Shown: positions 1 through 64,000 of the stretch, in pieces
How positions within the stretch are numbered: position 1 is the stretch's first letter
Layout of the letters: each line of letters begins with the position of its first letter
Virus record (IMG/VR): IMGVR_UViG_3300025161_000004
Location: 124,001 to 188,000 of that record
DNA length: 64,000 bases
Direction: 5' to 3' (one strand)
Program-made: the position numbers and the translations under genes
The notes under the pieces: generated by a model
Seen by the model: the letters and a program-made list of their open reading frames with translations, nothing else
Database searches by the model: none
What the model was told of the DNA's origin: nothing

Positions 1-157
1 CTTCAGTTAATGAATATTGGTTATAGTTTTCATATGGGTGAATACTGAATTCAAAACTATTAGATATACCAATGGTTTTATATATGTGATCATTGAACTT
101 ATTATTAAATGCTTGTCCAAGATGAGAGCTATAAATCACACGGATTATGGATTTCAT
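1..157 (-). CDS. Glycosyltransferase (GT2-like), 5' part only, truncated by window edge
   Basis: Not in ORF track. Manual translation from ATG at 157 gives MKSIIRVIYSSHLGQAFNNKFNDHIYKTIGISNSFEFSIHPYENYNQYSLTE, resembling GT-A N-termini (..KTIG...PYEN...YSLTE). Host-type promoter lies directly upstream. Confidence 0.55.
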   Translation of the reverse strand, partial: MKSIIRVIYSSHLGQAFNNKFNDHIYKTIGISNSFEFSIHPYENYNQYSLTE

Positions 158-165
158 ACAAAAAT

Positions 166-196
166 CAAAAATAATAGAAAATTTGATTCTTGTAAA
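166..196 (-). promoter_or_regulatory. Bacteroidetes-type sigma70 promoter TTTA-N19-TATTTTTG
   Basis: Matches the -33 TTTG/-7 TAnnTTTG geometry, 9 nt upstream of the ATG at 157. Confidence 0.6.
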
Positions 197-199
197 GTG

Positions 200-514
200 T
201 TATTGATTTCTTATTTTTTGTAGACCGCTCTCATATACTGATTTAACTCTTTCCAATGGAAAGGGAATACGTATTAAAGTACCATCAGGGATATCAAATT
301 CAGATAAATATTCAGGATTCGCAAATAGTATAAAAAAATCATAAAATGGATCATTATAATATTTTTGTGATAATTTATCCATTCTACTTCTACCTTCATT
401 CCAAATTTCATATTTATCTGTACTGGCTATTGGTATCTTTACAAATGGTAATTGATCTATATCACCATTTTCATTAATGAAAATCTCGTATCTATTATAT
501 GTATTTCTTATCAT
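200..514 (-). CDS. Baseplate wedge protein, T4 gp53-like (LysM-type fold)
   Basis: RMDKLSQKYYNDPFYDFFILFANP...DIPDGTLIRIP pattern; follows the tube-initiator-like gene. Confidence 0.7.
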   Translation of the reverse strand: MIRNTYNRYEIFINENGDIDQLPFVKIPIASTDKYEIWNEGRSRMDKLSQKYYNDPFYDFFILFANPEYLSEFDIPDGTLIRIPFPLERVKSVYESGLQKIRNQ

Positions 515-526
515 AAATTAATTTAT

Positions 527-3490
527 TTAAAAACTAATATTTTTAGGATCATCAGTTCCATACTGTAAATCCTCATATTTTTTAGGTAATGCGTAAACAC
601 CTTTATCATAATATGTAGAATTTGCATAATAGTTAAATCCTATAGCATTTTGAAGTGCATCGATAGGTCCTCTTAATGACTGACCACCTATTACCTTCAT
701 AGACATTGAAATATCACAAATCATATACTGCATTCCCATTCCCTCAGGATTCGTATCCCAAGGTGCATCACTATAGTTAAAATTAATACTTTCTATAATT
801 ACTTTAGTATGAAAAAAGTCACCAATACGTAATATACATACTGGTTGACGACCAAATACAGAATTCTTACTACTTAATTGTTCACCATTAGAACTTATCA
901 TTCTCATGGCTGCGCCTTGGCGTACACATTGCTGTAAAAATGTTAATCTTTTATGAAAATCTTCTGGTGTTTGAGAATAAAAAACTGGTACAAATTTATT
1001 TTCACGTATATAATTAAACCCCCTAACTTTACCATCTTCAATTGTAAATGGATTAAATATACAATTTGATGGGTAGTTTTGTTCTGCTTTTATTCTAGAT
1101 ATTTCCTTATCCAAAGAATCTTTTGCTTCGATTAAATTATCAATTTCTTCTTGATTTATATTCGTTTGATTTTCGATAGTTTGTTGTTCTGTAACACCTT
1201 TGTTTCTAAATATAATTCTCACATATCTCGATTTTTTTGATTCAGGAAGATTTATACTGTCAGCAGATCTTGTACTTTCAGGTGCTAAAATACTACTATT
1301 AGGTACAATCGTAACAGTAGCACCTAGTTCTTCCATAGTTTTACCATTATTAGCTTCTTTGAATTTTTGTTCAAAGAAATTTTTTACAGCAATAGCTCTT
1401 CTTTCACTTAACTCTTTGTTATAATCAAATTCTTTTGATCTATCAATATACAACTTTGATGCATTACCTTCAAATATAATTTCAAGTGAAGCAATAGTAT
1501 CATCATCCTTTATGGATTGAATTCTATTATTAATTAATTCAACAAAATTACTATTCAAATTATCATTATTAGTGGCATATATATTTGTTGATTGATTACC
1601 TGTCTCATAATTAGCATCAATAATATCATTTTGTATTGTGGTATTTAGATTTGCATCTATTTTAGGTATGTCATTTGGGAAAAATATATTTATATCACTA
1701 TAATTAAAATCCTTATAATTTCTAATTACAGTTTTTTCTCTTAAAGTTTCAATTTGTTTAACTATATCATCTCTCTTTTTTACTTTATCTGATAAATTAT
1801 ATGTTTCTTTAGGTGTAGCTTCACCACCAAAAGCAAAAAAATCTGCAAATTCTTTATTTGTTGTAAATCCTTTTATTTGGGGTGGATAATCTATAATTAA
1901 CTTAAATGATAGAGTTGCAGATCTTTCAGAAAAACCATAAGTATACATTGGTTCATTTCTACCAATGAAATTTACTTGTTCCCACTTAGCAGTTGCTTGT
2001 TCTTCTAAATTAATATCATATGGTGCAAACCACATTAACCGACCATAATTCGGACCGATTTCGCACTTAGGTAATTGAATATTAGGCATACCTTCAGGTA
2101 ATCCAATCACATTACCTTCTTCATTTAATTGAAAAGCTAAATTCTCTATTGAGAACATAACTTTTTTATTAATCGCCTGAGATGATTTACTAATCATTGG
2201 GGTAATATTTGGTATTACCCTTTCATAAATAACTGAATTTGGATTACCATTATAAACATAGTTACCTTCAAATCTAATAGCCTTAGCGAAACGATTATAT
2301 TGATCAAGTACTGTATGCTGTCTTAATCCTTCATTTGGTGCATTTTCTCTATATCTTCTAACAATACTATTTTCAGGTACATTATATAATGCACTACCAT
2401 TAAATCCAACTAACTTACCTTTACCACTAATATCAGTCTTTCTGTAGAATTTCTTTCTGGTTTGATCAATTAAATTTCCACCATAAGCATTAAGTAATTG
2501 TGCTGTGTGTTTTAATAAACCTATTCTTGACCCAAATTTATTTATTGATTCACTTTCAACATTAGTATCTCTTGAATACTTCTGTACTTCTAATGTATCT
2601 TCACTTACATCTGTTTTACCCCAAATAATTTGATTATCGTCATCATAATGACCATCAGGTCTTCTTTCAAAATATTCAAATTCATCGGAAAAATTGTTAT
2701 TATCTGTTCTACCTAATGCAGCAATAAATTCATTATTGAGAGAAAAGTTTTTATCTAATGATCCTCCATATTCTTGATAAGCAGAATTATTTTTAGATAA
2801 TTCCATTCTTAATTCTGATTGAGATGCTCTTAATTTTGCATCAGCATCAGATTTATATGGAGCATCATCAGAAATATATCCTTCAATTTTATAATATGTA
2901 GATAATAATGGAAATCCTTGATTTTCTAATGATCCATATATTTGATTTGAAGAATTTCTATAAAAATTTCTACTTAAATTATTAGTTAATATTAATAACT
3001 GACCTTTACCTGTATTACGTATATAATCTATATCAGTACTTTGAGGTGTAAATGGTGATCTACGTAAGTTTGTACCGACTAATGTCTCAAGAATTCTACT
3101 TATATTTGATTGTTGTTCATCTCTTGTTATACGATAATCAATTTTACGTATAGCAAATTTTGTATTTGGATTTTTATCGAATAAATTACCTAAATTAAAC
3201 GTTGGTATTATTTCAGCAGAACCTTGAGATATTACTGTTTGAGATAATTGTTTTGCTAATTGAACTAATCCTATTTGAGCAATAGGAGTATTAGGCCCTA
3301 TGACTCTACCTAAAACTGTATTAGTAATATCAAATGATTTGAATGGTAATGCTATATTGGCTAATGCATTTACTGCATTTATGATTGCGGGATTATTTAT
3401 TTCATAAATGTTGTTGGGAGTATATAAGTTTTTAGCTAAAAGGGAATCTCTCAATTTAGCTGTTTCAATACTTGTTTCTAATCTTGACAT
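527..3490 (-). CDS. Large baseplate / tail-tube-initiator-like protein with inserted OmpA-like domain
   Basis: WEQVNFIGRNEPMYTYGFSERSATLSFKL (tube-initiator type) plus IIFEGNAS...YNKELSERRAIAVKNF...RYVRI (OmpA C-like); late motif upstream. Confidence 0.6.
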   Translation of the reverse strand: MSRLETSIETAKLRDSLLAKNLYTPNNIYEINNPAIINAVNALANIALPFKSFDITNTVLGRVIGPNTPIAQIGLVQLAKQLSQTVISQGSAEIIPTFNLGNLFDKNPNTKFAIRKIDYRITRDEQQSNISRILETLVGTNLRRSPFTPQSTDIDYIRNTGKGQLLILTNNLSRNFYRNSSNQIYGSLENQGFPLLSTYYKIEGYISDDAPYKSDADAKLRASQSELRMELSKNNSAYQEYGGSLDKNFSLNNEFIAALGRTDNNNFSDEFEYFERRPDGHYDDDNQIIWGKTDVSEDTLEVQKYSRDTNVESESINKFGSRIGLLKHTAQLLNAYGGNLIDQTRKKFYRKTDISGKGKLVGFNGSALYNVPENSIVRRYRENAPNEGLRQHTVLDQYNRFAKAIRFEGNYVYNGNPNSVIYERVIPNITPMISKSSQAINKKVMFSIENLAFQLNEEGNVIGLPEGMPNIQLPKCEIGPNYGRLMWFAPYDINLEEQATAKWEQVNFIGRNEPMYTYGFSERSATLSFKLIIDYPPQIKGFTTNKEFADFFAFGGEATPKETYNLSDKVKKRDDIVKQIETLREKTVIRNYKDFNYSDINIFFPNDIPKIDANLNTTIQNDIIDANYETGNQSTNIYATNNDNLNSNFVELINNRIQSIKDDDTIASLEIIFEGNASKLYIDRSKEFDYNKELSERRAIAVKNFFEQKFKEANNGKTMEELGATVTIVPNSSILAPESTRSADSINLPESKKSRYVRIIFRNKGVTEQQTIENQTNINQEEIDNLIEAKDSLDKEISRIKAEQNYPSNCIFNPFTIEDGKVRGFNYIRENKFVPVFYSQTPEDFHKRLTFLQQCVRQGAAMRMISSNGEQLSSKNSVFGRQPVCILRIGDFFHTKVIIESINFNYSDAPWDTNPEGMGMQYMICDISMSMKVIGGQSLRGPIDALQNAIGFNYYANSTYYDKGVYALPKKYEDLQYGTDDPKNISF

Positions 3491-3565
3491 ATTATCTCAA
3501 AATGGTCATATTTAAATTTTAGTTAAGAATTAAATTCTTACCTAACTCCGAGTAAACCTTTTGAG

Positions 3566-3573
3566 ATAAATAC
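3566..3573 (-). promoter_or_regulatory. Late promoter motif GTATTTAT
   Basis: Recurring motif upstream of structural genes. Confidence 0.6.
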
Positions 3574-3604
3574 TTTTTAAAAAAAATATAAATTTGACTT
3601 GACT

Positions 3605-3633
3605 TTTTATATTCTACTACGTAGAATATAAAA
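3605..3633. repeat. Perfect 13-bp inverted repeat TTTTATATTCTAC-tac-GTAGAATATAAAA
   Basis: Read directly from the sequence in the intergenic gap. Confidence 0.85.
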
Positions 3634-3801
3634 CACATAGAAAATAGACTGATTTTTTTAAATTTTTTTATCGAAAAAAAATGAGCAAAATAGTGCGCCT
3701 TAGACTTCGACATTACGATTTCACCGCACATCCTCTTTTTATTTTTGTTTTATTTTTTTATTTTTTACAAAACTTTATTACGGTGCTTTCGCAAAGTTTT
3801 G

Positions 3802-3834
3802 GCGAAAGTTACAAAATTTTTTTGACATTTGCAA
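3802..3834 (-). promoter_or_regulatory. Host-type promoter variant TTG-N20-TAACTTTCGC pointing into a non-coding gap
   Basis: Same spacing as the TTG-N20 promoters at 16262 and 17102. Confidence 0.45.
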
Positions 3835-3865
3835 GTGATTTAGAAAAAAAAATTAATATTTTTTT

Positions 3866-6433
3866 TTATCCTCTACCTTTTTGGGCAGCTACTGTGACAT
3901 CTACGATTTGTCTCGATAATGCTGATGCCATAGTTCTACCATCAACATTAATTATCGTATTTACATTTAAAGCCACTTCTTTTCTGTCAAATTCAACTTT
4001 TAATGGTTTACTAAATAAATCAGATAATTGAGATATAAAATTATTATTAGAGACATCTGCTTCAGCAATAGTTTTGATTGCTTTAGCTGTTTCAATAAAG
4101 TTAGTATTATCACCTGCCATAACTGCAGCAATACCACTAAAAGCTGTACCAACCTTTTCAAGTGTTCCACTATATAATGCCATAACTGTTAATGCCGCAG
4201 TTAATGCAGTAACACCAATTATACCTGTAGTAGATAATAATGCCAATGATCCTGCTATTCCAGCAAATGCTAATGTTACTGCTTTCATTTTTTCAATAGA
4301 TATATTCTGCATTAGTTTTGTCATTCCATCAGCCATAAACCCAATACCAGCTGCAGCAATACCTATACCAGCACCAATCATTAATATTGCACCTCCAAAA
4401 CCAAGCATCGGTAATGCAGCAGAACTAGCAGCAAAACCGAGAGCAATTACTGCAACAGACAATACACCAAATCCAATACCTAAATAACTTACAACATCTT
4501 TTAACAGTGCCATTTGATCAACATTTAATTCTTTTATACTTTCAGCTAATCCAGAAATACCTTTTGCGGCTAACCATATACCAGCACCTAAAGCAACAAA
4601 AGCAGCACCCATTGCCAATATTGTTTTAGGATTAATTTTTTTCATTTCATTAGTTACATTCTCACTAATACCGCCACTTGGCATTTGTTTTATATTACCA
4701 CCAGCGATATCTTTCATTTTTCCTTTTGCTTTTTCTTTTACTTTTTCTTTCGCTGCTTCACCAACAGTGCTTTGAATTGTGCCAGTAATTTCTTTTTTTG
4801 AAAAATAAGAACCAATCATTTGAGCACTTGTTTTTATTGCAGAAAATGATTTGGTTGTTAAATCCCAAAACTTTTTTCCAGCAACAAATACAATACTAAG
4901 TGCTGCAACCCATTTCATAGCTGATTTACCCCAATCAGGAATAGAATCAAATATATCATTAATACCTTTTAGAATCGGAGAAATTGTATCAAGAACTGCA
5001 TTTATACCTCTTAACGAAGGTAATAATGCAGCTTTCAATCCCTCAACTGTCGCTGCTAATTGTTCATTAAATGTTTGTGCTGCTTTAGCTCTTTCCTCTA
5101 AAGAGGTTTTTTGGGATTTTAATCCCTCGATTTCAGCTTTACTTAATTTAGATAATTCCTTTTTTTGATCACCAATCATTACATAAAACTTACCTGTACC
5201 CTTTTCGAATTGAGCCATACCTTCAATTACACTTCTATCTTCAGGATTAAGTATACCACTACTAGACATTTGCCTGCGCATTTCCTGTATCTTAGCCATT
5301 TGAATTGCTTGTTCAGCAAGTTCCTCTGTTGACATACCAAGTGCTTCGGCAGCTTTTGCTAATATATCTCTCGATTGAGGTGATGCTAAATCAAATTCAA
5401 AGCCCTCAGAAGTTTTACGTAATGTTGCCATTCCTTTGGTCATTTCATTAATTGTTTGCATGAATTTTTTGGGATCATTACGTGATTCATATAGCATTTT
5501 AAATGGATCGGTTTTAGCGAATTCACCACCTAATACTTGTAATTTTGATGCTAAATCAACCGCCCCCTCAAGAGTTCTGGCTTTATCTGCAGCATTTAAA
5601 GTGCTTTCCATATTAATTTTAAATTTCTCAGAATACATTGCCATATCAGACATACCAGCAACCCCTGTTTTAAATCCATATGTTGCTAATCTCTTAAAAT
5701 TAGCATTCATAGATTTTAATATTTTATTACTATTAAGACCAAATTTTTCGGATGAATCAACAATATTTTGAACAGTTTTAGCAGTATCCTCTGCATTAGT
5801 ACCAACTAATTCAAATTTACCAATTAATTCTCCAGCACCTTGAACACCTAATGCAGTTCCTTTTGCTATTCTTGTTACAGCAATTGCAGCTTCTTTATAG
5901 AGTAAAGTTTGTCTACCAGTTAATTCAGAATAAGTTGTTTGAATTTCCGATAGTTCTTGGAGATTAGAACCAAGATATGCTAATTCTACTGCCGAATCTT
6001 CAAAATTTTTGCGTAATATATTTGCTTTATTACCTGATAAGCCTAAATTAAGTATTGTTTGTCTAATTGCCTTATCAGATTGCATTAGATATGTAAAATA
6101 GTTTCTAGCACTATTAACTATACCTTCCCTAATATTTTTTAAATTTTCTAATCCTTGTTTTTGTTTTTCTATTTCTTTTCTTTGTTGTCCATAAATTTTT
6201 AATAGATTTTCATTAGCCTTTAAAGTGTTTTCATCACCTTCAAGAATTTTAGATCTTAAATTTTGAATTTTTTTATTTATTTCACCGTAATCTTTATTAA
6301 GATCATTTAATCTTCTTTGTGTACTAAAAATACCTTTTTGTGTATCAAATATACTTAATAATGTTCTTTCTTCACCCTCAAGAAGCTGATTAATTTTTTC
6401 TTGTAGTTTTAATCTTTCATTATCGATTGCCAT
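3866..6433 (-). CDS. Tail tape measure protein
   Basis: 855 aa, Ala/Gly/Lys-rich helical, hydrophobic C-terminal segments, directly downstream of the tail chaperone genes. Confidence 0.85.
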   Translation of the reverse strand: MAIDNERLKLQEKINQLLEGEERTLLSIFDTQKGIFSTQRRLNDLNKDYGEINKKIQNLRSKILEGDENTLKANENLLKIYGQQRKEIEKQKQGLENLKNIREGIVNSARNYFTYLMQSDKAIRQTILNLGLSGNKANILRKNFEDSAVELAYLGSNLQELSEIQTTYSELTGRQTLLYKEAAIAVTRIAKGTALGVQGAGELIGKFELVGTNAEDTAKTVQNIVDSSEKFGLNSNKILKSMNANFKRLATYGFKTGVAGMSDMAMYSEKFKINMESTLNAADKARTLEGAVDLASKLQVLGGEFAKTDPFKMLYESRNDPKKFMQTINEMTKGMATLRKTSEGFEFDLASPQSRDILAKAAEALGMSTEELAEQAIQMAKIQEMRRQMSSSGILNPEDRSVIEGMAQFEKGTGKFYVMIGDQKKELSKLSKAEIEGLKSQKTSLEERAKAAQTFNEQLAATVEGLKAALLPSLRGINAVLDTISPILKGINDIFDSIPDWGKSAMKWVAALSIVFVAGKKFWDLTTKSFSAIKTSAQMIGSYFSKKEITGTIQSTVGEAAKEKVKEKAKGKMKDIAGGNIKQMPSGGISENVTNEMKKINPKTILAMGAAFVALGAGIWLAAKGISGLAESIKELNVDQMALLKDVVSYLGIGFGVLSVAVIALGFAASSAALPMLGFGGAILMIGAGIGIAAAGIGFMADGMTKLMQNISIEKMKAVTLAFAGIAGSLALLSTTGIIGVTALTAALTVMALYSGTLEKVGTAFSGIAAVMAGDNTNFIETAKAIKTIAEADVSNNNFISQLSDLFSKPLKVEFDRKEVALNVNTIINVDGRTMASALSRQIVDVTVAAQKGRG

Positions 6434-6454
6434 ATTAATTGCAAATTATTTCTA

Positions 6455-6462
6455 ATAAATAC
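6455..6462 (-). promoter_or_regulatory. Late promoter motif GTATTTAT
   Basis: About 22 nt upstream of the tape measure ATG, directly after a terminator. Confidence 0.7.
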
Positions 6463-6472
6463 ACAATAAGCA

Positions 6473-6498
6473 AAAACCCTTCGAATTCGAAGGGTTTT
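6473..6498 (-). terminator. Rho-independent terminator (perfect 26-bp palindrome AAAACCCTTCGAATTCGAAGGGTTTT)
   Basis: Hairpin plus T-run directly after the stop of the gp51-like gene. Confidence 0.8.
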
Positions 6499-6500
6499 AT

Positions 6501-6695
6501 TTATCTCTTCCTTATACCAGAAACCGATAGCGTTTTATTTTTTCTGGCTTGTTTTTCAAAAATTTCTTTGGTTTCTTTAGCTTCTTTCTCAAGTAGATGA
6601 AGATAATATCTTCTTTTCCATACTGGAATACTTTCAATGTATTCGGAAGAAAATCTACCATGTTTAGTAAGCAGGTAAATTTCTTGAATTACCAT
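6501..6695 (-). CDS. Baseplate hub assembly / tail chaperone, gp51-like (possible -1 frameshift extension of upstream gene)
   Basis: IQEIYLLTKHGRFSSEYIESIPVWKRRYYL pattern; frame stays open upstream through a T9 slippery run. Confidence 0.7.
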   Translation of the reverse strand: MVIQEIYLLTKHGRFSSEYIESIPVWKRRYYLHLLEKEAKETKEIFEKQARKNKTLSVSGIRKR

Positions 6696-6712
6696 TTTTT
6701 TATATTCTCCAG

Positions 6713-7663
6713 CTAAAGATTTGGGAAAAAAAAATCTACTCCCATTACTATGGGTGCTTTAAATGTATTACCTGCAGGTGATGTAAATTGATAGTTCATA
6801 TCTACACCAGGGCTAACATCTAATATTTTTTTTCTTAGAGTTAATGAATCCAAAGCTGGCATAGCATCAACAAATCTACTAATATACATTTTATCTCTTT
6901 TACCATCTATCTCGGTTATTTGTGTTTTTAATCTAAGTGTATTTAATTCATTATATTCCTGATTATATGCTTCTTTCATTGCGTCAGCTTTTTTTATTAC
7001 TTCATCAATTTCTCTTGAATTTAATAATCTAAATTTTACAATCTTTTTTCTCATGGGTAATTCTATTGTAAACTCACCATTTTCATCAGGAAATTCGGTT
7101 ATCTCTTTATTTTTTAATTTAGTTAAATCAATAGTTGCCTTAAATTGTTTTCCAGTAAATGGATCGGTGACATTCACATCATAATCCTTACCATATGATG
7201 ATGCTCTTAGAAAAATTAGAATAGCATCCTTATCTCCAACTAATAGATCGCCCACATTAACGTTAGGTGTCTTAATTTTGCGTTTAAGAATCACATCAAG
7301 TACAGTACCATTTTCTATAAGTGCTGGGGTTGTTAAAATATCTTCATCTTTCGATGTAAGATATTCAACCATTACTTCATCTAATCTATTTTTATAAAAT
7401 AAACCCTTTGATGGTAATTTAACAGTATCAACACCAACAATAAGATCGGGATCATTTTCAACACTTATTCTTTTTATATGTTCATCAAAGTTATTATCGA
7501 GTTTAGGAATTTGAGTTTGTGCTGTACTGAATTGATTTTCAGGAATTCCCTTTTGGGATAATGTTACGTTTTCGGTTTTAGTTTTATATGCTGCATTAGC
7601 TTCTTCTTTTTTTGCGTAATAATTTCTAAGCGATTCATTTAGTAATGACGATTCTTGATTCAT
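6713..7663 (-). CDS. Baseplate hub assembly / tail chaperone, T4 gp26-like
   Basis: VKLPSKGLFY...EYLTSKDEDILT...DKDAILIFLRASSYG...GVDFFFP pattern. Confidence 0.75.
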   Translation of the reverse strand: MNQESSLLNESLRNYYAKKEEANAAYKTKTENVTLSQKGIPENQFSTAQTQIPKLDNNFDEHIKRISVENDPDLIVGVDTVKLPSKGLFYKNRLDEVMVEYLTSKDEDILTTPALIENGTVLDVILKRKIKTPNVNVGDLLVGDKDAILIFLRASSYGKDYDVNVTDPFTGKQFKATIDLTKLKNKEITEFPDENGEFTIELPMRKKIVKFRLLNSREIDEVIKKADAMKEAYNQEYNELNTLRLKTQITEIDGKRDKMYISRFVDAMPALDSLTLRKKILDVSPGVDMNYQFTSPAGNTFKAPIVMGVDFFFPNL

Positions 7664-7707
7664 ATCTCAGATTTATAAATTATTATAAAATATTATTATA
7701 TGTACCT

Positions 7708-7715
7708 ATAAATAG
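7708..7715 (-). promoter_or_regulatory. Late promoter motif CTATTTAT
   Basis: Upstream of the gp26-like gene. Confidence 0.6.
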
Positions 7716-7794
7716 TTGTATAAAAAAAAAGTTATAAAAAAATTCAAGATTTTTAATTAAAAATTGTATAATACAATATAAACTAATTAAATAA

Positions 7795-8583
7795 ATGACT
7801 AAAAAGAGAAGGGATCAGTCCTTTACCCTAACACAGGAAGAAGTTAATAAACAAGCCAAAGAGTTAATAAATAATATTATTATTTCAGATGTTAAAATAC
7901 ATGCTAAAAATGAAAGTCAAAAGAAATTAATAAAGACAATTAATGAAAAAGAAATAACAATATGTGCAGGTCCACCAGGGTGTGGTAAAACCATAGTTTC
8001 ATTAGCTATGGCTTTGTCTTTAATAAAGAAAGATGATAATAATTATAGAAAAATATATTTGATAAAATCAGTTACAACATTAAAGGGTGAAGAAGTTGGT
8101 TTCTTAAAAGGAGATTTAAGTGAAAAGATTGAACCATTTATGTGGAGTTTTATTTTGAATGTTGATAAGTTAATTAGTGAACATGAAATTAAATCATTGT
8201 TTGATAGTGATATTATTAGACCGTTTCCATTAGCATATATTAGAGGTACTACCCTTGATAATGCAATTATTATAATTGATGAGGCTCAAAATATAACAAT
8301 TGATAATGCCAGAACAATCTTAACTCGTATTGGGCAAAATAGTAAAATGATATTATTAGGTGACACTAATCAAATTGATTTAAAGAATAAAAATGAAAGT
8401 TCGTTAGATATTTTAATTAAAATGTTTGATAACAGTGATAAAATTGGTGTGGTAAAAATGGATACTTCAGATACAAGCATACGTAATCCTATTATCAATT
8501 ACATTGAAGATACTTATAATAAGTACTTCCAAGAACTAGAAAAGGAAGGAAAATCAGCTAAACGTAATTTATTATATGGATAA
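7795..8583 (+). CDS. phoH: PhoH-like ATPase
   Basis: GPPGCGKT Walker A, PLAYIRGTTLDNAIIIIDEAQN, LTRIG...LLGDTNQID. Confidence 0.95.
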   Translation: MTKKRRDQSFTLTQEEVNKQAKELINNIIISDVKIHAKNESQKKLIKTINEKEITICAGPPGCGKTIVSLAMALSLIKKDDNNYRKIYLIKSVTTLKGEEVGFLKGDLSEKIEPFMWSFILNVDKLISEHEIKSLFDSDIIRPFPLAYIRGTTLDNAIIIIDEAQNITIDNARTILTRIGQNSKMILLGDTNQIDLKNKNESSLDILIKMFDNSDKIGVVKMDTSDTSIRNPIINYIEDTYNKYFQELEKEGKSAKRNLLYG

Positions 8584-8866
8584 TTTAATATTGGTATATT
8601 ACATTGGAACAGCAATGATTCCTGAGAATCAGATTGAATCTTATGTTAAACAAATTATTGATAGGATAAAATCTGAATCTAAAATGGTGGCAGAAATTAT
8701 TGTAATTCCCACAAAACAAGTTGATACAAGAATCGAGTGTATAAATCCAAAGTATATTACTGAACCAGAATTAATCAGAGAACATAGACTTAAAATGGAT
8801 ATGTTACATGAATATTTAAATCATTATATTAATGAATTAAAAGAAAGAAAAAAAGATGAGCAATAA
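8576..8866 (+). CDS. Hypothetical protein
   Basis: Overlaps phoH stop in an operon-like arrangement. Confidence 0.75.
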   Translation: MDNLILVYYIGTAMIPENQIESYVKQIIDRIKSESKMVAEIIVIPTKQVDTRIECINPKYITEPELIREHRLKMDMLHEYLNHYINELKERKKDEQ

Positions 8867-9305
8867 TGAATTACCAGAAGACAATACTGAAATGATTCTG
8901 AAGAAAATTTATGAACGTTTATCAGATAAGTCAGTAAAAAAGGAATTATACGATGCTATCGAAAAGATAGAAAAAATTTATGGTTATCCTATTGATATTA
9001 CATTAATAATTAATGATAATCGTAGCGATCTTGGTGTGAATACATACAATGAAGACTCATATAATTATGGTCAACAATTGGATTATGATTATATACTAAA
9101 AAAACCTCAAGATGGTACGATGAAATTATCAGAATTTATTAAGTTCTTATCTGATGAAGATCCTGAATTAAAAATATGTATTGACCCAATATATCTAAAA
9201 CATGGTATTAATGATATAGGCAATGTTCTATTGACTACTTTTAATAATAAAGTGATAATAGTCCCTAAACCAACAGAAGTAAATGAAGCCAATAATAGGA
9301 ATTGA
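8856..9305 (+). CDS. Hypothetical protein
   Basis: Overlapping ORF in the same operon. Confidence 0.7.
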   Translation: MSNNELPEDNTEMILKKIYERLSDKSVKKELYDAIEKIEKIYGYPIDITLIINDNRSDLGVNTYNEDSYNYGQQLDYDYILKKPQDGTMKLSEFIKFLSDEDPELKICIDPIYLKHGINDIGNVLLTTFNNKVIIVPKPTEVNEANNRN

Positions 9306-9999
9306 TATAAATGAAATAATTAGAGGTAGATGGCAAAAATTTGATCAATGCTATGTATCAGAATATGGTTTAGATGGTGTAATTGAACCGTTCGATACAT
9401 TTGATTTTAGAAATCATTATAAGTTTTATGATAAAGTAGAAACTATAAATTTTCTAAATGAAGAATTACCAGATAATATTTCACCTATAGAATATCAGGT
9501 TAACCCTGAAACAGGTGAAGCACCAGTAGACGCATTTGCATTTAAAAAAGAAACTCAAAATATTAGTGCGGATTTAGCATATAAGAAATTTTTATACGAG
9601 GATTACGTATTTGAAATTTTTGGTGCTGCACCATTGCTTTATAAGAATGTGGATCTTGATTTCGAAAAATTTTATAAAATGTACATGAATAAGTATGATA
9701 TTAGAGTTATCTCAAGAGAGAATTTTTTAAGTATTCCTGCAACGCTTTTCTTTTTAAGTAAAATAAGGTCAAGATATATGAATTATCATTTTTTTGAAGA
9801 TAATGAAACAATTTGGAGTGTGATGGATTGTATTATAACAACTGATCCAGAACTAATTAAATCAAAACCTGAGGGTAAAAAAGTAATTAAGTTTATAAGG
9901 CAATGGAATGAACAATTATCTGGAGATATGAATGTAACCAGTATAGTAGATATAATTGAAAATAAAGATTTTGATAAATTATTTGAAGTACAAGAATAA
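9283..9999 (+). CDS. HAD-fold 5'(3')-deoxyribonucleotidase-like protein
   Basis: N-terminal IIGIDINEII resembles HAD motif I but has DxN/E instead of DxD; the C-terminal ..QWNE.. pattern is typical of the NT5C-like family. Confidence 0.5.
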   Translation: MKPIIGIDINEIIRGRWQKFDQCYVSEYGLDGVIEPFDTFDFRNHYKFYDKVETINFLNEELPDNISPIEYQVNPETGEAPVDAFAFKKETQNISADLAYKKFLYEDYVFEIFGAAPLLYKNVDLDFEKFYKMYMNKYDIRVISRENFLSIPATLFFLSKIRSRYMNYHFFEDNETIWSVMDCIITTDPELIKSKPEGKKVIKFIRQWNEQLSGDMNVTSIVDIIENKDFDKLFEVQE

Positions 10000-10017
10000 A
10001 ACCAAACTAAAAGTAAA

Positions 10018-11169
10018 ATGAATCAGAGAGAAGAACAATTAAAACAAGTAGAACTTGAAAGAATCGAAAAATTAACAAATGCTCTTGACAAATTAAAGGC
10101 AAAAAAAAGTAAATTCATGTTTTTTGTTGCTAATACTTTACAACCATCAGCAGCAATTCACGAAATCTATTTTCATGCTACTTTAGTTAAGAAAATGGGT
10201 TATGAATCAATAATGTTAACTGATGTTGAGGATTATGTTATACCAACATATTTGGATAGCGAGTTAGTGGAATTAGAGCATATTTCTATGGCTAAAGCAC
10301 AGTTAACTGTAGGTCCTGAGGATGTGTTGATTATACCAGAAATATTCTCAAATGTCATGGAACAAACTAAAAATCTACCATGCATTAGAGTAGCATTTAT
10401 ACAGTCAATTGATTTTGCTTTAAATGCATTAATTCCTGCAATGGATTGGAGTTCGTTTGGTATTAAAAAGGTACTTACTACCAGTGAACAATTGAAATCA
10501 TTAATTATTGAATATTTTGGAGAAAATAAATTTGAAATTAGTACCTATACTATAGGTATTCCAGATTATTTTGCACCATCAAAAGAACCGAAAAGACCAG
10601 TTATTTCTATAGTAGGTAGAAATGCAAATGAGATAACTAAAATAGTAAAACTTTTCTATTTAAGATATCCACATTATAGCTGGATCGGTTTTGATACTAT
10701 GCAAACAGAATCAAAACCACCACAACTAATGAGAAGAAAGGATTTTGCCGAAAAACTTTCAAAAAATTTTGCTGCGGTATGGATTGATCGTATTTCTAAC
10801 TTCGGTACTTTTCCTCTTGAATGTATGAAATGTGGTACAATTCCAGTGGCAATTATTCCAGATATTACACCTGAATATTTAATTGATCGAGAAAAGAATG
10901 ATTATGTTCAGAATTGTGGTATATGGACTAATGATTTTTATGCGTTACCAAAATTACTTGGTGATCTCATTACTAAGTTTTTGGATGATAATATTTCAGA
11001 TGAAGTATATACTTCAATGCGAGAAATTGCATCCAAATATAGCATTGAAAAATCTGAATCTGATTTATCAACATATTATAAATCATTGTTAGATGAAAGA
11101 ATCAGAGTTATTGAATCTGAACTTGAAAGATTAAAATCTAAATCAGAAGCAGTTAATACATCTATTTAA
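10018..11169 (+). CDS. Glycosyltransferase, GT-B fold
   Basis: VLIIPEIF, FGTFPLECMKCGTIPV donor-binding signature. Confidence 0.8.
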   Translation: MNQREEQLKQVELERIEKLTNALDKLKAKKSKFMFFVANTLQPSAAIHEIYFHATLVKKMGYESIMLTDVEDYVIPTYLDSELVELEHISMAKAQLTVGPEDVLIIPEIFSNVMEQTKNLPCIRVAFIQSIDFALNALIPAMDWSSFGIKKVLTTSEQLKSLIIEYFGENKFEISTYTIGIPDYFAPSKEPKRPVISIVGRNANEITKIVKLFYLRYPHYSWIGFDTMQTESKPPQLMRRKDFAEKLSKNFAAVWIDRISNFGTFPLECMKCGTIPVAIIPDITPEYLIDREKNDYVQNCGIWTNDFYALPKLLGDLITKFLDDNISDEVYTSMREIASKYSIEKSESDLSTYYKSLLDERIRVIESELERLKSKSEAVNTSI

Positions 11170-11191
11170 TAAAAATTAATAAATTAAACAT

Positions 11192-12016
11192 ATGAACATG
11201 GAATTATCTGTAATTATACCAATTCATGAATATAATGAAACAGTTGAAAAATATCTAAAAATAGCTCTTGATTCCATAAAAAATCAAGAAGATATTAACA
11301 ATGAATTCCCTGATGTTGTTGTAGTTGCAGCATCATCAGCAATAAAGGAAAACCTCGATAAATTAGTACATTCTTTTGGATTACCGTTCACCATTCAAAT
11401 ATTAGTGAATGATCAAGGAAACACATCATTTCAAGGACAAGTTAATTTTGGTGTATCAAAAATTAATACTAAATATTTTACAATCCTTGAATTTGATGAT
11501 GAATTTAGTGTTAGATATTTAAAAAATTATAAACTATATACATCAGTATATCCAAATGTTGATTTGTTTATGCCCATAATTGTTGAGGTTAATGAACAAA
11601 ATCAACCACTTAAATTAACAAACGAACCAGTATGGTCGAAGCAATTTGTTGGTGAAAATGGAGTAATAGGTTATTTAAATTCAAGAGTGTTATCACAATA
11701 TAGTGATTTTAAAATTTCAGGTTCTATTTTTAAAACAGAAGAATATAAAACTAATGGGATGTTAAAGACTAAGATAGAATTAACATTTAATTATGAATTA
11801 CTTCTTAGATATGTAAATATGGGTAGTAAAATTTTTGTAATTCCTAAAACAATTTATAAACATGTTGCAACAAGACCAGATAGTTTATTTGCTAAATATG
11901 CTGTTACTATGACATTAAAAGAGAGAAAATTTTGGTTTGACGTTGCTAAGAAAGAAAGTAATTTTAGTACTGATAGAGAAATTAATAAATCAGAATTATC
12001 GATATCAGTAGTATAA
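11192..12016 (+). CDS. Glycosyltransferase family 2 (GT-A fold)
   Basis: LSVIIPIH...ALDSI...YFTILEFDDE (DxD-like)...YELLLR. Confidence 0.85.
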   Translation: MNMELSVIIPIHEYNETVEKYLKIALDSIKNQEDINNEFPDVVVVAASSAIKENLDKLVHSFGLPFTIQILVNDQGNTSFQGQVNFGVSKINTKYFTILEFDDEFSVRYLKNYKLYTSVYPNVDLFMPIIVEVNEQNQPLKLTNEPVWSKQFVGENGVIGYLNSRVLSQYSDFKISGSIFKTEEYKTNGMLKTKIELTFNYELLLRYVNMGSKIFVIPKTIYKHVATRPDSLFAKYAVTMTLKERKFWFDVAKKESNFSTDREINKSELSISVV

Positions 12017-12045
12017 AATAACATATATTATGATATGCATTATGG

Positions 12046-12870
12046 GTGATGAGAAAGAAAAAGGCTATTAAAAATGTAATTGTAGAGACATCAAGACCAA
12101 CACCTATAGAAAATACGGACGATACAATTAATAAAAATTATTTTGGTGAGAGAGAAGAGAAGGCATTAATTGACTATATCAATAGTGATTCTCCAGATGA
12201 AAGACAATTCATTTATAATACTATTCTAAAAAAGCCATTTCAAAAAATGGTTGAATCAATTTTAAGAAAATATCCTATTCATATAGGTAACTATGATATA
12301 AAAGAAATCGAAATGAATGGGTTGTCTCATCTTATTGAGAATATGGTTAAATTTAACCCAAATAAACTTAATAAAATGGGTCAAAAGGTGAGAGCATTTA
12401 GTTATTGTCAAACTATTGTTCGAAATTATTTTAAAGATCATGGTAGAAAAAGTTATAAAGAGAAAAAAACAATCCTTAGTTTTGATAACTATTCAGAAGA
12501 AATCCTTCATAGAGAGGAATATCTATATGAAATAGATAAAAATGAACATGATGAGTTACAATTATTGATCAATAATGTAATAGCTAAAATAAGAGAAAAA
12601 ATTGATACTGATAAGTCATTAAAAAAAAATGAAATTATTGTTGGAGATGCAATAGTGAATGTATTAGAAAATTGGCATGTATTGTTTTTAGAAGAGACCA
12701 AAGAAGGTAAATTCAACAAAAAAATTACAAATAACTATCAAAAAAATAAGATACTTTTATTTTTAAAAGAGCAAACGGGTTTATCCACAAAAGAAATACG
12801 ATTATCGATGAAATCATTCAAGGATATTTATTTTATTGAAAAAGCCATGTTCTATGGTAATGATGATTAA
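12046..12870 (+). CDS. Phage sigma factor, T4 gp55-like (late transcription)
   Basis: Sigma region-2-like segment KFNPNK...RAFSYCQTIVRNYF. Confidence 0.6.
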   Translation: MMRKKKAIKNVIVETSRPTPIENTDDTINKNYFGEREEKALIDYINSDSPDERQFIYNTILKKPFQKMVESILRKYPIHIGNYDIKEIEMNGLSHLIENMVKFNPNKLNKMGQKVRAFSYCQTIVRNYFKDHGRKSYKEKKTILSFDNYSEEILHREEYLYEIDKNEHDELQLLINNVIAKIREKIDTDKSLKKNEIIVGDAIVNVLENWHVLFLEETKEGKFNKKITNNYQKNKILLFLKEQTGLSTKEIRLSMKSFKDIYFIEKAMFYGNDD

Positions 12871-12885
12871 TTTTTTTTGTAGTCT

Positions 12886-12893
12886 GTATTTAT
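12886..12893 (+). promoter_or_regulatory. Late promoter motif GTATTTAT
   Basis: Between two + strand genes, upstream of the spike operon. Confidence 0.65.
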
Positions 12894-12909
12894 TATAAAT
12901 TTGTTGGTT

Positions 12910-13278
12910 ATGCCTAGAATTAAAAGAAAACAAATTAAATTTGATGAGGAAAGTGCGAACAATTTACTTCAGGAAATTTATAATGACTCGCATAATATTA
13001 GAGCAAAAATTACTATGCTTTTTAGAAAATGGGAAAAATATATTGACGACGAATCTAAAATTGCAGTATTAGGCGAACAAATAGTGAAACTTATTCAAGC
13101 AGAGGCAAAAAATCAAGACCAAAAAATACTTCTTTTAAAGTTCCTAAAAGAAGTCGCATATAAAGACGTTTCTAATAAAGAAAATGGGCAGGATGATTCT
13201 ACTAGTGGTGTAATATCAAATGAGAGAAGAAATGCGCTTTTAAATTTGGTAAAAAATGAATTAGAAGCTAAAAAATAA
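12910..13278 (+). CDS. Hypothetical protein (late operon)
   Basis: ATG at 12910 preferred over the TTG start; helical. Confidence 0.7.
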   Translation: MPRIKRKQIKFDEESANNLLQEIYNDSHNIRAKITMLFRKWEKYIDDESKIAVLGEQIVKLIQAEAKNQDQKILLLKFLKEVAYKDVSNKENGQDDSTSGVISNERRNALLNLVKNELEAKK

Positions 13279-14591
13279 TGGGTTTAATTGATGATAAAAG
13301 AAGTATATTCACCGAAGTAGGTGCTTACATTTCAGTTCAAAAAAATATAAAAAGAACTGATAATCTTAATACTTTTTCGTCTGTAAATAATAAAAAAGAA
13401 CCCATTCCTTTTATGTTGGATTTGATTACTGTCACATCAGGTAGTGAGGCAGTTAAAGGAGTATTCGGTAAAATAATGACCAAATACATTAGAGAAGTGA
13501 CACCAACATTAAAAGATGAACTAAAAAAACTTAATACTCTTCATAATTCAGATACTCCTGTATCTGGTACATTTACTACAACAGGATTTAGAACATCAGC
13601 AAAAAATATTGATGTTTCCGGTAAATTTAATAATGACCCATCTAATGGTGTTGGTAAATTATTATATGGGGATAATGTGAATGATTTTGATAGAAAATCA
13701 TATGATGCTATAGCTAATCCAAATACCGATATAGCATATGGATCAAACATGACCATAAGATACGATGAACTTACAGATGAATTTGTTTATAAAGGTACTA
13801 ATCCATCAATGACAAAAGGAGACTTTATAAACAACTATATTGATAACTTAACTCTTATTGATGAAAAAGAGTTGAATAGTAAGATTCTTGATTCTATTTA
13901 TGGTAATATTAGTTCTAAATCAAAAGATAATACGCTAAACACCGTATTTGAACTTGAGAAATATAATAAAGCTCTTGAAAAGTTACTTGCTGAGGAAGAA
14001 AATATTGATGTATTAGATAGTGAATTAGAAGAAATATTAAAAATTGCTGAACAAAGATATAAAGGTAAAGCAGAAATTCAAATTGGATGTTGTGATTGTA
14101 TTAATGCATCTCTTGATTTAAATGATACTGAAAATTTAATTAGCGTTATTACAGGTAGTAGTGATCCTACATTAGTGGGTGATTTATATGAAAGAACTAT
14201 AGATCAAAGTGTGACTGATCCTTCACAACAAGAATTAAAAAATATAAATAAGGCTACCATTAAAGACGGATTTTTCAAGAGATTAATTAACAACATTGTA
14301 AGAACTATAATGGAAGCCATTACATCAACTCCACAAATAAGAGCATTACAATTAATAGTTAGCGGATTTAAAAATAATGGGGCGGCAACATTGGATTCTC
14401 CAATAAACGAATTAAAGAAAAACAGAAACACTGCAGATTGTTTAGCTAAAACAGTAAAAATATCAATTAATAAATTTATATTTGATTTAGTAAAAAAAGA
14501 ATTGCTTAAAATTGTTTCTGCGGTTTCAGTTGTTATTTTAAGAGAAAAAATAAATCAATTTATAAGAATATTAAGAAGTTTAATTAGTTAA
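13278..14591 (+). CDS. Hypothetical, probably structural protein
   Basis: 437-aa ORF translationally coupled within the late operon that ends in the spike gene. Confidence 0.7.
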   Translation: MGLIDDKRSIFTEVGAYISVQKNIKRTDNLNTFSSVNNKKEPIPFMLDLITVTSGSEAVKGVFGKIMTKYIREVTPTLKDELKKLNTLHNSDTPVSGTFTTTGFRTSAKNIDVSGKFNNDPSNGVGKLLYGDNVNDFDRKSYDAIANPNTDIAYGSNMTIRYDELTDEFVYKGTNPSMTKGDFINNYIDNLTLIDEKELNSKILDSIYGNISSKSKDNTLNTVFELEKYNKALEKLLAEEENIDVLDSELEEILKIAEQRYKGKAEIQIGCCDCINASLDLNDTENLISVITGSSDPTLVGDLYERTIDQSVTDPSQQELKNINKATIKDGFFKRLINNIVRTIMEAITSTPQIRALQLIVSGFKNNGAATLDSPINELKKNRNTADCLAKTVKISINKFIFDLVKKELLKIVSAVSVVILREKINQFIRILRSLIS

Positions 14592-14595
14592 TATT

Positions 14596-14757
14596 ATGAT
14601 AGCAGATAATAAAGTAAAAAACAAATCCTTTGTGGGTGTCTTTTTAATGGATGGCACTGATGATGGAGTAAAATTAGCACTAACAAAAAAACCTAATTTA
14701 ATTAGACGAATTTTAATTAGGATTTTATTAGGATGGGTTTGGTTTGATGTAAAATAA
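14596..14757 (+). CDS. Small hypothetical protein (53 aa)
   Basis: Not in track: MIADNKVKNKSFVGVFLMDGTDDGVKLALTKKPNLIRRILIRILLGWVWFDVK fills the gap exactly. Confidence 0.6.
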   Translation: MIADNKVKNKSFVGVFLMDGTDDGVKLALTKKPNLIRRILIRILLGWVWFDVK

Positions 14758-14785
14758 TAATATTAATAATAATATTATTAATATT

Positions 14786-15193
14786 ATGGCAGTAGATTAT
14801 AGTAACATATCATCGATAATTTCTGGATTTCAGAAAATACTAAAACTACAAACAGCTGGCGCACCAACAGTGTTACCTGCACCAATTCTTTTTGTTGGTG
14901 TAAGAAGGAAAAGTGGTCTATCACCAACAAAAATTGCAAGTAGAATTATTTCTAGAAAAAGTGAAGCTGGTGTACCAATTGGAGCACTGCCAAGTGGTGG
15001 TGTAAGCCCAGATGAAATCATGGAAAGAATTAGAATAGAAGAAATTGTTCGTGGATTTCACGAAGATGCAATTGTAATTGTTGGTATTCCACCCGGTACG
15101 ACAGTGAGTGCTGCAGGTGCTTCACCAGCAGGACCTGTTACTGTGTTTGGCTCTACAATAACATTTACTACTGCATATGGTCAAATACAATAA
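14786..15193 (+). CDS. Hypothetical Gly/Pro/Ala-rich baseplate-associated protein
   Basis: Lies upstream of the spike gene; beta-strand-like C-terminus. Confidence 0.65.
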   Translation: MAVDYSNISSIISGFQKILKLQTAGAPTVLPAPILFVGVRRKSGLSPTKIASRIISRKSEAGVPIGALPSGGVSPDEIMERIRIEEIVRGFHEDAIVIVGIPPGTTVSAAGASPAGPVTVFGSTITFTTAYGQIQ

Positions 15194-15195
15194 TT

Positions 15196-15390
15196 ATGTT
15201 TGAGAATTATACTGATACTGAAATAATAAAAAAAATAGATGATACTGTTAAAGATCACGAACATAAAAAACAAAAAATAATTGATCTAACATATCAGATA
15301 GATACCCTTATAAGTGAATTAGATAAATTAGAAGAACAGTATGTTGCATTAATAGCTGAATTAAATAGAAGAAAAGATGGCATACGATAG
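15196..15390 (+). CDS. Small coiled-coil hypothetical protein
   Basis: Heptad-like pattern; overlaps the next gene. Confidence 0.6.
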   Translation: MFENYTDTEIIKKIDDTVKDHEHKKQKIIDLTYQIDTLISELDKLEEQYVALIAELNRRKDGIR

Positions 15391-16255
15391 AAAGTTTTTA
15401 ATTACCAGTGATCCTTATAGAAGGGATACTAATAAAGACACAACTATAAGAAATGTATACTATGGTGAAGTTGTGAGTATTGATGACCCAACTGAAGGTG
15501 GTAGAATAAAAGTTAGAATATCTGGTATTGACGATAAAAAAACAAATGATAGACTACCTTGGGCATATCCATTATTACCTAAATTTTTTCATGTTTATCC
15601 TAAAGTTGGTGAGGCAGTAAGAATTATTTTAGAAGACGTAAGATATCCAGAGAAGGGTCGTCAATGGATGGGTAGTGTCATATCACAACCACAAACAATA
15701 TATTTTGATGCTTTTGCAAGTGCATTTTCTACAACAGATTTAGCTAGAAATGCTCCAGATAAAGCACCATCAACGTTTCCAAACGCTATTGGAGTGTTTC
15801 CAAAAATTGATGATATTGCATTAATTGGTAGAGACAATACTGATATTATTTTGAGAAATAAAGAAATAGAATTACGTGCAGGCAAGCATGAAGTAAATAA
15901 TGTTCTTAGTTTAAATAAAAAAAACCCGTCATCAATTAAATTAACAATCGAACCAGATGGTTCACAATCTAGTGCTATGATGATGGCAGATAAAATTGCG
16001 ATTATATCACACGATGGTGTACCTAAATTCAAATCTTATGATGTTAATTCTGAAGAAAGAAATAAAATATTCACTCAAGGTCATCCAATGACAAGAGGTG
16101 ATGTTTTGGTTGAAGCACTAGAAATACTAAGAAAAGCAATAATTAATCATATTCACGGTTATAGTGGATTACCTGCAGATAAATCTGGTTCGATTATTGA
16201 TCTTGAAAAGATTAATTTCGAAGGTATTCTTCAAAGAAATATTGTAATTAACTAA
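15377..16255 (+). CDS. Baseplate central spike (gp5/gpV-type OB-fold)
   Basis: GEVVSIDDPTEGGRIKVRI...PWAYP...PKVGEAV OB-fold; C-terminal HIH metal-binding tip motif. Confidence 0.8.
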   Translation: MAYDRKFLITSDPYRRDTNKDTTIRNVYYGEVVSIDDPTEGGRIKVRISGIDDKKTNDRLPWAYPLLPKFFHVYPKVGEAVRIILEDVRYPEKGRQWMGSVISQPQTIYFDAFASAFSTTDLARNAPDKAPSTFPNAIGVFPKIDDIALIGRDNTDIILRNKEIELRAGKHEVNNVLSLNKKNPSSIKLTIEPDGSQSSAMMMADKIAIISHDGVPKFKSYDVNSEERNKIFTQGHPMTRGDVLVEALEILRKAIINHIHGYSGLPADKSGSIIDLEKINFEGILQRNIVIN

Positions 16256-16261
16256 TATTAC

Positions 16262-16292
16262 TTGATTTTTTTCTTAGATATGTATAATATTG
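16262..16292 (+). promoter_or_regulatory. Host-type promoter variant TTG-N20-TAATATTG
   Basis: One mismatch to TAnnTTTG; upstream of the nuclease gene. Confidence 0.4.
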
Positions 16293-16304
16293 CATTTCTA
16301 ATGC

Positions 16305-17105
16305 ATGATTGAAAATCTACCAATATCATTATTTAGTCAATTTAATAATGTCAAATTTTATGATGATGTTCATAAGTATTTTGTTGGCGATAAAGAGTTA
16401 ATTTCAGTTACAACTTTACTTCATAGGTATCAGTCTGAATTTAATAAACAATATTGGTCACAACATAAGGCTGATGAATACCATCTTGATCAAAGAGAAA
16501 TTGAGAGAGCATGGGAATTTTTAAATAAAAAAGCAACCTTAAAAGGTACTATCGTACATAATTATGCCGAAAACTTATGGAATAATAAATTTTTCCCTTA
16601 TCCTAAGGATTTGGTTGTTAATGTATTTGGATATGATCCGATTTATGATGAATTTATAAAGACAAAAAAATTAATTGACATATTTTTTAGTAGGTCTTAT
16701 GGTAGTTTAATTCCAATTAAAACAGAGTATGTGATTTGTGATGTGGAATATGGTATTGGTGGAATGGTTGATTTATTAGCGTATAATGTAAAAAAGAAAG
16801 AGTTTCAGCTATGGGATTATAAAACTAATAAGAAACTTAATACAGAGAATAAAGTGGGAGATACATTAAAAGGTAGTTTATTCCCATTACAAGATTGTGA
16901 GATGGAGATTTATTCGTTACAATTAGGTTTATATAAGAAAATTATAGAAAAAAACACAGGAATTAAGATTGGTAGATGTTATTTAGTATGGGTATCCCAC
17001 ACCAATGATGAACCAATATATCTTGAGGTAAAGGATAGAAGTTCTTATGTTGATATAATGATTAATGAACATATGGCTGAAAACCAACTACTTAAAATCA
17101 CTTGA
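16305..17105 (+). CDS. PD-(D/E)XK (RecB-like) exonuclease
   Basis: GMVDLL...WDYKT...YSLQLGLY motifs; no Fe-S cysteine set. Confidence 0.85.
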   Translation: MIENLPISLFSQFNNVKFYDDVHKYFVGDKELISVTTLLHRYQSEFNKQYWSQHKADEYHLDQREIERAWEFLNKKATLKGTIVHNYAENLWNNKFFPYPKDLVVNVFGYDPIYDEFIKTKKLIDIFFSRSYGSLIPIKTEYVICDVEYGIGGMVDLLAYNVKKKEFQLWDYKTNKKLNTENKVGDTLKGSLFPLQDCEMEIYSLQLGLYKKIIEKNTGIKIGRCYLVWVSHTNDEPIYLEVKDRSSYVDIMINEHMAENQLLKIT

Positions 17106-17132
17106 CAGGTACTTTTTTATTTTGTACTTTTA
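17102..17132 (+). promoter_or_regulatory. Host-type promoter variant TTG-N20-TACTTTTA
   Basis: Upstream of the HTH gene. Confidence 0.45.
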
Positions 17133-17171
17133 CATTTAATAATAAAATTATCCATTTAAATTCAAAAAATC

Positions 17172-17393
17172 ATGGCAACAAAAAAAACAAACAAAAAAAA
17201 TACAATTTCTAAAAAAGAGAAATTGTACAATTACCTTAAAACAGGTAAATCGGTTACTGAGAAAATAGCAATCAATCAATTTAAACTTAAAAATCTAAGG
17301 GCAACAATTTCTGATCTTCGAGAAGAAGGAGTTACTAATATAGTAACTTCACGCACTAAAGATGGAGTATTGAAATACCAGATGGTTCTTTGA
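17172..17393 (+). CDS. Small winged helix-turn-helix DNA-binding protein
   Basis: KLYNYLKTGKSVT...KNLRATISDLREEG. Confidence 0.7.
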   Translation: MATKKTNKKNTISKKEKLYNYLKTGKSVTEKIAINQFKLKNLRATISDLREEGVTNIVTSRTKDGVLKYQMVL

Positions 17394-17409
17394 TTACTTA
17401 AATGATATG

Positions 17410-17441
17410 AAAAAGGGATAGTTTTGACTATCCCTTTTTTT
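17410..17441. terminator. Bidirectional terminator
   Basis: AAAAAGGGATAGT-TTTG-ACTATCCCTTTTT between convergent genes. Confidence 0.85.
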
Positions 17442-17464
17442 ATTTTTTTTTAAATGATTGCTTA

Positions 17465-17953
17465 TTAATAGTTTAAGATACATCTCCAAGGCTGTACAGT
17501 AAATGACACCATTTGCACAGCGTCAGAATCCATAGAGTTGTTACCAAAATCAACACTCGTAATCATGCATTGCTCCAAAAACCATTTTTCTACTTGAACT
17601 CCAGTAGGGTCAAGTGCTTTAATTATGAGATTTTTCTTATATCCAGCAGCATAACCCATACGACCAGTTAATGATTCTGCATGTAGACGAACCCATTCCA
17701 TAATTTGTGTTGACGTAGAAGGGCCTATCGTATCAATTAATTTAATATCAATTGTTTCCCATTTATATTTACCTGCAACATAGTTGGTTTCATTAATAAA
17801 AGGAATTTCAACTGCATTTATTGTCATAGAAGGTCTTTTAACCTCTTGTATTTTCCATTCTTCAATACCTAATTCAGTAGGGAACTCAAGAAAGAATCTA
17901 TTCTCTCTTTTAGGTTCATAATCGAAAGGTATACCACGGATAAGTTCTGCCAT
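17465..17953 (-). CDS. gp19: Tail tube protein (T4 gp19-like)
   Basis: YEPKRENRF...YVAGKYKWETIDI...QIMEWVR...GYAAGYKK...VEKW. Confidence 0.9.
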   Translation of the reverse strand: MAELIRGIPFDYEPKRENRFFLEFPTELGIEEWKIQEVKRPSMTINAVEIPFINETNYVAGKYKWETIDIKLIDTIGPSTSTQIMEWVRLHAESLTGRMGYAAGYKKNLIIKALDPTGVQVEKWFLEQCMITSVDFGNNSMDSDAVQMVSFTVQPWRCILNY

Positions 17954-18010
17954 TTTTTTTTATTTTTTATTATATGAATTATTCTTTAATAATGAACATG
18001 TCATTTTTTT

Positions 18011-18018
18011 ATAAATAC
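18011..18018 (-). promoter_or_regulatory. Late promoter motif GTATTTAT
   Basis: Between the sheath terminator and the tube gene (both minus strand). Confidence 0.7.
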
Positions 18019-18032
18019 TTACTAATTGAAAA

Positions 18033-18066
18033 AAATAAAAACCTGTGTCTCCACAGGTTTTTATTT
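18033..18066 (-). terminator. Rho-independent terminator after sheath gene
   Basis: AAATAAAAACCTGTG-tctc-CACAGGTTTTTATTT. Confidence 0.8.
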
Positions 18067-18081
18067 ATTAATTTTTAATTA

Positions 18082-20793
18082 TTAAACCTCATCGAAATTT
18101 GCTCCAGAAGGAGTTATTGTAAATGTAATTCCAATGTATTCTACTGCTCTAGTAGGTTTAATTTGGATTTCACCATATAATTCATTTCTATCTCTAGTTT
18201 CTGGTGAATTATTTGAATCATCCATTATTATTCTGAATTCTTGTAATCCTCTTTCTCTCTTAATAGTATCCAATATTGGATTTACTTTAGATAAAAATTC
18301 GTCAATTGTAGTTTGATCATTTTGTTCGAACACCAATCTAATGGCAACGTTAGAGATTAATACCTTTAATTGTAATAATAATCTTCTAACATTTATTCTA
18401 TCTAAAGCAGATTCTCTTACCTGCAATGTCTTTTGTCCGAAAACCGCACTACCGACATCAGTAAAATCAGCAATAGGGTTGATTCTACCTTTATATAGAA
18501 TGTCTCTTGCCTCAATAGATAATTTATATTTAGCTCTTCTTGCATCTATAATACCACGCTGTAAACCAGCAGGTGCGAACCAAGGAAACTTAATATTATC
18601 GGTGAATGCAATTGCCTTACATACTTGACCTGTAGGTGGAATATACACACTTACATTATTGTCGGTATCTAAAATTTTAATCCAAGGAAAGTAGGTTGCA
18701 GTATAACTACTGTCGATATCAACGGTATCCAATAAATCAACAATATCTTCTGCAGCTACAACATCTTGTCTTTCATCTATACCAATTGGAACTGATACAT
18801 CAGGAGTATCTAATATATATAAACTATCTGCACGATCATTTTCTATCATGTCAATCACTTGCTTTACAAGACTAGTATGATCAGCAAAGTTTAAGCAAGG
18901 AGTTGCAAATAAGTTTATTGTGATTTCTTCAGGATTAGCGAAAGTATTGATAGCAGCTTCCCATGCTTGATAATCGTTAGTTGGCGTAACACCATCAGGA
19001 ACGCCATCAAAAGGACCACCTTTTCTGAATAGGTCAGTATTACTTCTTTCACTTCTATGTTCGTCCCATCCATCGAATCCACCAGCAGGAACTAAAGTAA
19101 ACTTTCTTGATTGTGGATTTGAATATGGATTCGAACTATTATTAATATCGGCTAAAGTTTGGAAGTTAGCAGCACCAACCTCAAATTCACCCATTTCGTA
19201 CACACCAGTGGCATCAATATCCATGTGGAAACCTTTTGATTTAGTCAAGTCGTTAGATACTCCAATAAAATTAAACAGATTCTGATTAATTCCAGTACCC
19301 CTTAATGATACACCATCATAACCTCTTTCAGATATACCGAGATATGTTCTATTAATTCTATCATCTGGTAAGTATGATGTTTTATAAAATATCTTTGGTG
19401 CAATACCAGTTGGCCCGAAATTAGGTTGCTTATAACCTTCAAAACCTGCAGGGAATGCATCTTCTGGAGCATCCTCTGCGATTTCAAGCATAATATATTT
19501 GCTCTTCAAATCGTAATCACCATTAGCTGTACCAATTCTGTTACCGACATAACCAGTTTCAGTTTTTCTCATTGTACATCTCTGAAACGTTTCTAAAACT
19601 CTTATGTTATCGTCAGTATCATTAAAATCACGAATTATAACATCAAACTCTTTAGTTACTGGATTGATATTAGCAATAGTAATTTTAATTTCTTTGTTAG
19701 CCGAATTACCATCAGAAATTGAAATACACTTGAAAAGTTTTTCGATTCTATTACCACGCAATTCGGAAACAATCCAAGGTGTCTCAGGAGTCTGATATTG
19801 ATATCTGTAGTTAGTAAACATATCAGATGTTAATGTTAATACTGAACTATTAACACCATACGCTAATGAATCAGCATCTAATTTTTTTATTAAATCAGGG
19901 AATACTGATTCAACATATAATCTTGTATTCTTTCCTTTTGGTTTGTCACCCAATACATTAACAATATAATCTCTCGAATTAGGATTTAGAGATACAACAT
20001 ACGTTTCTGCACTCGTAGAACCTGTAATAGCTGTATTAATTGCTTTTATAGTAAATTGACCAAACAAATTACCAGTACCAGTATTAGTAGCGTTTGCTGA
20101 GATTTCCACTAAGTCGGCTTCAAAATTGGTTACTGGCGCAACACCATCTTCGTCTTTGACGGTAGCTCTTGATCTTAATACAGCAAGAACCATGTTTTCA
20201 TAATTAGGATTAGAAATAGCATTCAAAGTATATGCTGTATAGTTAAGAGTACCACTACCATTACTCAATAACGAAGTAACTTCATAAACATACTTTACAC
20301 CAGTAAAGGTTGTCGGACTTACTTTAGTAAATCCACTAAATATTGTACCAGTTTGTCCGTTACTTGAAATTACTTCACCAAGGTAAGAGAAATTTGTGAA
20401 TGAAACACCTGTTAGAGTATTTGTTGTGCCAGTAGTGATGGTGTCACCACTAACACCAGCACTTAAAGTAATTGCCCAAGCAGTCCCAGCATCATATCCA
20501 GATAACCCTAATACTCTTGTGACATATAATTGTGATGATTCTTCCAAGTATGCATTTGCATAGTAAGGAAGTATATATCTTAAATTACCTGTTTGAAATC
20601 TTTCTACACTTTGAGAACCAAATCTTTCTCTGAACTGACCTTTATCTTGAATGAATGTGGGTTCAAAGGCAGGTCCTTTTTGTGTTTCTCCAACAAGACC
20701 TAAAGTAGTTACACCAACATTTCTAGTTACAAATGATAAATCTCTCTCTCTGAATTTAACCCCAGGTGAGGTAAATATGAAACCATGTGCCAT
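18082..20793 (-). CDS. gp18: Contractile tail sheath protein (T4 gp18-like)
   Basis: SPGVKFRERDLS start; PWFAPAGLQRG, LYKGRINPI, GQKTLQ, RINVRRLL, FEQND C-terminal motifs. Confidence 0.95.
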   Translation of the reverse strand: MAHGFIFTSPGVKFRERDLSFVTRNVGVTTLGLVGETQKGPAFEPTFIQDKGQFRERFGSQSVERFQTGNLRYILPYYANAYLEESSQLYVTRVLGLSGYDAGTAWAITLSAGVSGDTITTGTTNTLTGVSFTNFSYLGEVISSNGQTGTIFSGFTKVSPTTFTGVKYVYEVTSLLSNGSGTLNYTAYTLNAISNPNYENMVLAVLRSRATVKDEDGVAPVTNFEADLVEISANATNTGTGNLFGQFTIKAINTAITGSTSAETYVVSLNPNSRDYIVNVLGDKPKGKNTRLYVESVFPDLIKKLDADSLAYGVNSSVLTLTSDMFTNYRYQYQTPETPWIVSELRGNRIEKLFKCISISDGNSANKEIKITIANINPVTKEFDVIIRDFNDTDDNIRVLETFQRCTMRKTETGYVGNRIGTANGDYDLKSKYIMLEIAEDAPEDAFPAGFEGYKQPNFGPTGIAPKIFYKTSYLPDDRINRTYLGISERGYDGVSLRGTGINQNLFNFIGVSNDLTKSKGFHMDIDATGVYEMGEFEVGAANFQTLADINNSSNPYSNPQSRKFTLVPAGGFDGWDEHRSERSNTDLFRKGGPFDGVPDGVTPTNDYQAWEAAINTFANPEEITINLFATPCLNFADHTSLVKQVIDMIENDRADSLYILDTPDVSVPIGIDERQDVVAAEDIVDLLDTVDIDSSYTATYFPWIKILDTDNNVSVYIPPTGQVCKAIAFTDNIKFPWFAPAGLQRGIIDARRAKYKLSIEARDILYKGRINPIADFTDVGSAVFGQKTLQVRESALDRINVRRLLLQLKVLISNVAIRLVFEQNDQTTIDEFLSKVNPILDTIKRERGLQEFRIIMDDSNNSPETRDRNELYGEIQIKPTRAVEYIGITFTITPSGANFDEV

Positions 20794-20865
20794 CTTCGAT
20801 ATTTTTATTTTATATATTTAAATTATTCTATTTAATTTTATTCCTACTCCACAGTAGATTTTTTT

Positions 20866-20918
20866 ATAAATACTTCCTATTTTCTCAAAAACAAGAAATA
20901 AATCAGTTAAGTATTTAT
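20866..20918. promoter_or_regulatory. Divergent pair of late promoter motifs (20866-20873 minus; 20911-20918 plus)
   Basis: GTATTTAT on the sense strand of each flanking gene. Confidence 0.65.
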
Positions 20919-20941
20919 AAATTGCTATAATCTGGATTTCC

Positions 20942-23026
20942 ATGAATAAGTCACAAAGAATAAAAGCAACTTTAGATGGAAGTGATAAATACATACAGGT
21001 AAAACTTGAGCAAAATGTTGATTTTTTAGAGATTTTATCACTAAAAATTGACCAACAACAAGCATATCAAAATTTTAATTCTGACTATGGAGTATTGGTT
21101 GGTAGAGTAATTGCAAATGATGGTATAGGTGTTCCAAATGTTAAAATTTCTATATTTATACCTTTATCTGATGAAGATGAATTGAATCCTAAAATAAAAG
21201 CAATCTACCCATATAAATCACCTCAAGATAAAAATGTTGATGGTAAAAGATATAATTTATTACCACGTGTAGCAACCAAATCAGCTGATGGAACATATAA
21301 ACCAGTTCAACCTTTTGGAAGTTTTCCTCCGAAGGAGGAAATACTTACAAATGAGACTTATTTAGAGGTATATGAAAAATATTATAGATATACAACAGTA
21401 ACGAATAATTCTGGAGATTACATGTTATTTGGTGTTCCTGTAGGAATACAAACAGTTCATATGTCAGTTGATATAACTGATATTGGACAATTTTCAATGA
21501 CACCCGCATCAATGATAAGTCAATTAGGTTATTCGCCTAATTTATTTATTAATAATTCGATTATAAAACCATCTAATGATTTATCTGATTTACCAAATAT
21601 TGAAACACAGGAAATTTCTGTTGAAATAAGACCATTTTGGGGTGATACTGAAAATTATGAAATTGGAATTACAAGACAAGATTTTAGAATTCGTGCTGTT
21701 TTAGTTAGTACTTTTACTATATTTGGTCATGCATTTACTGATGCTTATTATGCGGCATGGGGTTGGAGTGGTGAATTAAATAGAATGCAAGCAAATCAAG
21801 ATCCTAATATTGAATTTACAAATACAGCAGATAGATATAGATATAATTTAGACATTGAATCTAAAAGACAAGGGATATTCGATATATCAGTATTTTACTA
21901 TCCAAATACTGTTACTGATGATAAAATCAATAGTGGTGATATTGATACGATGAGAGATATACTTCTATTAGATAAATCACAGTATAGCGAAATATTAGAT
22001 GATGGTTTATTTATTTTAAATATACCATGTAATAGAAGAAAAAAAATACTAAATGAGTTTGGAGAATTAGTTGATACGACAGATGATAATCCAAATGGAA
22101 TTTTTACGGAATTCAAAGGATTCATTACTATCAAGTATGGTGAAGATTTAGATAATTATGAAAAACGTAGTTCTAACGATGGGAATAGAATTGATATTGT
22201 AAGAATTAAAATACCTCAATCATCACCAATAATAGGTAATGACTCTCCTTTAGTTGCGCCAACATATGAAAGAGGAGTTACTATTAGTAATCCGAATGGT
22301 ACTAGTAATAGTAGACTAAGAAATGAGATATGGCGAAAACAGTATTATACTTTTAAATTTGGTAAAATATATAGTATAACAAAATTTCATGGTACAGTTT
22401 ATGGTACTGGCAGTGGTAATATAACACATCCTGATGGTAGTAATATTGATATTTTATCAAATAGAGCATATGGAATTGTCAATAATAAAACAGCGAATCC
22501 TGCACGTAATTCTGGTTGTATAATTGTTGGATCATCTACTGGTGAAACATATGGTATGGTTACTAACGCAACCAATGTACCAATTAACTATTCAAATATT
22601 AATGCAAATGCATCTGATCCTAAAGTAAATGTTTTTGCTGCAGAATGGTTAAACTTAGGTATGTATCTTCCACAATTTAAAATAACAACAGCAGGTATTA
22701 CTGATATATCAGACAACGTTACGCCATATAAAAATAATGTTTCCGGTATGGTTAGAAGTAATACACAATTAGTTGCAGGTGGTGTTTTTGATACAAGTAT
22801 GTTTTTAAGATCAGATTTTCACCCAACGTCATTCATTGAAGTACCAAGAGAAGATTTAGTGAAAATGGCTAATACTCCAAATAGGGGATTTACAACAAAT
22901 AACTTTATTGGCAATCCTTTAATTGGTAATTACTCTGGAACTACATCAATAAAATATTTTTTTAAAGGTATAGGTGAAAGGGACTCCATTCAATTTCTAA
23001 TTGATAATGGTATTATATCAGTATAA
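20942..23026 (+). CDS. Probable baseplate/tail structural protein
   Basis: GVLVGRVIANDGIGVPNVKISIF beta-sandwich-like N-terminus; late motif upstream. Confidence 0.6.
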   Translation: MNKSQRIKATLDGSDKYIQVKLEQNVDFLEILSLKIDQQQAYQNFNSDYGVLVGRVIANDGIGVPNVKISIFIPLSDEDELNPKIKAIYPYKSPQDKNVDGKRYNLLPRVATKSADGTYKPVQPFGSFPPKEEILTNETYLEVYEKYYRYTTVTNNSGDYMLFGVPVGIQTVHMSVDITDIGQFSMTPASMISQLGYSPNLFINNSIIKPSNDLSDLPNIETQEISVEIRPFWGDTENYEIGITRQDFRIRAVLVSTFTIFGHAFTDAYYAAWGWSGELNRMQANQDPNIEFTNTADRYRYNLDIESKRQGIFDISVFYYPNTVTDDKINSGDIDTMRDILLLDKSQYSEILDDGLFILNIPCNRRKKILNEFGELVDTTDDNPNGIFTEFKGFITIKYGEDLDNYEKRSSNDGNRIDIVRIKIPQSSPIIGNDSPLVAPTYERGVTISNPNGTSNSRLRNEIWRKQYYTFKFGKIYSITKFHGTVYGTGSGNITHPDGSNIDILSNRAYGIVNNKTANPARNSGCIIVGSSTGETYGMVTNATNVPINYSNINANASDPKVNVFAAEWLNLGMYLPQFKITTAGITDISDNVTPYKNNVSGMVRSNTQLVAGGVFDTSMFLRSDFHPTSFIEVPREDLVKMANTPNRGFTTNNFIGNPLIGNYSGTTSIKYFFKGIGERDSIQFLIDNGIISV

Positions 23027-23028
23027 AA

Positions 23029-23055
23029 AAAATACTCTGAAATTCAGAGCATTTT
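23029..23055. terminator. Bidirectional terminator
   Basis: AAAATACTCTGA-aat-TCAGAGCATTTT between convergent genes. Confidence 0.65.
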
Positions 23056-23075
23056 AATTTTATTAAAAAATGATT

Positions 23076-23570
23076 TTATTTTGTAAATGTCCACTTACCC
23101 TTTGAACCATTAATTTGTTGTGCTACAACTGAAGAGCCATTAAAATCCTTTGCTGGAGTAATAAGTTCAAAATTAAATGTTGTTGCTTGAATTAATGTAA
23201 TTCTAATTTTACCATTAACTTCTGTCACAGTATAATCAGAAATACCTGTGATTCCAAGACAAGTATTAATCAATTCAACTTGATTTTCATTAATGAAATG
23301 GAAATCAATATTTCCAACATCTACTGCATTTTGTATCCATGTGGGATATGATGATTTACTACATTCACCATTATATATGATGGTGACCCCATCCTTAGTT
23401 AGTTCGTTAGATACAAAATTCCAATATGAACCAGCAATACCTTCTTTTACCAAATCCAAGTCAGTTTTTTGGGGTGCAGGGTCTTCACTTTTATCTCCAC
23501 AAGAAGATAATCCGAGCGCAAATACTAAGGCTAAAAAGCCCAAAATCATTGTTTTCATTGTATTTTTCAT
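23076..23570 (-). CDS. Lipoprotein (Bacteroidetes-style, lipocalin-like)
   Basis: Signal peptide II with lipobox LSSC followed by GDKSEDPAP; G-x-W motif (AGSYW). Confidence 0.8.
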   Translation of the reverse strand: MKNTMKTMILGFLALVFALGLSSCGDKSEDPAPQKTDLDLVKEGIAGSYWNFVSNELTKDGVTIIYNGECSKSSYPTWIQNAVDVGNIDFHFINENQVELINTCLGITGISDYTVTEVNGKIRITLIQATTFNFELITPAKDFNGSSVVAQQINGSKGKWTFTK

Positions 23571-23581
23571 ATTTTTTTATC

Positions 23582-23613
23582 ATATTATACGACAATGATG
23601 TTTATTTGGTTAT
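23582..23613 (-). promoter_or_regulatory. Promoter ATAACCA-N14-TCGTATAATAT (copy 1)
   Basis: Identical boxes and spacing at 56113-56144. Confidence 0.6.
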
Positions 23614-23668
23614 GAAATTCATATTTTCTGAGTATATCTATTTATATTAATACGAATTATCATTATAT

Positions 23669-24799
23669 ATGGATATTCAGAAAAGAGTTCAATTAGGAGA
23701 AAAAAAATATGAGGGTGCTGTTAATGTCGATTATTATCAACAGCTATCTTTAAGTAACGAAAAAAAACCATTAATTGAGTATGATATTAGAAATGTTCTT
23801 GATGTTAGTGACGTTTTTTATAATGAAAGACAACAATGTGAATCATATAGGATTTATGGTAGAATTGAATATTTGTCACTATTAAATGGATTAAAAAACA
23901 CATATAATAATTTAATTGATTTTTTTTCGCCACAAAAAAGTAATAGTAAAAACATATTTAATTCATTTGATTGGTATTTACTTATTAATTCAACGGGTTA
24001 TACATCTCTAGGGTCTAATAGATATGTTAGAAACTATAAAGTAATTTCAAAATTAAATGATATTGATATTTATAAATCAGGTTTTTCAGTAAATATATAT
24101 AATGAACAACAATACGCTTTCAATTTTAAAACAGAAATAAATGTCGGTGGGTTGCTTGATGCACTACATTTCCCAATAACCGAGGTTTACTTATATCCAG
24201 TATATAAAATAGATGAAGTTAAACCTGAATTGATGCAAAGACTAACATTTCCTTCAGGTATTAAAACCTTATTTACATATGATTCATTAAATGGGTATAA
24301 TATTGGTGATATCATCTATGGTGATTATATTGAATATGATAGCGACAATTATAGATATTATGTAATATCTGCGCAAACATATTTTATAACATGCCCATAT
24401 AATAATAACACCAAACAATTGGTTTTTAAATATAATCCATTTTATAAGATACCATTAAATGTTTTCTCTAATGAAGTTGAACAGGTAAATATTTCTGGTA
24501 CTTCATATGAAGATATAGTCAGAATACCATACTATGCAATTCCATCGAGTGCGAATGATGGTAATTATGTTTGGAGAGATATTTTACCTAAAGGTTTCTC
24601 CGATCCAATTAATGGGCAGGGAGTAAATTTCCCTTTTGTAAATCAAAAACATTATGTATTTAATAGCTACTTATTATCTATAATACCTGATTTAAATCAT
24701 GAGAATACTGCTCAGGTATTTAGCCAAATAAAGTACAAAGATAATCAAAAACTATATAGTAGCACAAATACACTATCTAACTTAAGTAAACTATGTTGA
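23669..24799 (+). CDS. Probable tail/baseplate structural protein
   Basis: Tyr/Asn-rich; late motif CTATTTAT at 23638-23645. Confidence 0.6.
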   Translation: MDIQKRVQLGEKKYEGAVNVDYYQQLSLSNEKKPLIEYDIRNVLDVSDVFYNERQQCESYRIYGRIEYLSLLNGLKNTYNNLIDFFSPQKSNSKNIFNSFDWYLLINSTGYTSLGSNRYVRNYKVISKLNDIDIYKSGFSVNIYNEQQYAFNFKTEINVGGLLDALHFPITEVYLYPVYKIDEVKPELMQRLTFPSGIKTLFTYDSLNGYNIGDIIYGDYIEYDSDNYRYYVISAQTYFITCPYNNNTKQLVFKYNPFYKIPLNVFSNEVEQVNISGTSYEDIVRIPYYAIPSSANDGNYVWRDILPKGFSDPINGQGVNFPFVNQKHYVFNSYLLSIIPDLNHENTAQVFSQIKYKDNQKLYSSTNTLSNLSKLC

Positions 24800-25560
24800 A
24801 GTTTCAAAAACATAAAATACGTCAAACAGGTAATGATCAAAACATATTAATTAATCTATCAAGTAGAAATAATCATACTGGGTTGACCGACGGGCTTAGT
24901 AATTTTATTGAAGAAAAAACAGGATTGTCAATTAACCCTGCAAAAGATAAAGAAGTGATTAGGTTTCAATCAATAAGTAATATTGCATATTATTTTAATT
25001 TTTATAATACAGGAACGACATCATATGGTTTAACACTAGAAAATGCAGGGTTTACAGTAAATGATTTTAACAGAAATAATATTATCAAAAGCTATTATAT
25101 ATTACAAGTATATGATTCAATAAAATCAGAATCCCAAAAATTGTTATATACTGGATTTTTAGGTTTATATAATTATCCTACAGGATTTTCAACAATTTAT
25201 AACTTACCCATTGATAGGGAGTTTAATAATATATTTTTAAATGTAGACGATTTAGATAATCTAACTAGTGATAGTGTTTATATTAAACTAAGTTTTTTTA
25301 ATGCAAAAAAAGGTAAACAGCAATTATTTTTTAATGTATCTAAAATTTCAGATACTACAGAAAATATATTTTATTTTGATTGTACTATTAATAAAACCAA
25401 TAGAACGTTTGATGTTGGTGTAACTTTAAATGCGAGAGAATTTATTAATTATAATTATGTAAGTAAAATTAACGAAAATCTTAATATTTTACTTGAAGAA
25501 AAAGTAATATATCCTACTGGTGGGACTGCTTTAAGTGGAAATACGTATTTTGTACCATAA
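24793..25560 (+). CDS. Probable structural protein
   Basis: Coupled to the previous gene; Asn/Thr/Tyr-rich. Confidence 0.6.
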   Translation: MLKFQKHKIRQTGNDQNILINLSSRNNHTGLTDGLSNFIEEKTGLSINPAKDKEVIRFQSISNIAYYFNFYNTGTTSYGLTLENAGFTVNDFNRNNIIKSYYILQVYDSIKSESQKLLYTGFLGLYNYPTGFSTIYNLPIDREFNNIFLNVDDLDNLTSDSVYIKLSFFNAKKGKQQLFFNVSKISDTTENIFYFDCTINKTNRTFDVGVTLNAREFINYNYVSKINENLNILLEEKVIYPTGGTALSGNTYFVP

Positions 25561-25589
25561 TACATGTATTTATATAAAATTATACTAAT

Positions 25590-26345
25590 ATGAAAAGAAT
25601 ATACACGCTTGATGAGCAAATAAAAAGAATGAAACAATTATCTACCTATAATAAGTCATTAGGTAAATATCAATTTCTTAATGAAGATGCTCCCAATAAT
25701 ATTGGCGGAGGTCAATCTGCTAAACAACAAGGACAAGTCACGCCTGATCAGAACATAGATCAAATATTGGATAATCCACAATTCGACCAAGAATTAAATA
25801 AGGCAATGGCTAAAATTATTCAAGCATTACCTACAGATTTGAAAAGGGTTGCTACAACAACAGGTGACAGGGATGGTCAACTAGAAGTAGAACAAGAACA
25901 AAAAGAATTGGTGGTTAATGAAGGTTTATTAATGGCAGCTGGTGCTGTATTAGCTGTACCTAAAATTATCGAATTAATGGGTCAAGGACTTAATAAATTA
26001 GGTATTAAAGTTAATGCACAAACCCTACAAAAGGTTGGAAATAAAATGTCACAGTTTGGACACGCAATACATAATAAATATATTGATGCAATAGAGACAA
26101 TATTAAAACCAATTACTGGTTATATGGATGATGAACAAAGACATCAATTGGCAGGTACTATATTAACTATGATTGTTGCTGGATTAGGTGTTGTTTCAAT
26201 ACATGGTGCAATTACAGCAGCGCAAGCTGGTCATACTGCATTAGCAACAGCTGAAGGTGGTTTATCTGCAATCAAAGGTTTAGAATTAGCTGAAAAAGTC
26301 AGAGAATTATTACCTGCTGCATTACAAGCTGGTGGTGCTGCATAA
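25590..26345 (+). CDS. Putative internal head/ejection protein with hydrophobic helices
   Basis: Late motif at 25566-25573; N-terminal EQIKRMKQL motif; LNE/VNE sites; Ala/Gly-rich hydrophobic C-half. Confidence 0.55.
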   Translation: MKRIYTLDEQIKRMKQLSTYNKSLGKYQFLNEDAPNNIGGGQSAKQQGQVTPDQNIDQILDNPQFDQELNKAMAKIIQALPTDLKRVATTTGDRDGQLEVEQEQKELVVNEGLLMAAGAVLAVPKIIELMGQGLNKLGIKVNAQTLQKVGNKMSQFGHAIHNKYIDAIETILKPITGYMDDEQRHQLAGTILTMIVAGLGVVSIHGAITAAQAGHTALATAEGGLSAIKGLELAEKVRELLPAALQAGGAA

Positions 26346-26394
26346 TTTAATTTGAAAATAAAAATCTTATTTTTTATTTACATAATAAACGTTT

Positions 26395-26402
26395 TATATT
26401 TG
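26395..26402 (+). promoter_or_regulatory. Bacteroidetes -7 element TATATTTG(CA)
   Basis: Upstream of the 61-aa ORF. Confidence 0.55.
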
Positions 26403-26458
26403 CAACCGTTAGCGGTCATTTTTGAAACACGAAATTATAAATTAAAAATAAATTTGAT

Positions 26459-26644
26459 ATGAAAAACAAACTTTCGATTAAGCAGAGAATTAAGGCGTGT
26501 TTCACATTGCTTGTTAGCGGTTCGTTACCATCGTGGTGGTGGAGCGACTTATCTGACAAATTTTATGAAAGCAAAATAGCACATGACTATAAAGATGGTA
26601 AAATTGATTATAGAACTATAAGGGTATGGTTTTTGAAGCTATGA
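26459..26644 (+). CDS. Small hypothetical protein, locally GC-rich
   Basis: 61-aa ORF with host-type promoter and A-rich leader. Confidence 0.65.
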   Translation: MKNKLSIKQRIKACFTLLVSGSLPSWWWSDLSDKFYESKIAHDYKDGKIDYRTIRVWFLKL

Positions 26645-26648
26645 AATA

Positions 26649-27416
26649 TCATCTTATTTTATAAGAAATCTTAAGTGGTCTGGTAGTTTTAATTACTTCA
26701 AATTCTTTTTCATTCTGAATATAACCTTGAACTTTAAGTTTATATGCAGTAACAAAATACCTATCACCATCGATGTTTTGTACAGTATTTTCTTCACTAA
26801 TCTCGTCTAATAATACTGGAAATGGAACTCCCTTGACGAAAACATATGCTTGTCTACTAGCAAAATTTCTTAGTGTTTTTTCATCATACTCATTTATGTC
26901 AACAATATATTTGGCAAATAATCTAACATCATAAGTTAAATCAACATTTACAGGTTCAGGAATTTTAATTCTATAATTAATTATAACACCATCATCCAAT
27001 ACGGGAACATCAATGTATCTGAATGTTTTACCCTGTGCAATTCTCCATTTAGTACCTAATCGAGTACCTTGCTCTTTTGCAAATCGCCTAACAGTTATAA
27101 ACGGAGTCAATATATTTTTATCCTTGTCAGTATATTTCCAAGTTTGTGAGAATTCCCCCCATCTTTCATTATCCAACCAAATAACAGGTACATCCTTACC
27201 ATCTATTACTAATTTCATTTCACCCTTTTCAACATATTCATATGCGGCTAAATCAATATCCTCCAATTTTATTGTGTATGGAAAATACTTTGTTTTATTA
27301 TCAGTTTGGCGCATTAATTCCTCTACTCTATCTGCTCCAAATTTAAGGAATTCCCTTCCTATCTTTGGCGGATCTATATTTACTGGAATTTTTTCTTTTT
27401 TTCTCGGTAATGCCAT
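26649..27416 (-). CDS. Tail terminator / sheath stabiliser, T4 gp15-like
   Basis: IKLEDIDLA...ERW...PFITVRR...PVNVDLTYDV; late motif at 27432-27439. Confidence 0.7.
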   Translation of the reverse strand: MALPRKKEKIPVNIDPPKIGREFLKFGADRVEELMRQTDNKTKYFPYTIKLEDIDLAAYEYVEKGEMKLVIDGKDVPVIWLDNERWGEFSQTWKYTDKDKNILTPFITVRRFAKEQGTRLGTKWRIAQGKTFRYIDVPVLDDGVIINYRIKIPEPVNVDLTYDVRLFAKYIVDINEYDEKTLRNFASRQAYVFVKGVPFPVLLDEISEENTVQNIDGDRYFVTAYKLKVQGYIQNEKEFEVIKTTRPLKISYKIR

Positions 27417-27441
27417 TCTTATATATTTTTTATAAATACTC

Positions 27442-27472
27442 TTTACAAGTAATTTAAATTTTTATATATTTG
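27442..27472 (+). promoter_or_regulatory. Bacteroidetes-type promoter TTTA-N19-TATATTTG
   Basis: Drives the KTSC-phhA operon; shares TTTACAAG with the promoter at 166-196. Confidence 0.7.
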
Positions 27473-27477
27473 TAATT

Positions 27478-27828
27478 ATGTTATTAAAAAGAGTCGTACA
27501 ATTAGATGATAATGGTGTTGAAGATGTTATTGAGGCAATATATGATTCATCTAACTTATTAAAAACCACATACTTACCTAAACAACAAATCCTATATATT
27601 TACTTTAAAAAGGGAGTTGTATATTCGTATTATAATGTAGATAAGGCGGTCTATACTGAATTTGAAACCGCAGAATCTCAGGGCACATATCACAATAAAA
27701 ACTTTAAGAATAATAACAAATATCCCTATTCTAAAGAATTTAAAATGTTGAATTTTGAGATTCAAAATATTAATGAAGAGATTGAAGAAGCGTTAAAAAA
27801 TAAATTAAGCCAATCAAATAATGGTTGA
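27478..27828 (+). CDS. KTSC domain protein
   Basis: SSNLLKTTY...LYIYFKKGVVYSYYNV...F..AESQGTYHN. Confidence 0.8.
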   Translation: MLLKRVVQLDDNGVEDVIEAIYDSSNLLKTTYLPKQQILYIYFKKGVVYSYYNVDKAVYTEFETAESQGTYHNKNFKNNNKYPYSKEFKMLNFEIQNINEEIEEALKNKLSQSNNG

Positions 27829-28120
27829 CGAACAGCATTTATTAAATCAGATTAAATTATTGAAAATGGCTCTTGAGTTTTATGCTGAAGAAGCTAATTA
27901 TGTCAATAATCAAATTTTTAATGATAAAGGATTTATTGCAAGAAACACCCTAGATAGATTATCTATTTTAAATAATGAAATTAGACAATCTCAAGAGTTA
28001 TTCGATAAAATACAGAAAATAAAAACTGATAATAATATCGATGATACTGGTATTAGTGATACGGATTTAATAAATATTTTAGGAAAATTAGATGAATTAA
28101 ATAACAAACTAAATACATGA
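27821..28120 (+). CDS. Hypothetical protein
   Basis: Coupled ORF. Confidence 0.65.
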   Translation: MVDEQHLLNQIKLLKMALEFYAEEANYVNNQIFNDKGFIARNTLDRLSILNNEIRQSQELFDKIQKIKTDNNIDDTGISDTDLINILGKLDELNNKLNT

Positions 28121-29250
28121 AAATAAAACAAAATAATAAAACGTATATACCTAAATTTTCTAAACCTGAAACAAGAGATATTTATTCACATTTTTTTGAT
28201 TCTGATTTCGGAATTTTACAAAAAAATATTATATCGTATTTTAATAATACCTTAAATATTGATTCATTTTCTATTACAGTCGAAAATCTATTGAAGGATG
28301 ATTTATACATAAAACTTAATGAATTGGGTTTTTATTTATTATACAAACACGAAAATCTTAATAGAAATGATAAACAAAACACCACACAAAGTAATTTTGC
28401 AATTGATGATTTTTATTATGGTGATAGTGTTACAGTTTTTGCAAAAGAAAATTATGAAGCAATTTTAAGTATTGAGAGATCAAGTAGGAATAATTTAAAT
28501 GTTACATGCTTCTATATTCAAGAAACAAAAAATATAGAAGAATTAATCAAATTTCTTAGTAAACATCACCGTAAGATAGATAAAAAGGTTCAAATAATAA
28601 CGAGAAGATCGCATGGTTATGAAATACAAGCTATTGATGTAAAAAAAATTGATATTGATTTCGATCTCTATTACAATGATGATTTTAAATATTCTGAATT
28701 GAAAAAAAATATTGAATTAGATGAAAATGGAATCATCATTATGAGCGGTGTACCGGGAAGCGGTAAAAGTTCCCTTATAAAGTACATGATAAGAGATATT
28801 CCAAGAGAATTTTGCTATTTACCACCAAATAATATTGAATTGTTTTCTGATCCTTCTTCACTACCATTTATTATTCAAGAGTTAAATAATAAGATTTTAA
28901 TAATCGAGGATTGTGAAAAATTATTAAGATCAAGAGATGAAGGTGACAATTGGAATATTGCAACAATATTAAATATTAGTGATGGTATTTTAGGAGATTA
29001 TCTTAATTTAAAGATGATTTTAACCATCAATACTACCGAAAAAATAGATGAGGCTTTGTTAAGAAAAGGAAGATTACTATATTCGTATGATTTTAAAAAT
29101 CTGACTGTGGCTAAAGTAAATGCTTTAGCTAAAAAACTTGGAATTGATAAGGAATTTACACAAGAATTACCATTGACTGATCTTTTAAATTATGATAAAG
29201 AAAATAATGCAACTAATTTTGTTAAGAAAAAGAAAAAAATAGGATTTTAA
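28117..29250 (+). CDS. AAA+ ATPase
   Basis: GVPGSGKS Walker A, LIIEDCE Walker B, IDEALLRKGRL SRH, C-terminal KKIGF. Confidence 0.9.
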   Translation: MKIKQNNKTYIPKFSKPETRDIYSHFFDSDFGILQKNIISYFNNTLNIDSFSITVENLLKDDLYIKLNELGFYLLYKHENLNRNDKQNTTQSNFAIDDFYYGDSVTVFAKENYEAILSIERSSRNNLNVTCFYIQETKNIEELIKFLSKHHRKIDKKVQIITRRSHGYEIQAIDVKKIDIDFDLYYNDDFKYSELKKNIELDENGIIIMSGVPGSGKSSLIKYMIRDIPREFCYLPPNNIELFSDPSSLPFIIQELNNKILIIEDCEKLLRSRDEGDNWNIATILNISDGILGDYLNLKMILTINTTEKIDEALLRKGRLLYSYDFKNLTVAKVNALAKKLGIDKEFTQELPLTDLLNYDKENNATNFVKKKKKIGF

Positions 29251-29693
29251 TGTCTATGAATAAAATAAAATTTAAAAAATTATCAACACATGCCGTTTCA
29301 CCTTATAAAGCAAAAAAAGGCGATGCGGGCTTTGATATGACTGCAATTTCAATAGATGAAACCGAAAATTACATTGAGTATGGTACGGGTATTGCCGTTG
29401 AAATACCAGAAAATTATTTAGGAATACTTGTACCAAGAAGTTCAGTTACAAATAAAAATCTTATTTTGAAAAATTCTATTGGAATTATAGATAGTGGATA
29501 TCGTGGTGAACTTAAATTCAGATATTTACGATTGAAAGATGAAACAGGTAATATGAGAAATAATATTTATAATGTTGGTGAAAGATGTGGTCAACTGATA
29601 ATTTTAGAACTTCCATGTTTTGAAATGGAAGAAGTTAATGAATTATCTGATTCTGAAAGAGGGTGTGGTGGATACGGAAGTACGGGAAGTTAG
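29250..29693 (+). CDS. dut: dUTPase (trimeric)
   Basis: DAGFD, PRSS, GIIDSGYRGE, SERGCGGYGSTG motifs. Confidence 0.95.
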   Translation: MSMNKIKFKKLSTHAVSPYKAKKGDAGFDMTAISIDETENYIEYGTGIAVEIPENYLGILVPRSSVTNKNLILKNSIGIIDSGYRGELKFRYLRLKDETGNMRNNIYNVGERCGQLIILELPCFEMEEVNELSDSERGCGGYGSTGS

Positions 29694-29886
29694 AGAATAC
29701 CATAGTAATGGTTTTCTAAAGTCAATTTATTTTCTTAATAATGAAAATAAAAAACATGGCATATATAAAGAATATTGGTTTGATGATGGATCACTTATGC
29801 AAATAAGTTTTTATAATAATGATATTTTAGAAACAAGTATATATTTTTATAAATATGGAAGTAAAACTCAAATCAATTACACCTAA
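29620..29886 (+). CDS. MORN-variant/YwqK-like repeat protein (start uncertain)
   Basis: EYHSNGFLKS...KHGIYKEYWFDDGSLMQISFYNND repeats; overlaps both neighbours. Confidence 0.55.
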   Translation: MKWKKLMNYLILKEGVVDTEVREVREYHSNGFLKSIYFLNNENKKHGIYKEYWFDDGSLMQISFYNNDILETSIYFYKYGSKTQINYT

Positions 29887-30535
29887 TGCAGAATTGAATA
29901 TTGTTGAAATAGCAAGAGTTAGTTCAACAAGAAAAGATAAAACTGAAAAACCAGAACAATTACTTAACTATCTTATAAAGAATAAGCACTGGAGTCCATT
30001 TGAACATAGTTATTTAACTTTTGAAATAATTACATCAAAAGCAATAGGTATTCAATTATTAAGACACAGAAGTTTTACTTTTCAAGAATTGAGTCAACGA
30101 TATGCTATTGTAGATAATATAGAATCGATTGAATTCAGACTTCAAGCAAAAAAGAATAGGCAAAGCAGTACATTTAGTATCGCAAAATTAGATTTCAATG
30201 ATAGCACATTTAAATTATCATTAGAAGCTGAAAATTTTTATCAGGTAGAATATAATGACCTTTTAATGGAAATCGGTAAAAATATTCTTAAAGCTCAAGA
30301 ATTATATAAAAGGGCAATTGAAAATGGAATAGCTAAAGAGTGTGCAAGAATGATATTGCCAATGGCAACTGAAACTAAAATATATATGACTGGTAGTATT
30401 AGATCATGGATTCATTTTTTGGAAATTAGAGATGATGAGCACGCACAAAAAGAAATACAATTGATAGCGAAAGAAATAAAAAGAATATTTACATCTGAAT
30501 GTCCTATTATAAGTAAATCTTTGGGTTGGTGTTAA
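29855..30535 (+). CDS. thyX: Flavin-dependent thymidylate synthase
   Basis: HWSPFEH, RHRSFTFQELSQRY, ARMILP, HAQKEI. Confidence 0.95.
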   Translation: MEVKLKSITPNAELNIVEIARVSSTRKDKTEKPEQLLNYLIKNKHWSPFEHSYLTFEIITSKAIGIQLLRHRSFTFQELSQRYAIVDNIESIEFRLQAKKNRQSSTFSIAKLDFNDSTFKLSLEAENFYQVEYNDLLMEIGKNILKAQELYKRAIENGIAKECARMILPMATETKIYMTGSIRSWIHFLEIRDDEHAQKEIQLIAKEIKRIFTSECPIISKSLGWC

Positions 30536-30546
30536 AAATTTGAATT

Positions 30547-31104
30547 ATGAGAGTAGTAGAAACAGATATACTAGGCTGTTTTATAATATATCCTACTGTA
30601 TTTAACGATTACAGAGGTAGTTTTACAGAATTATTTAATTTAGAGCGATATATTGATATTGGTATTATTGATAGAAATACAAAATTTGTACAAGATAATA
30701 TTTCATTTTCTGTATCTGGTACAATAAGAGGGCTGCACTTCCAAAAAGGAATACATGCACAAGCCAAACTTGTGACATGTCTAATGGGTAGAGTGTTAGA
30801 TGTAATTGTGGATTGTAGAAAAAGTAGCCCTTCATTTGGTAAGGTATTGACGTATGATATTGATTCAGTAGCAAAACAACAAATATATATACCACGTGGT
30901 TGTGCACATGGTTTTGCCGTGTTATCTGATTCAGCATATTTCATGTACAAATGTGATAATTATTATAATAGAGAAAGTGATTCTGGTATTGTCTATAATG
31001 ATCCCGATCTTAAAATAAATTGGTTTGTGGATAATGGACTTCCCTTAATCTCTGAAAAGGATAGAAATTTACCTACATGGAATAATTGTTATAAATTTGA
31101 ATGA
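30547..31104 (+). CDS. rmlC: dTDP-4-dehydrorhamnose 3,5-epimerase
   Basis: DYRGSF, VQDNISFS, IRGLHFQ, QAKLVTC, IPRGCAHGF, YKCDNYY, ISEKD. Confidence 0.95.
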   Translation: MRVVETDILGCFIIYPTVFNDYRGSFTELFNLERYIDIGIIDRNTKFVQDNISFSVSGTIRGLHFQKGIHAQAKLVTCLMGRVLDVIVDCRKSSPSFGKVLTYDIDSVAKQQIYIPRGCAHGFAVLSDSAYFMYKCDNYYNRESDSGIVYNDPDLKINWFVDNGLPLISEKDRNLPTWNNCYKFE

Positions 31105-31340
31105 ATGTTTTCATAGCATGTATATTAATATTATCCATTACAGTACTTCTATTATCGATTGCTATTCTTTTAGTTATAAAGAAAACAATCTATTTGTCAA
31201 GGAAGGAAAAGGATTTTATTGAATTTGCTATTGATATGTATATTGACTATGCCAAAGATTTGGATATAAATTCAGAAACAGAACATGATAGAATTGTTGT
31301 AGAACTAAAAAAAATTAAAGACAAACTAAATAAAGAATAA
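31101..31340 (+). CDS. Small membrane protein
   Basis: N-terminal hydrophobic helix. Confidence 0.7.
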   Translation: MNVFIACILILSITVLLLSIAILLVIKKTIYLSRKEKDFIEFAIDMYIDYAKDLDINSETEHDRIVVELKKIKDKLNKE

Positions 31341-31341
31341 A

Positions 31342-32094
31342 ATGAATGAAAAATTAAAATATGTTATTACAGAACAAAATTATGATGCATATACTAAAGA
31401 AGATCAATTGGTTTGGAGTACTCTTTATTCTAAATTATATGTTTATTTTTTATATAAGGATGCTATCGTTACAGAATTTTACGATGGATTGTTAAAATTA
31501 AAAATCGGTAGTGACAGGATTCCAAAATTTGATGAAGTTAATAAAATACTCGCTCAAGAAACAGGATTTGAAATTGTCCCTGTAAATGGAATTGTAGATG
31601 ACGATATATTTTTTGCTTTTTTAAAAAACAAACAATTTCCAGTTACAACTTGGATAAGAAAGCCAGATCAGTTAAATTATATCGAACAACCTGATATGTT
31701 TCATGATTTATTTGGTCATGTACCTTTCTTGGTTAACAAGAAATATTGTGATTTTTTGATAAGATTAGGTAGACATGCGGAGGCAATATTTAATTCTAAC
31801 GATAAGGAAAGGCAGTATAAGATGAGTAGATTGTATTGGTATACAATTGAATTTGGATTGGTAAAAGACAAAATTGGAGATATATTAATATATGGTTCAG
31901 GTATAATATCTTCATTTGGTGAAACAAATAAAGTTTACGATTTATCAAGATCGAAATATAGCGATCATGAAATTTGTGAATTTAATTTAAATATTCTTAA
32001 TAGAAGATTTGTGAAAAACGAATTTCAAGAATTTTATGCGTATATTAGTGATTCATTAGATTCATTAATGGATATTCCAGTAGAATCGATATGA
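31342..32094 (+). CDS. phhA: Phenylalanine-4-hydroxylase (pterin-dependent aromatic amino acid hydroxylase)
   Basis: EQPDMFHDLFGHVP and LYWYTIEFGL give the 2-His-1-Glu iron triad; YGSGIISSFGE also present. Confidence 0.9.
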   Translation: MNEKLKYVITEQNYDAYTKEDQLVWSTLYSKLYVYFLYKDAIVTEFYDGLLKLKIGSDRIPKFDEVNKILAQETGFEIVPVNGIVDDDIFFAFLKNKQFPVTTWIRKPDQLNYIEQPDMFHDLFGHVPFLVNKKYCDFLIRLGRHAEAIFNSNDKERQYKMSRLYWYTIEFGLVKDKIGDILIYGSGIISSFGETNKVYDLSRSKYSDHEICEFNLNILNRRFVKNEFQEFYAYISDSLDSLMDIPVESI

Positions 32095-32637
32095 TTATTT
32101 AGTTTCGTTAAGAAATGGTAAGACATCTTCCTTAACTGGAATTGCAGTTATTTTTTTCCAATACGGTTTGAAATTGGCAATCGTTTGTGATGTTACATCA
32201 GTAACATTCTGAGCATTCTCAACTTCAAAATATCTTGGTCTCTCGCCTGACATGTTATATTCTATAATATCACCTCTAAGTATTTCAATATTTTTCTCTG
32301 CCAATTCTTGTAGATATACATTAACTACTATCGAAGTAATATCATCTCTAACAGCACCACCATCAGTATAATTTTTCTGTTCGGTATCGTTAATTTCAAC
32401 TAAGGCATGTAGTTCTACTGGTGGAAAAAATTTCTTATCTGATGGTTTTGCTTGCCCATATAATTTATGGACTTTAGATTCAATAACGTTTATTTTATGG
32501 ATTTTAACCTTATAGTTAACATCACTTTTAAGATACTCCCTACCAATACTAATATCTAGATTAAAACTATTCTCACTCATGAATAGTCCATAACGTTCAT
32601 GTTCTAAATTAATTATGTCAACTTTTTTCTTACTCAT
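32095..32637 (-). CDS. Neck/head-completion protein, T4 gp14-like
   Basis: Follows the gp13-like gene; HKLYGQA...F.PPVEL...VYLQEL...GDII pattern. Confidence 0.7.
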   Translation of the reverse strand: MSKKKVDIINLEHERYGLFMSENSFNLDISIGREYLKSDVNYKVKIHKINVIESKVHKLYGQAKPSDKKFFPPVELHALVEINDTEQKNYTDGGAVRDDITSIVVNVYLQELAEKNIEILRGDIIEYNMSGERPRYFEVENAQNVTDVTSQTIANFKPYWKKITAIPVKEDVLPFLNETK

Positions 32638-32638
32638 A

Positions 32639-33757
32639 TTATATTGCCATTATAGGAGTACGTGGTGGTTGATATCCTCTTTCTTTATTAACATTTTCAG
32701 CTATAGCTGCTCTATCAGCGGTCATTTGAACCAGCGATAATTTGTTCAGTGTGTCAAAAATCTTCTCACGTGTTTCGGTTTTAAGTTTTTCACCTTCATC
32801 TAAAAGATGTCTATAATCCATAGTTAGTGCCTTATTAGTACTACCAATTTCTCCAGAAAAGAATCCACGAATACCACCAATAACAATTTTAGTTCTTGCT
32901 ATGAAAAGATCACGAACTTGCTGTTTCGCTACATCATTTAATTTATCCCATCTCAAGATTTGAGTAGGAGCATCACTTGGTAATTTAATTATATCTTCAT
33001 TCTCCTCTAAACATTTATCTCTTCCAGAATCTTTTGTATCATAATAGAAATACCACACTTTTCTACCTTCATAATGTTTACCCCAACGACCAGCAATTTC
33101 ATTTCGTTTACCGGGAATAGGGTAAAGATGCAATAGCTTTGTACCATCAGCCTGACCAGTAATTCTATATGTCAGTGTTGATTGTAATACTCTTTGTTTC
33201 ATTCTTCTATCTTGTGCAGATAAAAGAATAGAATATGTTGGTTGAACATACATAGCAGGTCTACCCATATACGACCATCCAAATTGTCCCGCAGTCCAGT
33301 TAGTTAAGGCAAAAGGGTCATTTATACCTTGGTCAATTGATGGTGGAGTTTCCCACAAAACTTCATTAATTTCTCTATTAGCTGGTATTACATAATGTTG
33401 TGTATCTGCTGAAATCGTAATGAAATCTCTTTTTAATTCCCATTTATCACCAGCAGGAGCATTTGTACCTAAACCTACTTGTTTAGAATAGGCATAAGTA
33501 AAACTTCTCATGAAATCATTCGATTTTGTGCTATATGCAGTTAAAAAATCGGCACTATTAAGATCTAAACCCTGTAAAGATACCCATTGTTGTTGAATTA
33601 ACCACTCATTAACATAACTACTATAATCTTCTATAGAGAGTTCTAAAAATGAGTCTAACATCTCATCTGTGACTTGAATAGGTCTAATCGGATACCCCAA
33701 TTCATGTTTAACTTTTAAATAAAGTTTTTCTTTATCCGTTTTGCTTATTAGTGCCAT
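32639..33757 (-). CDS. Neck protein, T4 gp13-like
   Basis: VKHELGYPIRPIQVTDEMLD...LLDEGEKLK pattern; late motif at 33780-33787. Confidence 0.75.
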   Translation of the reverse strand: MALISKTDKEKLYLKVKHELGYPIRPIQVTDEMLDSFLELSIEDYSSYVNEWLIQQQWVSLQGLDLNSADFLTAYSTKSNDFMRSFTYAYSKQVGLGTNAPAGDKWELKRDFITISADTQHYVIPANREINEVLWETPPSIDQGINDPFALTNWTAGQFGWSYMGRPAMYVQPTYSILLSAQDRRMKQRVLQSTLTYRITGQADGTKLLHLYPIPGKRNEIAGRWGKHYEGRKVWYFYYDTKDSGRDKCLEENEDIIKLPSDAPTQILRWDKLNDVAKQQVRDLFIARTKIVIGGIRGFFSGEIGSTNKALTMDYRHLLDEGEKLKTETREKIFDTLNKLSLVQMTADRAAIAENVNKERGYQPPRTPIMAI

Positions 33758-33770
33758 TTTATTATATTTG
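33740..33770 (+). promoter_or_regulatory. Perfect Bacteroidetes sigma70 promoter TTTG-N19-TATATTTG
   Basis: Exact consensus; supports a start at ATG 33795. Confidence 0.75.
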
Positions 33771-33794
33771 TATTTTTATATAAATACTCAAAAA

Positions 33795-34319
33795 ATGACA
33801 TTTAAGATTGAATATCAAATACGACTAAATGATAATGGTAGACCCTATATCTATCTTAATCCAGAATTTCAAGATATACCTGCACATAGATTTTTTGTAT
33901 TGGAAATGACCAGATACATACTCTTTGATGTTATAGATAGAAATATGAGAAAACCTGATAACCAAAAGATATCTAATCAGGCGTTAAATATATTACAAAA
34001 TACAGCTATTTCAATTGGAAATATCAGTGACGAAATTGCAAAGATTATTAAATCATCAATGATCAATAATGTACCAATAAATAAAGTTTATAATGGTACT
34101 AAGTTTGATATCGTAGTAGATAGTAAATCAGATTTAAAGAATGTTTTAAAAGCATTTGTATTTAATAGTAAAATATATATAAGAAAAAACAATATCAAAG
34201 TACTCGTATTAGATGAAAAGAAAGTCTATCAGTTAGATTGGAAAAACATAAAAAAACCTAAATGGATACTATTAGATTCTTCAGAAAGGAATGAAAAAGA
34301 TTCAAAGAATGAAGCGTAA
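33795..34319 (+). CDS. Hypothetical protein
   Basis: Start moved from 33741 to 33795 on promoter position. Confidence 0.7.
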   Translation: MTFKIEYQIRLNDNGRPYIYLNPEFQDIPAHRFFVLEMTRYILFDVIDRNMRKPDNQKISNQALNILQNTAISIGNISDEIAKIIKSSMINNVPINKVYNGTKFDIVVDSKSDLKNVLKAFVFNSKIYIRKNNIKVLVLDEKKVYQLDWKNIKKPKWILLDSSERNEKDSKNEA

Positions 34320-35871
34320 AAAAAATAATAAAATGGAAAAGGTTTTTGAAAAAACAATAAACTGTAAATCCCAAGAATTACCAGTATTTCCATATCCACC
34401 AACAAAGGAACAAGAAGTTATTTTTGATGCAGCACTAAATAGTAATGATAATCTTCTTATTGAAGCGAGAGCAGGCGCATCAAAAACAACAACTATTATT
34501 CATATCGCAAAATTACTACCTAAAAATAAGAGTAAAATATTTCTTGCTTTTAATAGACACATTAAAGAAGAATTAACTCTTAAATTGCCTGAAGATGTGA
34601 AATGTTACACATCACATGGTTTAGGTATGATGGCTATTAAAAGAAAATATGGTGATAAAATCACCATGGATGAATTCAAGATAAGTAAAATCATAGAAAA
34701 GAAATCCGAAACTTGGAATCTTGAAAGAGATTTTACTATAGATCAAATTCCCGATTATAAATCTTCTATTCGTAAGATGGTTGATTTATGTAGATTAACC
34801 ATGACATTTGATAAGAAATATGTTGAATATATTGCAGAGAAATATGATATAGTGTATTCTGAACCTTTAGATATTAAAAGAGTTTTATCTGTATTGGATA
34901 GTGCCATGGAAGATAGAACTACATTTGATTTTATTGATATGATATTTTTACCTGCTGTAGATAAAACAATATGGGTACAACAGTTCGATTATATTTTTAT
35001 TGACGAAGCACAAGATATGTCAAGAGCGCAGCAAGAACTCGTAAAAAGATTAGTAAAACGTGATATGTTTAATAATTATGTTGGAAGAACTATAGTTGTC
35101 GGTGATGAAAAACAATCAATATATTCATTTGCTGGTTCAGATCACAAATCATTTGCATGGTTTAGAAAATTTAATAATCCAAAAATATTACCATTAACAA
35201 CCACATTTCGTTGTGCGAAAAAAATTGTCGAACACGCACAACAATTAGTTCCAGATATTATGCCAAGAGAAAATGCTCCTGATGGTGTGGTAATGAAAGG
35301 TAGCGTATACGATGCAAAAGATGGTGATTTTGTCTTGTGTAGAACTACAGCACCATTAGTCGTATTGTTTTTTGAACTTTTAGCACAAGGTAAAAAAGTG
35401 ACGATAAAAGGTAGCGATATTGGATTATCATTACTTGATATGATAAAAAAATATAAAAGTCTATCCACCATGAGTGCTGGATTATATAATGAACTTATTC
35501 AAATGCAAGGTATTTTAAGAAAGAAAGGTATAACTAAATTTCATGAGTGTAGTGCGTATGTTAATTTTATTGATAAGGTTGAAGTTTTAAACTTCATGGC
35601 AAAGCAAGTTAATGATATTGAAGAATTAAGAAAAAAAATTCAATCGATTTTTACTGAAAATGTTAGTGGTATTGTATTGAGTACGATTCATAAAGCAAAG
35701 GGGTTAGAAGCCGAAAGAGTCTTTATTATTAGACCAGATCAATTACCCATGAGAGTATCTAAGGCATGGATGGCAGAGCAAGAAAAAAATCTAATATATG
35801 TTGCAATGACTCGTGCTAAAAATGAATTGATTTATGATTATGAATGGACTAACGTAAAAGATGATGAGTAG
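34291..35871 (+). CDS. uvrD: UvrD/Rep-family SF1 helicase
   Basis: ARAGASKTT, IFIDEAQD, VGDEKQSIYSFAG, STIHKAKGLE, YVAMTRAK. Confidence 0.9.
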   Translation: MKKIQRMKRKKNNKMEKVFEKTINCKSQELPVFPYPPTKEQEVIFDAALNSNDNLLIEARAGASKTTTIIHIAKLLPKNKSKIFLAFNRHIKEELTLKLPEDVKCYTSHGLGMMAIKRKYGDKITMDEFKISKIIEKKSETWNLERDFTIDQIPDYKSSIRKMVDLCRLTMTFDKKYVEYIAEKYDIVYSEPLDIKRVLSVLDSAMEDRTTFDFIDMIFLPAVDKTIWVQQFDYIFIDEAQDMSRAQQELVKRLVKRDMFNNYVGRTIVVGDEKQSIYSFAGSDHKSFAWFRKFNNPKILPLTTTFRCAKKIVEHAQQLVPDIMPRENAPDGVVMKGSVYDAKDGDFVLCRTTAPLVVLFFELLAQGKKVTIKGSDIGLSLLDMIKKYKSLSTMSAGLYNELIQMQGILRKKGITKFHECSAYVNFIDKVEVLNFMAKQVNDIEELRKKIQSIFTENVSGIVLSTIHKAKGLEAERVFIIRPDQLPMRVSKAWMAEQEKNLIYVAMTRAKNELIYDYEWTNVKDDE

Positions 35872-36337
35872 TGATCAAATAAAAATAAATGAAATTTTAA
35901 ATTCAGATTCTAAAATGGTAAGAAATTTTTTTATAGGTGGCACTAAAGATGAAAGAATAAAAGTTGCCAAAAAAAAGGGTGAACAATTCATTATAGTATA
36001 TTTTATTTTGGAGAAAAAGAAAGGTTTTTTCTGGAATAAATTATATATGGAGGCATACGTATTATTACCTGATCCAATTAAAGAATTGAAAATAGTTCAT
36101 TTAAATGAATTCGAAAAAATTCCATATGAGGAATATTTTCCGAATAAAATAAATTTAATCAAGATTGAAGAATTGGATATTCCTAAGTTAATATATACAA
36201 CATATACCAACTATATTGAGAGATTAGAGATATTCAATAACATACATAAATATGCTGATATTATTAATGCATGGGACAAAGAGATAAATGATATGATAAA
36301 GGGAATTTCCGAAGCAGAAATTGAAGTTAATGACTAA
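35861..36337 (+). CDS. Hypothetical protein
   Basis: Coupled to the helicase gene. Confidence 0.65.
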   Translation: MMSSDQIKINEILNSDSKMVRNFFIGGTKDERIKVAKKKGEQFIIVYFILEKKKGFFWNKLYMEAYVLLPDPIKELKIVHLNEFEKIPYEEYFPNKINLIKIEELDIPKLIYTTYTNYIERLEIFNNIHKYADIINAWDKEINDMIKGISEAEIEVND

Positions 36338-36473
36338 TTACATTTTTAATATGGTTTGTAACCAATGATTGTTATTTTTTTTACTTGATGATATTATATT
36401 TTTCTTTAAAAAATTAACGTTTAAAAAGTATCTTTTACTTACTTTCCAAGTTTTGTCAATGATCTTCATTCAG

Positions 36474-36831
36474 CTATTTTAATATTTTTTTTATATCTCC
36501 ACTCATCTGCATTGTTTTTATAATATTATTCAGTGAGTCGATTTTTTTATTTTGTTTTTTTATTTTATATTCAAGTACTATAATAGTACTATCTTTTTTA
36601 AATAAACATTGATTAAGTTTTAGTAAACTATCTTTTTCCATTTGATGATTTTTAAATGCGTCTTTTCTTTCAATGTTTATTTTTTTTTATAGTGTTATCG
36701 TTTCCTTTAATATCTACATCAAGATATTTACGATTTATAAGAATTAACAATATAGGTAGTGTAATTAAAATTAAAAGACCAAACCAAATCATTACTGAGC
36801 CAAAGCTAACACTATTACCATATCTACTCAT
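36474..36831 (-). pseudogene. Membrane-anchored coiled-coil gene split by a frameshift in an A9 run (ORFs 36670-36831 and 36474-36680)
   Basis: Late motif at 36851-36858; frame A (53 aa, TM helix) stops 4 codons after A9, and frame B opens inside the A9. Confidence 0.45.
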
Positions 36832-37072
36832 TGGATAATTTTTCCTATAAATAAATACAATCCTTATATTATAAAATATTATGAAATTTATTAAGAAATA
36901 AAAAAAATAGTTTTATAGGTAAGTAATGATTAAAACATGAAGTATAATGTTATAAAAATATTTATATAATGAATTTTTATTGATATTTAAATTTTTGTTT
37001 ATATGAATTGGATTTGTTATTTGATTTGATTCTGTAAGGTTTCTTATATTTTTATATTAATAGTATTGAAAC

Positions 37073-37101
37073 AAAAAAGGGTTGCTTTTTTGCAACCCTT
37101 T
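37073..37101 (-). terminator. Terminator after major capsid gene
   Basis: AAAGGGTTGC-N6-GCAACCCTTT plus T-run on the minus strand. Confidence 0.85.
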
Positions 37102-37120
37102 AGTTTTAATTAGTTATCGA

Positions 37121-38776
37121 CTACACTAAATCGCCGATACCAAACACTTCAAGACCATCGCAAAGAATTTTACCGTAGTAACGGTTTAAGATCATCTTCT
37201 TAGCGTAACGAGTCATAATACCACGAATAGGTTTGAAGTCAAATGGATTGTACATTACTGGTGTTAACTGCATTGGTATATATGGTGCGTAGATGTAACC
37301 AGATTCCAAGATTGACGAACCCTTATGACCAATCAAAACAGTGTTTGGTGGTGAATAAGGATCACGATATACTTGGTAACGGTTTTGTAATACACCAATC
37401 TTTTCTATACCCATGTTATACTTATCTTGCTCAGGAGCGGCATTAGATACATGGAAGTATTCTAAATCGTCAAACACAGCAGACACTTCAGGTGATACAA
37501 CAACCCATGTAGCACCACCTCTTAAAGTTGACTTATGGATTTGAGCAGAGATTTGGTTAATCTTGGTCATCAAGGTCTGATTCCAGTCCTTTTGTGTACC
37601 ATAATAAACGTTGGTTTGCTTACGCAATCCGTTGTAATCCCAGCGTAATGTCCAAGCCGCACCTCTACGCAAATCTCTAAGAACTTCACGATCGATTTCA
37701 GCTGCCATTTGCTCCGACAACAATGCTGTCAATTCAGCTTCAGCGTCAATATTATGGAATGCGCTTACGTCTTGAGCAAGTTCAGGAGTCCACTGTGATC
37801 TCATCTTGCGAGTTTCAACAGCAACAGTAACTTCATCTAATTCGAAAGTAACTTCTGCCATTTCCGAATCCTCTTCAAGATCAGAGTATACTCTATAAGT
37901 AACAACGAAATCGGTTGTTGTTCCAGCAGTTAAACCTTTATAGCCATCTTGCCCAGGATATGATAAGTCTAAAGTTAATACAAGTTGTCCTTGTTTATTA
38001 ACAATAGCCTGACCATATTTTTGTACTTTGACACTATAAGGAATAGGTTCACCAGCAGCAATTGAAGCATCTTGGAATGGTGCAGGAGCATTTAAATCAT
38101 CTACAGCGGTCACTTTAAGTGATGCTAAGAATGATTCAGTATCCATAGGAACACCAGAAGGACCTACAAGTTTACCATTTGAGATTGAGAAACCAGATAC
38201 AGTTAAAGTAGCAACTCTGTCACCATCAGTATAAGATGGATCAAGATAAGTTGTACCACTAACAACTGTAAAACGTCCCTTGCTTCTATCAAATAATGAT
38301 GTACCTTCATCACCATACTCAGTAGCATAGAATGCATCATACAATGATCTTTGTTCGTACTGAGTTCTTTGAGATGGTGTCAAAGTAGCTGCATTCGAAT
38401 AAGCACCATCAGGTGAAGTGTGCTCGTTAGCAGAACCTCTAACAGAAATCTTAGGATTAATGTAATATAATTTGCCAATTGGCAAGTTCAAAGCCTGAAC
38501 AGATACGATGTCGTTTGCTAACAATTTAGCAAATACACGTCTGATAACAGGGAATGCAACTGTTTCGAATTGTCCTGAAGATGCTGAATCTGTTGATTCG
38601 TTAATCATATAAGATAACTGATTCTCAAATAATTGAGCACAGTTCTCTTTTATGTGACCCTCAAGCCCTTCTAAAAGTCCAATCTTTTCCCATCTGTTGG
38701 TAGTAATTTCTCTTTGTTCTCTTAATTGCTTAAGACCGATATTACCAACTTCTGCACTTTCAATTAAAAATCCCAT
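37121..38776 (-). CDS. gp23: Major capsid protein (T4 gp23-like)
   Basis: FPVIRRVF...VSVQAL, AEAELTALLSEQMAAEIDRE, GYIYAPYIP, FKPIRGIMTRYAK. Confidence 0.95.
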   Translation of the reverse strand: MGFLIESAEVGNIGLKQLREQREITTNRWEKIGLLEGLEGHIKENCAQLFENQLSYMINESTDSASSGQFETVAFPVIRRVFAKLLANDIVSVQALNLPIGKLYYINPKISVRGSANEHTSPDGAYSNAATLTPSQRTQYEQRSLYDAFYATEYGDEGTSLFDRSKGRFTVVSGTTYLDPSYTDGDRVATLTVSGFSISNGKLVGPSGVPMDTESFLASLKVTAVDDLNAPAPFQDASIAAGEPIPYSVKVQKYGQAIVNKQGQLVLTLDLSYPGQDGYKGLTAGTTTDFVVTYRVYSDLEEDSEMAEVTFELDEVTVAVETRKMRSQWTPELAQDVSAFHNIDAEAELTALLSEQMAAEIDREVLRDLRRGAAWTLRWDYNGLRKQTNVYYGTQKDWNQTLMTKINQISAQIHKSTLRGGATWVVVSPEVSAVFDDLEYFHVSNAAPEQDKYNMGIEKIGVLQNRYQVYRDPYSPPNTVLIGHKGSSILESGYIYAPYIPMQLTPVMYNPFDFKPIRGIMTRYAKKMILNRYYGKILCDGLEVFGIGDLV

Positions 38777-38808
38777 TTTTAATTTTTTGATTTAATTATT
38801 AATAATTA

Positions 38809-40224
38809 TTATTTCTTTTTTATACCGTAATCCATTAATTTTTTAATCCTATTCACGTGCTCATTTACAAATACTGTATTTTCTACTACAGTACCTAAAA
38901 CATTAGCACTTGAAGGTTGGATTGAGTCGGTTAGTTTTTCTTCGATAGATTCGTTAACCGACTTCTTTTTCTTAGAAATTTCAGAAATTATTTCTCTATA
39001 TTTTTTTTCTGATTCTTCTAATGTCGATACCTTTTTGAATCTATCGATGATGCTCTTTTTTTCACTACTTGTCAATGTAAAATCTTCATTCAAAAGAATG
39101 TTGTTTACATGTGCCAAGTTGTTGTTAAACACAGCCATTTCAGTAAGTTGCTTTCTATACTTCTCAAGAGCAGAACGGTATTGATCAACAACACCAGCTA
39201 ATTCGTTAGCTTTAGCTTTGTTCTCGTTGAGCTTTTTTGTTAGCTTCTTATTTTCCTCCAATAATGAAGAAAGTTTTTTAGATTCCTGAACTGCACTTCT
39301 AACTTTGTTTTTTGCATAGTTTTTGTAATCTAATCGTGGTGTTTTATTACCACTAACTTTCTTATTATTTGAAAGTGAAATGCCATGTGCTTCATCCACT
39401 TCTTTGCCTTTTTCGTGACCATCAGAAGCTACCACTTCAGACATTTTATCTCTTTTTTCATCTGTAAATGGTGCAACATCAGTCACCTTAGCCTTTTTTT
39501 CTTTTTTCATTTTATTAGATTTATACATTTCGAACATTTCGTTATATTTCTGCTCACCTAATGATTCCTTAAATTCTTCACCATACATCTCAGTCATTTT
39601 ACTATCAAACTCATTTTGGTAACTTTCAACAGAAAGTTTTTCTTCTATTGCCTTGATAGCTTCACTAAGTTCTTCATGCATTTTTTTCATGAATTTATAT
39701 GGATCAGAAGTCTCAGATTCTTTTATTCCTGAATTATCATCAGTAACTAAATCATCAATAAACATTTTTTCAGAATAATTACTCATGCGTGTTAATTCTT
39801 CCTCAATTTCTTTCATCATATCGTCACTGATAATATCATCATCCGATTCTGAGTTAGAATCACTAACAATTTCAATCTCATCTTCAGAATTAGCATTGTC
39901 ATATGCAGCCTCTATGTCATCAAGACTTAGATTTGTCATATTTAATACTTCGTCATCACAACACGATTGTTCTTTATTCGCCAATTTATCTCCAATAGTA
40001 GGCTCTTCAGTATTATCCGAAACGGACTCTTTATTTTTTTGTGATTCTTTATTAATGTCAACAGTAGTTGACTCATTAATTGTGGATTTATTTAATTCTT
40101 CTTTTAAGAATTTATCAAACTCTTTAGGCATGGCATTAGCTAATTTTTCCATAGCTGATTTTTCTGCAGCTTCTTTAATCTGTTTTACCTCTAAAACAGC
40201 TTCCTCTAATACTGATTTACTCAT
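38809..40224 (-). CDS. Prohead core scaffold protein (gp22-like)
   Basis: Acidic coiled-coil protein between the protease and capsid genes; late motif at 40256-40263. Confidence 0.8.
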   Translation of the reverse strand: MSKSVLEEAVLEVKQIKEAAEKSAMEKLANAMPKEFDKFLKEELNKSTINESTTVDINKESQKNKESVSDNTEEPTIGDKLANKEQSCCDDEVLNMTNLSLDDIEAAYDNANSEDEIEIVSDSNSESDDDIISDDMMKEIEEELTRMSNYSEKMFIDDLVTDDNSGIKESETSDPYKFMKKMHEELSEAIKAIEEKLSVESYQNEFDSKMTEMYGEEFKESLGEQKYNEMFEMYKSNKMKKEKKAKVTDVAPFTDEKRDKMSEVVASDGHEKGKEVDEAHGISLSNNKKVSGNKTPRLDYKNYAKNKVRSAVQESKKLSSLLEENKKLTKKLNENKAKANELAGVVDQYRSALEKYRKQLTEMAVFNNNLAHVNNILLNEDFTLTSSEKKSIIDRFKKVSTLEESEKKYREIISEISKKKKSVNESIEEKLTDSIQPSSANVLGTVVENTVFVNEHVNRIKKLMDYGIKKK

Positions 40225-40315
40225 AGAAAATTGCCTTTATGTTTTTTTCTTAATTATAAATAGTAATTTATTTTTAAAAAGTACAGTTTTTTATAAAAAA
40301 TGGTAATTAAAAGAA

Positions 40316-41023
40316 TTATTTTATTAGAAACTTATTCAATACATTTAATACATTATCATACTCATTTATTGAATTCTTATTAGAAACATGACTTTCACCA
40401 AGTCCATTAAATGATGTCATTTCAGGAAAAAGATATGCACCGGGTGTACTCGGTGATGCAACTAAATCAAAACAAATTAATTCGAAATCGTCTTGAACAA
40501 TATTATCACCATTAACCTGTTTAAGTGTTCCAATACCTCTACTTGAAATACCCAATCTAATACCTCTTTTTAGATATTCGACTATCTTGTCACCAATCAT
40601 ACACACAATTCCATTACGCATATATGCTGGAGATGTGATAATCTCTATTTGACCAAATAACACGTTCTGATTTTCGCCACTACCCCACCAAGTCTTTTTA
40701 ATTAGATGTGATACATTATTTAAAGACACCACAGATGAATCTGGATGGTCTGCTTCAGATATAGCAGAAGAATTTTCAACCATATTTTTTACATAATTAT
40801 CAACCTCACGCATTAATACCTCTTTAGGGTATATTCTACCGTTTTTATTTTTTACACCCCATTTTTGAAGTATACAATTAACTAAAACAGGTTTATCAGG
40901 ATCAAATTTAAATTTGGTTGATTCTGTGACAAGTGTGGGGTTCAATTCCAAATCAATATAACCAGCATCATGCTCAATAAGAATTCCGTAACCAGTCTCG
41001 TTTTTCCCTAAAATTTTAGACAT
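40316..41023 (-). CDS. gp21: Prohead protease (T4 gp21-like)
   Basis: KNKNGRIYP, EADHP (His), GISSRGIG (Ser), FDLVASPSTPGA. Confidence 0.95.
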   Translation of the reverse strand: MSKILGKNETGYGILIEHDAGYIDLELNPTLVTESTKFKFDPDKPVLVNCILQKWGVKNKNGRIYPKEVLMREVDNYVKNMVENSSAISEADHPDSSVVSLNNVSHLIKKTWWGSGENQNVLFGQIEIITSPAYMRNGIVCMIGDKIVEYLKRGIRLGISSRGIGTLKQVNGDNIVQDDFELICFDLVASPSTPGAYLFPEMTSFNGLGESHVSNKNSINEYDNVLNVLNKFLIK

Positions 41024-41024
41024 A

Positions 41025-41456
41025 TTAGTTTTTTTTCTTTTTATAAATACTATTTTCTTCTATAATTTTATATCTAGTTATAGTAGAATTAGGCTTATAA
41101 ACTATTATTATTTCACAATTATCAAGACAACTAATAATATGTTGTGTTTTTGGTGGTATTAATATGGTATTAGGTGAATGAACTAGGGCATGGTCATCAT
41201 GTTCTGGGAAATTAATATTTAATAATCCTTTCACACAAATAATTCTTTTAAATTCATTGTTCACAATAATCCCAGTACTATAATCCTTATCTAATCTCAA
41301 TATTTGATACGTAGTCTCACCATTATCATTAATAAATATATTATCACCATAAATTAATTCTACTTCATTTTTTTCGGCTAACTGTTCAATTCTTTCGTTT
41401 ATGTATGAATTAATCTTTTTTAGTGCCCTTAATTTATCATAGTTGTCGAGAGTCAT
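41025..41456 (-). CDS. Cupin-like protein
   Basis: FPEHDDH...ILIPPKTQHII; ATGA-coupled to the upstream gene. Confidence 0.5.
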   Translation of the reverse strand: MTLDNYDKLRALKKINSYINERIEQLAEKNEVELIYGDNIFINDNGETTYQILRLDKDYSTGIIVNNEFKRIICVKGLLNINFPEHDDHALVHSPNTILIPPKTQHIISCLDNCEIIIVYKPNSTITRYKIIEENSIYKKKKN

Positions 41457-41962
41457 TTTATTTCCTTTTTTATTGATTCAATTGATGATATTATTCTATT
41501 TTCCATTTCTTGAAGTTTCATATAGATACTATTTCTATTTGTTTGATCCATTTTTTCGCCCATTTCAAGTAATGATGTAACCCCATTCAAGACGTTTAAT
41601 GTTTCTTTTTCAGATTCAAGCCATTGTCTTGACCTTTCTTCCTCTCTTTTAATCGCATTATTTTGAATTGCTTCGATTTTTTGAGCATGTTCAGAATTTA
41701 ACTTCTTTATTTCATCAGCATGAGCAGCATTTAATTTTTTCACCTCATCATTATGTTTATTCTGAAGCTCATTTAGTTTATTTAAAAATTCTTCTTGTAG
41801 TATGAGATGTTCATCTTTTGTTTTTTCATACTTTCTAAAAAGAAAATAGCAAACACCAAATAATATTAATACAATTGATACAAGTACACCTGAAACTATA
41901 CTGGTTTCTGATGCTTTATCAAAACCCTCAAGACTAATCTGCGCTAATATTGTGTATATCAT
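41453..41962 (-). CDS. Single-pass membrane protein with coiled coil (holin-like candidate)
   Basis: TM segment IVSGVLVSIVLILFGVCYFLF; late motif at 41984-41991. Confidence 0.55.
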   Translation of the reverse strand: MIYTILAQISLEGFDKASETSIVSGVLVSIVLILFGVCYFLFRKYEKTKDEHLILQEEFLNKLNELQNKHNDEVKKLNAAHADEIKKLNSEHAQKIEAIQNNAIKREEERSRQWLESEKETLNVLNGVTSLLEMGEKMDQTNRNSIYMKLQEMENRIISSIESIKKEIK

Positions 41963-42062
41963 TTTTTATTACTATCTTTAAAAATAAATACTGATTTTTC
42001 ATGCATAAACTATATATTGAACGGTTTTAATAGGATTACTATTTATATTTAAATTTTAAAAT

Positions 42063-45000
42063 ATGCCAACATCAAAAGTTAACCTTATTGACCCGATTGA
42101 TGTAGTATCAAAATTTCAATCGAACTATAATGGTATGCCAGAATATGAGAAGATATCAATATTTGTTGAGTTGTCTGTCATAAGAAGAGGCAAAACAATT
42201 ATGGTAGCATCTGCACAAGGTGTAAATCAAGAAACTGACACAACAACTGTCAACATAAATATGTTAGGTTTTGAACAATCAAGCAATTCTCCATTTAATA
42301 AGTATCACACAACAAACTGGACGAATAATACTGCAGATGGAAAAACTCGTTATGAGGGATTTGGAATTGAATCAATAAATATCTCAATAACACCAAGTGC
42401 TGTACCTATCGTAAATATAGAATTTGTCGATGTAAAAGGAATGAATCTTTTAAATAAGGGTTCTGATTCACCATATGCTGTATTATATGATTTTCCTCCT
42501 CCAATATTCACTTTGACAATAAAAGGTTATTATGGTAAAAAATTAACGTATACGCTTCATCTTCTTGAACAGAGTACAAGATTTGACGGTACAAGTGGTA
42601 ATTATTACATATCAGCAAAGTTTACGTCAAGAACATTTTCACCATTGACCGACATACTTTTTAACTATATTAAAGTTATACCATTTATGGATACTAATGG
42701 TAGTACTGCTTTTACCGAAAGTAGTAGTAAAGTAAAAGTACCACCTCCAACAAACACATATGAATTGATACAAAATTTAAAAAGGAGAAATACTGAAATA
42801 ATTAAATTAAATAATACATCTGAAGAACTTAAAACAGTAAAAGAATCATTATTAAAATTTGAAAAGGTTAAAAATGCATTAGAATCAATAGATAAAATAC
42901 TTTTTAATTATTCTGAAGGCTTTAGTAATCAAACAAGAATATTACTGCATAACGCAGACTTTGCCAATGATCCTCAATCAAAAGAAAACGAAATCGAATT
43001 TTTGAATAGTGTTAGTGAATATAATTCATATATTAGAGATAACGATATACCAAATGATTACAGAAAAAGATTAATACTTGCAATCATAAATAGAACCACT
43101 GTTGACGGCAATACTAATGTAAAAGCGGAAGATAGTAGTCAATATAATGCGAAATTGACTTTGCTCGATAAAACTATAACAGAAAATTTATTAAAAAATA
43201 TTACCGAAATAATACCATTACCATCTAATAGAAAAGGGTTAATAAGGAGTGTATCATCAACAAATATACCAGATAAATTATCTATTAACGGAACTAAAAT
43301 AGAAAGAACTAGTTTTCTTGGTATCGATATAACTAAGTACTATGTTACTCTTTATAATGAAAAAAATAAAATAAAAAAGGATTACGAGACAGCTAAAAAG
43401 AAGTATGATGATCTTGTTAATGAAAGGACGATTGAAACATTAGGATTTAAACCAACATTAAATAATGTTTTTAGTATATTAGCTAATGATTGTGATAAAT
43501 TTTTTAGTAAATTAATTGATGTGGGTGCTAAAAGTGATGAACATCACGAAGAATTTAGATCACAAATAATATCAAATACTAATTCAAAAAATAAGGCTAA
43601 TATTCCTATTGGTGCATTTCCATTATGTTTTAAGTTGACGACTACAAGTTCATCTAGTGGTGATGGAAGTAAGTCATATAATAGAGTCGATAGAGCTTAT
43701 CCGACAGAAATACAACAATTTAGACAATTACCTAAACCATTCCCAGAAGTTGATTTTGTTGAAAAATTTATTAATGCGTCAATCGAACTATCTAAATTAG
43801 ATAGATTTAACTCAGCAAAAGAAACAACAGATGTTATCGGAAATAATTTATGGTTTCCAATTAATCCAGTGGATACCACATTAAAATCTTCATATTCAAA
43901 TGAATCACCATATTTTCAATTAGAAAGGAAAATTAGTGGATATTCATTGAATTTATTATATGATATTATTTTAAATAGATATTATATATTATCACAATTT
44001 ACTAATAATGATTTCTTTCTTGATAATGAAGAATATGTTATACTTGCTGCTAAATCCGAAGCAATAAATATTGCTAAATCATTTATAGATAGAGGTTTGT
44101 TGGGTTTATTAAAACAAAATGCAAAAAATCATAAAATATACTCTAATTTTATTGAATGGATAAAAAATCCAAAAAATAATGTAAGATATTATTCATCATT
44201 AAATGGTACTACTGAGTTTGCAAAATTTGATAATAGTGATATTAAATTTTATAGGTCAAGAAATAATGAGAATTTTGTTGGATTTGATTATGTTGATAAC
44301 AACATAACGATATCAGAAAGAGTTATTCAAGAAAACAGTGATGATATCCTCGATCAATTCATTAATGAACAAAGAAGTACTTGGACAAAAGTATCTAACT
44401 TTTTTACAGGGAGCAACTCTAACGTACAAAAGTTTAGTAAAGAGAATTTAATTTATTTTCCAGATGAAAATAAAAGCGAAGATGAATACGATTCTAAATT
44501 CATTGAAGGTGATTCAACTGTTGAATTATGGTCAGATTATATCACCGATGATGGTGAAACATTAAAAGAGGTATTCACTAACGATAGCAAATTTAATCAT
44601 TTTCAAAAGGCATTTTTTATTGTTAGTAATATCGGAAGAACAAGAAGTTTTTTTAGTTACGAAAAGGGTATTATTGGCAAGTTTAGTGTTGGCTCTGTAG
44701 TTCAAGTACCTCAATTTTCAAATTTATATATGGGTGCTTTAGCCTTAGCTTATCATGATGATATTCAAAGACCATCACCATCATATTATTCTGATATGAT
44801 TGACAAATTAATAAATGATTTACCATTATTTGAAAGCGGATCCTTGTATCCGTTTTTTACTAAATTTAGATTATATGGACTTCAACAAAATAATATTGTA
44901 ACGTTAGGCGATAATGAATTAATTAAATATTTATCAAAAAATGATGCCCAAAAATTTGTCGATGAATTTATCAGATTTGTTGGTGCAGATGCGAATAATG

Positions 45001-46526
45001 ATGTGAACGGTGAAGGGTATGAATATCAAAGAGTCCTTGATTCAATAATTGATATTATTGATAATACTGAGATACCCGAAGATGAAAGTAGCAAAAATAA
45101 GAAGATTAGATATCAGGAAGAATTAAAATCATCTTACTTTATTAAGTATATAAATAATGATAGATATATTTTAAATTTTTCAGATATTACATTTAAAATA
45201 AGAGATAAAAAATTTGATAAAGAATCATTTGTACCCATAAGTGAACTAAGTGGTAATAGTTTACGTAGAACAACATTATATTTCAATCAATTCTTTTCTC
45301 AATTAATAAATTCTATTGACGATAGAAATACTGAGTTAGATAATCTTGACAAAGAAATTGTCGGTAAATTAAATGATAATGATATAAGAAATCAAATGTA
45401 TTATTCATTTAAAACCATTTATGATAGATGGATTCCATCGCCCAATTTTATACCGAAAAATGGTAAAATTACACAGTTAGGTGTAAATGGCGGATTTCCA
45501 TTAACAGGTAAACCACTATTTCAGAGTTTTAAATTTGTTGATAGAGCATTTAATGATATTGGTGATAAGGTACAATTAAATATCGATTCACTAATCGATA
45601 TGGAAAAAGATTTTGATTTAAGTGTATTTCAAGTAATGAGTAGAATATTATCGGAAAATAATTTTGAGTTTTTTCCTCTTGAGAATTTTATGGTTTTCGA
45701 TAGTGGAAAATATAAATGGGAGGATGCATTCAAAATAAGTGAAACGTTAGATCAGCCAAATGAACCTTATTTTATCTGTATGCATATTGGTGGTACAGCA
45801 TCTTCATTAGATATTGAAAAAAGTGAAACGGAAGATACTGGTATTAAGGATTTAGAAAGAGAACTACCAGTAGATTTTATTAATAATAATGATTCAGATG
45901 ACCCATTCTATGCCAATATTAACGCATTTAGAGTTAGATTTGGAGAGCAAAATCAATCATTCTTTACTGACATTCAGTTTGATCAAAAAGAATTTACTGA
46001 AACAAACGAATCACTATCAATACTATCATCTATTGCAGATGATCAAGGTAACTCCTCACCAATCCCTAAAGGACAGAATTTATTCAATATATATTCTCAA
46101 AGATCATACACTGCAAAGGTTAGTGGTCTTGGAAATGCTATGATACAACCAATGCAATATTTTCAAATAGAAAATGTACCTATATTTAGTGGCGCATACA
46201 TTATTCTGAAAGTTGAACATCAAATAACTCCAAATCATATGACAACATCTTTTGAAGGTATGAGGTTATCAAAAATACCAGTTCCATTTGTGACCGATTC
46301 ATTTACTTCATCAGACTTTAATCAACAAACATCACAAAATTCAACAGAACAAGATAATGACACAGGAACACCTAATAGTGTTATTAATAACAGTAACTTT
46401 TCAAGAACACAAACAGATGATGGTTTTCCAGATAATACACAATATCCGAATCCATCCATTACAAATAGTATGGATAATTTATTTAGTACAGTGAATACAA
46501 CACCATTAAAAACAGATAATTCTTAA
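42063..46526 (+). CDS. Large baseplate hub protein (gp27/gpD-like C-terminus)
   Basis: YTAKVSGLGNAMIQPMQYFQIENVPIFSGAYIILKVEHQI...TTSFEG; late motif at 42039-42046. Confidence 0.7.
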   Translation: MPTSKVNLIDPIDVVSKFQSNYNGMPEYEKISIFVELSVIRRGKTIMVASAQGVNQETDTTTVNINMLGFEQSSNSPFNKYHTTNWTNNTADGKTRYEGFGIESINISITPSAVPIVNIEFVDVKGMNLLNKGSDSPYAVLYDFPPPIFTLTIKGYYGKKLTYTLHLLEQSTRFDGTSGNYYISAKFTSRTFSPLTDILFNYIKVIPFMDTNGSTAFTESSSKVKVPPPTNTYELIQNLKRRNTEIIKLNNTSEELKTVKESLLKFEKVKNALESIDKILFNYSEGFSNQTRILLHNADFANDPQSKENEIEFLNSVSEYNSYIRDNDIPNDYRKRLILAIINRTTVDGNTNVKAEDSSQYNAKLTLLDKTITENLLKNITEIIPLPSNRKGLIRSVSSTNIPDKLSINGTKIERTSFLGIDITKYYVTLYNEKNKIKKDYETAKKKYDDLVNERTIETLGFKPTLNNVFSILANDCDKFFSKLIDVGAKSDEHHEEFRSQIISNTNSKNKANIPIGAFPLCFKLTTTSSSSGDGSKSYNRVDRAYPTEIQQFRQLPKPFPEVDFVEKFINASIELSKLDRFNSAKETTDVIGNNLWFPINPVDTTLKSSYSNESPYFQLERKISGYSLNLLYDIILNRYYILSQFTNNDFFLDNEEYVILAAKSEAINIAKSFIDRGLLGLLKQNAKNHKIYSNFIEWIKNPKNNVRYYSSLNGTTEFAKFDNSDIKFYRSRNNENFVGFDYVDNNITISERVIQENSDDILDQFINEQRSTWTKVSNFFTGSNSNVQKFSKENLIYFPDENKSEDEYDSKFIEGDSTVELWSDYITDDGETLKEVFTNDSKFNHFQKAFFIVSNIGRTRSFFSYEKGIIGKFSVGSVVQVPQFSNLYMGALALAYHDDIQRPSPSYYSDMIDKLINDLPLFESGSLYPFFTKFRLYGLQQNNIVTLGDNELIKYLSKNDAQKFVDEFIRFVGADANNDVNGEGYEYQRVLDSIIDIIDNTEIPEDESSKNKKIRYQEELKSSYFIKYINNDRYILNFSDITFKIRDKKFDKESFVPISELSGNSLRRTTLYFNQFFSQLINSIDDRNTELDNLDKEIVGKLNDNDIRNQMYYSFKTIYDRWIPSPNFIPKNGKITQLGVNGGFPLTGKPLFQSFKFVDRAFNDIGDKVQLNIDSLIDMEKDFDLSVFQVMSRILSENNFEFFPLENFMVFDSGKYKWEDAFKISETLDQPNEPYFICMHIGGTASSLDIEKSETEDTGIKDLERELPVDFINNNDSDDPFYANINAFRVRFGEQNQSFFTDIQFDQKEFTETNESLSILSSIADDQGNSSPIPKGQNLFNIYSQRSYTAKVSGLGNAMIQPMQYFQIENVPIFSGAYIILKVEHQITPNHMTTSFEGMRLSKIPVPFVTDSFTSSDFNQQTSQNSTEQDNDTGTPNSVINNSNFSRTQTDDGFPDNTQYPNPSITNSMDNLFSTVNTTPLKTDNS

Positions 46527-46537
46527 CTAAGACATAT

Positions 46538-47392
46538 ATGGCATATAAACAATTAACTGAAAAGGGTAAAGAATTTATAAAAAAAACCATAATTAATTAT
46601 GGTAGTGGTGTTTTTACTGGTAGGAATAAATATGCTGTGCCATATACCACAATACCACAAGGTACAAACATTACAAGTAAAGCATATGACGATAACGGTA
46701 ATCAGACAACAGATCCAGAAAGGTTTGCTAATTTGGTTATTAAATGGATAGAAGAATATTCGAAACAATATGGAATTGATGCTAATATTATATCAGCACA
46801 ACAATTTGCTGAAAGCGGTATGAAGCCATGGAATTACTCAAGTACTGGTGCTATGGGTTTTACTCAATTTGTTCTTTCAACTGTTGTTGAGTGGATTTTC
46901 AGAGGTGATAGTAGATTTAGTAATACTGAAATTCAAGCATTATCTCTGGGTATTAACGGAGATTTAAAAAGGGTTGAGACATTTATCACATCTAAAAGTC
47001 AATCGGAACAATATAATCAAATTAGACTTGAAAATAGAACAAAGCTATTCCAAAATATTGTTGATAACCCTAAAATAATGATAAAAGCACAAATATCATT
47101 GATGGCATATATTTCAAATAGAAATAATAGAATTGCGGCATCTACTCTTTTCGCCTATAATAGAGGTAGTGCACTAACATCAGAATCGTATGTAGACGTA
47201 ATAGTTAAAATGGCTAACATGTTTAAAGATAAAGATAGAACGAAAAAATATGGTAGAGAATACACCATAGAAGGTCTTGAATATGTTAACAGAATTTTTA
47301 CTTTATTAAATAATAGATATGGTTATAATTTAGATTTATCAATAAATGATAATGCTACCAAAGAAGTTAATATAAGAACTCAAAATTCTTAA
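46538..47392 (+). CDS. Lytic transglycosylase (SLT), probable tail-associated lysin
   Basis: YGIDANIISAQQFAESG (catalytic Glu), GAMGFTQF, AYNRG. Confidence 0.85.
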   Translation: MAYKQLTEKGKEFIKKTIINYGSGVFTGRNKYAVPYTTIPQGTNITSKAYDDNGNQTTDPERFANLVIKWIEEYSKQYGIDANIISAQQFAESGMKPWNYSSTGAMGFTQFVLSTVVEWIFRGDSRFSNTEIQALSLGINGDLKRVETFITSKSQSEQYNQIRLENRTKLFQNIVDNPKIMIKAQISLMAYISNRNNRIAASTLFAYNRGSALTSESYVDVIVKMANMFKDKDRTKKYGREYTIEGLEYVNRIFTLLNNRYGYNLDLSINDNATKEVNIRTQNS

Positions 47393-48183
47393 AGAGATTT
47401 GAGTAGGTTTAGATGGATAATATCTTCAGTTAAAGTAGACTTGTTGTAGGTCATAGCTTTAATTTTTTCAATTGACTTATTCACTTTATCTTCGTGAATC
47501 CCTTTCTCCTTTAATTTCATGAGAGAATTTAAACCCTCATTCTTTAAGGTTTCAAATAATGATTTTTTTTCTGTTTCTTCGGCAAATGCGATAATGTTTA
47601 ATATTCTTTTTTCTTCTTCCGATAACGAAGAATATCTTTCGTTAAATTTGATTAAAGCTCTCTCGATAACCAAATCAGTATTGAGTGAACTGTCTAATTT
47701 AACATTACTTTCAGATTCAGCGATAGATATTTTTGGTTTCTTTATGTGTTCAAAAACGTAAGTAAATGAATCATATAATTTATCCACATTAGTCATAACA
47801 CCATAACCATCTAATGATTCATAAATTAAAGTATGAATATTTTCATATAAATTTACCTGATTTTTATCTAGTAAAATGACACTCTCATCGATAAATTTAT
47901 CAAGTTTCTGGTGTTCAGAAATTAAATCTTGTTTGGTATATTTTTTTAATAGGGAAATATTTTCATCAATATATTTAGTGATAAGAGTGTCATTATCAAT
48001 GTGTTTGTTCTCCAAATTAGAGAATATCATGTATTCAGTTTTAAGTAAGTCTGAGTTTTTTAAAATATTAACAAACTCATTAATCTTTTTTTTGCCAAAA
48101 ACATTATCAGTACTCTCAAGAAGCACTTCTGAAAAAGTGTTTGAGATGATAGCTTTTACTATACCGAAATTAGCAATTTTCAT
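47389..48183 (-). CDS. Hypothetical head-associated (prohead core-like) protein
   Basis: Helical, near portal; late motif at 48209-48216; LLE/IDE sites. Confidence 0.55.
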   Translation of the reverse strand: MKIANFGIVKAIISNTFSEVLLESTDNVFGKKKINEFVNILKNSDLLKTEYMIFSNLENKHIDNDTLITKYIDENISLLKKYTKQDLISEHQKLDKFIDESVILLDKNQVNLYENIHTLIYESLDGYGVMTNVDKLYDSFTYVFEHIKKPKISIAESESNVKLDSSLNTDLVIERALIKFNERYSSLSEEEKRILNIIAFAEETEKKSLFETLKNEGLNSLMKLKEKGIHEDKVNKSIEKIKAMTYNKSTLTEDIIHLNLLKSL

Positions 48184-48257
48184 AAATTTTCCCTATATTT
48201 GATATATAATAAATACTACTTATTTTTTAAAAATAACATAGGTGACTATTTATAAAT

Positions 48258-48629
48258 ATGGAGATTATTAGAGATTATAAAACAGAACACTATAACAATA
48301 ATATTGAAATCGCAGATAGCATAATTGGTGAACATAATAACATTCATGAATTAGTTAAGAGTTTAGATGATAAAACTTTATTAATTTGGCTTAGAGCGTG
48401 TAATATAATGATTAAAAATAACAAAAAATATTTCTTAGAAACAACTGCTGTGCTAACTTTAACAATTAGAATGTTTCTAAGAGAACTAGATGTTGATGAA
48501 GGAATCATACTAAATAATAAACAAATCCAAAAGATTTTTAATAGATTTCATTCTATTTTAAAGAAAGAATTTGTCATTAGACATACACAAAAAACATCTA
48601 CTGAGACTTATTCCTTACTTAGAGATTAG
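48258..48629 (+). CDS. Hypothetical protein
   Basis: Late motif at 48246-48253. Confidence 0.65.
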   Translation: MEIIRDYKTEHYNNNIEIADSIIGEHNNIHELVKSLDDKTLLIWLRACNIMIKNNKKYFLETTAVLTLTIRMFLRELDVDEGIILNNKQIQKIFNRFHSILKKEFVIRHTQKTSTETYSLLRD

Positions 48630-48673
48630 GAAGTGAGTATAAGTTATTAAATAATATAATATTTCTTTTATTT

Positions 48674-50773
48674 TTAATTCTCATCATAATCTAATCCAAT
48701 ATCATCTAAATCAAGTTCCTTAATTTCTGAATCACTGATGTCGTTTTTCTTATCTGGATCAGTATATGATGGTATTTTAGGATATTTTTTCGAATTAATT
48801 TTATTGGATTTTTCTAATAATGAATCAATTTCACTAATCATTCTAAAAGCATTATTTCTAAGTTCATTAGATTTTTTAGATATATCTTCTGTAAGAAGTT
48901 CATCTTTTTCCCTATTTTCAACTGATTTATCTTTAGAATTAAACCTACTGTCAATAAATTTGTTAAATTCATTTTCATCTAAAATAGGTGATCCTGTTTT
49001 TCTAAATTTTTTTCTACTATTTTTTTCATTTAGTATTGGTTTATAATTATGTGTTGATTCTGCTGGTATTGCAGCACCTCCTGCGGTAGGCGCAGCAGTG
49101 GGTGCACCTCCAACAGTGCCCGTCATAGGTTCACCTTCTATTGGTGGTAATTCAGTCATATCACCCAATTTAGATGGGTCACTACCAAGTACGTTATCTA
49201 CCATTTGCTGGGTAGTACCAGTAGCAGCACCTTCAGAAGGCACACTTTCACTAGTACCATATCTTTTATCAAGGTCAGTGAATAAACCGCTCTGTTTAAT
49301 AACAACTGCAGAGTCAACTAACTCTTGACCAACAACTCTTTCCATTCTTTGTTTTTTCAAATCATCTGCAATTTCAGCTTCTGACCATTCAAACACAAAT
49401 TGTTTTGCATTAGTATGTGACATTGGCGCAATACCGCCTTCAGGTGCTGTTGTTAATAAATTATATAGATTAGCTTTTTGTGTCCAAAGATCAGTTTTTA
49501 ATAAATCTTGTTGTGTTGATGGGTTACTCAATCTTAACACAAAATCATTAACGTTTTCTTTTTTATATCCTCTTAGATATAAATGTATTATTGCAATTTT
49601 GTTTAATTCTTGAATAAGTGCTTGTTGAATTCTATTAATCTTTTTTGCAAAACGAACATCAGATTGTGCCATGTTTTTTCCTTCACCCGCACTTGCCTGA
49701 TAACCTAAGAATGTTCTTGGTACTCCTAATCCAGTAAATAAATTATCACGTAAATATTCGATATCGGCAATCTGATCTAGGTTCTGAGCACCGGGAAGCG
49801 TATCGATACCTGTCTGTACATTACCATTTCTTACTGGTAAAAAGAAATCTTCGTCATTACCTAAAATATTAAAACGATAATCTATATGACCGCTATCTGG
49901 ATATACTTGAGAAGTTTTTTTAAATTTAGTAGCGACTTTATAGATATATGATTCAATATCATCCTCATCAATATTACCTACATCTATTTTAAATACTCTT
50001 TTTTCGCCTGCACGAACAATACGATAAGTTAACATGGCATCTTCTGCCATAACTAATTGTCTGAATACTCTTCTTATTTTATTTAAAATTGAGGATCCAT
50101 ATGGTAAATATTTATCATCCCCTAATAATCTAAAATGTGCAATTTCGAGTAGGTTGAATTCAGTTGATGTCTCTCTTTGTTTAAACTTAACAATCAATTT
50201 ACCGTTCTCAATTTTTTCAATACGCTCCATTTCATAGTTAACTAATTGTTTTGCATATATTACGCCTGCATTTTTTTCGGCAAAAAGATAGACGAAATTA
50301 TCACCATATTTGCACATATTTCGTGTCCAAAATGGTAGATTGATATTTATGTTCAGTCTGTTGTAAAATAAATCTTCGAGTTCTTCTTTAATTCTTGGTT
50401 TGTCTGAATATATATTCAGCATTTTACCGTTACTACCAACAACAGTGGCTTCTTCCATGAATAAATCCAGTGCGCTAGCAATAAGAGGATAATATTCCAT
50501 ACCTTCATAATCAAGGTATGCAGGAAGTCTATTAGCCTCATACTGCATAGCCTTCTGGAATCCATGATCTGTTGTTTTGTAGAACTTTTTCCAGAGAGCG
50601 TCTCTTTGTTGAATTTCTAGTGCTTTTTTCTTTATATCTTCAGGCGAATCTCCCCTAATAATGATTTTTTTCGGCTCATTTTTAGATGCTTGACTACCTC
50701 TATCTGCAAAACCATCCAGATTTAAAATAGAATTTAAATTCTGATATATAGTTCTTTTCTTATTGTCTGCCAT
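48674..50773 (-). CDS. gp20: Portal protein (T4 gp20-like)
   Basis: DYEGMEYYP, KYGDNF, HFRL, EDAMLTYRIVRAGEKRVFKIDVGN, TLPGAQNL, LGVP. Confidence 0.95.
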   Translation of the reverse strand: MADNKKRTIYQNLNSILNLDGFADRGSQASKNEPKKIIIRGDSPEDIKKKALEIQQRDALWKKFYKTTDHGFQKAMQYEANRLPAYLDYEGMEYYPLIASALDLFMEEATVVGSNGKMLNIYSDKPRIKEELEDLFYNRLNININLPFWTRNMCKYGDNFVYLFAEKNAGVIYAKQLVNYEMERIEKIENGKLIVKFKQRETSTEFNLLEIAHFRLLGDDKYLPYGSSILNKIRRVFRQLVMAEDAMLTYRIVRAGEKRVFKIDVGNIDEDDIESYIYKVATKFKKTSQVYPDSGHIDYRFNILGNDEDFFLPVRNGNVQTGIDTLPGAQNLDQIADIEYLRDNLFTGLGVPRTFLGYQASAGEGKNMAQSDVRFAKKINRIQQALIQELNKIAIIHLYLRGYKKENVNDFVLRLSNPSTQQDLLKTDLWTQKANLYNLLTTAPEGGIAPMSHTNAKQFVFEWSEAEIADDLKKQRMERVVGQELVDSAVVIKQSGLFTDLDKRYGTSESVPSEGAATGTTQQMVDNVLGSDPSKLGDMTELPPIEGEPMTGTVGGAPTAAPTAGGAAIPAESTHNYKPILNEKNSRKKFRKTGSPILDENEFNKFIDSRFNSKDKSVENREKDELLTEDISKKSNELRNNAFRMISEIDSLLEKSNKINSKKYPKIPSYTDPDKKNDISDSEIKELDLDDIGLDYDEN

Positions 50774-50796
50774 TATATAAAATTTTATATTTTTTT

Positions 50797-50804
50797 ATAA
50801 ATAC
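50797..50804 (-). promoter_or_regulatory. Late promoter motif GTATTTAT
   Basis: Between terminase and portal (both minus strand). Confidence 0.7.
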
Positions 50805-50839
50805 TTTCTATGTCTGGAAATTCTTTATTTTTAAATACT

Positions 50840-52891
50840 TTATTTTTTACCTAAACCCTTAAATAGCCACGCATTTGCTACATATGGGTTATTTCTTATA
50901 ATTTTCGCATTAATTTTTTTAGGTTGTATTCTTTCAATCTTATCTTCACCCGTTTCTTTATTTTCAATAATAATTTGGTTTGAGTCTATTTTCATCATTG
51001 CATCAATCATTTTCTTTGTTCTTTCTGGGTTTTGAGAGAATTTCTTAAATTCATAACTACCAACATAAATCGCCATAGCAATCGCCATAATCGCATCATC
51101 GTGAAATGATCTTTTGTGGTCAGCAATTCTGCTACCCTCAACACGAACAAATGTTTTAAATTCAGTTAAAAGTCTATATGATCTTACAATAGTATCATTC
51201 ATACGAATAGAACGTTCCATTTCTTGAAGTATCATTGCTCTGTTTGCGGAAATCATGAATCCCGGTATCATTTCTATCTCCTTAAATTCGTTAGGTGATA
51301 TCTCTTTATTCATTTTCTTAATAAACGAAGACATTCTATCTTTCAATGGTTTTAATGATATCTCGCTATAATGAATATTAGGATATCCGAATTCAAGTAG
51401 CTTCTCCACAGTACCAATTCCATAACCACCAGTAATATCAACAACAGCATAGGCATAATTATATCTCTTACCATAATGGTACATTAATTCTGCAACACCT
51501 TGAGGGGTTAGTTTACCCATGTATTCGGCAACTTGCTCTAATTGTTTTCTTCTTACTTTAAATTTTTTTGGTTTACCATCTTTAATAATAACTTTTTCTT
51601 CGATTATTTCTTTTACTTTTAAAATTGTTACTACTGAAGAATCATCACTGAATCCAGATGAAATATCTGCTGACATAATATAATCCTCACCAAGAACAGA
51701 TTCTTCCCAAATATACATCCCTTTATCAATCCACTCTTGTAATTTAGGTTTTGTTATGTCCTTTTCTTCTATCTTTCTCAATATTTCTTCGGCAATAAAA
51801 TTATCACCTGAACCCAAAAATGAACCTAATAATTCTTGTGCAACTTTTCTCATGTCGCCATTATAATCGGCAACTTGTTTTTCAAACCAAGGACTTGTAG
51901 CCTCCCAGCCATCAGCTACTAATTTTGCTCTATAATCCGCACTAAAATTATTATCCTTTATTCTGACTTCATTTTCTTTATCTTTATTTTTTACCCATTC
52001 CAATTCTTTGTTGTATCTTGGATCATTATACCACCATAATTCAATAGCATTGAAACTATTTTTTTTATGTATTGCACCTTCGAATGTTTTGTAAAACACA
52101 GAATCTAAACCATTTGGTGTGGAAACCATAATACAATTACCGCCAGTTTGAAGAGCAGGTTTTGTACCTGTCCAGAATACGTCACCCTTTTCAGTCCATG
52201 CTGTTTCATCCCAAAATATTAAAGTAGGTGTATAACCACGAAGACCTTTAGATGAAAATGCACCTAATTGACTGCCATTATCATAAATCTTGTGTGCTGC
52301 AGTATCTTTTCCTGTCGGAGTTATTCTTAAATATGGTGGGCAATTATTAATGAATTCAACGACATCACGCATTAATTCATCACGTGCAGTTTGTAATTTG
52401 TTTGCGACAATTGCAACGGTTCTATTTGGGTTAAACATCACATACCAAGCAATATATGCACATGTAGTGGTTGAGACACCAGCTTGACGATATTTATTTG
52501 CTATATTATATTTGTGTTTTTGATAACTAAGTATTAGTTCTTTTTGAAAGTCAAATAATTTAAATGGAACAATCAACCCACCATCACCTTGTGTTTGATC
52601 AAAAATCGTTAAATATGTTTCAATAAAATAAATAGGATTTAATGCACATTTAATAAATTCTTCATCTTTTTCTTGTTGAGTTAATTGGCTTGCTTTTTTT
52701 ATTTCACCTGATTCTGTGACAATGATTGGTTCAATATTTGTTGCTTGCTTTCTTAAAGTATCAGCACGTTCACGAAGTTCTTTCTTTTTTTTCTCAATCT
52801 CTATTAAATATGGATCTTGTATAACCTCCTCAGTTTCGTTATTTTCAATTTCATCATCAATTCTTTTTATGGGTTTATTTTTTTTTGTCAT
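50840..52891 (-). CDS. gp17: Terminase large subunit (T4 gp17-like)
   Basis: FKLFDFQ, KYRQAGVSTT, LIFWDE, VSTPNG, ADISSG, DDAIMA; late motif at 52909-52916. Confidence 0.95.
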   Translation of the reverse strand: MTKKNKPIKRIDDEIENNETEEVIQDPYLIEIEKKKKELRERADTLRKQATNIEPIIVTESGEIKKASQLTQQEKDEEFIKCALNPIYFIETYLTIFDQTQGDGGLIVPFKLFDFQKELILSYQKHKYNIANKYRQAGVSTTTCAYIAWYVMFNPNRTVAIVANKLQTARDELMRDVVEFINNCPPYLRITPTGKDTAAHKIYDNGSQLGAFSSKGLRGYTPTLIFWDETAWTEKGDVFWTGTKPALQTGGNCIMVSTPNGLDSVFYKTFEGAIHKKNSFNAIELWWYNDPRYNKELEWVKNKDKENEVRIKDNNFSADYRAKLVADGWEATSPWFEKQVADYNGDMRKVAQELLGSFLGSGDNFIAEEILRKIEEKDITKPKLQEWIDKGMYIWEESVLGEDYIMSADISSGFSDDSSVVTILKVKEIIEEKVIIKDGKPKKFKVRRKQLEQVAEYMGKLTPQGVAELMYHYGKRYNYAYAVVDITGGYGIGTVEKLLEFGYPNIHYSEISLKPLKDRMSSFIKKMNKEISPNEFKEIEMIPGFMISANRAMILQEMERSIRMNDTIVRSYRLLTEFKTFVRVEGSRIADHKRSFHDDAIMAIAMAIYVGSYEFKKFSQNPERTKKMIDAMMKIDSNQIIIENKETGEDKIERIQPKKINAKIIRNNPYVANAWLFKGLGKK

Positions 52892-52966
52892 ATATTGAAA
52901 TATATATTATAAATACTAAAAAAGACTATGTTTTTATAGTCTTAATTGGTACAATATATATTGGTA

Positions 52967-53533
52967 TCAGAATTTTATTTGAAAAAAGTCTTCGTCTGTT
53001 GATTCTTTAGTATCATCAATTTCGATTTCTTCTTGTTCTTTTTTAAGAACTTTATCTACTTGTTTTTGTGGTTTTGTTTTCGATTTAGATTTTGTTGCGG
53101 TAAAGTTATTTCCTTTTAATATGACATCTCTTTCATATAGTAAATCTTTTACCTGATCAACCGTCATTCCATAATGAAAAACCAAAAGAGGCATATCACC
53201 ATATAATGCATTATATTCTGGGTCACTTTGATAGTCCTCATCTTCGTAAGCCAAAGCCTGTATCGAATGATACCCATGCATGTATGGTCTATCATCAGAC
53301 TCATGTAAACAGATCAATTGAAATAGATTTGTTTTAAGAGTATAAATTTCACTAATGGCATCTTCAGATGGGGGTTCGGCATTAGATGACGCTGGAATTT
53401 TAGTCCAACCCCATGCTTCGGCATCTACTGATTCGGGATCATCACTAAATATGAATTCATATATTCCTTCATCTTTAGAATTATATCCCACTTTATTTAC
53501 ATAGATAAGTTTCAGTTCTTTTTCTTTCTTCAT
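52967..53533 (-). CDS. Hypothetical protein
   Basis: 188-aa ORF coupled to the upstream gene. Confidence 0.7.
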   Translation of the reverse strand: MKKEKELKLIYVNKVGYNSKDEGIYEFIFSDDPESVDAEAWGWTKIPASSNAEPPSEDAISEIYTLKTNLFQLICLHESDDRPYMHGYHSIQALAYEDEDYQSDPEYNALYGDMPLLVFHYGMTVDQVKDLLYERDVILKGNNFTATKSKSKTKPQKQVDKVLKKEQEEIEIDDTKESTDEDFFQIKF

Positions 53534-56013
53534 TATTTAGTTCTAAACCTACTTAAATTTACTTTTGGTTTATCTTGATCTTGTCCAGATTGAGATTTTG
53601 CAGTGGCAATTTGATTTTGAATTGTGGCTAATATTGATTTTGGATTAATAGGCTGTTCACCAGCCTTAACTGCTGAAGCATTTAACTTAGCAATTAGTTG
53701 ACCTAATTCAATAGCCATTTTTTCAATATCATCAATTATATCATTTTTTGCACCAACATGATATGATTTAACAATTTCATCACCAGCAGCTTTAATTACG
53801 TTAGCCGCACTTTGAACCTTTTGTTCAACTTCACTGTATGCTTTTTGTATTGCGCCAGATACCATAGAACCTATATTTTTACCAACACCAGATACCATAG
53901 AACCTATATTTTTACCAGCACCTAACAAACCACTAAGTGAAATTTCATTCAACTCAGCCTCTGTTAATTTACTTAATTCTTCATCTATCATTTTTTCAAT
54001 TAAAATTGCTGTAGCTGTTTTCTTACCTTCCGTTAAAACTGGTTTTCTAATCCCTAATTTTTCCTCAATTTTAATTTTAATGTATTTTTTTAATTTATCT
54101 TTTTTGTCGTCATCTTTTTCATCTTCATCTTTTTTGTCGTCATCTTTTTCATCTTCATCTTTTTTGTCGTCATCGTTTACGTCATCATATTCTTCATCAT
54201 CGAATTCATCATCATTTGTTTCCGATTTAGTCGTTAAAATATGACCTGTAGGTGTAAAATTTATTTCTTTTTTCTCTTTTGACTCCTTTTCGTCATCATC
54301 TTCATTTGTGTCGGATATGTTATCTTTAACATCTGGCATTGGTTCAACAGAACCAAATTTAGCTAATTGGTTTTCACCTATTTCACCCACAACAGCCTTT
54401 AACTTTTTAATGAAGTCACCATGACCAACATCTTCAAGATATTTTTGAATTTCTGGTGTCAAATATATTGCAACAGTTTTATAATCACCATCATTTTCAC
54501 CGTCAGCATGTGCACTAGCCCAATTGCTAACTACACTACCAATTTCATCTTCAGTTGCTTCCTCAAGATTATTTGGGTCATATCCTCTTTTTCTTAAATA
54601 ATTATTAAATCCAGTATCAGCATCAAAAGCAGCTTTTGCTTTTTTCTTATCCTCAGGAGTAATCCCTAACTCATCATCAAGATCACTCATTTCATCGTCC
54701 AAATCGTCATCATCAAAACCATTTTCTTTTAGATTTGCTACATGACTATTAATTGCCTCATTTGCCTCATCATCTAATTCATATGTCTCATCATCAGTCA
54801 TATCCTTATCTTCTTTTTTATTTGTTTTTAGTATTTTATTTGCGATTTCTTTTCTTTTTTCAGGATCAAGTTCAGTTAATTTACTACTGAAAGATGAGAT
54901 AATTTGATTTAATAATGCTGCAGCTTTATCTGATGTTATTTCAGTACTTCTAACAGCATTATCTAATTTACCTGTTAATTTCTCAACTTTCTTTACATCG
55001 CTTTCTTTATCATCTACTTTATCATTCAAATCAACATCAGATTTTTTATCGGTTAAATCAACATCAGATTTTTTATCTGTTAAATCAACATCAGATTTTT
55101 TATCAACATTCAAATTAGGATTTGATTTAGATGTGCTATTAATATCTGATGTTGTTGTTTGTTTTTCAGTTGATGTTGAACTATTAATTACTTCATCGTT
55201 AGATACTTGACTTTCCACAGAAGCATCTGCTACCACTAAATCATCGAGTGCTTTAGCCGCAGCATCCAATTCTGCATCTACACTCTTATTATCTACTTCA
55301 TCATCCTCATTAATTTTAGAATCTGATGTTACAAGATCACTTGGTTGTCCATGACCCAAATTCGCTTTGGTTTTTGCATTTTTATCATTTATTGGTGCTT
55401 CTGGGGTTTCTTTTTCATTACTCTTATTTACTACAATGTCATCGTCTACAATTTGAGAATCAGCAGTAGTTAATATTTGAGATTCCTTCTTAATTGAAGA
55501 ATCTGTTTGTTCATGATCTTTATGATCTTTCTCAAGAGATCTAAGGTTTTTTTTAAATTTCTCTTCTGCTGACTTAGTTATTTTTTTCCTTCCCTCAGAA
55601 ATTCTATTTTTTAAGAACTCTTCAATTGACCCATCTATTTTAAGTTTGGTCGCTTCATTTAGTGAAACTTTTTTTTCTTCTGTTGTTTTTTCATCTCTTA
55701 AAGAGAATGCTTCATTTAAAGAAGCCATATAATATTCTCTTTGCTTTTCAGCTTTAGAGAGACTTTCATATTGATACTTTCTTTTATTTTCTATACCACC
55801 AATATATGCAAAGTCTGCGGCAGTAAGTTTATCACCTTGAACTTTTGAGGTTTTGATATAATAGTTATGATTTTCTTTGATAATACCTAATGCTGTACCA
55901 TCGTTTGCTCTCTTAAAATTAATAAGAGTCACGGAACTGAGAGGAGTAGAATTTGTTCTTGTTTCATCAATGGCAGATAGTTCTTTTAGTCTTTTATAAA
56001 AGTTTTCCTTCAT
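53533..56013 (-). CDS. Large acidic low-complexity protein, putative internal head protein
   Basis: ATG at 56013; late motif at 56056-56063; many LNE/LTE/INE sites and tandem repeats. Confidence 0.65.
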   Translation of the reverse strand: MKENFYKRLKELSAIDETRTNSTPLSSVTLINFKRANDGTALGIIKENHNYYIKTSKVQGDKLTAADFAYIGGIENKRKYQYESLSKAEKQREYYMASLNEAFSLRDEKTTEEKKVSLNEATKLKIDGSIEEFLKNRISEGRKKITKSAEEKFKKNLRSLEKDHKDHEQTDSSIKKESQILTTADSQIVDDDIVVNKSNEKETPEAPINDKNAKTKANLGHGQPSDLVTSDSKINEDDEVDNKSVDAELDAAAKALDDLVVADASVESQVSNDEVINSSTSTEKQTTTSDINSTSKSNPNLNVDKKSDVDLTDKKSDVDLTDKKSDVDLNDKVDDKESDVKKVEKLTGKLDNAVRSTEITSDKAAALLNQIISSFSSKLTELDPEKRKEIANKILKTNKKEDKDMTDDETYELDDEANEAINSHVANLKENGFDDDDLDDEMSDLDDELGITPEDKKKAKAAFDADTGFNNYLRKRGYDPNNLEEATEDEIGSVVSNWASAHADGENDGDYKTVAIYLTPEIQKYLEDVGHGDFIKKLKAVVGEIGENQLAKFGSVEPMPDVKDNISDTNEDDDEKESKEKKEINFTPTGHILTTKSETNDDEFDDEEYDDVNDDDKKDEDEKDDDKKDEDEKDDDKKDKLKKYIKIKIEEKLGIRKPVLTEGKKTATAILIEKMIDEELSKLTEAELNEISLSGLLGAGKNIGSMVSGVGKNIGSMVSGAIQKAYSEVEQKVQSAANVIKAAGDEIVKSYHVGAKNDIIDDIEKMAIELGQLIAKLNASAVKAGEQPINPKSILATIQNQIATAKSQSGQDQDKPKVNLSRFRTK
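53855..53917. repeat. Tandem repeat, 33-bp unit x ~2 (GKNIGSMVSG)
   Basis: Read directly. Confidence 0.9.
54097..54174. repeat. Tandem repeat, 30-bp unit x ~2.6 (DDKKDEDEKD)
   Basis: Read directly. Confidence 0.9.
55028..55104. repeat. Tandem repeat, 27-bp unit x ~3 (DKKSDVDLT)
   Basis: Read directly. Confidence 0.9.
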
Positions 56014-56112
56014 TTTAATCAATATTTAAAGAAATTATTCTTATTACATTTTTTTATAAATACTATTTTTTTTCTCAAAAAAACATAAATCATGAGTTAA
56101 ATTAATACTTAT

Positions 56113-56144
56113 ATAACCATAAATACCACTTTTTCGTATAATAT
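56113..56144 (+). promoter_or_regulatory. Promoter ATAACCA-N14-TCGTATAATAT (copy 2)
   Basis: Same boxes and spacing as 23582-23613. Confidence 0.6.
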
Positions 56145-56157
56145 ATAAAAAACAACC

Positions 56158-56616
56158 ATGAAACACTTGTTCATTCTATTTTTAATGATGATACCGACTC
56201 TGGTATTCCCACAAAAAGAGGATAAGTCTAGAAGTAATTTAGTTGATGTTTATAATTATTATAAAGATAAACGCTATGTAGAAATAGAATATAATAACTC
56301 TATTTCGATAGGTGAAATTGTAGAGTTGAGATCAAATCCTAATTGCCCAGATCATTTTTATGACATGAAAATCAGGGTGAAAAATCCCAATTACAATAAA
56401 ACGAATGGCGCAGATAAATATCTATATTACAGTATTGGATACATTCACTTTGAAAATATTGATGGAGATATAGGCGAAAAACTAAAAAATGGCGAAAAAT
56501 ACATTATTAAAAAAAGACGAAATAAACTTATGTTATATGAAAAAGAAAGTAATTATGGCTTACACTTAAAACTTGATAAGGAATTAATATTGGTTGAAAT
56601 TATAAAGGGGGCTTAA
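56158..56616 (+). CDS. Secreted hypothetical protein
   Basis: Signal peptide MKHLFILFLMMIPTLVFP-Q. Confidence 0.75.
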   Translation: MKHLFILFLMMIPTLVFPQKEDKSRSNLVDVYNYYKDKRYVEIEYNNSISIGEIVELRSNPNCPDHFYDMKIRVKNPNYNKTNGADKYLYYSIGYIHFENIDGDIGEKLKNGEKYIIKKRRNKLMLYEKESNYGLHLKLDKELILVEIIKGA

Positions 56617-56630
56617 AACCCCCTTTTTTT
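56604..56630. terminator. Bidirectional terminator overlapping both stop codons
   Basis: AAAGGGGG-cttaaaa-CCCCCTTTTTTT. Confidence 0.8.
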
Positions 56631-57839
56631 AAAGTCAATTTTTTGCATTTTAACTTTTGGTACTTGTATTTTACAAACTGAAATGTCTTGTTTACCTGCC
56701 CTTTTTTGTGGTTTAATCTTACCACCCTCTTGTCTAATTCTCATACTCAAATAATCATAATTTGGCATTTCCTCAATTTTATCAATCATAACAGTACCTG
56801 TTATAACAACATTTACGTATTGAAATTGTTTGTAGTCTTCGATATTTTCAAGTGGTGGATCTTGAGCTTTTGATTTCCAAAATTTTGAATCGATATTATT
56901 GTTTTTATATGCTTGAATGTATTTAGGGTTCACCTCATAAGGACTTTTAGGTCCGCTTGTTCCATCACCATTTGTTCCATATGGATCTATTGACACCATA
57001 TCATCAGTAATTTCGGTAACATTATCACCACACCCTCCGAAACTAGTTTTCATACCAACCATTATATTTTTCAGAGCATTAGCTCTTTCAGTTGAAAGCT
57101 CCAACCAAGTTTTTCCTTCAGATTCTCTAGTATTTCTTAAGGTGCTTGAGGATGATACAATTTCTATTTTATCTATCTTGGTGTAACTATCCATTATTTC
57201 TTGTAGTTTATTTTTTAATTCTTCTATATTTTTTAATTCAGAACTATTAAACGCAAAATAACTACCAACAGGTGTTGAAGAGGTGGTATATACTGTATCA
57301 ACACTAACCTCCCTAACAATTTTTTTTCCGATATTCACCATTTTACCACCAATTTGATCTGGTGATAATTTACTATTAATTATCAGTCCAAAATCAATTT
57401 TTGAAATATCTGAAAGTTTATTTATTCTATCTCTAATTGCTTTTAATACTTCGATTTTTTTTTCTTGTGGTAATTGATTATATCTACTGAGAACTACTCT
57501 ATCGAATTTCTCGGCATGTTTTATAAATGCTTTTTCAATTTGATTTAGGTCAATTTTTTTTCCGGAAACAATTTGTTCTGCTTTTGTTATATTTTCTTGC
57601 GGAACACCAGCTGCTCGCAATTCTTGTGCGCTAACATTATTAGCCATTAATCCTGCAATAACACCAACAGTTAATAGCCCTCTCCTTAAATAATCTTTAA
57701 GGGTGTCAGATATTGCTTCATCGATTTGTTCAGACTCATTTAATGTATTTTTCAAATATTCTATCTTTTCTAAAATAGAATTCACTACTTTTCTTTCAAG
57801 TAGTGCATTGTATTGCGATTCTTTAATTATTATTTTCAT
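56613..57839 (-). CDS. OmpA-like domain protein with N-terminal propeptide-like region and internal hydrophobic segment
   Basis: YFAFNSSEL...IEIVSSSSTLRN...ELSTERANA...QYVNVVI. Confidence 0.6.
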   Translation of the reverse strand: MKIIIKESQYNALLERKVVNSILEKIEYLKNTLNESEQIDEAISDTLKDYLRRGLLTVGVIAGLMANNVSAQELRAAGVPQENITKAEQIVSGKKIDLNQIEKAFIKHAEKFDRVVLSRYNQLPQEKKIEVLKAIRDRINKLSDISKIDFGLIINSKLSPDQIGGKMVNIGKKIVREVSVDTVYTTSSTPVGSYFAFNSSELKNIEELKNKLQEIMDSYTKIDKIEIVSSSSTLRNTRESEGKTWLELSTERANALKNIMVGMKTSFGGCGDNVTEITDDMVSIDPYGTNGDGTSGPKSPYEVNPKYIQAYKNNNIDSKFWKSKAQDPPLENIEDYKQFQYVNVVITGTVMIDKIEEMPNYDYLSMRIRQEGGKIKPQKRAGKQDISVCKIQVPKVKMQKIDFKKRGF

Positions 57840-59421
57840 ATTCTAAAGATAATTTTTTATTTAAACTATTAAATAATGCATTCTTTATTTTTTTTAAGTA
57901 ACCATTATTTCTTAATATTTTAAATACGAGATTTTCTGTGGAAAATTCACCTTCGCTTTCTAATCCAGCTTTCCTATAATTTTTTAATTTTTCTTTTAAT
58001 GTGTTTAGTAAGCTAATTTTAATATCATTATCATCTAAACTTTCAAGATGATCAATTAGATTCATTAATGAAGCCGATTTTAGTTGTATGTCTGATGTGT
58101 CGATACCTATAACTTGCTTAATTGGTTTTTCAATCCATTGATCTTTTATTAGTGAATATACACCAGTACTATTTACATCTTCATTAATATCTTCAACATA
58201 AAGTTCAACATCATATCCTTTTACCTTTGCTTTTATTTTTGTTTCCCACAAACTCTTTTTCGTTTTGAATAATTCTCTAAGGGTATCTTCATCGGCATCT
58301 AATTCATTGAAATCAATTACAATATGAACATCTAAATCAGAAAAATCAGTCCAAGTGTAATTAGCCAAACTTCCAGTAAATCTAATATCTTTGATTGGTA
58401 ACTTTTCTAAGTTAAGAAACTTTATAAATTCTATAGCATTTTTTAGTAGAGCTGCCCTTACTTGAGGTTGTAATTTGTTTTCGTTTTTCCAAATCTTAGG
58501 ATTTAGTTGGTCTTTTACTTTGAGATATTCAACCCCAATACTTTTAGGGTCGACAATTTCATTCAAAATATCACTAACCTTTTTAGTTGACCAAAATTTA
58601 CATGACCAATATCTTGGTGTAGTTTTATCTGTGGCAGTATCACAGTTATGTCTTGCTCTAAATGATTTTCTTCTTTCTGGATCATCTCTTTTGATTTCCA
58701 TATTTGGATCACCAAAATTAACTTTCTTTATATTACCAGTTTTTTTATCTCTAACATAAACTTTATATTTTTTAACATCACCTCTCATTGGTTTATTGAG
58801 TGGTTTATTTTTTTTACTCTCAAAAACCTTAAGTGATGTTTGGTTTCTATTTTCCGATGCCCATTTTAAATAGTCTGGATTATTTTTTGCAAAGTCCATT
58901 TCCATTTTTTGCATTTTTTTTTCAGCATCTTTTATCCATTCAAAACTACCATAGTATTTGTATATTTCATTAGCTAATACTTCACTATCTGACGAGATTT
59001 TTTTATATTCTTTTTCTGAAAAATCTCCACCTTTTGACTGATTATACTTCATTATATTTTGTTGAAATTCAAGATCAATCCATTTATCAATCAAAGTATT
59101 TGTTTCTTCTGACACATCATAATCCTCAACAATATCATATAATTCATATTTTTCATCTAAATAATTCGATAAATACTCATTAATAAACTTACCGTATCTA
59201 AACAATTTTTTAGATGCCTCTTCATCAAAGTCCAAAATTTTATATGAAGTAAATAAATTAGATAGTGGTATACTTACTGGTAATGCTGCTTGTTTTCTCA
59301 GAGATTTAAATTTAATTTCCCTATTCTCACCTATCATCTCTTTAAGAAGAATTTCAGCCTCATTAAGTATTTCACCGATATTATTTAATCTACTACTTTG
59401 ATTTTTTTGCATAAAACGCAT
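57823..59421 (-). CDS. Multidomain protein with C-terminal Pol-beta-superfamily nucleotidyltransferase
   Basis: FTGSLANY...SDLDVH...DVELYVE; central KKVNFGDPNMEIKRDDPERRKSFRARHNC...YWSC domain; late motif at 59427-59434. Confidence 0.8.
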   Translation of the reverse strand: MRFMQKNQSSRLNNIGEILNEAEILLKEMIGENREIKFKSLRKQAALPVSIPLSNLFTSYKILDFDEEASKKLFRYGKFINEYLSNYLDEKYELYDIVEDYDVSEETNTLIDKWIDLEFQQNIMKYNQSKGGDFSEKEYKKISSDSEVLANEIYKYYGSFEWIKDAEKKMQKMEMDFAKNNPDYLKWASENRNQTSLKVFESKKNKPLNKPMRGDVKKYKVYVRDKKTGNIKKVNFGDPNMEIKRDDPERRKSFRARHNCDTATDKTTPRYWSCKFWSTKKVSDILNEIVDPKSIGVEYLKVKDQLNPKIWKNENKLQPQVRAALLKNAIEFIKFLNLEKLPIKDIRFTGSLANYTWTDFSDLDVHIVIDFNELDADEDTLRELFKTKKSLWETKIKAKVKGYDVELYVEDINEDVNSTGVYSLIKDQWIEKPIKQVIGIDTSDIQLKSASLMNLIDHLESLDDNDIKISLLNTLKEKLKNYRKAGLESEGEFSTENLVFKILRNNGYLKKIKNALFNSLNKKLSLEYENNN

Positions 59422-59476
59422 TTTTTATAAATACTTATAAAAGGACTATTAGTATTTATGTGAAACTAATATTTTA

Positions 59477-61453
59477 ATGGAATTAAAGTGTCTTAATGAT
59501 ATAATTCATAATGGTTTAGCGATTCACATTGATTTAACTAATTCAAAATCATGGGATCTCAATAATAAATTTACATTAATTAGTTTAAATCAATGGAAAA
59601 ATGCTAAATCGGATAACATATTTTTATATGATTTTGGTTTAACGGCATTTGATAATGGTAGAGTTTCTAATATGTATGATACTCTGTCACTAACTCCAAA
59701 CGATACCAAAGTTAAACTTTATAGAGTAGGTTATAACACTGAAACTGGTGGTACTTTCTATGATGGTTATGGTATAACTGGTGTGACAGAAAATGGATAT
59801 ATATATGGTTTAGAATTTACTGGTATTACTGCAAATACTACATTTACTGGCGATAGTTTTGTGGGTAGACATTTAAACCTTAATGGTGGTTATTTACAAG
59901 GATTTTTTAAATTATATAATTATAACTATGAGTTATTTCCATCAAGATTAAATGGCATTACAATTGAAACTGTTGTTAGAATTGATGAGAATTCATACTC
60001 TAATAATGGTATTTTGTTCATGATGGGAGCTAGATCAGAAGATAAATATAATGATCCATTTTCTGGTGAGACAATTCTTTTGTCCACCTATAAAACTAAA
60101 ACAGAAAAGAATGGAATTATTGAGTATCTTGATTCATATAATTCATATTCGGGAATAACTACTGGTGAAGCTAATTACTTAGCAGCATATAAAACTGGAA
60201 CTACGATACCTAATGGTGTTAAAAATTTGGATAATAAATATAATGAAATTTATATTAGACAGAAAAAAAATTCTATAAATGGTAATGTTATTGCTTTACA
60301 GTTAACTACAGATGGTTATCTTGGTTTTAAATATATCGATGACGATGGAATATTACATAACCAAATATCATCGAATAAAATTAGTACTGGTTGGACTATA
60401 ATCACATTAACATTTAAACCATATGAAATAATTACTAATCCAGATTTACTCGAATGTGCTGAAAAAAGAAAGGGAGATTTAGCTGTATATGTAAATGGTA
60501 GACTGTTCTGGAAAATTAAAGAGTTTGATGAATTCTATTTTAAAAATATTAAAAATCAAAAAGAAAAACAATTGGGTGTTCCATATAATATTTCTTGGGG
60601 TGGTGGTAGTTTTGGATTGAGACACTCATATCATTGGGATGTGAACAAGAGAATATTATATAATGGGAATGATCAGTCATATATTAACTCTAATTTTAAA
60701 TTAGATCTAAACCCATTAGTGGACTACTCGTGCATTACTACTACTGGAATGACTGGTACTTCAGCAACAACAGGAATACAACTTCTAATGAATGATACTC
60801 TATTCTATAGTATTGATATTTGTGATCCACAAATAGAACTACCAGTCACTGTATTGGAGATAAGAAATCTTACTGGAGTTACTCCGACTAAATCGAAATA
60901 TTATATTGAATTTATACCCTCATTTGAATTATTAAGTAATAGAGATTATGTTTTATCTGCTAAGATTTATGATACTGGAATATTCAGAAACACGAATAAC
61001 TCAACTCAATTACCAACAATGAATAAAATATCGTTAGTTGTTTATGGAACTACAGATATCAATGTACTTAATGAAGTGACTTATCGTGGTACAACCCCTA
61101 ATAAATGGTCTGATTTAAGTTTAAAGTTTAGATTAAAAGATAATACTGGTTTACAAACAATTTTTGTTGGGATATACATCGAATCAGATGAACCATTAGT
61201 AGATGGTTTTAGGTTATATATTGATGATTATACTTTAACGGGATCAGATAAATTATCAAAAGATTTATCCAAAAACGATTTACTAATAGAAAATAATTTT
61301 AGTAATTCATTTGTTGGTGGATTACAAAAATTAAGAATTTATGACTATGCATTTACATCGGAAGAAGCATTACATAATGCATATTGGGAATCAAAAAAGA
61401 ATCCAAATTTAAATTTAAATGTTGTTAAGGGAGGTAGAATAATATTTAGATAG
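59477..61453 (+). CDS. Structural protein with LamG/ConA-like beta-sandwich
   Basis: WTIITLTF...LAVYVNG...ISWGGG...GGLQKLRIYDYAFTSEE; late motif at 59452-59459. Confidence 0.65.
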   Translation: MELKCLNDIIHNGLAIHIDLTNSKSWDLNNKFTLISLNQWKNAKSDNIFLYDFGLTAFDNGRVSNMYDTLSLTPNDTKVKLYRVGYNTETGGTFYDGYGITGVTENGYIYGLEFTGITANTTFTGDSFVGRHLNLNGGYLQGFFKLYNYNYELFPSRLNGITIETVVRIDENSYSNNGILFMMGARSEDKYNDPFSGETILLSTYKTKTEKNGIIEYLDSYNSYSGITTGEANYLAAYKTGTTIPNGVKNLDNKYNEIYIRQKKNSINGNVIALQLTTDGYLGFKYIDDDGILHNQISSNKISTGWTIITLTFKPYEIITNPDLLECAEKRKGDLAVYVNGRLFWKIKEFDEFYFKNIKNQKEKQLGVPYNISWGGGSFGLRHSYHWDVNKRILYNGNDQSYINSNFKLDLNPLVDYSCITTTGMTGTSATTGIQLLMNDTLFYSIDICDPQIELPVTVLEIRNLTGVTPTKSKYYIEFIPSFELLSNRDYVLSAKIYDTGIFRNTNNSTQLPTMNKISLVVYGTTDINVLNEVTYRGTTPNKWSDLSLKFRLKDNTGLQTIFVGIYIESDEPLVDGFRLYIDDYTLTGSDKLSKDLSKNDLLIENNFSNSFVGGLQKLRIYDYAFTSEEALHNAYWESKKNPNLNLNVVKGGRIIFR

Positions 61454-61455
61454 TT

Positions 61456-61662
61456 ATGGCTGAACTAGAAGAAATATACTCGGGCTGGAAAAATTATATT
61501 TTCCCAAATAAAGAAACTGAAGAATTGGCTAAGAAAAGAATCAGTATATGCTTTTCTTGTACGAATTATAAACAAAAAATAAATAGATGTAATATTTGTG
61601 GATGCTTTATGCCAGCAAAGGTTAGATCAATAAATTCATCATGTCCACTAAAAAAGTGGTAA
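61456..61662 (+). CDS. Small Cys-rich (probable Zn-binding) protein
   Basis: CFSC...CNICGC...CPLKKW. Confidence 0.75.
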   Translation: MAELEEIYSGWKNYIFPNKETEELAKKRISICFSCTNYKQKINRCNICGCFMPAKVRSINSSCPLKKW

Positions 61663-61663
61663 T

Positions 61664-62074
61664 TTATTGAGCAAATACCACTAAAAATGTATCTTCAAGA
61701 AATTCTATTGAATGTGTTGTGTATTTTTTTACCTTAAAGGTTTCAAATGAATTTATTATGGTAGATGAATTTAAAAAATTTATCTTCATTTTTCCAAATA
61801 AACAAATGTATGATTCGTTAAATTCATGAACATGATTATCAATAACAGTGTCTTTTTTTATGTAGTAAACTTTTACCCTATCATCTTTATTTGGCATGTC
61901 ATTAATACATGTAAGATGAACTCCCTTATCCTTTAAAAAATCAAGTATTTTATGATATTCAGTCTCATGAATAATACTAAGTGCATTATTAATTTGATTG
62001 ATTAATAACGCTTCCTTTTTTTTTGATATTAATCTATTAGCCTTATCGATTGCTATCTCGAAAGACGGACTCAT
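61664..62074 (-). CDS. Cupin domain protein
   Basis: NHVHEFNESYICLFGKMKI...KYTTHSI; late motif at 62092-62099. Confidence 0.7.
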   Translation of the reverse strand: MSPSFEIAIDKANRLISKKKEALLINQINNALSIIHETEYHKILDFLKDKGVHLTCINDMPNKDDRVKVYYIKKDTVIDNHVHEFNESYICLFGKMKINFLNSSTIINSFETFKVKKYTTHSIEFLEDTFLVVFAQ

Positions 62075-62144
62075 TTTTTTTGTATTTTTTTATAAATACT
62101 ATAAATACGTCAAAAAATGAAAAAAATCATACATGATAATTACA

Positions 62145-62795
62145 TCAACCATAATTTATTAGTAATTTCTTAATAAATTTTCTTTTAAATATTGGTTTTA
62201 TCGTGAATTCGAAATTTTCTTTGGGTGGTGTTTCTACTATAAAGTAGTTTTTTTGATATCTATTTTTGAAAAAAGTATTCTCGGATATATCAGTTAATTC
62301 TAATACAAATAATTCATCTGAAGTAAGTTTTTTATTTAAAAAGTATTCATAATAATATTTTTTAATATTATCTATAATTACAATATAACCTGAGTATAAT
62401 GAAAAGTTGCTAACAATATTTCCATCAATATTGATTTTTGATTCAATTTCATCATATAATTTAGAATACGATAAAAATAAACTATCGAATATTTCCTTTC
62501 CAAATTCTGCTGTTTCTACTATGTCATTTAATGATGAATCATTTATTAATGATCTATATATAATTTTTTGTTCGATTACATCTAAACCTATAATTTCTTT
62601 TTTTCCATTTTCGAAAACATAAATATTATCTAAAAAAATGTCGATATAATTTTTATTAGCAATAATATCAATAAAATCAGGATAAAGTAATCTATGTCTG
62701 AATCGCTCTCTTTTCTCTTTTTCATAAGCAAGCAACAAATACTTCTTGTATTCAAAATCAATTGGGTTGTTTATAAGCCAACCTTTATTTAACAT
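62145..62795 (-). CDS. Hypothetical protein
   Basis: Late motif at 62811-62818. Confidence 0.7.
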   Translation of the reverse strand: MLNKGWLINNPIDFEYKKYLLLAYEKEKRERFRHRLLYPDFIDIIANKNYIDIFLDNIYVFENGKKEIIGLDVIEQKIIYRSLINDSSLNDIVETAEFGKEIFDSLFLSYSKLYDEIESKINIDGNIVSNFSLYSGYIVIIDNIKKYYYEYFLNKKLTSDELFVLELTDISENTFFKNRYQKNYFIVETPPKENFEFTIKPIFKRKFIKKLLINYG

Positions 62796-62855
62796 AGATA
62801 TAATTTAAATATAAATACTTGTTTGATATTTTTAAAGTATTTATTTTTGTTGTTT

Positions 62856-63344
62856 ATGGGTATAGTTAGGATTTTAATAATTACACTTATCTTAACCCTA
62901 ATAACAAACATATCTTTCTCACAATCGATTTCGAAAATTGAAACACCGCAATCAATTCCATTAAAAAATTATCAACACATGTATTATATTGAAGTTTTTA
63001 TTAATGGTAAAAGAGGAAATCTAATTATAGATACTGGAGCATCATTCACATTATTTGATATCACTCAATCAGAAGAATATGGTTTTAAACCAGTCTATAG
63101 TGATTTTGATTTAATTGGTCTTGGTGGCAGAAAAAAAAGATATCAACTAAAAAATTGTTATGTTGTTTATAAAGACTTTCCATTATTACTTAAGGCATAT
63201 GGTACAGATATGAGTGAATTAGTTAAATCATTTTCTGAACATGGTTTACATATTTTAGGTATAATTGGATCAGATTACTTTACAATGGCAAATGCAATAA
63301 TTGATTATAAAAACAAAAAATTATTATTAAATTGGAAAATGTAA
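62856..63344 (+). CDS. Secreted retropepsin-like aspartic protease
   Basis: LIIDTGAS and GIIGSDY motifs; signal peptide ending SFS-Q; start set at ATG 62856, after the late motif at 62837-62844. Confidence 0.85.
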   Translation: MGIVRILIITLILTLITNISFSQSISKIETPQSIPLKNYQHMYYIEVFINGKRGNLIIDTGASFTLFDITQSEEYGFKPVYSDFDLIGLGGRKKRYQLKNCYVVYKDFPLLLKAYGTDMSELVKSFSEHGLHILGIIGSDYFTMANAIIDYKNKKLLLNWKM

Positions 63345-63406
63345 TTTATATTAATTACGTACGCATAAAAATGTTGGAGTTTTGTTTTTTTATGTAAAAT
63401 TTTAAT

Positions 63407-63414
63407 TATATTTG
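63407..63414 (+). promoter_or_regulatory. Bacteroidetes -7 element TATATTTG
   Basis: Upstream of the 37-aa ORF; TTTG lies 22 nt upstream. Confidence 0.5.
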
Positions 63415-63441
63415 AAGCTACAAATTTTAATAAATTTAAAA

Positions 63442-63555
63442 ATGGCAAAGACACCACCGAAACCAACAGGTAATCGTATTATAGATTTAATTACTATTGT
63501 AAATAATTCAAGCTGGATTTCTAAAGTAAAAGCAGTTCTTCTATTAAAGAAATAG
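63442..63555 (+). CDS. Small hypothetical protein (37 aa)
   Basis: Not in track: MAKTPPKPTGNRIIDLITIVNNSSWISKVKAVLLLKK, with A-rich leader and promoter. Confidence 0.5.
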   Translation: MAKTPPKPTGNRIIDLITIVNNSSWISKVKAVLLLKK

Positions 63556-63629
63556 TAATTCTGCTCAGATTCGAACTGAGAACTTAACTTTCAGAGAGTT
63601 ATGTGTTTGACCAATTACACCACAGAATA
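63556..63629 (-). tRNA. tRNA-Gln(CTG)
   Basis: Cloverleaf folded by hand: anticodon arm TAACT-CTCTGAA-AGTTA, T-arm CTCAG-TTCGAAT-CTGAG. Confidence 0.85.
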
Positions 63630-63637
63630 ATATAAAG

Positions 63638-63709
63638 GGTGAAAGGTCGGTTACGATCCGACGACTCCATTTTCACAGAATGGTATGTTACCATTACACC
63701 ACAATCACC
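63638..63709 (-). tRNA. tRNA-His(GTG), atypical
   Basis: CCATT-CTGTGAA-AATGG, encoded G-1:C73; T-loop ATCGTAA and two U-U pairs in the acceptor stem. Confidence 0.75.
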
Positions 63710-63713
63710 ATAT

Positions 63714-63788
63714 TGGATGTCGTGGATGGACTTGAACCATCACTTTCAGAGTCAAAGTCTGAAGTACTATTCATTATACTACACGACA
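63714..63788 (-). tRNA. tRNA-Gln(TTG) with encoded CCA
   Basis: TCAGA-CTTTGAC-TCTGA, T-arm GATGG-TTCAAGT-CCATC, 7-bp acceptor stem. Confidence 0.85.
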
Positions 63789-63859
63789 ATATAGCTTTCA
63801 AAAAAATAATTCATATTTATCACTTCTACTTAAAGATATAACTCACATAATAAGTATTG

Positions 63860-63934
63860 TCGAGTAGGCTGGATTCGAACCAGCGACCTCTTGCTCCCAA
63901 AGCAAGTGCGTTGACCTGACTACGCTACTACTCG
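63860..63934 (-). tRNA. tRNA-Pro(TGG)
   Basis: CTTGC-TTTGGGA-GCAAG, canonical cloverleaf. Confidence 0.95.
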
Positions 63935-63976
63935 TTTTATCAAATCTCTATTGATTACACAAAATCAATATTTGTG

Positions 63977-64000
63977 TCGGGTAAGCAGGATTTGAACCTG
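63977..64000 (-). tRNA. 3' end of a further tRNA (truncated by window; isotype unknown)
   Basis: CAGG-TTCAAAT-CCTGC-TTACCCG-A: T-arm plus 3' acceptor strand. Confidence 0.75.

What the first reader, a model, noticed from the sequence alone, without database searches (positions are those of the whole stretch)
3566..62844. Late promoter motif STATTTAT is the reverse complement of the T4 late promoter
Seen: (G/C)TATTTAT occurs on the sense strand about 5-80 nt upstream of structural genes. Minus-strand copies: 3566, 6455, 7708, 18011, 20866, 27432, 33780, 36851, 40256, 41043, 41984, 48209, 50797, 52909, 56056, 59427, 62092, 62811. Plus-strand copies: 12886, 20911, 23638, 25566, 42039, 48246, 59452, 62837. 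Orientation is unambiguous between co-oriented genes (6455, 18011, 41043, 50797, 12886, 25566). Established: T4 gp55 recognises TATAAATA on the non-template strand. Inference: the divergent gp55-like sigma (12046) reads a different -10 box, or the site acts from the opposite strand.
Basis: partly seen in the sequence, partly recalled or inferred. Interest (0 to 1): 0.6.

Follow-up and report, generated by a model that had tools for sequence, protein, structure and literature searches.

The report
Late promoter of uncultured jumbo phages
A short DNA word, GTATTTATA, sits just upstream of the virion and lysis genes of this uncultured giant phage and hundreds of relatives; it is most likely their late promoter, a two-base variant of the phage T4 late promoter read in the usual direction by a very divergent phage sigma factor.

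Summary
All 26 listed sites exist. GTATTTAT is the most enriched strand-aware 8-mer upstream of genes in the 247-kb viral contig: 54 of its 92 copies lie within 80 nt upstream on the sense strand, against 2.8 expected. Between co-oriented genes it is sense 41 times and antisense once. It usually ends 12-27 nt before the start codon, has no -35 partner, and precedes sheath, tube, portal, terminase, protease and endolysin genes but not replication genes. Eighty related contigs keep it upstream of the portal gene.

TATTTATA is the reverse complement of T4's TATAAATA, but that box is nearly palindromic. The same fact reads as "T4 box, same orientation, central AA changed to TT". Two of the three adenines that gp55 flips out are kept.

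ORF 12046 has no sequence-family hit. Its model has a sigma region-2 fold (Z 8-10), and homologues give weak gp55 or Sigma70_r2 hits. Flavobacterium phage immuto and Microcystis phage Mel-JY01 carry this sigma, no Sigma70_r2-type (Pfam PF04542) sigma, and (A/C)TATTTATA upstream of structural genes.

Verdict: a new variant of the T4-type late promoter and sigma pair. Opposite-strand action is not supported. No transcript data were available.

The parts
3566..3573 (-). GTATTTAT site, 75 nt upstream of the 987-aa gene 527-3490 (-). Both flanking genes are on the minus strand.
6455..6462 (-). GTATTTAT site, 21 nt upstream of the 855-aa gene 3866-6433 (-). Flanking genes are co-oriented.
7708..7715 (-). 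CTATTTATA variant, 44 nt upstream of the baseplate hub gene 6713-7663 (-).
12886..12893 (+). GTATTTAT site, 16 nt upstream of gene 12910-13278 (+), directly after the sigma-like ORF. It starts a unit that runs towards the baseplate genes.
18011..18018 (-). GTATTTATAAAAAA site, 57 nt upstream of the tail tube gene 17465-17953 (-). Flanking genes are co-oriented.
20866..20873 (-). GTATTTATAAAAAA site, 72 nt upstream of the tail sheath gene 18082-20793 (-). It stands back-to-back with the 20911 site.
20911..20918 (+). GTATTTATAAAT site, 23 nt upstream of the 694-aa gene 20942-23026 (+).
23638..23645 (+). CTATTTATA variant, 23 nt upstream of gene 23669-24799 (+).
25566..25573 (+). GTATTTATATAAAA site, 16 nt upstream of gene 25590-26345 (+). 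Flanking genes are co-oriented.
27432..27439 (-). GTATTTATAAAAAA site, 15 nt upstream of gene 26649-27416 (-).
33780..33787 (-). GTATTTATATAAAA site, 22 nt upstream of gene 32639-33757 (-), in a divergent spacer of only 37 nt.
36851..36858 (-). GTATTTAT site, 19 nt upstream of the small ORF 36670-36831 (-).
40256..40263 (-). CTATTTATAA variant, 31 nt upstream of gene 38809-40224 (-). The major head protein gene 37121-38776 follows it.
41043..41050 (-). GTATTTATAAAAAG site, 19 nt upstream of the head maturation protease gene 40316-41023 (-). It lies in the 3' end of the upstream co-oriented gene.
41984..41991 (-). GTATTTAT site, 21 nt upstream of gene 41453-41962 (-).
42039..42046 (+). CTATTTATA variant, 16 nt upstream of the 1487-aa gene 42063-46526 (+).
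48209..48216 (-). GTATTTAT site, 25 nt upstream of gene 47389-48183 (-).
48246..48253 (+). CTATTTATAAATA variant, 4 nt upstream of the called start of gene 48258-48629 (+). Either the start is miscalled or the mRNA is near-leaderless.
50797..50804 (-). GTATTTATAAAAAA site, 23 nt upstream of the portal gene 48674-50773 (-). It is conserved in all 79 related loci that retain the portal upstream region (80 fetched).
52909..52916 (-). GTATTTATAATATA site, 17 nt upstream of the large terminase gene 50840-52891 (-).
56056..56063 (-). GTATTTATAAAAAA site, 42 nt upstream of the 826-aa gene 53533-56013 (-).
56119..56126 (-). Second GTATTTAT copy, 105 nt upstream of the same gene.
59427..59434 (-). GTATTTATAAAAAA site, 14 nt upstream of gene 57823-59412 (-). 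It stands back-to-back with the 59452 site, 17 nt apart, in a 64-nt spacer.
59452..59459 (+). GTATTTAT site, 17 nt upstream of the 658-aa gene 59477-61453 (+).
62092..62099 (-). GTATTTATAAAAAA site, 17 nt upstream of gene 61664-62074 (-).
62101..62108 (-). Tandem second copy, GTATTTATA-GTATTTATA, 26 nt upstream of the same gene.
62811..62818 (-). GTATTTATA site, 15 nt upstream of gene 62145-62795 (-).
62837..62844 (+). GTATTTAT site, 134 nt upstream of gene 62979-63344 (+). This is the weakest assignment, because the distance is atypical.
12046..12870 (+). Candidate late sigma factor (273 aa from the ATG at 12049). The N-terminal domain, residues about 31-140, has a sigma region-2 fold. The C-terminal helical domain of about 115 aa has no clear match. 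The gene has no GTATTTAT of its own and sits in a motif-less unit that starts at the PhoH-like gene 7795.

Best explanation
GTATTTATA, in full a-GTATTTAT-A-n-a-a-A-A, is the single -10-like core of this phage's late promoters. It is read on the non-template (sense) strand in the same orientation as T4's TATAAATA. It differs from that box only at the two central positions (AA to TT) and has a strongly preferred 5' G. There is no -35 element.

Transcription probably starts a few bases downstream, near the conserved A-A five to six bases after the motif. That would give short, A-rich leaders without a Shine-Dalgarno sequence.

The host core RNA polymerase is probably directed to these sites by a phage-encoded, very divergent sigma factor: the product of ORF 12046-12870. 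This protein has a sigma region-2 fold and is distantly gp55-like. Its gene lies in a motif-less unit, presumably early or middle, so the arrangement would form a T4-style temporal cascade.

Shown: the existence of the motif, its strandedness, position, conservation and gene association, and the sigma fold of the ORF. Inferred: promoter function, the start site, and which sigma reads the motif.
For: 1. Enrichment. It is the top strand-aware 8-mer, with 54 of 92 copies in the sense-upstream 80 nt (p = 2e-50), against 2.8 expected from the local background.

2. Orientation. There are 41 sense copies and 1 antisense between co-oriented genes, and 0 in convergent spacers. Copies in divergent spacers mostly lie next to their own gene. 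The complete relative G001 gives 49 to 7.

3. Geometry.
- The motif ends mostly 12-27 nt before the ATG. The median is 23 nt, against 27 nt for T4's TATAAATA measured the same way.
- Upstream information content is near zero, so there is no -35.
- Positions +5 and +6 after the motif are A in 44 and 41 of 54 sites.
- Spacers of 37-64 nt holding one or two back-to-back copies leave no room for another promoter.

4. Method control. The same k-mer test on T4 returns TATAAATA as the top hit.

5. Gene classes.
- The motif precedes sheath, tube, portal, TerL, head protease and endolysin genes.
- It is absent at rIIA, SbcC-like, helicase, DnaB-like, ThyA, exonuclease and PhoH genes.

6. Conservation.
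- All 79 related loci that retain the portal upstream region (80 fetched; portal 56-84% identical) keep aGTATTTATAAAAAA upstream of the portal gene.
- In 55 of those loci of at least 8 kb, 390 of 517 copies are sense-upstream.
- Three complete relatives carry 122-147 copies, against 51-80 for the control word.

7. Relation to T4. gp55 reads the non-template strand and flips A-12, A-9 and A-8 (PMC7892883). In TATTTATA the equivalents of A-12 and A-8 are kept and only -10 and -9 change.

8. Sigma.
- The AF2 model of ORF 12046 matches sigma region-2 domains. Examples are sigB 8x6g_H (Z 9.9, rmsd 2.6 A over 91 residues), RpoS sigma2 5h6x_A (Z 8.6) and sigE sigma2 bound to -10 DNA, 4lup_C (Z 8.4). 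Nearly all of the top 38 rows are sigma factors.
- The gp55 PHROG hits the immuto homologue (E = 0.008).
- My own gp55 HMM ranks that homologue first outside T4 (E = 0.004) and ranks the G001 homologue first in G001 (E = 0.06).
- Sigma70_r2 hits the LR756508 homologue (E = 0.006).
- Near neighbours in the ESM Atlas are named sigma factor, and in one cluster 21% of members carry PF04542.
- hhalign against nine gp55 sequences aligns 102 columns in register from the N-terminus (E = 0.0025). It places gp55 Y97, which stacks on A-12, on an invariant Y119.

9. Co-occurrence. Flavobacterium phage immuto and Microcystis phage Mel-JY01 have a homologue of this ORF and no PF04542-type sigma. They use (A/C)TATTTATA and ATATTTATA upstream of structural genes. 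The core therefore follows this sigma family across two host phyla.
Against: - There are no transcript data. No RNA run was listed, so promoter activity, the start site and late timing are all inferred.
- The window ORF itself has no significant sequence match to any sigma or gp55 model. The hhalign probability is only 12%, and helical-domain Z scores of 8-10 are not decisive on their own (note).
- The contig also encodes an ECF-like sigma, and relatives have 2-3 of them. G002 and G003 additionally carry a 115-aa mini-gp55 that looks more T4-like than ORF 12046.
- A few genes with the motif are not classically late: RNR large subunit at 89 nt, a tRNA nucleotidyltransferase fusion at 61 nt, and a glycosyltransferase.
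- The conserved A-A lies 1-2 nt closer to the box than T4's +1 would predict.
- The contig is only about 79% complete.
Confidence: 0.62

Rival explanations
1. The motif is a late promoter, but a different factor reads it: the ECF-like sigma at contig 46288-46938 (outside the window), a sigma lying in the missing ~21% of the genome such as the mini-gp55 seen in G002 and G003, or the host's own sigma helped by a phage protein. ORF 12046 would then control another gene class.
For: - A bona fide Sigma70_r2 protein is encoded in the contig (51.7 bits), with ECF and SigH-type PDB matches.
- Relatives have 2-3 such genes.
- G002 and G003 carry a 115-aa ORF with a clear gp55-type motif, NFNPDRSDNVYAYIVTII (E = 4e-7).
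- The contig is about 79% complete.
Against: - Immuto and Mel-JY01 use the same TATTTATA core yet have no PF04542 sigma and no mini-gp55. Their only sigma-like gene is the ORF 12046 homologue.
- The complete relative G001 has 122 motif copies but no mini-gp55.
- ECF sigmas normally need a -35 box, and none is present.
- The motif does not fit the Bacteroidota host consensus TAnnTTTG. That consensus appears instead, weakly, upstream of motif-less genes.
Confidence: 0.2
2. The element acts in the RNA, not the DNA. It would be a conserved 5'-UTR signal for translation, stability or processing on transcripts that start further upstream.
For: - Its position relative to start codons is fixed, and the leaders are A-rich with no Shine-Dalgarno sequence.
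- The portal leader downstream of the motif is also conserved.
Against: - No other conserved element lies upstream that could serve as the promoter.
- Divergent spacers of 37-64 nt with back-to-back copies leave no room for one.
- The element has the same form and geometry as T4's DNA-level late box.
- In Mel-JY01 the motif sits further upstream, a median of 35 nt, ahead of an ordinary Shine-Dalgarno sequence. It therefore tracks transcription units rather than the ribosome site.
Confidence: 0.07
3. Opposite-strand reading. The sigma would recognise T4's TATAAATA on the template strand, yet transcription would proceed in the sense direction. The only precedent is AR9 non-virion RNAP gp226, which reads template-strand bases.
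For: - The template strand reads exactly TATAAATA(C) at 38 of 54 sites.
- The model's N-terminal domain also aligns with a chain of the AR9 non-virion RNAP holoenzyme structure (7s01_A, Z 8.2; I take chain A to be gp226 from memory, not checked).
Against: - The relation follows automatically from a near-palindromic box with a two-base change, so it needs no special mechanism.
- The match to the AR9 chain is no better than the matches to ordinary sigma2 domains (Z 8-10).
- gp55 and other sigma2 domains bind the non-template strand with fixed polarity (PMC7892883). Two of the three flipped adenines are kept on the non-template strand here.
- The strictly required 5' G would become a 3' C outside T4's box.
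Confidence: 0.04
4. The pattern is a by-product of AT-rich intergenic composition.
For: The genome is 28.5% GC, and the window-wide excess of STATTTAT is only 34 against 20.
Against: - There are 54 sense-upstream copies against 2.8 +/- 1.7 expected from a model of the same upstream sequences.
- The strand bias is 41 to 1.
- ATATTTAT and TTATTTAT are not enriched.
- The motif is conserved across 79 related loci while the flanks vary.
Confidence: 0.01

Closest known systems
Phage T4 late promoters (TATAAATA at -13 to -6) read by gp55, with gp33 and the gp45 sliding clamp
   Same: - A single 8-9 bp A/T-rich -10-like box with no -35.
- It lies upstream of virion, packaging and lysis genes.
- The distance to the start codon is similar, a median of 23 against 27 nt.
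- Six of eight box positions are identical in the same orientation, and the 5' G matches T4 P23.
- The adenines equivalent to A-12 and A-8 are retained.
- The phage is T4-related in portal, terminase, sheath and major head protein.
   Different: - The central AA is TT (positions -10 and -9).
- The 5' G is nearly obligatory here, whereas T4 prefers T or G.
- The candidate sigma is 273 aa, against 185 for gp55. It has an extra C-terminal domain of about 115 aa with no clear match and no significant sequence match to gp55.
- No gp33 was sought or found. Only a doubtful clamp hit was seen (E = 0.0013), so clamp dependence is unknown.
Late-gene upstream motifs of Flavobacterium phage vB_FspM_immuto and Microcystis phage Mel-JY01. 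I derived these here and found no publication describing them.
   Same: - The same TATTTAT(A) core lies on the sense strand upstream of structural genes.
- Both phages have a homologue of ORF 12046 (24-28% identity). In immuto it sits in the same neighbourhood, with a phosphohydrolase gene two genes upstream and baseplate genes downstream.
   Different: - The 5' base is A or C in immuto and A in Mel-JY01, not G. GTATTTAT itself is not enriched in immuto: 12 copies against 11 for the control.
- Mel-JY01 has longer leaders with a Shine-Dalgarno sequence.
Bacteroidota housekeeping promoters (-33 TTTG, -7 TAnnTTTG). The consensus is recalled from the literature and was not checked against a paper here.
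   Same: Both are A/T-rich boxes starting with TA close to the start site. The phage's presumed host is probably from this phylum, given leaders without a Shine-Dalgarno sequence, TAnnTTTG-like boxes upstream of motif-less genes, and a Flavobacterium phage as the nearest cultured relative.
   Different: GTATTTATA lacks the TTTG end and has no -33 partner. The two motifs precede different gene sets.
AR9 / PBS1 non-virion RNAP promoter recognition by gp226 (template-strand reading)
   Same: gp226 is a sigma-like specificity subunit of a jumbo phage. The N-terminal domain of the model aligns to 7s01_A, which I take from memory to be gp226, with Z 8.2.
   Different: No phage multisubunit RNAP was found in the contig (PF00623 gave no hit). 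Nothing here requires template-strand reading.

Membership tests
T4-type late promoter | The box sequence is TATAAATA on the non-template strand. | tested here: not met
   The sense strand reads TATTTATA, which matches 6 of 8 positions with the central AA changed to TT. TATAAATA itself shows no sense-upstream excess in this contig: 21 against 49 for TATTTATA.
T4-type late promoter | A single -10-like element with no -35 element. | tested here: met
   Information content is 0.32 bits or less at every position from -40 to -2 relative to the motif in 54 sites.
T4-type late promoter | It precedes late genes (virion, packaging, lysis) and not early or replication genes. | tested here: met
   - Present at sheath, tube, portal, TerL, protease and endolysin genes.
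- Absent at rIIA, SbcC-like, helicase, DnaB-like, ThyA, exonuclease and PhoH genes.
- Exceptions are the RNR large subunit, a tRNA nucleotidyltransferase fusion and a glycosyltransferase.
- Timing itself was not measured.
T4-type late promoter | Transcription starts about 6 nt downstream of the box, late in infection. | not testable with these tools
   No RNA run was listed for this sequence.
T4-type late promoter | It depends on gp55, gp33 and a DNA-loaded sliding clamp. | not testable with these tools
   This needs biochemistry. Only a doubtful clamp-family hit was found (E = 0.0013, inside a 1220-aa ORF). gp33 was not searched.
gp55 late sigma family (phrog_234) | A significant sequence match to the family model. 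| tested here: not met
   - The window ORF has no PHROG hit, and phrog_234, phrog_12791 and T4 gp55 give no hit in the contig.
- Homologues score weakly: immuto E = 0.008 and 0.004, G001 E = 0.06 but ranked first.
- hhalign gives E = 0.0025 at 12% probability.
gp55 late sigma family (phrog_234) | A sigma region-2 homology domain that binds the clamp helices and the -10 non-template strand. | tested here: inconclusive
   The fold is met: residues 31-140 match sigma2 domains at Z 8-10 with rmsd 2.6-3.0 A over 91-96 residues. In a low-confidence alignment, gp55 Y97 aligns with invariant Y119, H95 with F117, T99 with Q121 and N13 with E34. Binding was not tested.
gp55 late sigma family (phrog_234) | No sigma4 domain; a C-terminal sliding-clamp-binding motif. 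| tested here: inconclusive
   The protein has an additional C-terminal helical domain of about 115 aa (pLDDT 83). Its best matches reach only Z 5.8 or less, and sigma4 regions of sigma28, SigH and AlgU appear at Z 4.8-5.1 within the noise. It ends in a conserved aromatic and acidic tail of unknown meaning.
Sigma-70 family (Pfam Sigma70_r2, PF04542) | A match to Sigma70_r2 above the gathering score. | tested here: not met
   The window ORF has no Pfam hit. The LR756508 homologue scores 15.7 bits against a cut-off of 24 (E = 0.006). One neighbouring ESM Atlas cluster has PF04542 in 21% of its members.
Bacteroidota sigmaA promoter (-33 TTTG / -7 TAnnTTTG) | A -7 box ending in TTTG, with a -33 TTTG 17-21 bp upstream. 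| tested here: not met
   The motif ends in TATA and has no conserved upstream partner. TTG-N18-22-TAnnTTTG occurs instead upstream of 11 other genes.

The most novel reading that the evidence does not exclude
The sigma-like protein reads T4's TATAAATA on the template strand, with inverted polarity as in AR9 gp226, while transcription runs in the sense direction. This would make the clade a second, independent case of template-strand promoter recognition, and the first using host RNA polymerase. My evidence does not exclude it. The template strand does read TATAAATA at most sites, and the fold match cannot tell sigma2 domains apart from the AR9 holoenzyme chain it also hits. But nothing requires it.
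Probability: 0.04. Interest if true: 0.85.

Novelty: new variant of a known kind. Interest (0 to 1): 0.55.

Why it matters
- **Transcription map for an uncultured clade.** The motif gives a usable late-transcription map for a large group of jumbo phages. At least 353 related portal loci and 749 homologues of the sigma-like protein exist in public data, and almost nothing in them is annotated. Any gene preceded by GTATTTATA can be provisionally called late.
- **A function for an unannotated family.** It assigns a probable function, late sigma factor, to a highly conserved protein family that has no Pfam or PHROG annotation. Cultured phages of Flavobacterium and Microcystis share this family, so the idea can be tested at the bench.
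- **A natural specificity experiment.** The same promoter architecture as T4 carries a two-base change at exactly the positions next to or in the shallow -9 pocket of gp55. A diverged sigma goes with it, and the 5' flanking base varies between lineages (G, A/C, A).
- **A caution for motif reading.** The reverse complement of a near-palindromic box is not evidence of inverted function.

Tried and rejected
- **Near-identical phage DNA.** Megablast of 20 kb against GenBank phages gave no match, so no annotated close relative exists.
- **Sequence identification of ORF 12046.**
  - Pfam, PHROGs and PDB phmmer gave nothing.
  - A family profile against PDB gave only chance gp41 hits.
  - hhalign against the single T4 gp55 sequence gave nothing useful.
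- **Canonical gp55 in the contig.** The T4 gp55 protein, phrog_234 and phrog_12791 found no candidate.
- **Phage RNA polymerase.** PF00623 had no hit, so a phiKZ- or AR9-type multisubunit RNAP is unlikely. Single-subunit RNAP families were not searched.
- **Sliding clamp.** phrog_223 gave only E = 0.0013 inside a 1220-aa ORF, which I do not trust.
- **RNA evidence.** No RNA run was listed.
- **C-terminal domain.** Folded alone and searched against 48,161 chains, it gave no clear match.
- **Literature.** I found no paper describing a TATTTATA phage promoter or the promoters of immuto or Mel-JY01. The late motif reported for Ma-LMM01 is a different, SigA-like one.
- **MotA-box-like -30 activator site.** Rejected, because the start codon lies only 12-27 nt downstream.
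- **Stop-codon recoding.** Suggested by a tRNA with anticodon CTA. Rejected, because TAG ends 37 genes and reading it as sense does not lengthen ORFs.

Full report
**What the window is.** The window is bases 124,001-188,000 of a single 246,768-bp IMG/VR viral contig. The contig is linear, about 79% complete by CheckV, and 28.5% GC. It has no near-identical relative among GenBank phages. It does encode a T4-type portal, large terminase, tail sheath, tail tube, head maturation protease, major head protein and baseplate proteins. Its nearest cultured relatives are distant: Microcystis phage Mel-JY01 and Flavobacterium phage vB_FspM_immuto, with portals 37-39% identical. At least 353 related portal loci exist in IMG/VR, including complete genomes of 325-365 kb.

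**Checking the observation.**
- All 26 coordinates carry (G/C)TATTTAT on the stated strand. Each lies upstream of a gene on that strand.
- In the window, GTATTTAT occurs 25 times against 9.7 +/- 3.0 in shuffles.
- A strand-aware count over the whole contig is much stronger. GTATTTAT is the most enriched of all 8-mers in the 80 nt upstream of genes. There are 54 of 92 copies in 4% of the stranded sequence (p = 2e-50), while its reverse complement occurs there 14 times.
- A second-order Markov model trained on those same AT-rich upstream regions expects 2.8 +/- 1.7 copies.
- The 5' G is important. ATATTTAT and TTATTTAT are common in the genome but not upstream of genes, and CTATTTAT is a minor variant.
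- Aligning 54 sites gives a-GTATTTAT-A-n-a-a-A-A with essentially no information further upstream, so there is no -35.
- The motif ends mostly 12-27 nt before the start codon.

**Orientation.** In spacers between co-oriented genes the motif is on the sense strand 41 times and on the antisense strand once (p = 2e-11). Convergent spacers hold none. In divergent spacers each copy mostly lies next to the gene whose sense strand carries it, sometimes back-to-back only 17 nt apart. The complete relative G001 shows 49 sense to 7 antisense. A T4-oriented TATAAATA promoter on the other strand would transcribe antisense into the upstream gene, so that reading is rejected.

**Gene classes.** The motif precedes the sheath, tube, portal, terminase, head protease, baseplate-related units and an endolysin. 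It is missing upstream of rIIA, SbcC-like nuclease, two helicases, a DnaB-like helicase, thymidylate synthase, an exonuclease and PhoH. Three exceptions carry it at atypical or ordinary distances: RNR large subunit (89 nt), a tRNA nucleotidyltransferase fusion (61 nt) and a glycosyltransferase. Long stretches of small genes at both contig ends lack it. Some of these have boxes resembling the Bacteroidota host consensus TAnnTTTG.

**Conservation.** All 79 related loci that retain the portal upstream region (80 fetched; one is cut within the motif) keep aGTATTTATAAAAAA about 24 nt before the portal ATG, although their portals are only 56-84% identical. Across 55 loci of at least 8 kb, 390 of 517 copies are sense-upstream. 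The same k-mer procedure on T4 returns TATAAATA as the top word, which validates the method.

**What the reverse-complement relation means.** TATTTATA is indeed the reverse complement of TATAAATA. But TAT-AA-ATA is quasi-palindromic, so its reverse complement is the same box with only the central AA replaced by TT. Read in the same orientation, six of eight positions agree. The 5' G also matches T4's P23 late promoter, GTATAAATA (oligonucleotide in PMC7892883). That paper shows that gp55's sigma-R2 domain binds the non-template strand and flips three adenines:
- A-12 into a deep pocket, stacking on Y97.
- A-9 into a shallow pocket lined by N13 and H95.
- A-8 into a deep pocket, contacting T99.

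With the box at -13 to -6, the new motif keeps the adenines at -12 and -8 and changes only -10 and -9. The economical reading is therefore an ordinary, same-strand, T4-type late promoter with a changed centre.

**The sigma.**
- ORF 12046-12870 (273 aa from the ATG at 12049) has no Pfam, PHROG or PDB sequence hit.
- It belongs to a family of at least 749 proteins that are 60-86% identical, which makes it more conserved than the portal.
- Its AlphaFold model has mean pLDDT 72. Residues 31-140 match sigma region-2 domains at Z 8-10 and rmsd 2.6-3.0 A, and nearly all of the top 38 structural matches are sigma factors.
- Weak but concordant sequence signals come from homologues:
  - phrog_234 (gp55) hits the immuto homologue over model positions 5-117 (E = 0.008).
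  - An HMM I built from nine diverse gp55 sequences ranks that homologue first outside T4 (E = 0.004).
  - The same HMM ranks the G001 homologue first in that genome (E = 0.06).
  - Sigma70_r2 hits the LR756508 homologue (E = 0.006).
  - Neighbouring ESM Atlas clusters are named sigma factor.
- hhalign of the family against gp55 aligns 102 columns in register (E = 0.0025, probability 12%). It places Y97 on invariant Y119, while the -9 pocket residues N13 and H95 fall on E34 and F117. This fits the changed -9 base, but the alignment is too weak to lean on.
- The C-terminal domain of about 115 aa folds confidently (pLDDT 83) but has no clear structural match.

**Linking sigma and motif.** The contig also has an ECF-like sigma outside the window, and relatives have two or three. 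Two relatives add a 115-aa mini-gp55. Three observations nonetheless favour the ORF 12046 family:
- Immuto and Mel-JY01 have no PF04542 sigma and no mini-gp55. They do have the ORF 12046 homologue, and they use (A/C)TATTTATA and ATATTTATA upstream of structural genes.
- The complete relative G001 has the motif in 122 copies and no mini-gp55.
- The core box therefore follows the ORF 12046 family across phages of two host phyla. This is the main argument for the assignment, and it remains an inference.

The sigma gene itself lacks the motif and sits in a motif-less unit that begins at the PhoH-like gene. The next gene downstream begins with a motif, as expected for a cascade.

**Limits.** No RNA data could be found. 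Promoter activity, the start site, late timing and the identity of the reader protein are all unverified.

Noticed in passing
contig 46288-46938 (-), outside the window (L083:1117-1767): A 216-aa ECF/SigH-like sigma factor: Sigma70_r2 at 49-52 bits, with PDB matches to ECF sigmas. Complete relatives carry 2-3 such genes, so these jumbo phages encode several sigma factors. Its target promoters are unknown.
   Followed up: partly
L134:980-1324 (-) in G002 and L135:986-1339 (-) in G003: Two complete relatives encode a 115-118-aa 'mini-gp55' with a clear T4 gp55-type region-2 motif, NFNPDRSDNVYAYIVTII (phrog_234 E = 4e-7). No counterpart exists in this contig, in G001, in immuto or in Mel-JY01.
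   Followed up: partly
contig 193,958-196,862, 215,675-227,143 and 230,500-231,505 (L092, L093, L094): ARAGORN tRNA genes in three clusters (one has an unassigned two-base anticodon), including one with anticodon CTA (amber-reading, labelled Pyl) at contig 230,500-230,572. TAG still ends 37 predicted genes, and reading it as sense does not extend ORFs, so the standard code seems to apply.
   Followed up: partly
upstream of motif-less genes, e.g. contig 46974-48008, 104968-105660, 216173-216448, 237055-237486: Boxes of the form TTG-N18-22-TAnnTTTG occur there, and TATATTTG is found 8 times sense-upstream and 0 times antisense. This matches the Bacteroidota housekeeping promoter consensus as I recall it. 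It suggests a Bacteroidota host and host-sigma transcription of early genes. The enrichment is modest: 11 of 54 copies in 5.6% of the sequence.
   Followed up: partly
window 50774-50796 and the portal upstream regions of L003-L082: The portal leader downstream of the motif (nTATAAAAwwTTATAAwAATG) is itself conserved across the clade. Most relatives also carry a second, upstream (T)GTATTTAT(A) copy about 40 nt before the main one, near the terminase stop codon.
   Followed up: no
Flavobacterium phage immuto NC_055915, about 60-76 kb (L099): About 20 small genes share a long, nearly identical upstream element, ttcnTATATTTAGGTATCAATAATTAAAAC. This is probably the early-promoter class of that phage, and it is distinct from its (A/C)TATTTATAA late class.
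   Followed up: no
window 12046-12870, C-terminal residues about 258-273: The sigma-like protein family ends in a conserved aromatic and acidic tail, ...K.FKEIYFLEK..FF.D(D/E). T4 gp55 ends in a sliding-clamp-binding motif. Whether this tail plays that role was not tested.
   Followed up: no
contig 80257-80604 (-), inside the 1220-aa ORF 77818-81480 (L002): The only hit to the T4 gp45 sliding-clamp family (phrog_223) is weak, E = 0.0013, and lies inside a very long ORF. No convincing clamp gene was identified in the contig.
   Followed up: no
window 48246-48253; contig 27161, 52805, 221315, 244151: A few motif copies end only 4-7 nt before the called start codon. Either the start is miscalled or the mRNAs are leaderless or nearly so.
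   Followed up: no

Follow-up and report, generated by a model that had tools for sequence, protein, structure and literature searches.

We propose that a gp26-like gene and the small gp51-like ORF behind it, found in a jumbo-phage lineage represented by IMG/VR virus record IMGVR_UViG_3300025161_000004, constitute one recoded pair that specifies two proteins with a common N-terminus. Recoding of one kind or another is very likely. The slippage itself is inferred, in the absence of protein or RNA data. We regard a −1 slip of the ribosome as somewhat more likely than not, both the ribosomal nature of the event and its efficiency being inferences. The DNA analysed, hereafter the window, is a 64,000-nt stretch of this record (positions 124,001 to 188,000). 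A frameshift in the tail assembly chaperone genes ahead of the tape measure gene is among the most conserved recoding events in phages, and the T4 group has not been known to follow this rule. The original prediction, made from the sequence alone, had linked gp26 and gp51 to the G/GT mechanism of phage lambda. This link is supported and generalizes, on the strength of the gp51 architecture, the chaperone-like fold and the tube-to-tape-measure position in relatives, while the slip as such remains an inference.

The putative shift site and its surroundings

The 3′ end of ORF1 reads GAT TTT TTT TTC CCA AAT CTT TAG, with a run of nine Ts (T9) within the last eight codons and the stop three codons past two overlapping slippery heptamers (Table 1). 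ORF2 lies in the −1 frame relative to ORF1. This frame is open from the T9 onward and reads FFF-PKSLAGEYKK-MVIQEIY without a stop. The end of the gp26-like gene, the T9, both heptamers and the open −1 frame leading into the gp51-like ORF had all been claimed in the original prediction, and every one of these claims held exactly. The linker between the run and ORF2 spans the ORF1 stop and a 17-nt ‘intergenic’ gap, and as it has no start codon it can be translated only by ribosomes that enter in the −1 frame. The ATG of ORF2 is preceded by an A-rich leader and, approximately 11 nt upstream, by a purine-rich GGAG-like element. The conceptual fusion contains two diagnostic peptides, APIVMGVDFFFPK and SLAGEYK, and the short form has a C-terminus ending in FFFPNL. 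At 29% G+C, the window includes 12 A/T runs that are nine bases long and 40 that are eight; with a dozen runs of nine present, the T9 by itself is unremarkable. What goes beyond chance is that it falls within the last eight codons of ORF1, that it is in phase and that relatives conserve it.

Table 1. Window coordinates of the putative recoded pair and adjoining features
Feature	Position	Strand	Remarks
ORF1, gp26-like gene	7663-6713	minus	316 aa; TAG stop at 6715-6713; ‘G-like’ short product
Putative shift site, GAT TTT TTT TTC	6725-6736	minus	T9 run + C; T9 at 6734-6726
Slippery heptamers	T TTT TTT 6734-6728; T TTT TTC 6731-6725	minus	in phase, X XXY YYZ, overlapping
Linker	6696-6725	minus	ten codons, CCC AAA TCT TTA GCT GGA GAA TAT AAA AAA = PKSLAGEYKK
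ORF2, gp51 C-terminal-domain homologue	6695-6501	minus	64 aa + stop (6503-6501); ATG at 6695; ‘T-like’ extension
Predicted frameshift product	6504-7663	minus	387 aa; ‘GT-like’ long product; ORF1 codons 1-312, −1 slip, linker, ORF2
ORF3, probable tape measure protein	3866-6433	minus	855 aa; identity from position and composition
Palindromic terminator-like hairpin	6473-6498		between ORF2 and next gene; stem of 11 bp and loop of 4 nt, flanked by T tracts; function untested

A stimulatory RNA structure was sought 5–9 nt downstream of the run and no conserved one was found. The consensus fold (−4.75 kcal/mol) shows next to no covariation (term 0.02), and a z of −1.6 was obtained for the single-sequence fold; the sole long stem of the consensus pairs the run with the A7 that precedes the ATG, all of its pairs being invariant. 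Upstream of the run a GGGAG motif occurs in the window only. We dismissed a terminator-like hairpin lying just 5′ of the run (6754-6741) as a possible stimulator of slippage, since it is not conserved among relatives.

ORF2 ends at 6501 and the next gene, ORF3, starts at 6433. We regard ORF3 as a probable tape measure protein, an identity inferred from position and composition and not shown by homology. The N-terminal part of the protein is coiled-coil-like, and Gly/Ala-rich hydrophobic repeats are found near the C-terminus. Searches assigned it to no Pfam or PHROG family and returned no tblastn match; BLASTP gave a weak match (E 2e-4) to the protein annotated as tape measure in Flavobacterium phage immuto. 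ORF3 occupies the position of the annotated tape measures of immuto and Listeria phage LIS04, and the gene order in these two phages and in Microcystis phage Mel-JY01 is sheath, tube, gp26-like gene, small ORF, tape measure. The placement of the pair upstream of the tape measure gene, as originally predicted, rests on this assignment. The description of the phage as T4-like is loose, because its nearest cultured relatives are Mel-JY01 and the Flavobacterium immuto phages.

Identity and conservation of the two ORFs

ORF1 matches Pfam PF12322 (T4_baseplate; E 1.6e-9, 38.2 bits versus a cut-off of 24.5) and also phrog_150. It aligns end to end with T4 gp26, and the FF at the position of the shift site is kept even in that protein. 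An AF2 model (pLDDT 85.9) predicts two tandem domains resembling tail assembly chaperones after a disordered/helical N-terminus. The only PDB matches with Z ≥ 5 are 3fgx (Z 6.2, 90 residues aligned), 3klu (5.7, 84) and 2ob9 (5.3, 84), with 5ir0 at rank 6; all four are solved tail assembly chaperones (PMC9603447, PMC12987554). The gp26-like part of a second model, built for a relative in which the two frames are naturally fused (L018), gives the same PDB matches, and the two independent models agree. The fold Z-scores, 5.2–6.6, fall below the level that the tool deems safe. These chaperone matches come from an alignment-based structure search; Foldseek yielded no match below E 0.2 against the PDB, and the ORF1 profile had no meaningful match among PDB sequences. 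The resemblance of the gp26-like part to the tail assembly chaperone fold is a model-based prediction supported by modest Z-scores.

ORF2 is a homologue of the short C-terminal domain of gp51. It matches phrog_634 (E 0.003, profile positions 72–119 of 121), the only family matched by several members of the ORF2 alignment (5/30, best E 7e-6), and hhalign against the marine T4-like gp51C gives a probability of 95% and an E of 3e-8. The match to the single T4 gp51 sequence is weak (E 0.09), yet it falls at the expected place, residues 223–247. In the model of the natural fusion the domain appears as a helix-loop-helix. The identities originally given to the two ORFs both held: ORF1 as gp26-like through PF12322 and the end-to-end alignment, ORF2 as gp51-like through phrog_634 and the profile–profile match.

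Residues 1–201 of T4 gp51 also match PF12322 (E 3.9e-52), and the C-terminal domain follows. It was this Pfam match that decided the architecture of gp51, as a small gp26 alignment compared with T4 gp51 by hhalign gave no useful result. The predicted fusion is collinear with T4 gp51 and was aligned also with the marine fusions and with the natural fusion. In T4, 26 and 51 are separate, divergently transcribed paralogous genes, which bears out the statement in the original prediction that T4 encodes the two proteins separately. The genome of the window and four marine T4-likes carry one PF12322 gene each; with a single such gene, the long form can arise in these phages only via recoding.

The close relatives of the window comprise 18 loci with 12 distinct junctions, whose ORF1 identity ranges from 49 to 86%. 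At every locus ORF2 is in the −1 frame and GAT TTT TTT TTC CC is unchanged. The original prediction had named loss of the T-run or of the −1 phase, together with detection of separate products only, as grounds for refutation; both run and phase are conserved. Synonymous sites elsewhere in ORF1 are saturated among the 12 distinct relatives. The ORF1 alignment contains 77 degenerate codon columns that are invariant in amino acid; just 10 are invariant in codon, and four of these are the codons of the shift site. The TTC at the site is present in 12/12 relatives, though TTC makes up only 20% of Phe codons, and the third base of the GAT before the run is likewise fixed in all 12.

Past the ORF1 stop, the linker evolves as coding sequence and does so in the −1 frame only. 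In that frame third positions vary at 6/6 and first positions at 1/5, and pairwise comparison of codons gives 82 synonymous and 70 non-synonymous differences, compared with 0:149 and 11:145 in the other two frames. In distant relatives the linker peptide has a counterpart in the FF-GL..EY[KR] segment, with which it aligns. Four of the 12 relatives have a −1 frame stop directly 5′ of the run, and the frame must therefore be entered at or after the run. An ATG opens ORF2 in 11 of the 12; in one relative (L017) ATA replaces it, and the natural fusion is in frame through one extra base.

In marine T4-like phages (P-SSM2, S-PM2, KVP40, HTVC008M) g26 and g51 are adjacent and overlapping. The marine T4-like loci in IMG/VR (79/79) have NNT TTT TTC, invariant and in phase, ahead of a g51 in the −1 frame. 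Whichever amino acid it encodes (S, N, A, D or G), the codon before the heptamer is always NNT. At least four marine loci are without an ATG close to where g51 begins. For P-SSM2 the tryptic junction peptide predicted from the fusion ends in ...EGLQSFFR. The common UUC codon in the A site and the strict X XXY YYZ phase favour tandem tRNA slippage.

A more distant clade, with 73 distinct junctions (95 loci), has the homologous ORF in the +1 frame, beginning 17–26 nt before the ORF1 stop. An in-phase T7 run is present at 71/73 of the junctions; one member (L071) has a T9 in another phase. Of the 71 junctions with the in-phase T7, the ORF2 frame lacks an ATG in 54 and lacks GTG and TTG as well in 31. 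Homology starts upstream of the ORF1 stop in all 95 loci. Over the three clades the gene is split in 173 of the 174 loci examined. Tail chaperone frameshifts are reported to behave typically in this way, the arrangement being kept while the direction of the shift changes (Xu, Hendrix and Duda 2004).

Proposed ribosomal slippage and its rivals

Could the same fusion come about at the level of transcription? In this explanation RNA polymerase stutters on the A9 template and one U is added in some of the transcripts. In bacteria the polymerase is known to slip on A or T runs of at least nine, as with the T9 of Shigella mxiE and the A9 of Thermus dnaX; as in those genes, the homopolymer of nine here is in a coding region and an added base reaches the downstream frame. 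With its nine bases the run could equally provoke polymerase slippage and so yield the same protein. It has this length in 12/12 distinct relatives, and the fixed third base of GAT exceeds the need of one heptamer. The distant clade requires the opposite change, one base fewer, on its T7, and the T9 of L071 is in another phase; a length-driven mechanism tolerates both. The lack of a detectable stimulatory RNA structure downstream of the run also speaks for the polymerase. Against it stands the marine clade, which has just T6 + C in a strict X XXY YYZ phase behind a fixed NNT, a pattern that fits tRNA re-pairing; six Ts are too few for efficient polymerase slippage. The run of the window includes the in-phase T TTT TTC of that clade. 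The site differs from mxiE and dnaX in being also a phased ribosomal slippery heptamer, with homologous sites in relatives that are too short for the polymerase to slip. We consider transcriptional slippage unlikely; the two kinds of slippage may act together here.

It may also be argued that nothing is recoded: the two ORFs would be ordinary adjacent genes, ORF2 being translated from its own ATG, perhaps by termination coupling, and the run merely encoding a conserved Phe-Phe-Phe. The ATG at 6695 is indeed kept in nearly all close relatives, with its A-rich leader and GGAG-like element, public annotation consistently treats g26 and g51 as two genes, and the FF is conserved as far as T4 gp26. 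However, the codon choice within the run is fixed beyond the need of the protein, and the start-less linker bears a coding signature in the ORF2 frame. One close relative has lost the ATG and another is fused in frame, the ATG is likewise missing from at least four marine loci, and in the +1 clade most junctions lack it and homology always precedes the ORF1 stop. In T4 gp51, moreover, the functional architecture is seen to be the fused one. We judge this explanation very unlikely. An assembly artefact, in which the true gene would be an in-frame T10 fusion that lost one T, is all but excluded. In its favour, a single additional T would suffice to bring the two frames together, homopolymer runs invite errors and L018 is an in-frame fusion; the contigs from two independent metagenome assemblies (hot spring and soil), however, cross the run without an indel, so the T9 is not a homopolymer error of assembly. 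Exactly nine Ts are also found in 12 distinct relatives from different samples, and the split is near-universal in the loci examined. The evidence on run length consists of assembled DNA contigs only, and these are homogeneous in length.

A G/GT-like model and its counterparts

What would a ribosomal −1 slip mean for tail assembly? Most ribosomes would terminate at the TAG of ORF1, yielding a product of 316 aa with two chaperone-like domains. A minority would slip by −1 with tRNA-Phe on the U UUU UUU and U UUU UUC heptamers of the T9, read PKSLAGEYKK and continue into ORF2, giving a 387-aa fusion with a C-terminal helix-loop-helix domain. By analogy with G/GT, both forms would coat the neighbouring tape measure protein, the additional domain of the long form would dock the complex onto the growing hub or tube, and neither form would be retained in the virion; these binding partners are inferred. 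T4 would make the same two proteins from separate genes, gp26 corresponding to the short form and gp51 to the long one. It is possible that ORF2 is also made alone from its own ATG.

A bolder reading, towards which the evidence leans only slightly, is that gp26/gp51 are the G/GT equivalent of the whole T4-type contractile-tail lineage. Outside T4 the long form would be made only through an unannotated programmed frameshift, and T4 would have escaped through gene duplication. The frameshifting group would take in the marine T4-likes, the jumbo lineage described here, immuto-like Flavobacterium and Microcystis phages, huge phages and myoviruses of Gram-positive hosts such as LIS04, with −1 shifts on T6C or T9C and +1 shifts on T7. 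On such a reading the enigmatic ‘catalytic’ gp51 of T4 may simply be the GT form, and gp26 the G form.

We found no description of a 26/51 frameshift in the full-text literature searched, which did not extend to subscription papers. In 392 records g26 and g51 appear as two separate genes, none of them marked as slippage, and in LIS04 and Streptococcus phage vB_SagM-GXN1 the second ORF is unannotated. The roles of T4 gp26 and of gp51, the latter required for hub assembly yet missing from the particle, have been obscure for decades. If our model is correct, the chaperone frameshift rule extends to T4-type tails, the job of gp26/gp51 is to coat the tape measure gp29, the gp51 tail docking gp29 to the hub or tube, and hundreds of cyanophage, pelagiphage and jumbo-phage genomes hold a mis-annotated gene pair. 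Homologous U-run sites of six, seven and nine that switch between −1 and +1 would also be useful for separating ribosomal from polymerase slippage.

Lambda G/GT is one of the closest counterparts. The tail assembly chaperone frameshift is reportedly conserved in long-tailed phages (Xu, Hendrix and Duda 2004), and P2 E/E+E′ and Mu gp41 are further cases. The pair described here shares with G/GT two overlapping ORFs just 5′ of the (here probable) tape measure gene, a slippery site among the final codons of the upstream ORF, a long product (here predicted) bearing the N-terminus of the short one, and an arrangement that is conserved while the sequence and even the shift direction vary. A tail-assembly-chaperone-like fold is predicted for the upstream ORF. 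In T4 the products are chaperones that do not occur in virions (PMC3004832). By contrast, the short product has 316 aa and two chaperone-like domains, as opposed to approximately 140 aa and one in lambda. In place of G GGA AAG there is a run of U, T9C in the window and T6C in the marine T4-likes, ORF2 has its own ATG in most close relatives, and the family is PF12322, annotated ‘baseplate hub’, no lambda-type chaperone sequence family having been matched.

T4 gp26, known as baseplate hub, and gp51, known as hub assembly catalyst, are listed as hub assembly chaperones, gp51 not being present in the particle (PMC3004832); ORF1 is homologous to gp26 over its full length and the predicted fusion has the architecture of gp51, but where T4 has two paralogous genes the genome of the window has a single PF12322 gene and, in our model, recoding. 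The short gp51 of cyanophages and KVP40 is a further counterpart. Sullivan et al. 2010 (PMC3037559) noted that it is without 200 residues of T4 gp51, and the passages of that study bearing on it do not mention a frameshift. These genes of approximately 60 codons correspond to the C-terminal fifth of T4 gp51, directly follow g26, lie in the −1 frame behind T TTT TTC and are homologous to ORF2. Their run is a T6 with the stop one codon after the heptamer, whereas in the lineage of the window the run is a T9, the linker is longer, and ORF1, of 316 aa, is additionally extended at its N-terminus.

A -1 junction between the gp26-like and gp51-like genes

The original prediction placed a slippery T9 run at the junction of the gp26-like gene (ORF1) and a small gp51-like frame (ORF2), and this observation is confirmed in the sequence. 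ORF1 ends GAT TTT TTT TTC CCA AAT CTT TAG; ORF2 lies in the -1 frame relative to ORF1, and that frame contains no stop from the run onwards and translates as FFF PKSLAGEYKK MVIQEIY (see table). By itself the run means little, because the window, at 29% G+C, holds 12 A/T runs of nine. It is spanned without indel by contigs of two independent metagenome studies. DNA nearly identical to window 6300-7700 is present in sediment-, hot spring- and soil-labelled assemblies from different studies, and the phage or close strains of it are therefore widespread.

Positions of the junction, its neighbours and the corresponding sites in relatives
Feature	Record	Position	Strand	Remark
ORF1, gp26-like	window	7663-6713	minus	316 aa
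T9 run	window	6734-6726	minus	inside last codons of ORF1
ORF2, gp51-like	window	ATG at 6695, stop 6503-6501	minus	64 aa
ORF3	window	6433-3866	minus	855 aa, next after ORF2
Sheath gene	window	18082-20793		10 kb from gp26-like gene
Tube gene	window	17465-17953		10 kb from gp26-like gene
Block of ~10 kb	window	7795-17105	plus	between tube and gp26-like genes
PhoH	window	7795-8583	plus	in block
gp5-like fragment	window	15377-16255	plus	in block
Exonuclease	window	16305-17105	plus	in block
Hairpin CCCAT-AGTA-ATGGG	window	6741-6754	minus	six bases 5' of T9 run
U9CCC pairing	window	6695-6735	minus	
Palindromic hairpin	window	6473-6498		between ORF2 and ORF3
A9 (3844-3852) and T9 (3859-3867) runs	window	3844-3867		at stop of ORF3
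Start codon replaced	L017, close relative	3389-3440		
Natural fusion	L018, close relative (IMG/VR contig 3300049491_000850)	2327-3457		377 aa
T9 then CCC	L071, +1 clade	1861-1883		
g26/g51 junction	L102, Pelagibacter phage HTVC008M	16372-16578		
gp51C-like +1 ORF	L189, Listeria phage LIS04	4190-4441		
gp51C-like +1 ORF	L190, Streptococcus phage vB_SagM-GXN1	4210-4500		

Scans of IMG/VR provided 18 close-relative loci, representing 12 distinct junctions, with ORF1 49-86% identical to that of the window. All of them place ORF2 in the -1 frame and carry GAT TTT TTT TTC CC unchanged, and the expected conservation of run and phase thus held at all 12 junctions. Only 10 of 77 degenerate, amino-acid-invariant ORF1 columns keep one codon across the 12 sequences, and four of these ten are the D-F-F-F codons of the shift site; the third Phe codon is TTC in 12/12, though TTC accounts for only 20% of Phe codons. 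In the linker between the ORF1 stop and the ATG, -1-frame third positions are variable (6/6) and first positions rarely so (1/5), and pairwise codon changes, synonymous to non-synonymous, stand at 82:70 in that frame as against 0:149 and 11:145 in the other two. With no start codon in the linker, only ribosomes emerging from ORF1 can have left this coding signature. Four close relatives carry a -1-frame stop immediately 5' of the run, and entry is therefore limited to the run or the next five codons. In one relative (L017) ATA replaces the ORF2 ATG and the T9C site is kept. In another (L018, ORF1 63% identical) the site reads GAG TTT TTT TTG CCC, and this one extra base makes the gp26-like part and the gp51 C-terminal domain (gp51C) a single in-frame ORF, with the former ORF1 stop persisting in the +1 frame.

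Proposed ribosomal slippage and its rivals

How might the second frame be reached? The best-supported reading, which we hold with moderate confidence, is a programmed -1 ribosomal slip at the T9C site; the slippage itself is inferred from sequence alone. The tRNA-Phe would slip on U UUU UUU / U UUU UUC, yielding products of 316 and 387 aa with a common N-terminus. Slippage of RNA polymerase on the T9 run is possible, as a serious rival or a partner. In its favour, all nine T's are fixed in the clade of the window, distant relatives have +1 sites on T7, and no stimulatory RNA structure for a ribosomal slip was supported at the shift site by a consensus fold of relatives or a single-sequence fold. 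Against it, UUC is fixed and the marine clade shares the same strict heptamer phase, which is why we favour the ribosome. Six T's are generally too few for polymerase slippage. It is possible, alongside slippage, that ORF2 also starts independently at its own ATG.

Terminator-like hairpins can stimulate polymerase slippage, and a 5-bp hairpin upstream of the run scored as terminator-like; it is not conserved in relatives and was rejected as a stimulator. Separately, a downstream GGnGA...A7 segment just ahead of the ORF2 ATG can base-pair with the U9CCC of the shift site. Because none of these pairs varies, covariation neither supports nor refutes the pairing, which could conceivably keep the ORF2 start hidden until translation of ORF1.

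Marine and distant relatives

In the marine T4-like phages P-SSM2, S-PM2, KVP40 and HTVC008M a PF12322 gene, the only one per genome, adjoins and overlaps a phrog_634 gene. Gene 26 ends AGT TTT TTC GTA TAA in P-SSM2 (S-PM2 is similar), GAT TTT TTC GTA TAA in KVP40 and AGT TTT TTT TAA in HTVC008M, with g51 in the -1 frame. The HTVC008M g26 stop immediately follows the heptamer, and no ATG precedes the conserved domain in the g51 frame of this phage. In further IMG/VR loci g51 follows an invariant in-phase NNT TTT TTC in the -1 frame (79/79); the preceding codon is AGT, AAT, GCT, TCT, GAT or GGT, so that the final T is constant and the amino acid is not. At least four of these loci lack an ATG near the g51 start. 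RefSeq gives P-SSM2 gp26 and gp51 as separate genes, as do cyanophage, pelagiphage and Methylophilales phage records among 392 matches. Cyanophage gp51 is ~20% of the length of T4 gp51, the first ~200 residues being missing (Sullivan et al. 2010, PMC3037559).

A more distant set comprises 76 further loci with 73 distinct junctions and ORF1 identities of 30-46%. Here the ORF2 homologue occupies the +1 frame, and its homology begins 17-26 nt 5' of the ORF1 stop. A T7 run beginning at a codon boundary (TTT TTT TGG CC or TTT TTT TAC CC) marks 71/73 junctions; the ORF2 frame lacks ATG in 54 of these 71, and ATG, GTG and TTG alike in 31. The window's linker upstream of the ORF2 Met aligns with the FF-GL..EY[KR] peptide of these relatives. 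Listeria phage LIS04 and Streptococcus phage vB_SagM-GXN1 have the same +1 arrangement, the unannotated second ORF lying in an annotation gap (in LIS04, between the 'baseplate hub' and tape measure genes) and overlapping the end of the 'baseplate hub' gene; the GXN1 junction (GAA TTC TTT CGT) has no T run. One +1 locus (L071) has T9 then CCC as in the window's lineage, but its run starts at a codon boundary and its ORF2 is +1; this locus may bridge the two designs as an intermediate.

Gene identities and comparison with lambda and T4

ORF1 matches PF12322 (T4_baseplate; 38.2 bits, cut-off 24.5) and phrog_150, and its alignment with T4 gp26 extends to the very C-terminus. The match of ORF2 to phrog_634, to which the gp51 'hub assembly catalyst' belongs, is confined to the final 50 profile positions, and the profile of the ORF2 family hits the short marine T4-like gp51 (probability 95%, E 3e-8). 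The 855-aa ORF has no match in Pfam or PHROG searches; its position, coiled-coil and Gly/Ala-rich hydrophobic repeats, and a weak similarity to the protein annotated as tape measure in Flavobacterium phage immuto make it a likely tape measure protein, without family homology. One PF12322 gene and one gp51C domain are present in the genome record, which is 246.8 kb long and an estimated 79% complete. The gene order sheath, tube, gp26-like gene, small ORF, tape measure is shared by Mel-JY01, immuto and LIS04, whereas in the window a block of plus-strand genes separates tube from gp26-like gene. Ahead of the probable tape measure gene stands a perfectly palindromic hairpin with an 11-bp stem and a 4-nt loop, flanked on either side by T tracts; it is terminator-like in both directions and, judging by sequence only, might attenuate read-through. 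At the far end of that gene, A9 and T9 runs six bases apart could pair as an A/U hairpin.

Modelled with AlphaFold (pLDDT 84.7, pTM 0.71), the natural fusion has an alpha/beta part and, after it, a helix-loop-helix tail. A Foldseek search of the PDB with this model returned no match; an exhaustive aligner gave only four for the alpha/beta part, 3fgx (Z 6.6), 3klu (5.7), 2ob9 (5.2) and 5ir0 (4.3), all tail assembly chaperones (PMC9603447; PMC12987554). With the window ORF1 model (pLDDT 85.9) the only matches at Z>=5 were 3fgx (6.2, residues 58-166), 3klu (5.7, 194-286) and 2ob9 (5.3, 69-161), 5ir0 standing at rank 6. The same four proteins among 48,161 chains thus come back in both models, with modest Z-scores, and the gp26-like part resembles two tandem chaperone domains. 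Predicted viral structures of this fold come from large myoviruses, and every one carries a baseplate hub or hub assembly label.

The proposal that ties gp26/gp51 to the lambda G/GT mechanism is thus supported, and is widened beyond the window's lineage. This kind of feature is already known; the gp26/gp51 family had not been linked to it in the literature searched. Searchable literature and database annotation yielded neither a frameshift in the family nor any reading of the two T4 proteins as a G/GT pair encoded by unlinked genes. By analogy with lambda G/GT, and without binding data, both forms would sit on the tape measure and the extra domain would dock to hub or tube. In T4, genes 26 and 51 are divergent, so that fusion is impossible; a T4 review lists both products as hub assembly chaperones and reports gp51 as absent from the particle (PMC3004832). 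T4 gp51 residues 1-201 match the full PF12322 profile (E 3.9e-52), and BLASTP detects similarity between gp26 and gp51 (E 2e-6). The conceptual fusions from the window, marine phages and +1 clade, like the natural fusion, align collinearly with T4 gp51; in T4 the short and long forms are therefore encoded by two paralogous genes. We incline, with some reserve, to regard T4 gp26/gp51 as an unlinked G/GT pair.

What the first reader, a model, noticed from the sequence alone, without database searches (positions are those of the whole stretch)
31342..32094. Intact phenylalanine-4-hydroxylase encoded by a phage
Seen: full iron triad (FHDLFGH; TIEFGL) and family motifs, in an operon with dut, thyX and rmlC, flanked by core virion genes, so it is clearly viral. 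Established: PhhA converts Phe to Tyr using O2, Fe(II) and a tetrahydropterin recycled by PhhB; it can feed the homogentisate/pyomelanin pathway. It is not a standard phage gene. Inference: it supplies Tyr for Tyr-rich structural proteins, alters host pigment or redox state, or has shifted substrate. No phhB is visible in this window.
Basis: partly seen in the sequence, partly recalled or inferred. Interest (0 to 1): 0.7.

Follow-up and report, generated by a model that had tools for sequence, protein, structure and literature searches.

The report
Jumbo-phage phenylalanine hydroxylase without cofactor recycler
A very large T4-like phage really does carry an intact, conserved copy of the bacterial enzyme that turns phenylalanine into tyrosine; it belongs to a rare phage-only branch of that enzyme family and must borrow its pterin cofactor and recycling enzymes from the host.

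Summary
Window 31342-32094 (+) is an intact 250-aa pterin-dependent aromatic amino acid hydroxylase. Pfam Biopterin_H scores E 6.6e-35 and C. violaceum PAH E 1e-49. The AF2 model has pLDDT 96.8 and TM 0.83 to 3TK2/1LTU. The Fe triad H121/H126/E170 and the pterin and substrate residues are conserved.

It is truly viral. The window is part of a 247 kb IMG/VR contig with T4-type sheath, capsid, protease, portal and terminase genes. Independent metagenomes bridge both gene junctions, and the gene sits in the same slot in five or more related jumbo-phage genomes.

It belongs to a monophyletic clade (support 100/99) in which every member with readable context is phage-like. No sampled bacterial genome is more than 45% identical. 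dN/dS is about 0.13-0.26. The gene is accessory: three complete relatives lack it.

None of the PhhA-positive phage genomes, two of them complete, encodes PCD/PhhB, and no pterin-synthesis or reductase gene was found where searched. All 22 bacterial PhhA carriers tested have PCD.

Best reading: an auxiliary metabolic gene that makes Tyr from Phe using host cofactor. The physiological benefit is unproven, and the "Tyr-rich structural proteins" idea gets no specific support. This is a new member of a known kind, of moderate interest.

The parts
31342..32094 (+). PhhA-type phenylalanine-4-hydroxylase, 250 aa. It has the catalytic domain only, with no ACT or tetramerisation domains.
   Evidence: Pfam Biopterin_H E 6.6e-35. 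cPAH 1LTU E 1e-49. AF2 pLDDT 96.8. Foldseek TM 0.83, rmsd 2.1-2.4 to cPAH. H121/H126/E170, F90, R106, D122, Y165, W166 and S190/S191 are conserved.
31101..31340 (+). 79-aa ORF with an N-terminal hydrophobic helix. It lies upstream of PhhA (1-nt gap here) in the T4-like relatives that carry PhhA.
   Evidence: Homologs lie upstream of PhhA in L002, L003, L004, L005, L089 and L093. Homologs also persist beside the gp14-position gene in relatives that have no PhhA there (L096, L099, L100, L102, L115), so it is not a PhhA-specific partner.
30547..31104 (+). RmlC-like dTDP-4-dehydrorhamnose 3,5-epimerase (cupin)
   Evidence: Pfam dTDP_sugar_isom E 6e-62. The nearest named relatives are Flavobacteriaceae at 50-58% identity.
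29855..30535 (+). ThyX, flavin-dependent thymidylate synthase
   Evidence: Pfam Thy1 E 1.8e-47. 71% nucleotide identity to Flavobacterium phage FPSV-D18.
29250..29693 (+). dUTPase
   Evidence: Pfam dUTPase E 4.9e-16.
28117..29250 (+). AAA-family ATPase, first large gene of the co-directional block
   Evidence: Pfam AAA E 3.5e-9.
32095..32637 (-). Conserved phage protein, convergent with PhhA and abutting it. It sits where T4 gp14 would sit, next to the gp13-like gene.
   Evidence: 42-91% identical in related phages. No Pfam, PHROG or PDB match. The gp14 assignment rests on position only.
32639..33757 (-). T4 gp13-like neck protein
   Evidence: Atlas feature search 0.98 to clusters carrying PF26809 Phage_T4_gp13. 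60-91% identical in close relatives. No direct Pfam or PHROG hit.
34291..35871 (+). UvrD-like helicase
   Evidence: Pfam UvrD-helicase E 6e-22 and UvrD_C.
37121..38776 (-). T4 gp23-type major head protein
   Evidence: phrog_138 E 1.4e-67. Relatives carry PF07068 Gp23 in the same position.
40316..41023 (-). Prohead (head maturation) protease
   Evidence: phrog_207 E 4e-41.
18082..20793 (-). Tail sheath
   Evidence: phrog_23 E 5e-64.
48674..50773 (-). Portal protein
   Evidence: phrog_213 E 5e-53.
50840..52891 (-). Terminase large subunit
   Evidence: phrog_2 E 2e-32.

Best explanation
The gene is an auxiliary metabolic gene of a T4-like jumbo phage whose host is probably a member of the Bacteroidota. 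It encodes a compact, catalytic-domain-only, non-haem-iron, tetrahydropterin-dependent phenylalanine 4-hydroxylase. It is transcribed with a co-directional block of nucleotide-metabolism genes (AAA ATPase, dUTPase, ThyX, RmlC, a small ORF, then PhhA). In the infected cell it would use O2, Fe(II) and a host-made tetrahydropterin to convert L-Phe to L-Tyr. The phage encodes no pterin-4a-carbinolamine dehydratase, and no GTP cyclohydrolase I, PTPS, DHFR or SDR-type reductase was found where searched. Cofactor supply and regeneration must therefore come from the host. The likely benefit is to shift the aromatic amino-acid pool toward Tyr in one step, bypassing the Tyr-inhibited host route while host gene expression is failing, for a phage proteome with about as much Tyr as Phe. 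Shown here: enzyme family, intact active site, viral location, conservation under purifying selection, a phage-specific clade, accessory distribution, and absence of cofactor genes. Inferred: activity, substrate, host-supplied cofactor, and the physiological benefit.
For: Identity: Pfam, PDB sequence match, AF2 model pLDDT 96.8 and TM 0.83 to cPAH. H121 and H126 are invariant and E170 at least 90% kept in 79 homologs, together with F90, R106, D122, Y165, W166 and S190/S191.

Viral location: the window is G000:124001-188000 of a 246,768-bp viral record, with hallmark genes around the gene. In hot-spring metagenome X3, contigs at 99% identity or better bridge both junctions. In metagenome X6 one bridges the downstream junction. 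No joints were seen.

Conservation: PhhA occupies the same slot in L002, L003, L004, L005/L008, L089 and L093 at 46-76% identity. pN is far below pS, with dN/dS 0.13-0.26.

Clade: 50 sequences form one clade in the quick tree (SH-aLRT 99), and the 17 sampled form one clade in the careful tree (100/99). All 11 members with readable context are phage-like. The best of 598 or more bacterial genome hits is 45% identical.

Cofactor: Pterin_4a is absent from G000, G001-G005 and G016, of which G005 and G016 are 100% complete. folE and PTPS are absent from G000. DHFR and SDR are absent from G000, G001, G004 and G005. By contrast, 22 of 22 PhhA-bearing bacteria have Pterin_4a.

Demand: phage Tyr/Phe ratios are 0.86-1.09, against 0.74 in sampled Bacteroidota loci.

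Host hints: no SD motif enrichment (2.7% vs 3.9%), RmlC closest to Flavobacteriaceae, and thyX 71% nucleotide identity to a Flavobacterium phage.
Against: There are no biochemical data. The only expression evidence is one 158-nt contig in a run labelled RNA, which could be DNA carry-over. Tyr content does not separate PhhA-positive from PhhA-negative relatives; PhhA-negative G009 is the most Tyr-rich at 5.5%. Complete close relatives do without the gene, so the benefit is conditional. The host is not identified, so host PCD and pterin supply are assumed. Without PCD the enzyme would turn over slowly and build up inhibitory 7-pterins (established knowledge of PAH/PCD). My absence calls rest on Pfam profile searches of six-frame translations, and a non-homologous replacement would be missed.
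Confidence: 0.7

Rival explanations
1. The enzyme is the same, but its purpose is catabolic or protective. The phage PhhA would push host Phe into the Tyr, 4-hydroxyphenylpyruvate and homogentisate route. That would yield fumarate and acetoacetate for energy, or pyomelanin, which changes iron and redox state or protects against light, during infection.
For: In bacteria PhhA is commonly the first step of Phe catabolism and feeds pyomelanin in Legionella and Aeromonas (PMC3458870, PMC4368426, found). The gene is accessory and patchy, as expected for a niche-dependent metabolic booster. The phage also carries other energy or cofactor modules, such as NAD+ salvage.
Against: No downstream gene (aminotransferase, HPPD, HGD) was seen near PhhA in any phage locus, and the genomes were not searched for them specifically. 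Pigment formation is slow compared with a lytic cycle.
Confidence: 0.15
2. The phage clade has shifted its substrate, regiochemistry or cofactor. Examples are Trp 5-hydroxylation, Tyr 3-hydroxylation, or Phe 3-hydroxylation to meta-tyrosine. Another is use of a folate-type cofactor, which would link it to the neighbouring thymidylate synthase as the plant 10-formyl-THF-dependent PAH does.
For: The phage clade sits on a long stem (0.6-0.76 substitutions per site). It lacks the usual PCD partner. A thymidylate synthase lies within about 2 kb of PhhA in two unrelated gene arrangements: ThyX or ThyA in the T4-like slot, and ThyA in L092.
Against: The pocket residues that define Phe hydroxylases are retained: R106, Y165, W166 (Trp as in PAH, not Phe as in TPH), S190/S191 and F90. 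The mapping of their roles comes from my own knowledge of cPAH and human PAH structures. The model superposes on Phe-bound cPAH at TM 0.83. Adjacency to nucleotide genes is also what a shared expression class would give. The L090/L091/L094 arrangement has no thymidylate synthase nearby.
Confidence: 0.1
3. The gene is not a working phage gene. It would be either a mis-assembled host fragment or a recently captured passenger that is decaying.
For: The contig is a metagenomic assembly, linear, with a 79% completeness estimate. The gene is missing from several relatives.
Against: Junction-spanning contigs occur in independent samples at 99% identity or better with even depth. GC is flat at about 0.28 across the region. 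Synteny is conserved across phages whose PhhA genes differ by 24-54%. Every copy has an intact frame and active site. dN/dS is 0.13-0.26. The clade is monophyletic with no bacterial member.
Confidence: 0.02

Closest known systems
Bacterial monomeric phenylalanine-4-hydroxylase (PhhA), e.g. Chromobacterium violaceum cPAH (PDB 1LTU/1LTV/1LTZ/3TK2), Colwellia psychrerythraea PAH (2V27), Legionella pneumophila PAH (4BPT)
   Same: Same fold (TM 0.83, 0.82 and 0.78) and 37-39% identity to cPAH. It keeps the 2-His-1-carboxylate triad and the pterin-stacking Phe, substrate-carboxylate Arg, Tyr-Trp pair and Ser-Ser motif. It has the catalytic domain only, with no regulatory or tetramerisation domains.
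   Different: It is shorter at both ends: 250 aa against 297 for cPAH, aligning to cPAH 31-253. It is encoded by a phage and belongs to a separate clade with no sampled bacterial member. It is not accompanied by a PCD/PhhB gene anywhere in the genome, whereas 22 of 22 bacterial carriers have one.
Bacteroidota (Cytophagales/Chitinophagales) PhhA, e.g. Fulvivirga sediminis, Hymenobacter busanensis, Algoriphagus spp.
   Same: These are the closest named cellular sequences, at 41-45% identity, with a similar short length of 240-265 aa. The likely host phylum is the same.
   Different: They form their own well-supported clade (99/96). The phage clade is not nested inside it. The branching order among phage, Bacteroidota and Pseudomonadota clades is weakly supported at 92/49, so no donor can be named.
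Classical phage auxiliary metabolic genes in T4-like and jumbo phages (e.g. cyanophage psbA/talC, KVP40-type NAD+ salvage)
   Same: It is a host-type metabolic enzyme embedded among phage genes. It is patchily distributed among relatives, kept under purifying selection, and relies on the rest of the host pathway. This genome also carries an NAD+ salvage module.
   Different: The step affected is aromatic amino-acid interconversion with a pterin cofactor. I found no such phage gene in PHROGs v4, INPHARED or BFVD, nor in four full-text literature searches.
A second, distant AAAH type on other viral contigs (L006, L007, L207-L211)
   Same: These also belong to the Biopterin_H family and also sit on viral contigs. 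L006 sits beside tail sheath and tube genes.
   Different: They are only 27-39% identical and carry eukaryote-like motifs (CTQYIRH, IHELLGH). They branch far outside the clade (stem 1.3-2.2), which points to an independent acquisition.

Membership tests
Pterin-dependent aromatic amino acid hydroxylase (Pfam PF00351 Biopterin_H; bacterial PhhA, EC 1.14.16.1) | Catalytic-domain fold of the family | tested here: met
   Pfam 121 bits against a cut-off of 22.7. phmmer E 1e-49 to cPAH. AF2 pLDDT 96.8. Foldseek probability 1.00 and TM 0.83.
Pterin-dependent aromatic amino acid hydroxylase (Pfam PF00351 Biopterin_H; bacterial PhhA, EC 1.14.16.1) | 2-His-1-carboxylate iron triad (H-x4-H ... E) | tested here: met
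   H121, H126 and E170 align to cPAH H138, H143 and E184. All three are invariant in the 7 viral copies. In 79 homologs the two His are invariant and E170 is kept in at least 90%.
Pterin-dependent aromatic amino acid hydroxylase (Pfam PF00351 Biopterin_H; bacterial PhhA, EC 1.14.16.1) | Pterin-binding residues: the stacking Phe and the acidic residue after the first His | tested here: met
   F90 aligns to cPAH F107 and D122 to cPAH D139. Both are kept in at least 90% of homologs. Their roles are assigned from my own knowledge of the cPAH and human PAH structures.
Pterin-dependent aromatic amino acid hydroxylase (Pfam PF00351 Biopterin_H; bacterial PhhA, EC 1.14.16.1) | Phe-type substrate pocket: Arg binding the carboxylate, Tyr-Trp before the Glu ligand, and a Ser-Ser motif | tested here: met
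   R106 and W166 are invariant. Y165 and S190 are kept in at least 90% of homologs, and S191 is invariant. Trp at position 166 matches PAH rather than the Phe found in tryptophan hydroxylases (my own knowledge).
Pterin-dependent aromatic amino acid hydroxylase (Pfam PF00351 Biopterin_H; bacterial PhhA, EC 1.14.16.1) | Catalysis of Phe + O2 + tetrahydropterin to Tyr + 4a-carbinolamine | not testable with these tools
   This needs an enzyme assay or complementation.
Bacterial phh system (PhhA with PhhB/PCD recycling) | A pterin-4a-carbinolamine dehydratase (PF01329) in the same genome | tested here: not met
   None of G000, G001-G005 and G016 has a match, and G005 and G016 are 100% complete. By contrast, 22 of 22 PhhA-bearing bacteria do. 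Small co-varying unknowns g114 and g247 do not resemble PCD.
Bacterial phh system (PhhA with PhhB/PCD recycling) | Own pterin synthesis or reduction (GTP cyclohydrolase I, PTPS, DHFR, SDR-type reductase) | tested here: not met
   PF01227 and PF01242 are absent from G000. PF00186 and PF13561 are absent from G000, G001, G004 and G005. FolE2 (PF02649) was not searched.
Phage auxiliary metabolic gene | Lies inside a bona fide phage genome, between phage genes, and is not an assembly artefact | tested here: met
   Hallmark genes lie on both sides. Independent samples bridge the junctions. Synteny holds in six or more related phage contigs.
Phage auxiliary metabolic gene | Maintained by selection in the viral lineage | tested here: met
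   dN/dS is 0.13-0.26, though dS is saturated so the ratio is rough. Every copy has an intact active site. The clade is monophyletic.
Phage auxiliary metabolic gene | Expressed during infection | tested here: inconclusive
   Only one identical 158-nt contig (31440-31597) turned up, in a run labelled RNA. DNA carry-over is not excluded.

The most novel reading that the evidence does not exclude
The phage-only PAH clade is not simply a Tyr supplier. Freed from its PCD partner and repeatedly found beside thymidylate synthases, it may use a different reduced cofactor such as a folate, as plant PAH does. Alternatively it may make a different hydroxylated aromatic product that the phage needs for takeover, for modifying a phage component, or for counter-defence. 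Either would be a new role for this enzyme family in viruses.
Probability: 0.1. Interest if true: 0.75.

Novelty: new member of a known kind. Interest (0 to 1): 0.45.

Why it matters
Aromatic amino-acid hydroxylases are textbook cellular enzymes, but I found no record of them in phages. There is no PHROG family, no match in about 50,700 deposited phage genomes, no fold match among UniProt viral proteins, and no paper in four full-text searches. Here the gene defines a coherent, selected, phage-restricted clade spread over at least two gene arrangements in related jumbo phages and one in an unrelated phage-like contig. The samples come from sediment, hot-spring and soil.

If the enzyme is active, phage reprogramming of host metabolism extends to amino-acid interconversion and to pterin cofactor use. 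It would also be a natural test of how a PAH works when its dedicated recycling enzyme is supplied only in trans. In practical terms, these are compact PAHs of 231-260 aa (the 250-aa window copy modelled with high confidence) that could interest enzyme engineers. The finding is solid but incremental, because jumbo phages are already known to collect host-type metabolic genes.

Tried and rejected
1. Chimeric assembly or host insertion is rejected. Runs X1 and X2, the likely source samples, laid nothing because of the tool's filter, so support comes from X3, X4, X5 and X6 only.

2. The 79-aa upstream ORF as a PhhA-specific partner or membrane anchor is rejected. Its homologs persist in the same slot in relatives with no PhhA there, including G016, where PhhA lies about 160 kb away. 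I therefore did not run complex prediction.

3. A hidden PCD, or pterin genes next to PhhA in relatives, was not found. The extra ORFs are thymidylate synthases, homing endonucleases (GIY-YIG, HNH), a cytidylyltransferase, a SLOG protein and unknowns.

4. I compared proteomes of PhhA-positive (G000, G005, G016) and PhhA-negative (G009, G010) genomes to find a co-varying recycler. The co-varying genes are an NAD+ salvage module, a patatin-like lipase, dUTPase and small viral unknowns. None relates to pterin, and with only 2-3 genomes against 2 the association is weak.

5. The Tyr-richness hypothesis finds no difference between PhhA-positive and PhhA-negative phages, and structural proteins are not Tyr-enriched. 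My crude ORF caller gave unreliable composition for high-GC Pseudomonadota loci, so I ignored that row.

6. The promoter and terminator scan was not above shuffled expectation and is uninformative.

7. A donor for the phage clade is unresolved: the sister relation has 92/49 support.

8. Alternative genetic code: a tRNA with a CUA anticodon exists outside the window, but TAG behaves like an ordinary stop, so table 11 was kept throughout.

Full report
**1. Observation**

Window 31342-32094 (+) is one uninterrupted ORF of 250 codons. Its ATG sits one base after the TAA of the preceding ORF. Its TGA directly abuts the stop of a convergent gene.

- Pfam assigns it to Biopterin_H (E 6.6e-35, 121 bits; cut-off 22.7).
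- The best solved relative is Chromobacterium violaceum phenylalanine hydroxylase (1LTU and 3TK2, E 1e-49, aligned over residues 12-245). Next come the Colwellia and Legionella PAHs, then eukaryotic TH, PAH and TPH catalytic domains.
- Counting along the printed alignment, H121, H126 and E170 fall on the cPAH iron ligands H138, H143 and E184.
- F90 falls on F107, R106 on R123, D122 on D139, and Y165/W166 on Y179/W180.
- In a 79-sequence alignment F99, R106, P117, D118, F120, H121, H126, P128, W166, G172, G185, S191 and Q229 are invariant. F90, D122, Y165, E170 and S190 are kept in at least 90%.
- An AlphaFold2 model built on that alignment has mean pLDDT 96.8 and pTM 0.92. It superposes on Phe-bound cPAH with TM 0.83 and rmsd 2.3 Å.

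The protein covers the catalytic core only. It has no ACT domain and no tetramerisation helix.

**2. Is it really in a phage?**

The window is bases 124001-188000 of a 246,768-bp IMG/VR record, linear, with estimated completeness 79%. PHROG searches identify these genes:

- tail sheath (18082-20793)
- gp23-type major head protein (37121-38776)
- prohead protease (40316-41023)
- portal (48674-50773)
- large terminase (50840-52891)

The gene just downstream on the opposite strand (32639-33757) resembles T4 neck protein gp13 by protein-language-model features (0.98). It has no direct Pfam or PHROG hit.

The capsid protein's best database relatives are uncultured huge phages of 484-595 kb, Rhodothermus phage RM378 and a Microcystis phage, at 27-40% identity. 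This is a distant T4-like jumbo myovirus. GC is flat at about 0.26-0.34 across the window with no step at the gene.

- In an independent hot-spring metagenome (X3), contigs at 99% identity or better span 31247-31778 and 31944-33598. Those are both junctions of the gene. Depth is even and there are no joints.
- A further metagenome (X6) has a contig spanning 31952-32398.
- Soil and other samples hold parts of the region.

**3. Conservation and distribution**

The block from g177 through the UvrD helicase is syntenic in several records, all with gp23 nearby:

- IMG/VR contigs L002 (PhhA 76% identical)
- L003 (51%)
- L004 (51-52%)
- L005/L008 (46%)
- an ENA contig of 234 kb (L089)
- a Logan contig of 72 kb (L093)

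Neighbouring proteins diverge in parallel. The gp13-like protein is 67-91% identical and the helicase 47-88%.

For PhhA gene pairs, pN is far below pS, giving dN/dS 0.13-0.26. dS exceeds 1, so the ratio is only approximate.

A second arrangement places PhhA after an RNA ligase. It occurs in G016 (362,603 bp, direct terminal repeats, 100% complete) and in L091 and L094. These phages share other proteins with the window's genome at 50-66% identity. G016 keeps the gp13, gp14-position and 79-aa ORF slot without PhhA (L102).

A third context (L092) has UvsX, a phage-type NusG and a polymerase exonuclease subunit.

PhhA is accessory. It is absent from complete relatives G009 (266 kb), G010 (372 kb) and G013 (363 kb), and from several fragments. 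A profile scan of about 2.9 million IMG/VR contigs found only 12 loci with any PAH-family gene.

**4. Phylogeny**

In a 132-row tree the window's protein falls in a clade of 50 (SH-aLRT 99, stem 0.6). That clade contains all eight phage-context rows known at that point plus 42 unnamed metagenomic proteins, and no named bacterium. Bacteroidota (37 rows) and Pseudomonadota (37 rows) form separate supported clades.

A careful 50-row tree recovers the phage clade at 100/99, and in all 200 bootstrap trees, with stem 0.76. Its position relative to the bacterial clades is weak (92/49), so no donor can be named.

The best 80 of at least 598 hits in 185,579 species-representative genomes reach only 45% identity (Fulvivirga, Hymenobacter, Pontibacter and other Cytophagales). 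Clade members are 46-77% identical to the query. Eleven clade members have readable contexts, and all are phage-like. Most of the other members sit on short contigs and remain unverified.

Other viral contigs (L006, L007, L207-L211) carry a different, eukaryote-like AAAH. That points to at least one more, independent acquisition.

**5. Cofactor logic**

PAH chemistry oxidises a tetrahydropterin to a 4a-carbinolamine. PCD (PhhB) dehydrates that product, and an NAD(P)H-dependent reductase then re-reduces it (established biochemistry).

- Profile searches find no Pterin_4a in G000, G001-G005 or G016, two of which are complete genomes.
- G000 has no GTP cyclohydrolase I or PTPS.
- G000, G001, G004 and G005 have no DHFR or SDR-type reductase.
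- Every one of 22 PhhA-bearing bacterial genomes tested has a Pterin_4a gene above Pfam's cut-off.
- Genes flanking PhhA in relatives are thymidylate synthases, homing endonucleases and unknowns, not pterin genes.
- Genes that co-vary with PhhA across five genomes are an NAD+ salvage module (NAMPT, NMNAT-Nudix, Prs-like, NrtR-like), a patatin-like lipase and small viral unknowns. None of these resembles PCD.

The phage enzyme therefore has to run on host cofactor and host recycling.

**6. Host**

The host is not identified directly. Three weak, concordant hints point to Bacteroidota:

- SD-like motifs upstream of genes are not enriched (2.7% against 3.9% background). From my own knowledge, this is typical of that phylum and its phages.
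- The named relatives nearest to RmlC are almost all Flavobacteriaceae.
- thyX shares 71% nucleotide identity with Flavobacterium phage FPSV-D18.

**7. Function**

The enzyme identity is secure. The benefit to the phage is inferred. The phage proteome has about as much Tyr as Phe (5.0% and 4.8%; Y/F 0.86-1.09 in five related phages), against Y/F 0.74 in sampled Bacteroidota loci. A one-step Phe-to-Tyr shunt could therefore relieve a Tyr shortfall.

Relatives without PhhA are equally Tyr-rich, and capsid, sheath and portal are not Tyr-enriched.

Feeding the homogentisate route or pyomelanin remains possible. So does a changed substrate or cofactor, although the conserved pocket argues against a changed substrate.

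Expression evidence is limited to one 158-nt identical contig in an RNA-labelled run.

**8. Novelty**

The gene has no PHROG family, no tblastn match in INPHARED and no BFVD fold match at E ≤ 0.001. No paper linking PAH with phages turned up in four full-text searches and two targeted reads of jumbo-phage surveys.

It is a new viral member of a well-known enzyme family: a new AMG type, not a new mechanism. Interest is moderate, at 0.45.

Noticed in passing
G000:C1:230500-230572 (outside the window): ARAGORN labels this tRNA 'Pyl' because it has a CUA (amber-reading) anticodon. It is one of 36 tRNAs, and none of those found reads Tyr or Lys. TAG still ends 40 of 304 crude ORFs, and read-through extensions are no longer than for TGA, so no genome-wide recoding is evident. 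Three TAG-ending ORFs would extend by 157-224 aa.
   Followed up: partly
G000:C1:206302-211879 (outside the window; locus L197:3303-8880): An NAD+ salvage or reconstitution module: a Nudix-containing NMNAT-like protein, NAMPT, a PRPP-synthetase-like protein and an NrtR-like Nudix-wHTH regulator. Its non-NAMPT parts occur in PhhA-positive G005 and G016 but not in PhhA-negative G009 and G010. With only 2 genomes against 2, this may be coincidence.
   Followed up: partly
window 29250-31104 and loci L002:6082-7182, L004:6017-7207, L005:5578-6762 and 9548-10357: The slot between dUTPase and PhhA is a recombination hotspot. It holds ThyX here, a longer ThyX-like ORF in L002, and ThyA with a GIY-YIG-like insertion in L004. 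L005 has HNH and GIY-YIG/I-TevI-like endonuclease ORFs.
   Followed up: partly
L006:1816-2613, L007:7887-8708, L207-L211: Other viral contigs carry a second, very distant AAAH type with eukaryote-like motifs (CTQYIRH, IHELLGH). In L006 it lies beside tail sheath and tube genes. This is probably an independent capture of the family by phages.
   Followed up: partly
whole contig G000 (window included): Gene starts show no Shine-Dalgarno signal (2.7% with a GGAG/GAGG/AGGA core, against 3.9% background). The upstream regions are 83% A+T.
   Followed up: yes
window 63555-63934 (-): A tRNA cluster (Gln-CUG, His, Gln-UUG, Pro) at the window's end, continuing beyond it.
   Followed up: no
G000:C1:29256-30239 (-) (locus L198:757-1740): A patatin-like phospholipase gene. 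It is shared with PhhA-positive relatives G005 and G016 and was not detected in G009 or G010.
   Followed up: no
window 29620-29886 (+): An 88-aa ORF overlaps the 3' end of dUTPase and the 5' end of ThyX in another frame. I did not assess whether it is real.
   Followed up: no
protein P0272: The third-closest RmlC homolog (65% identity) is labelled as a Richelia (cyanobacterial) MAG protein but sits on a 7.6 kb contig. It may be a phage fragment binned into a MAG.
   Followed up: no
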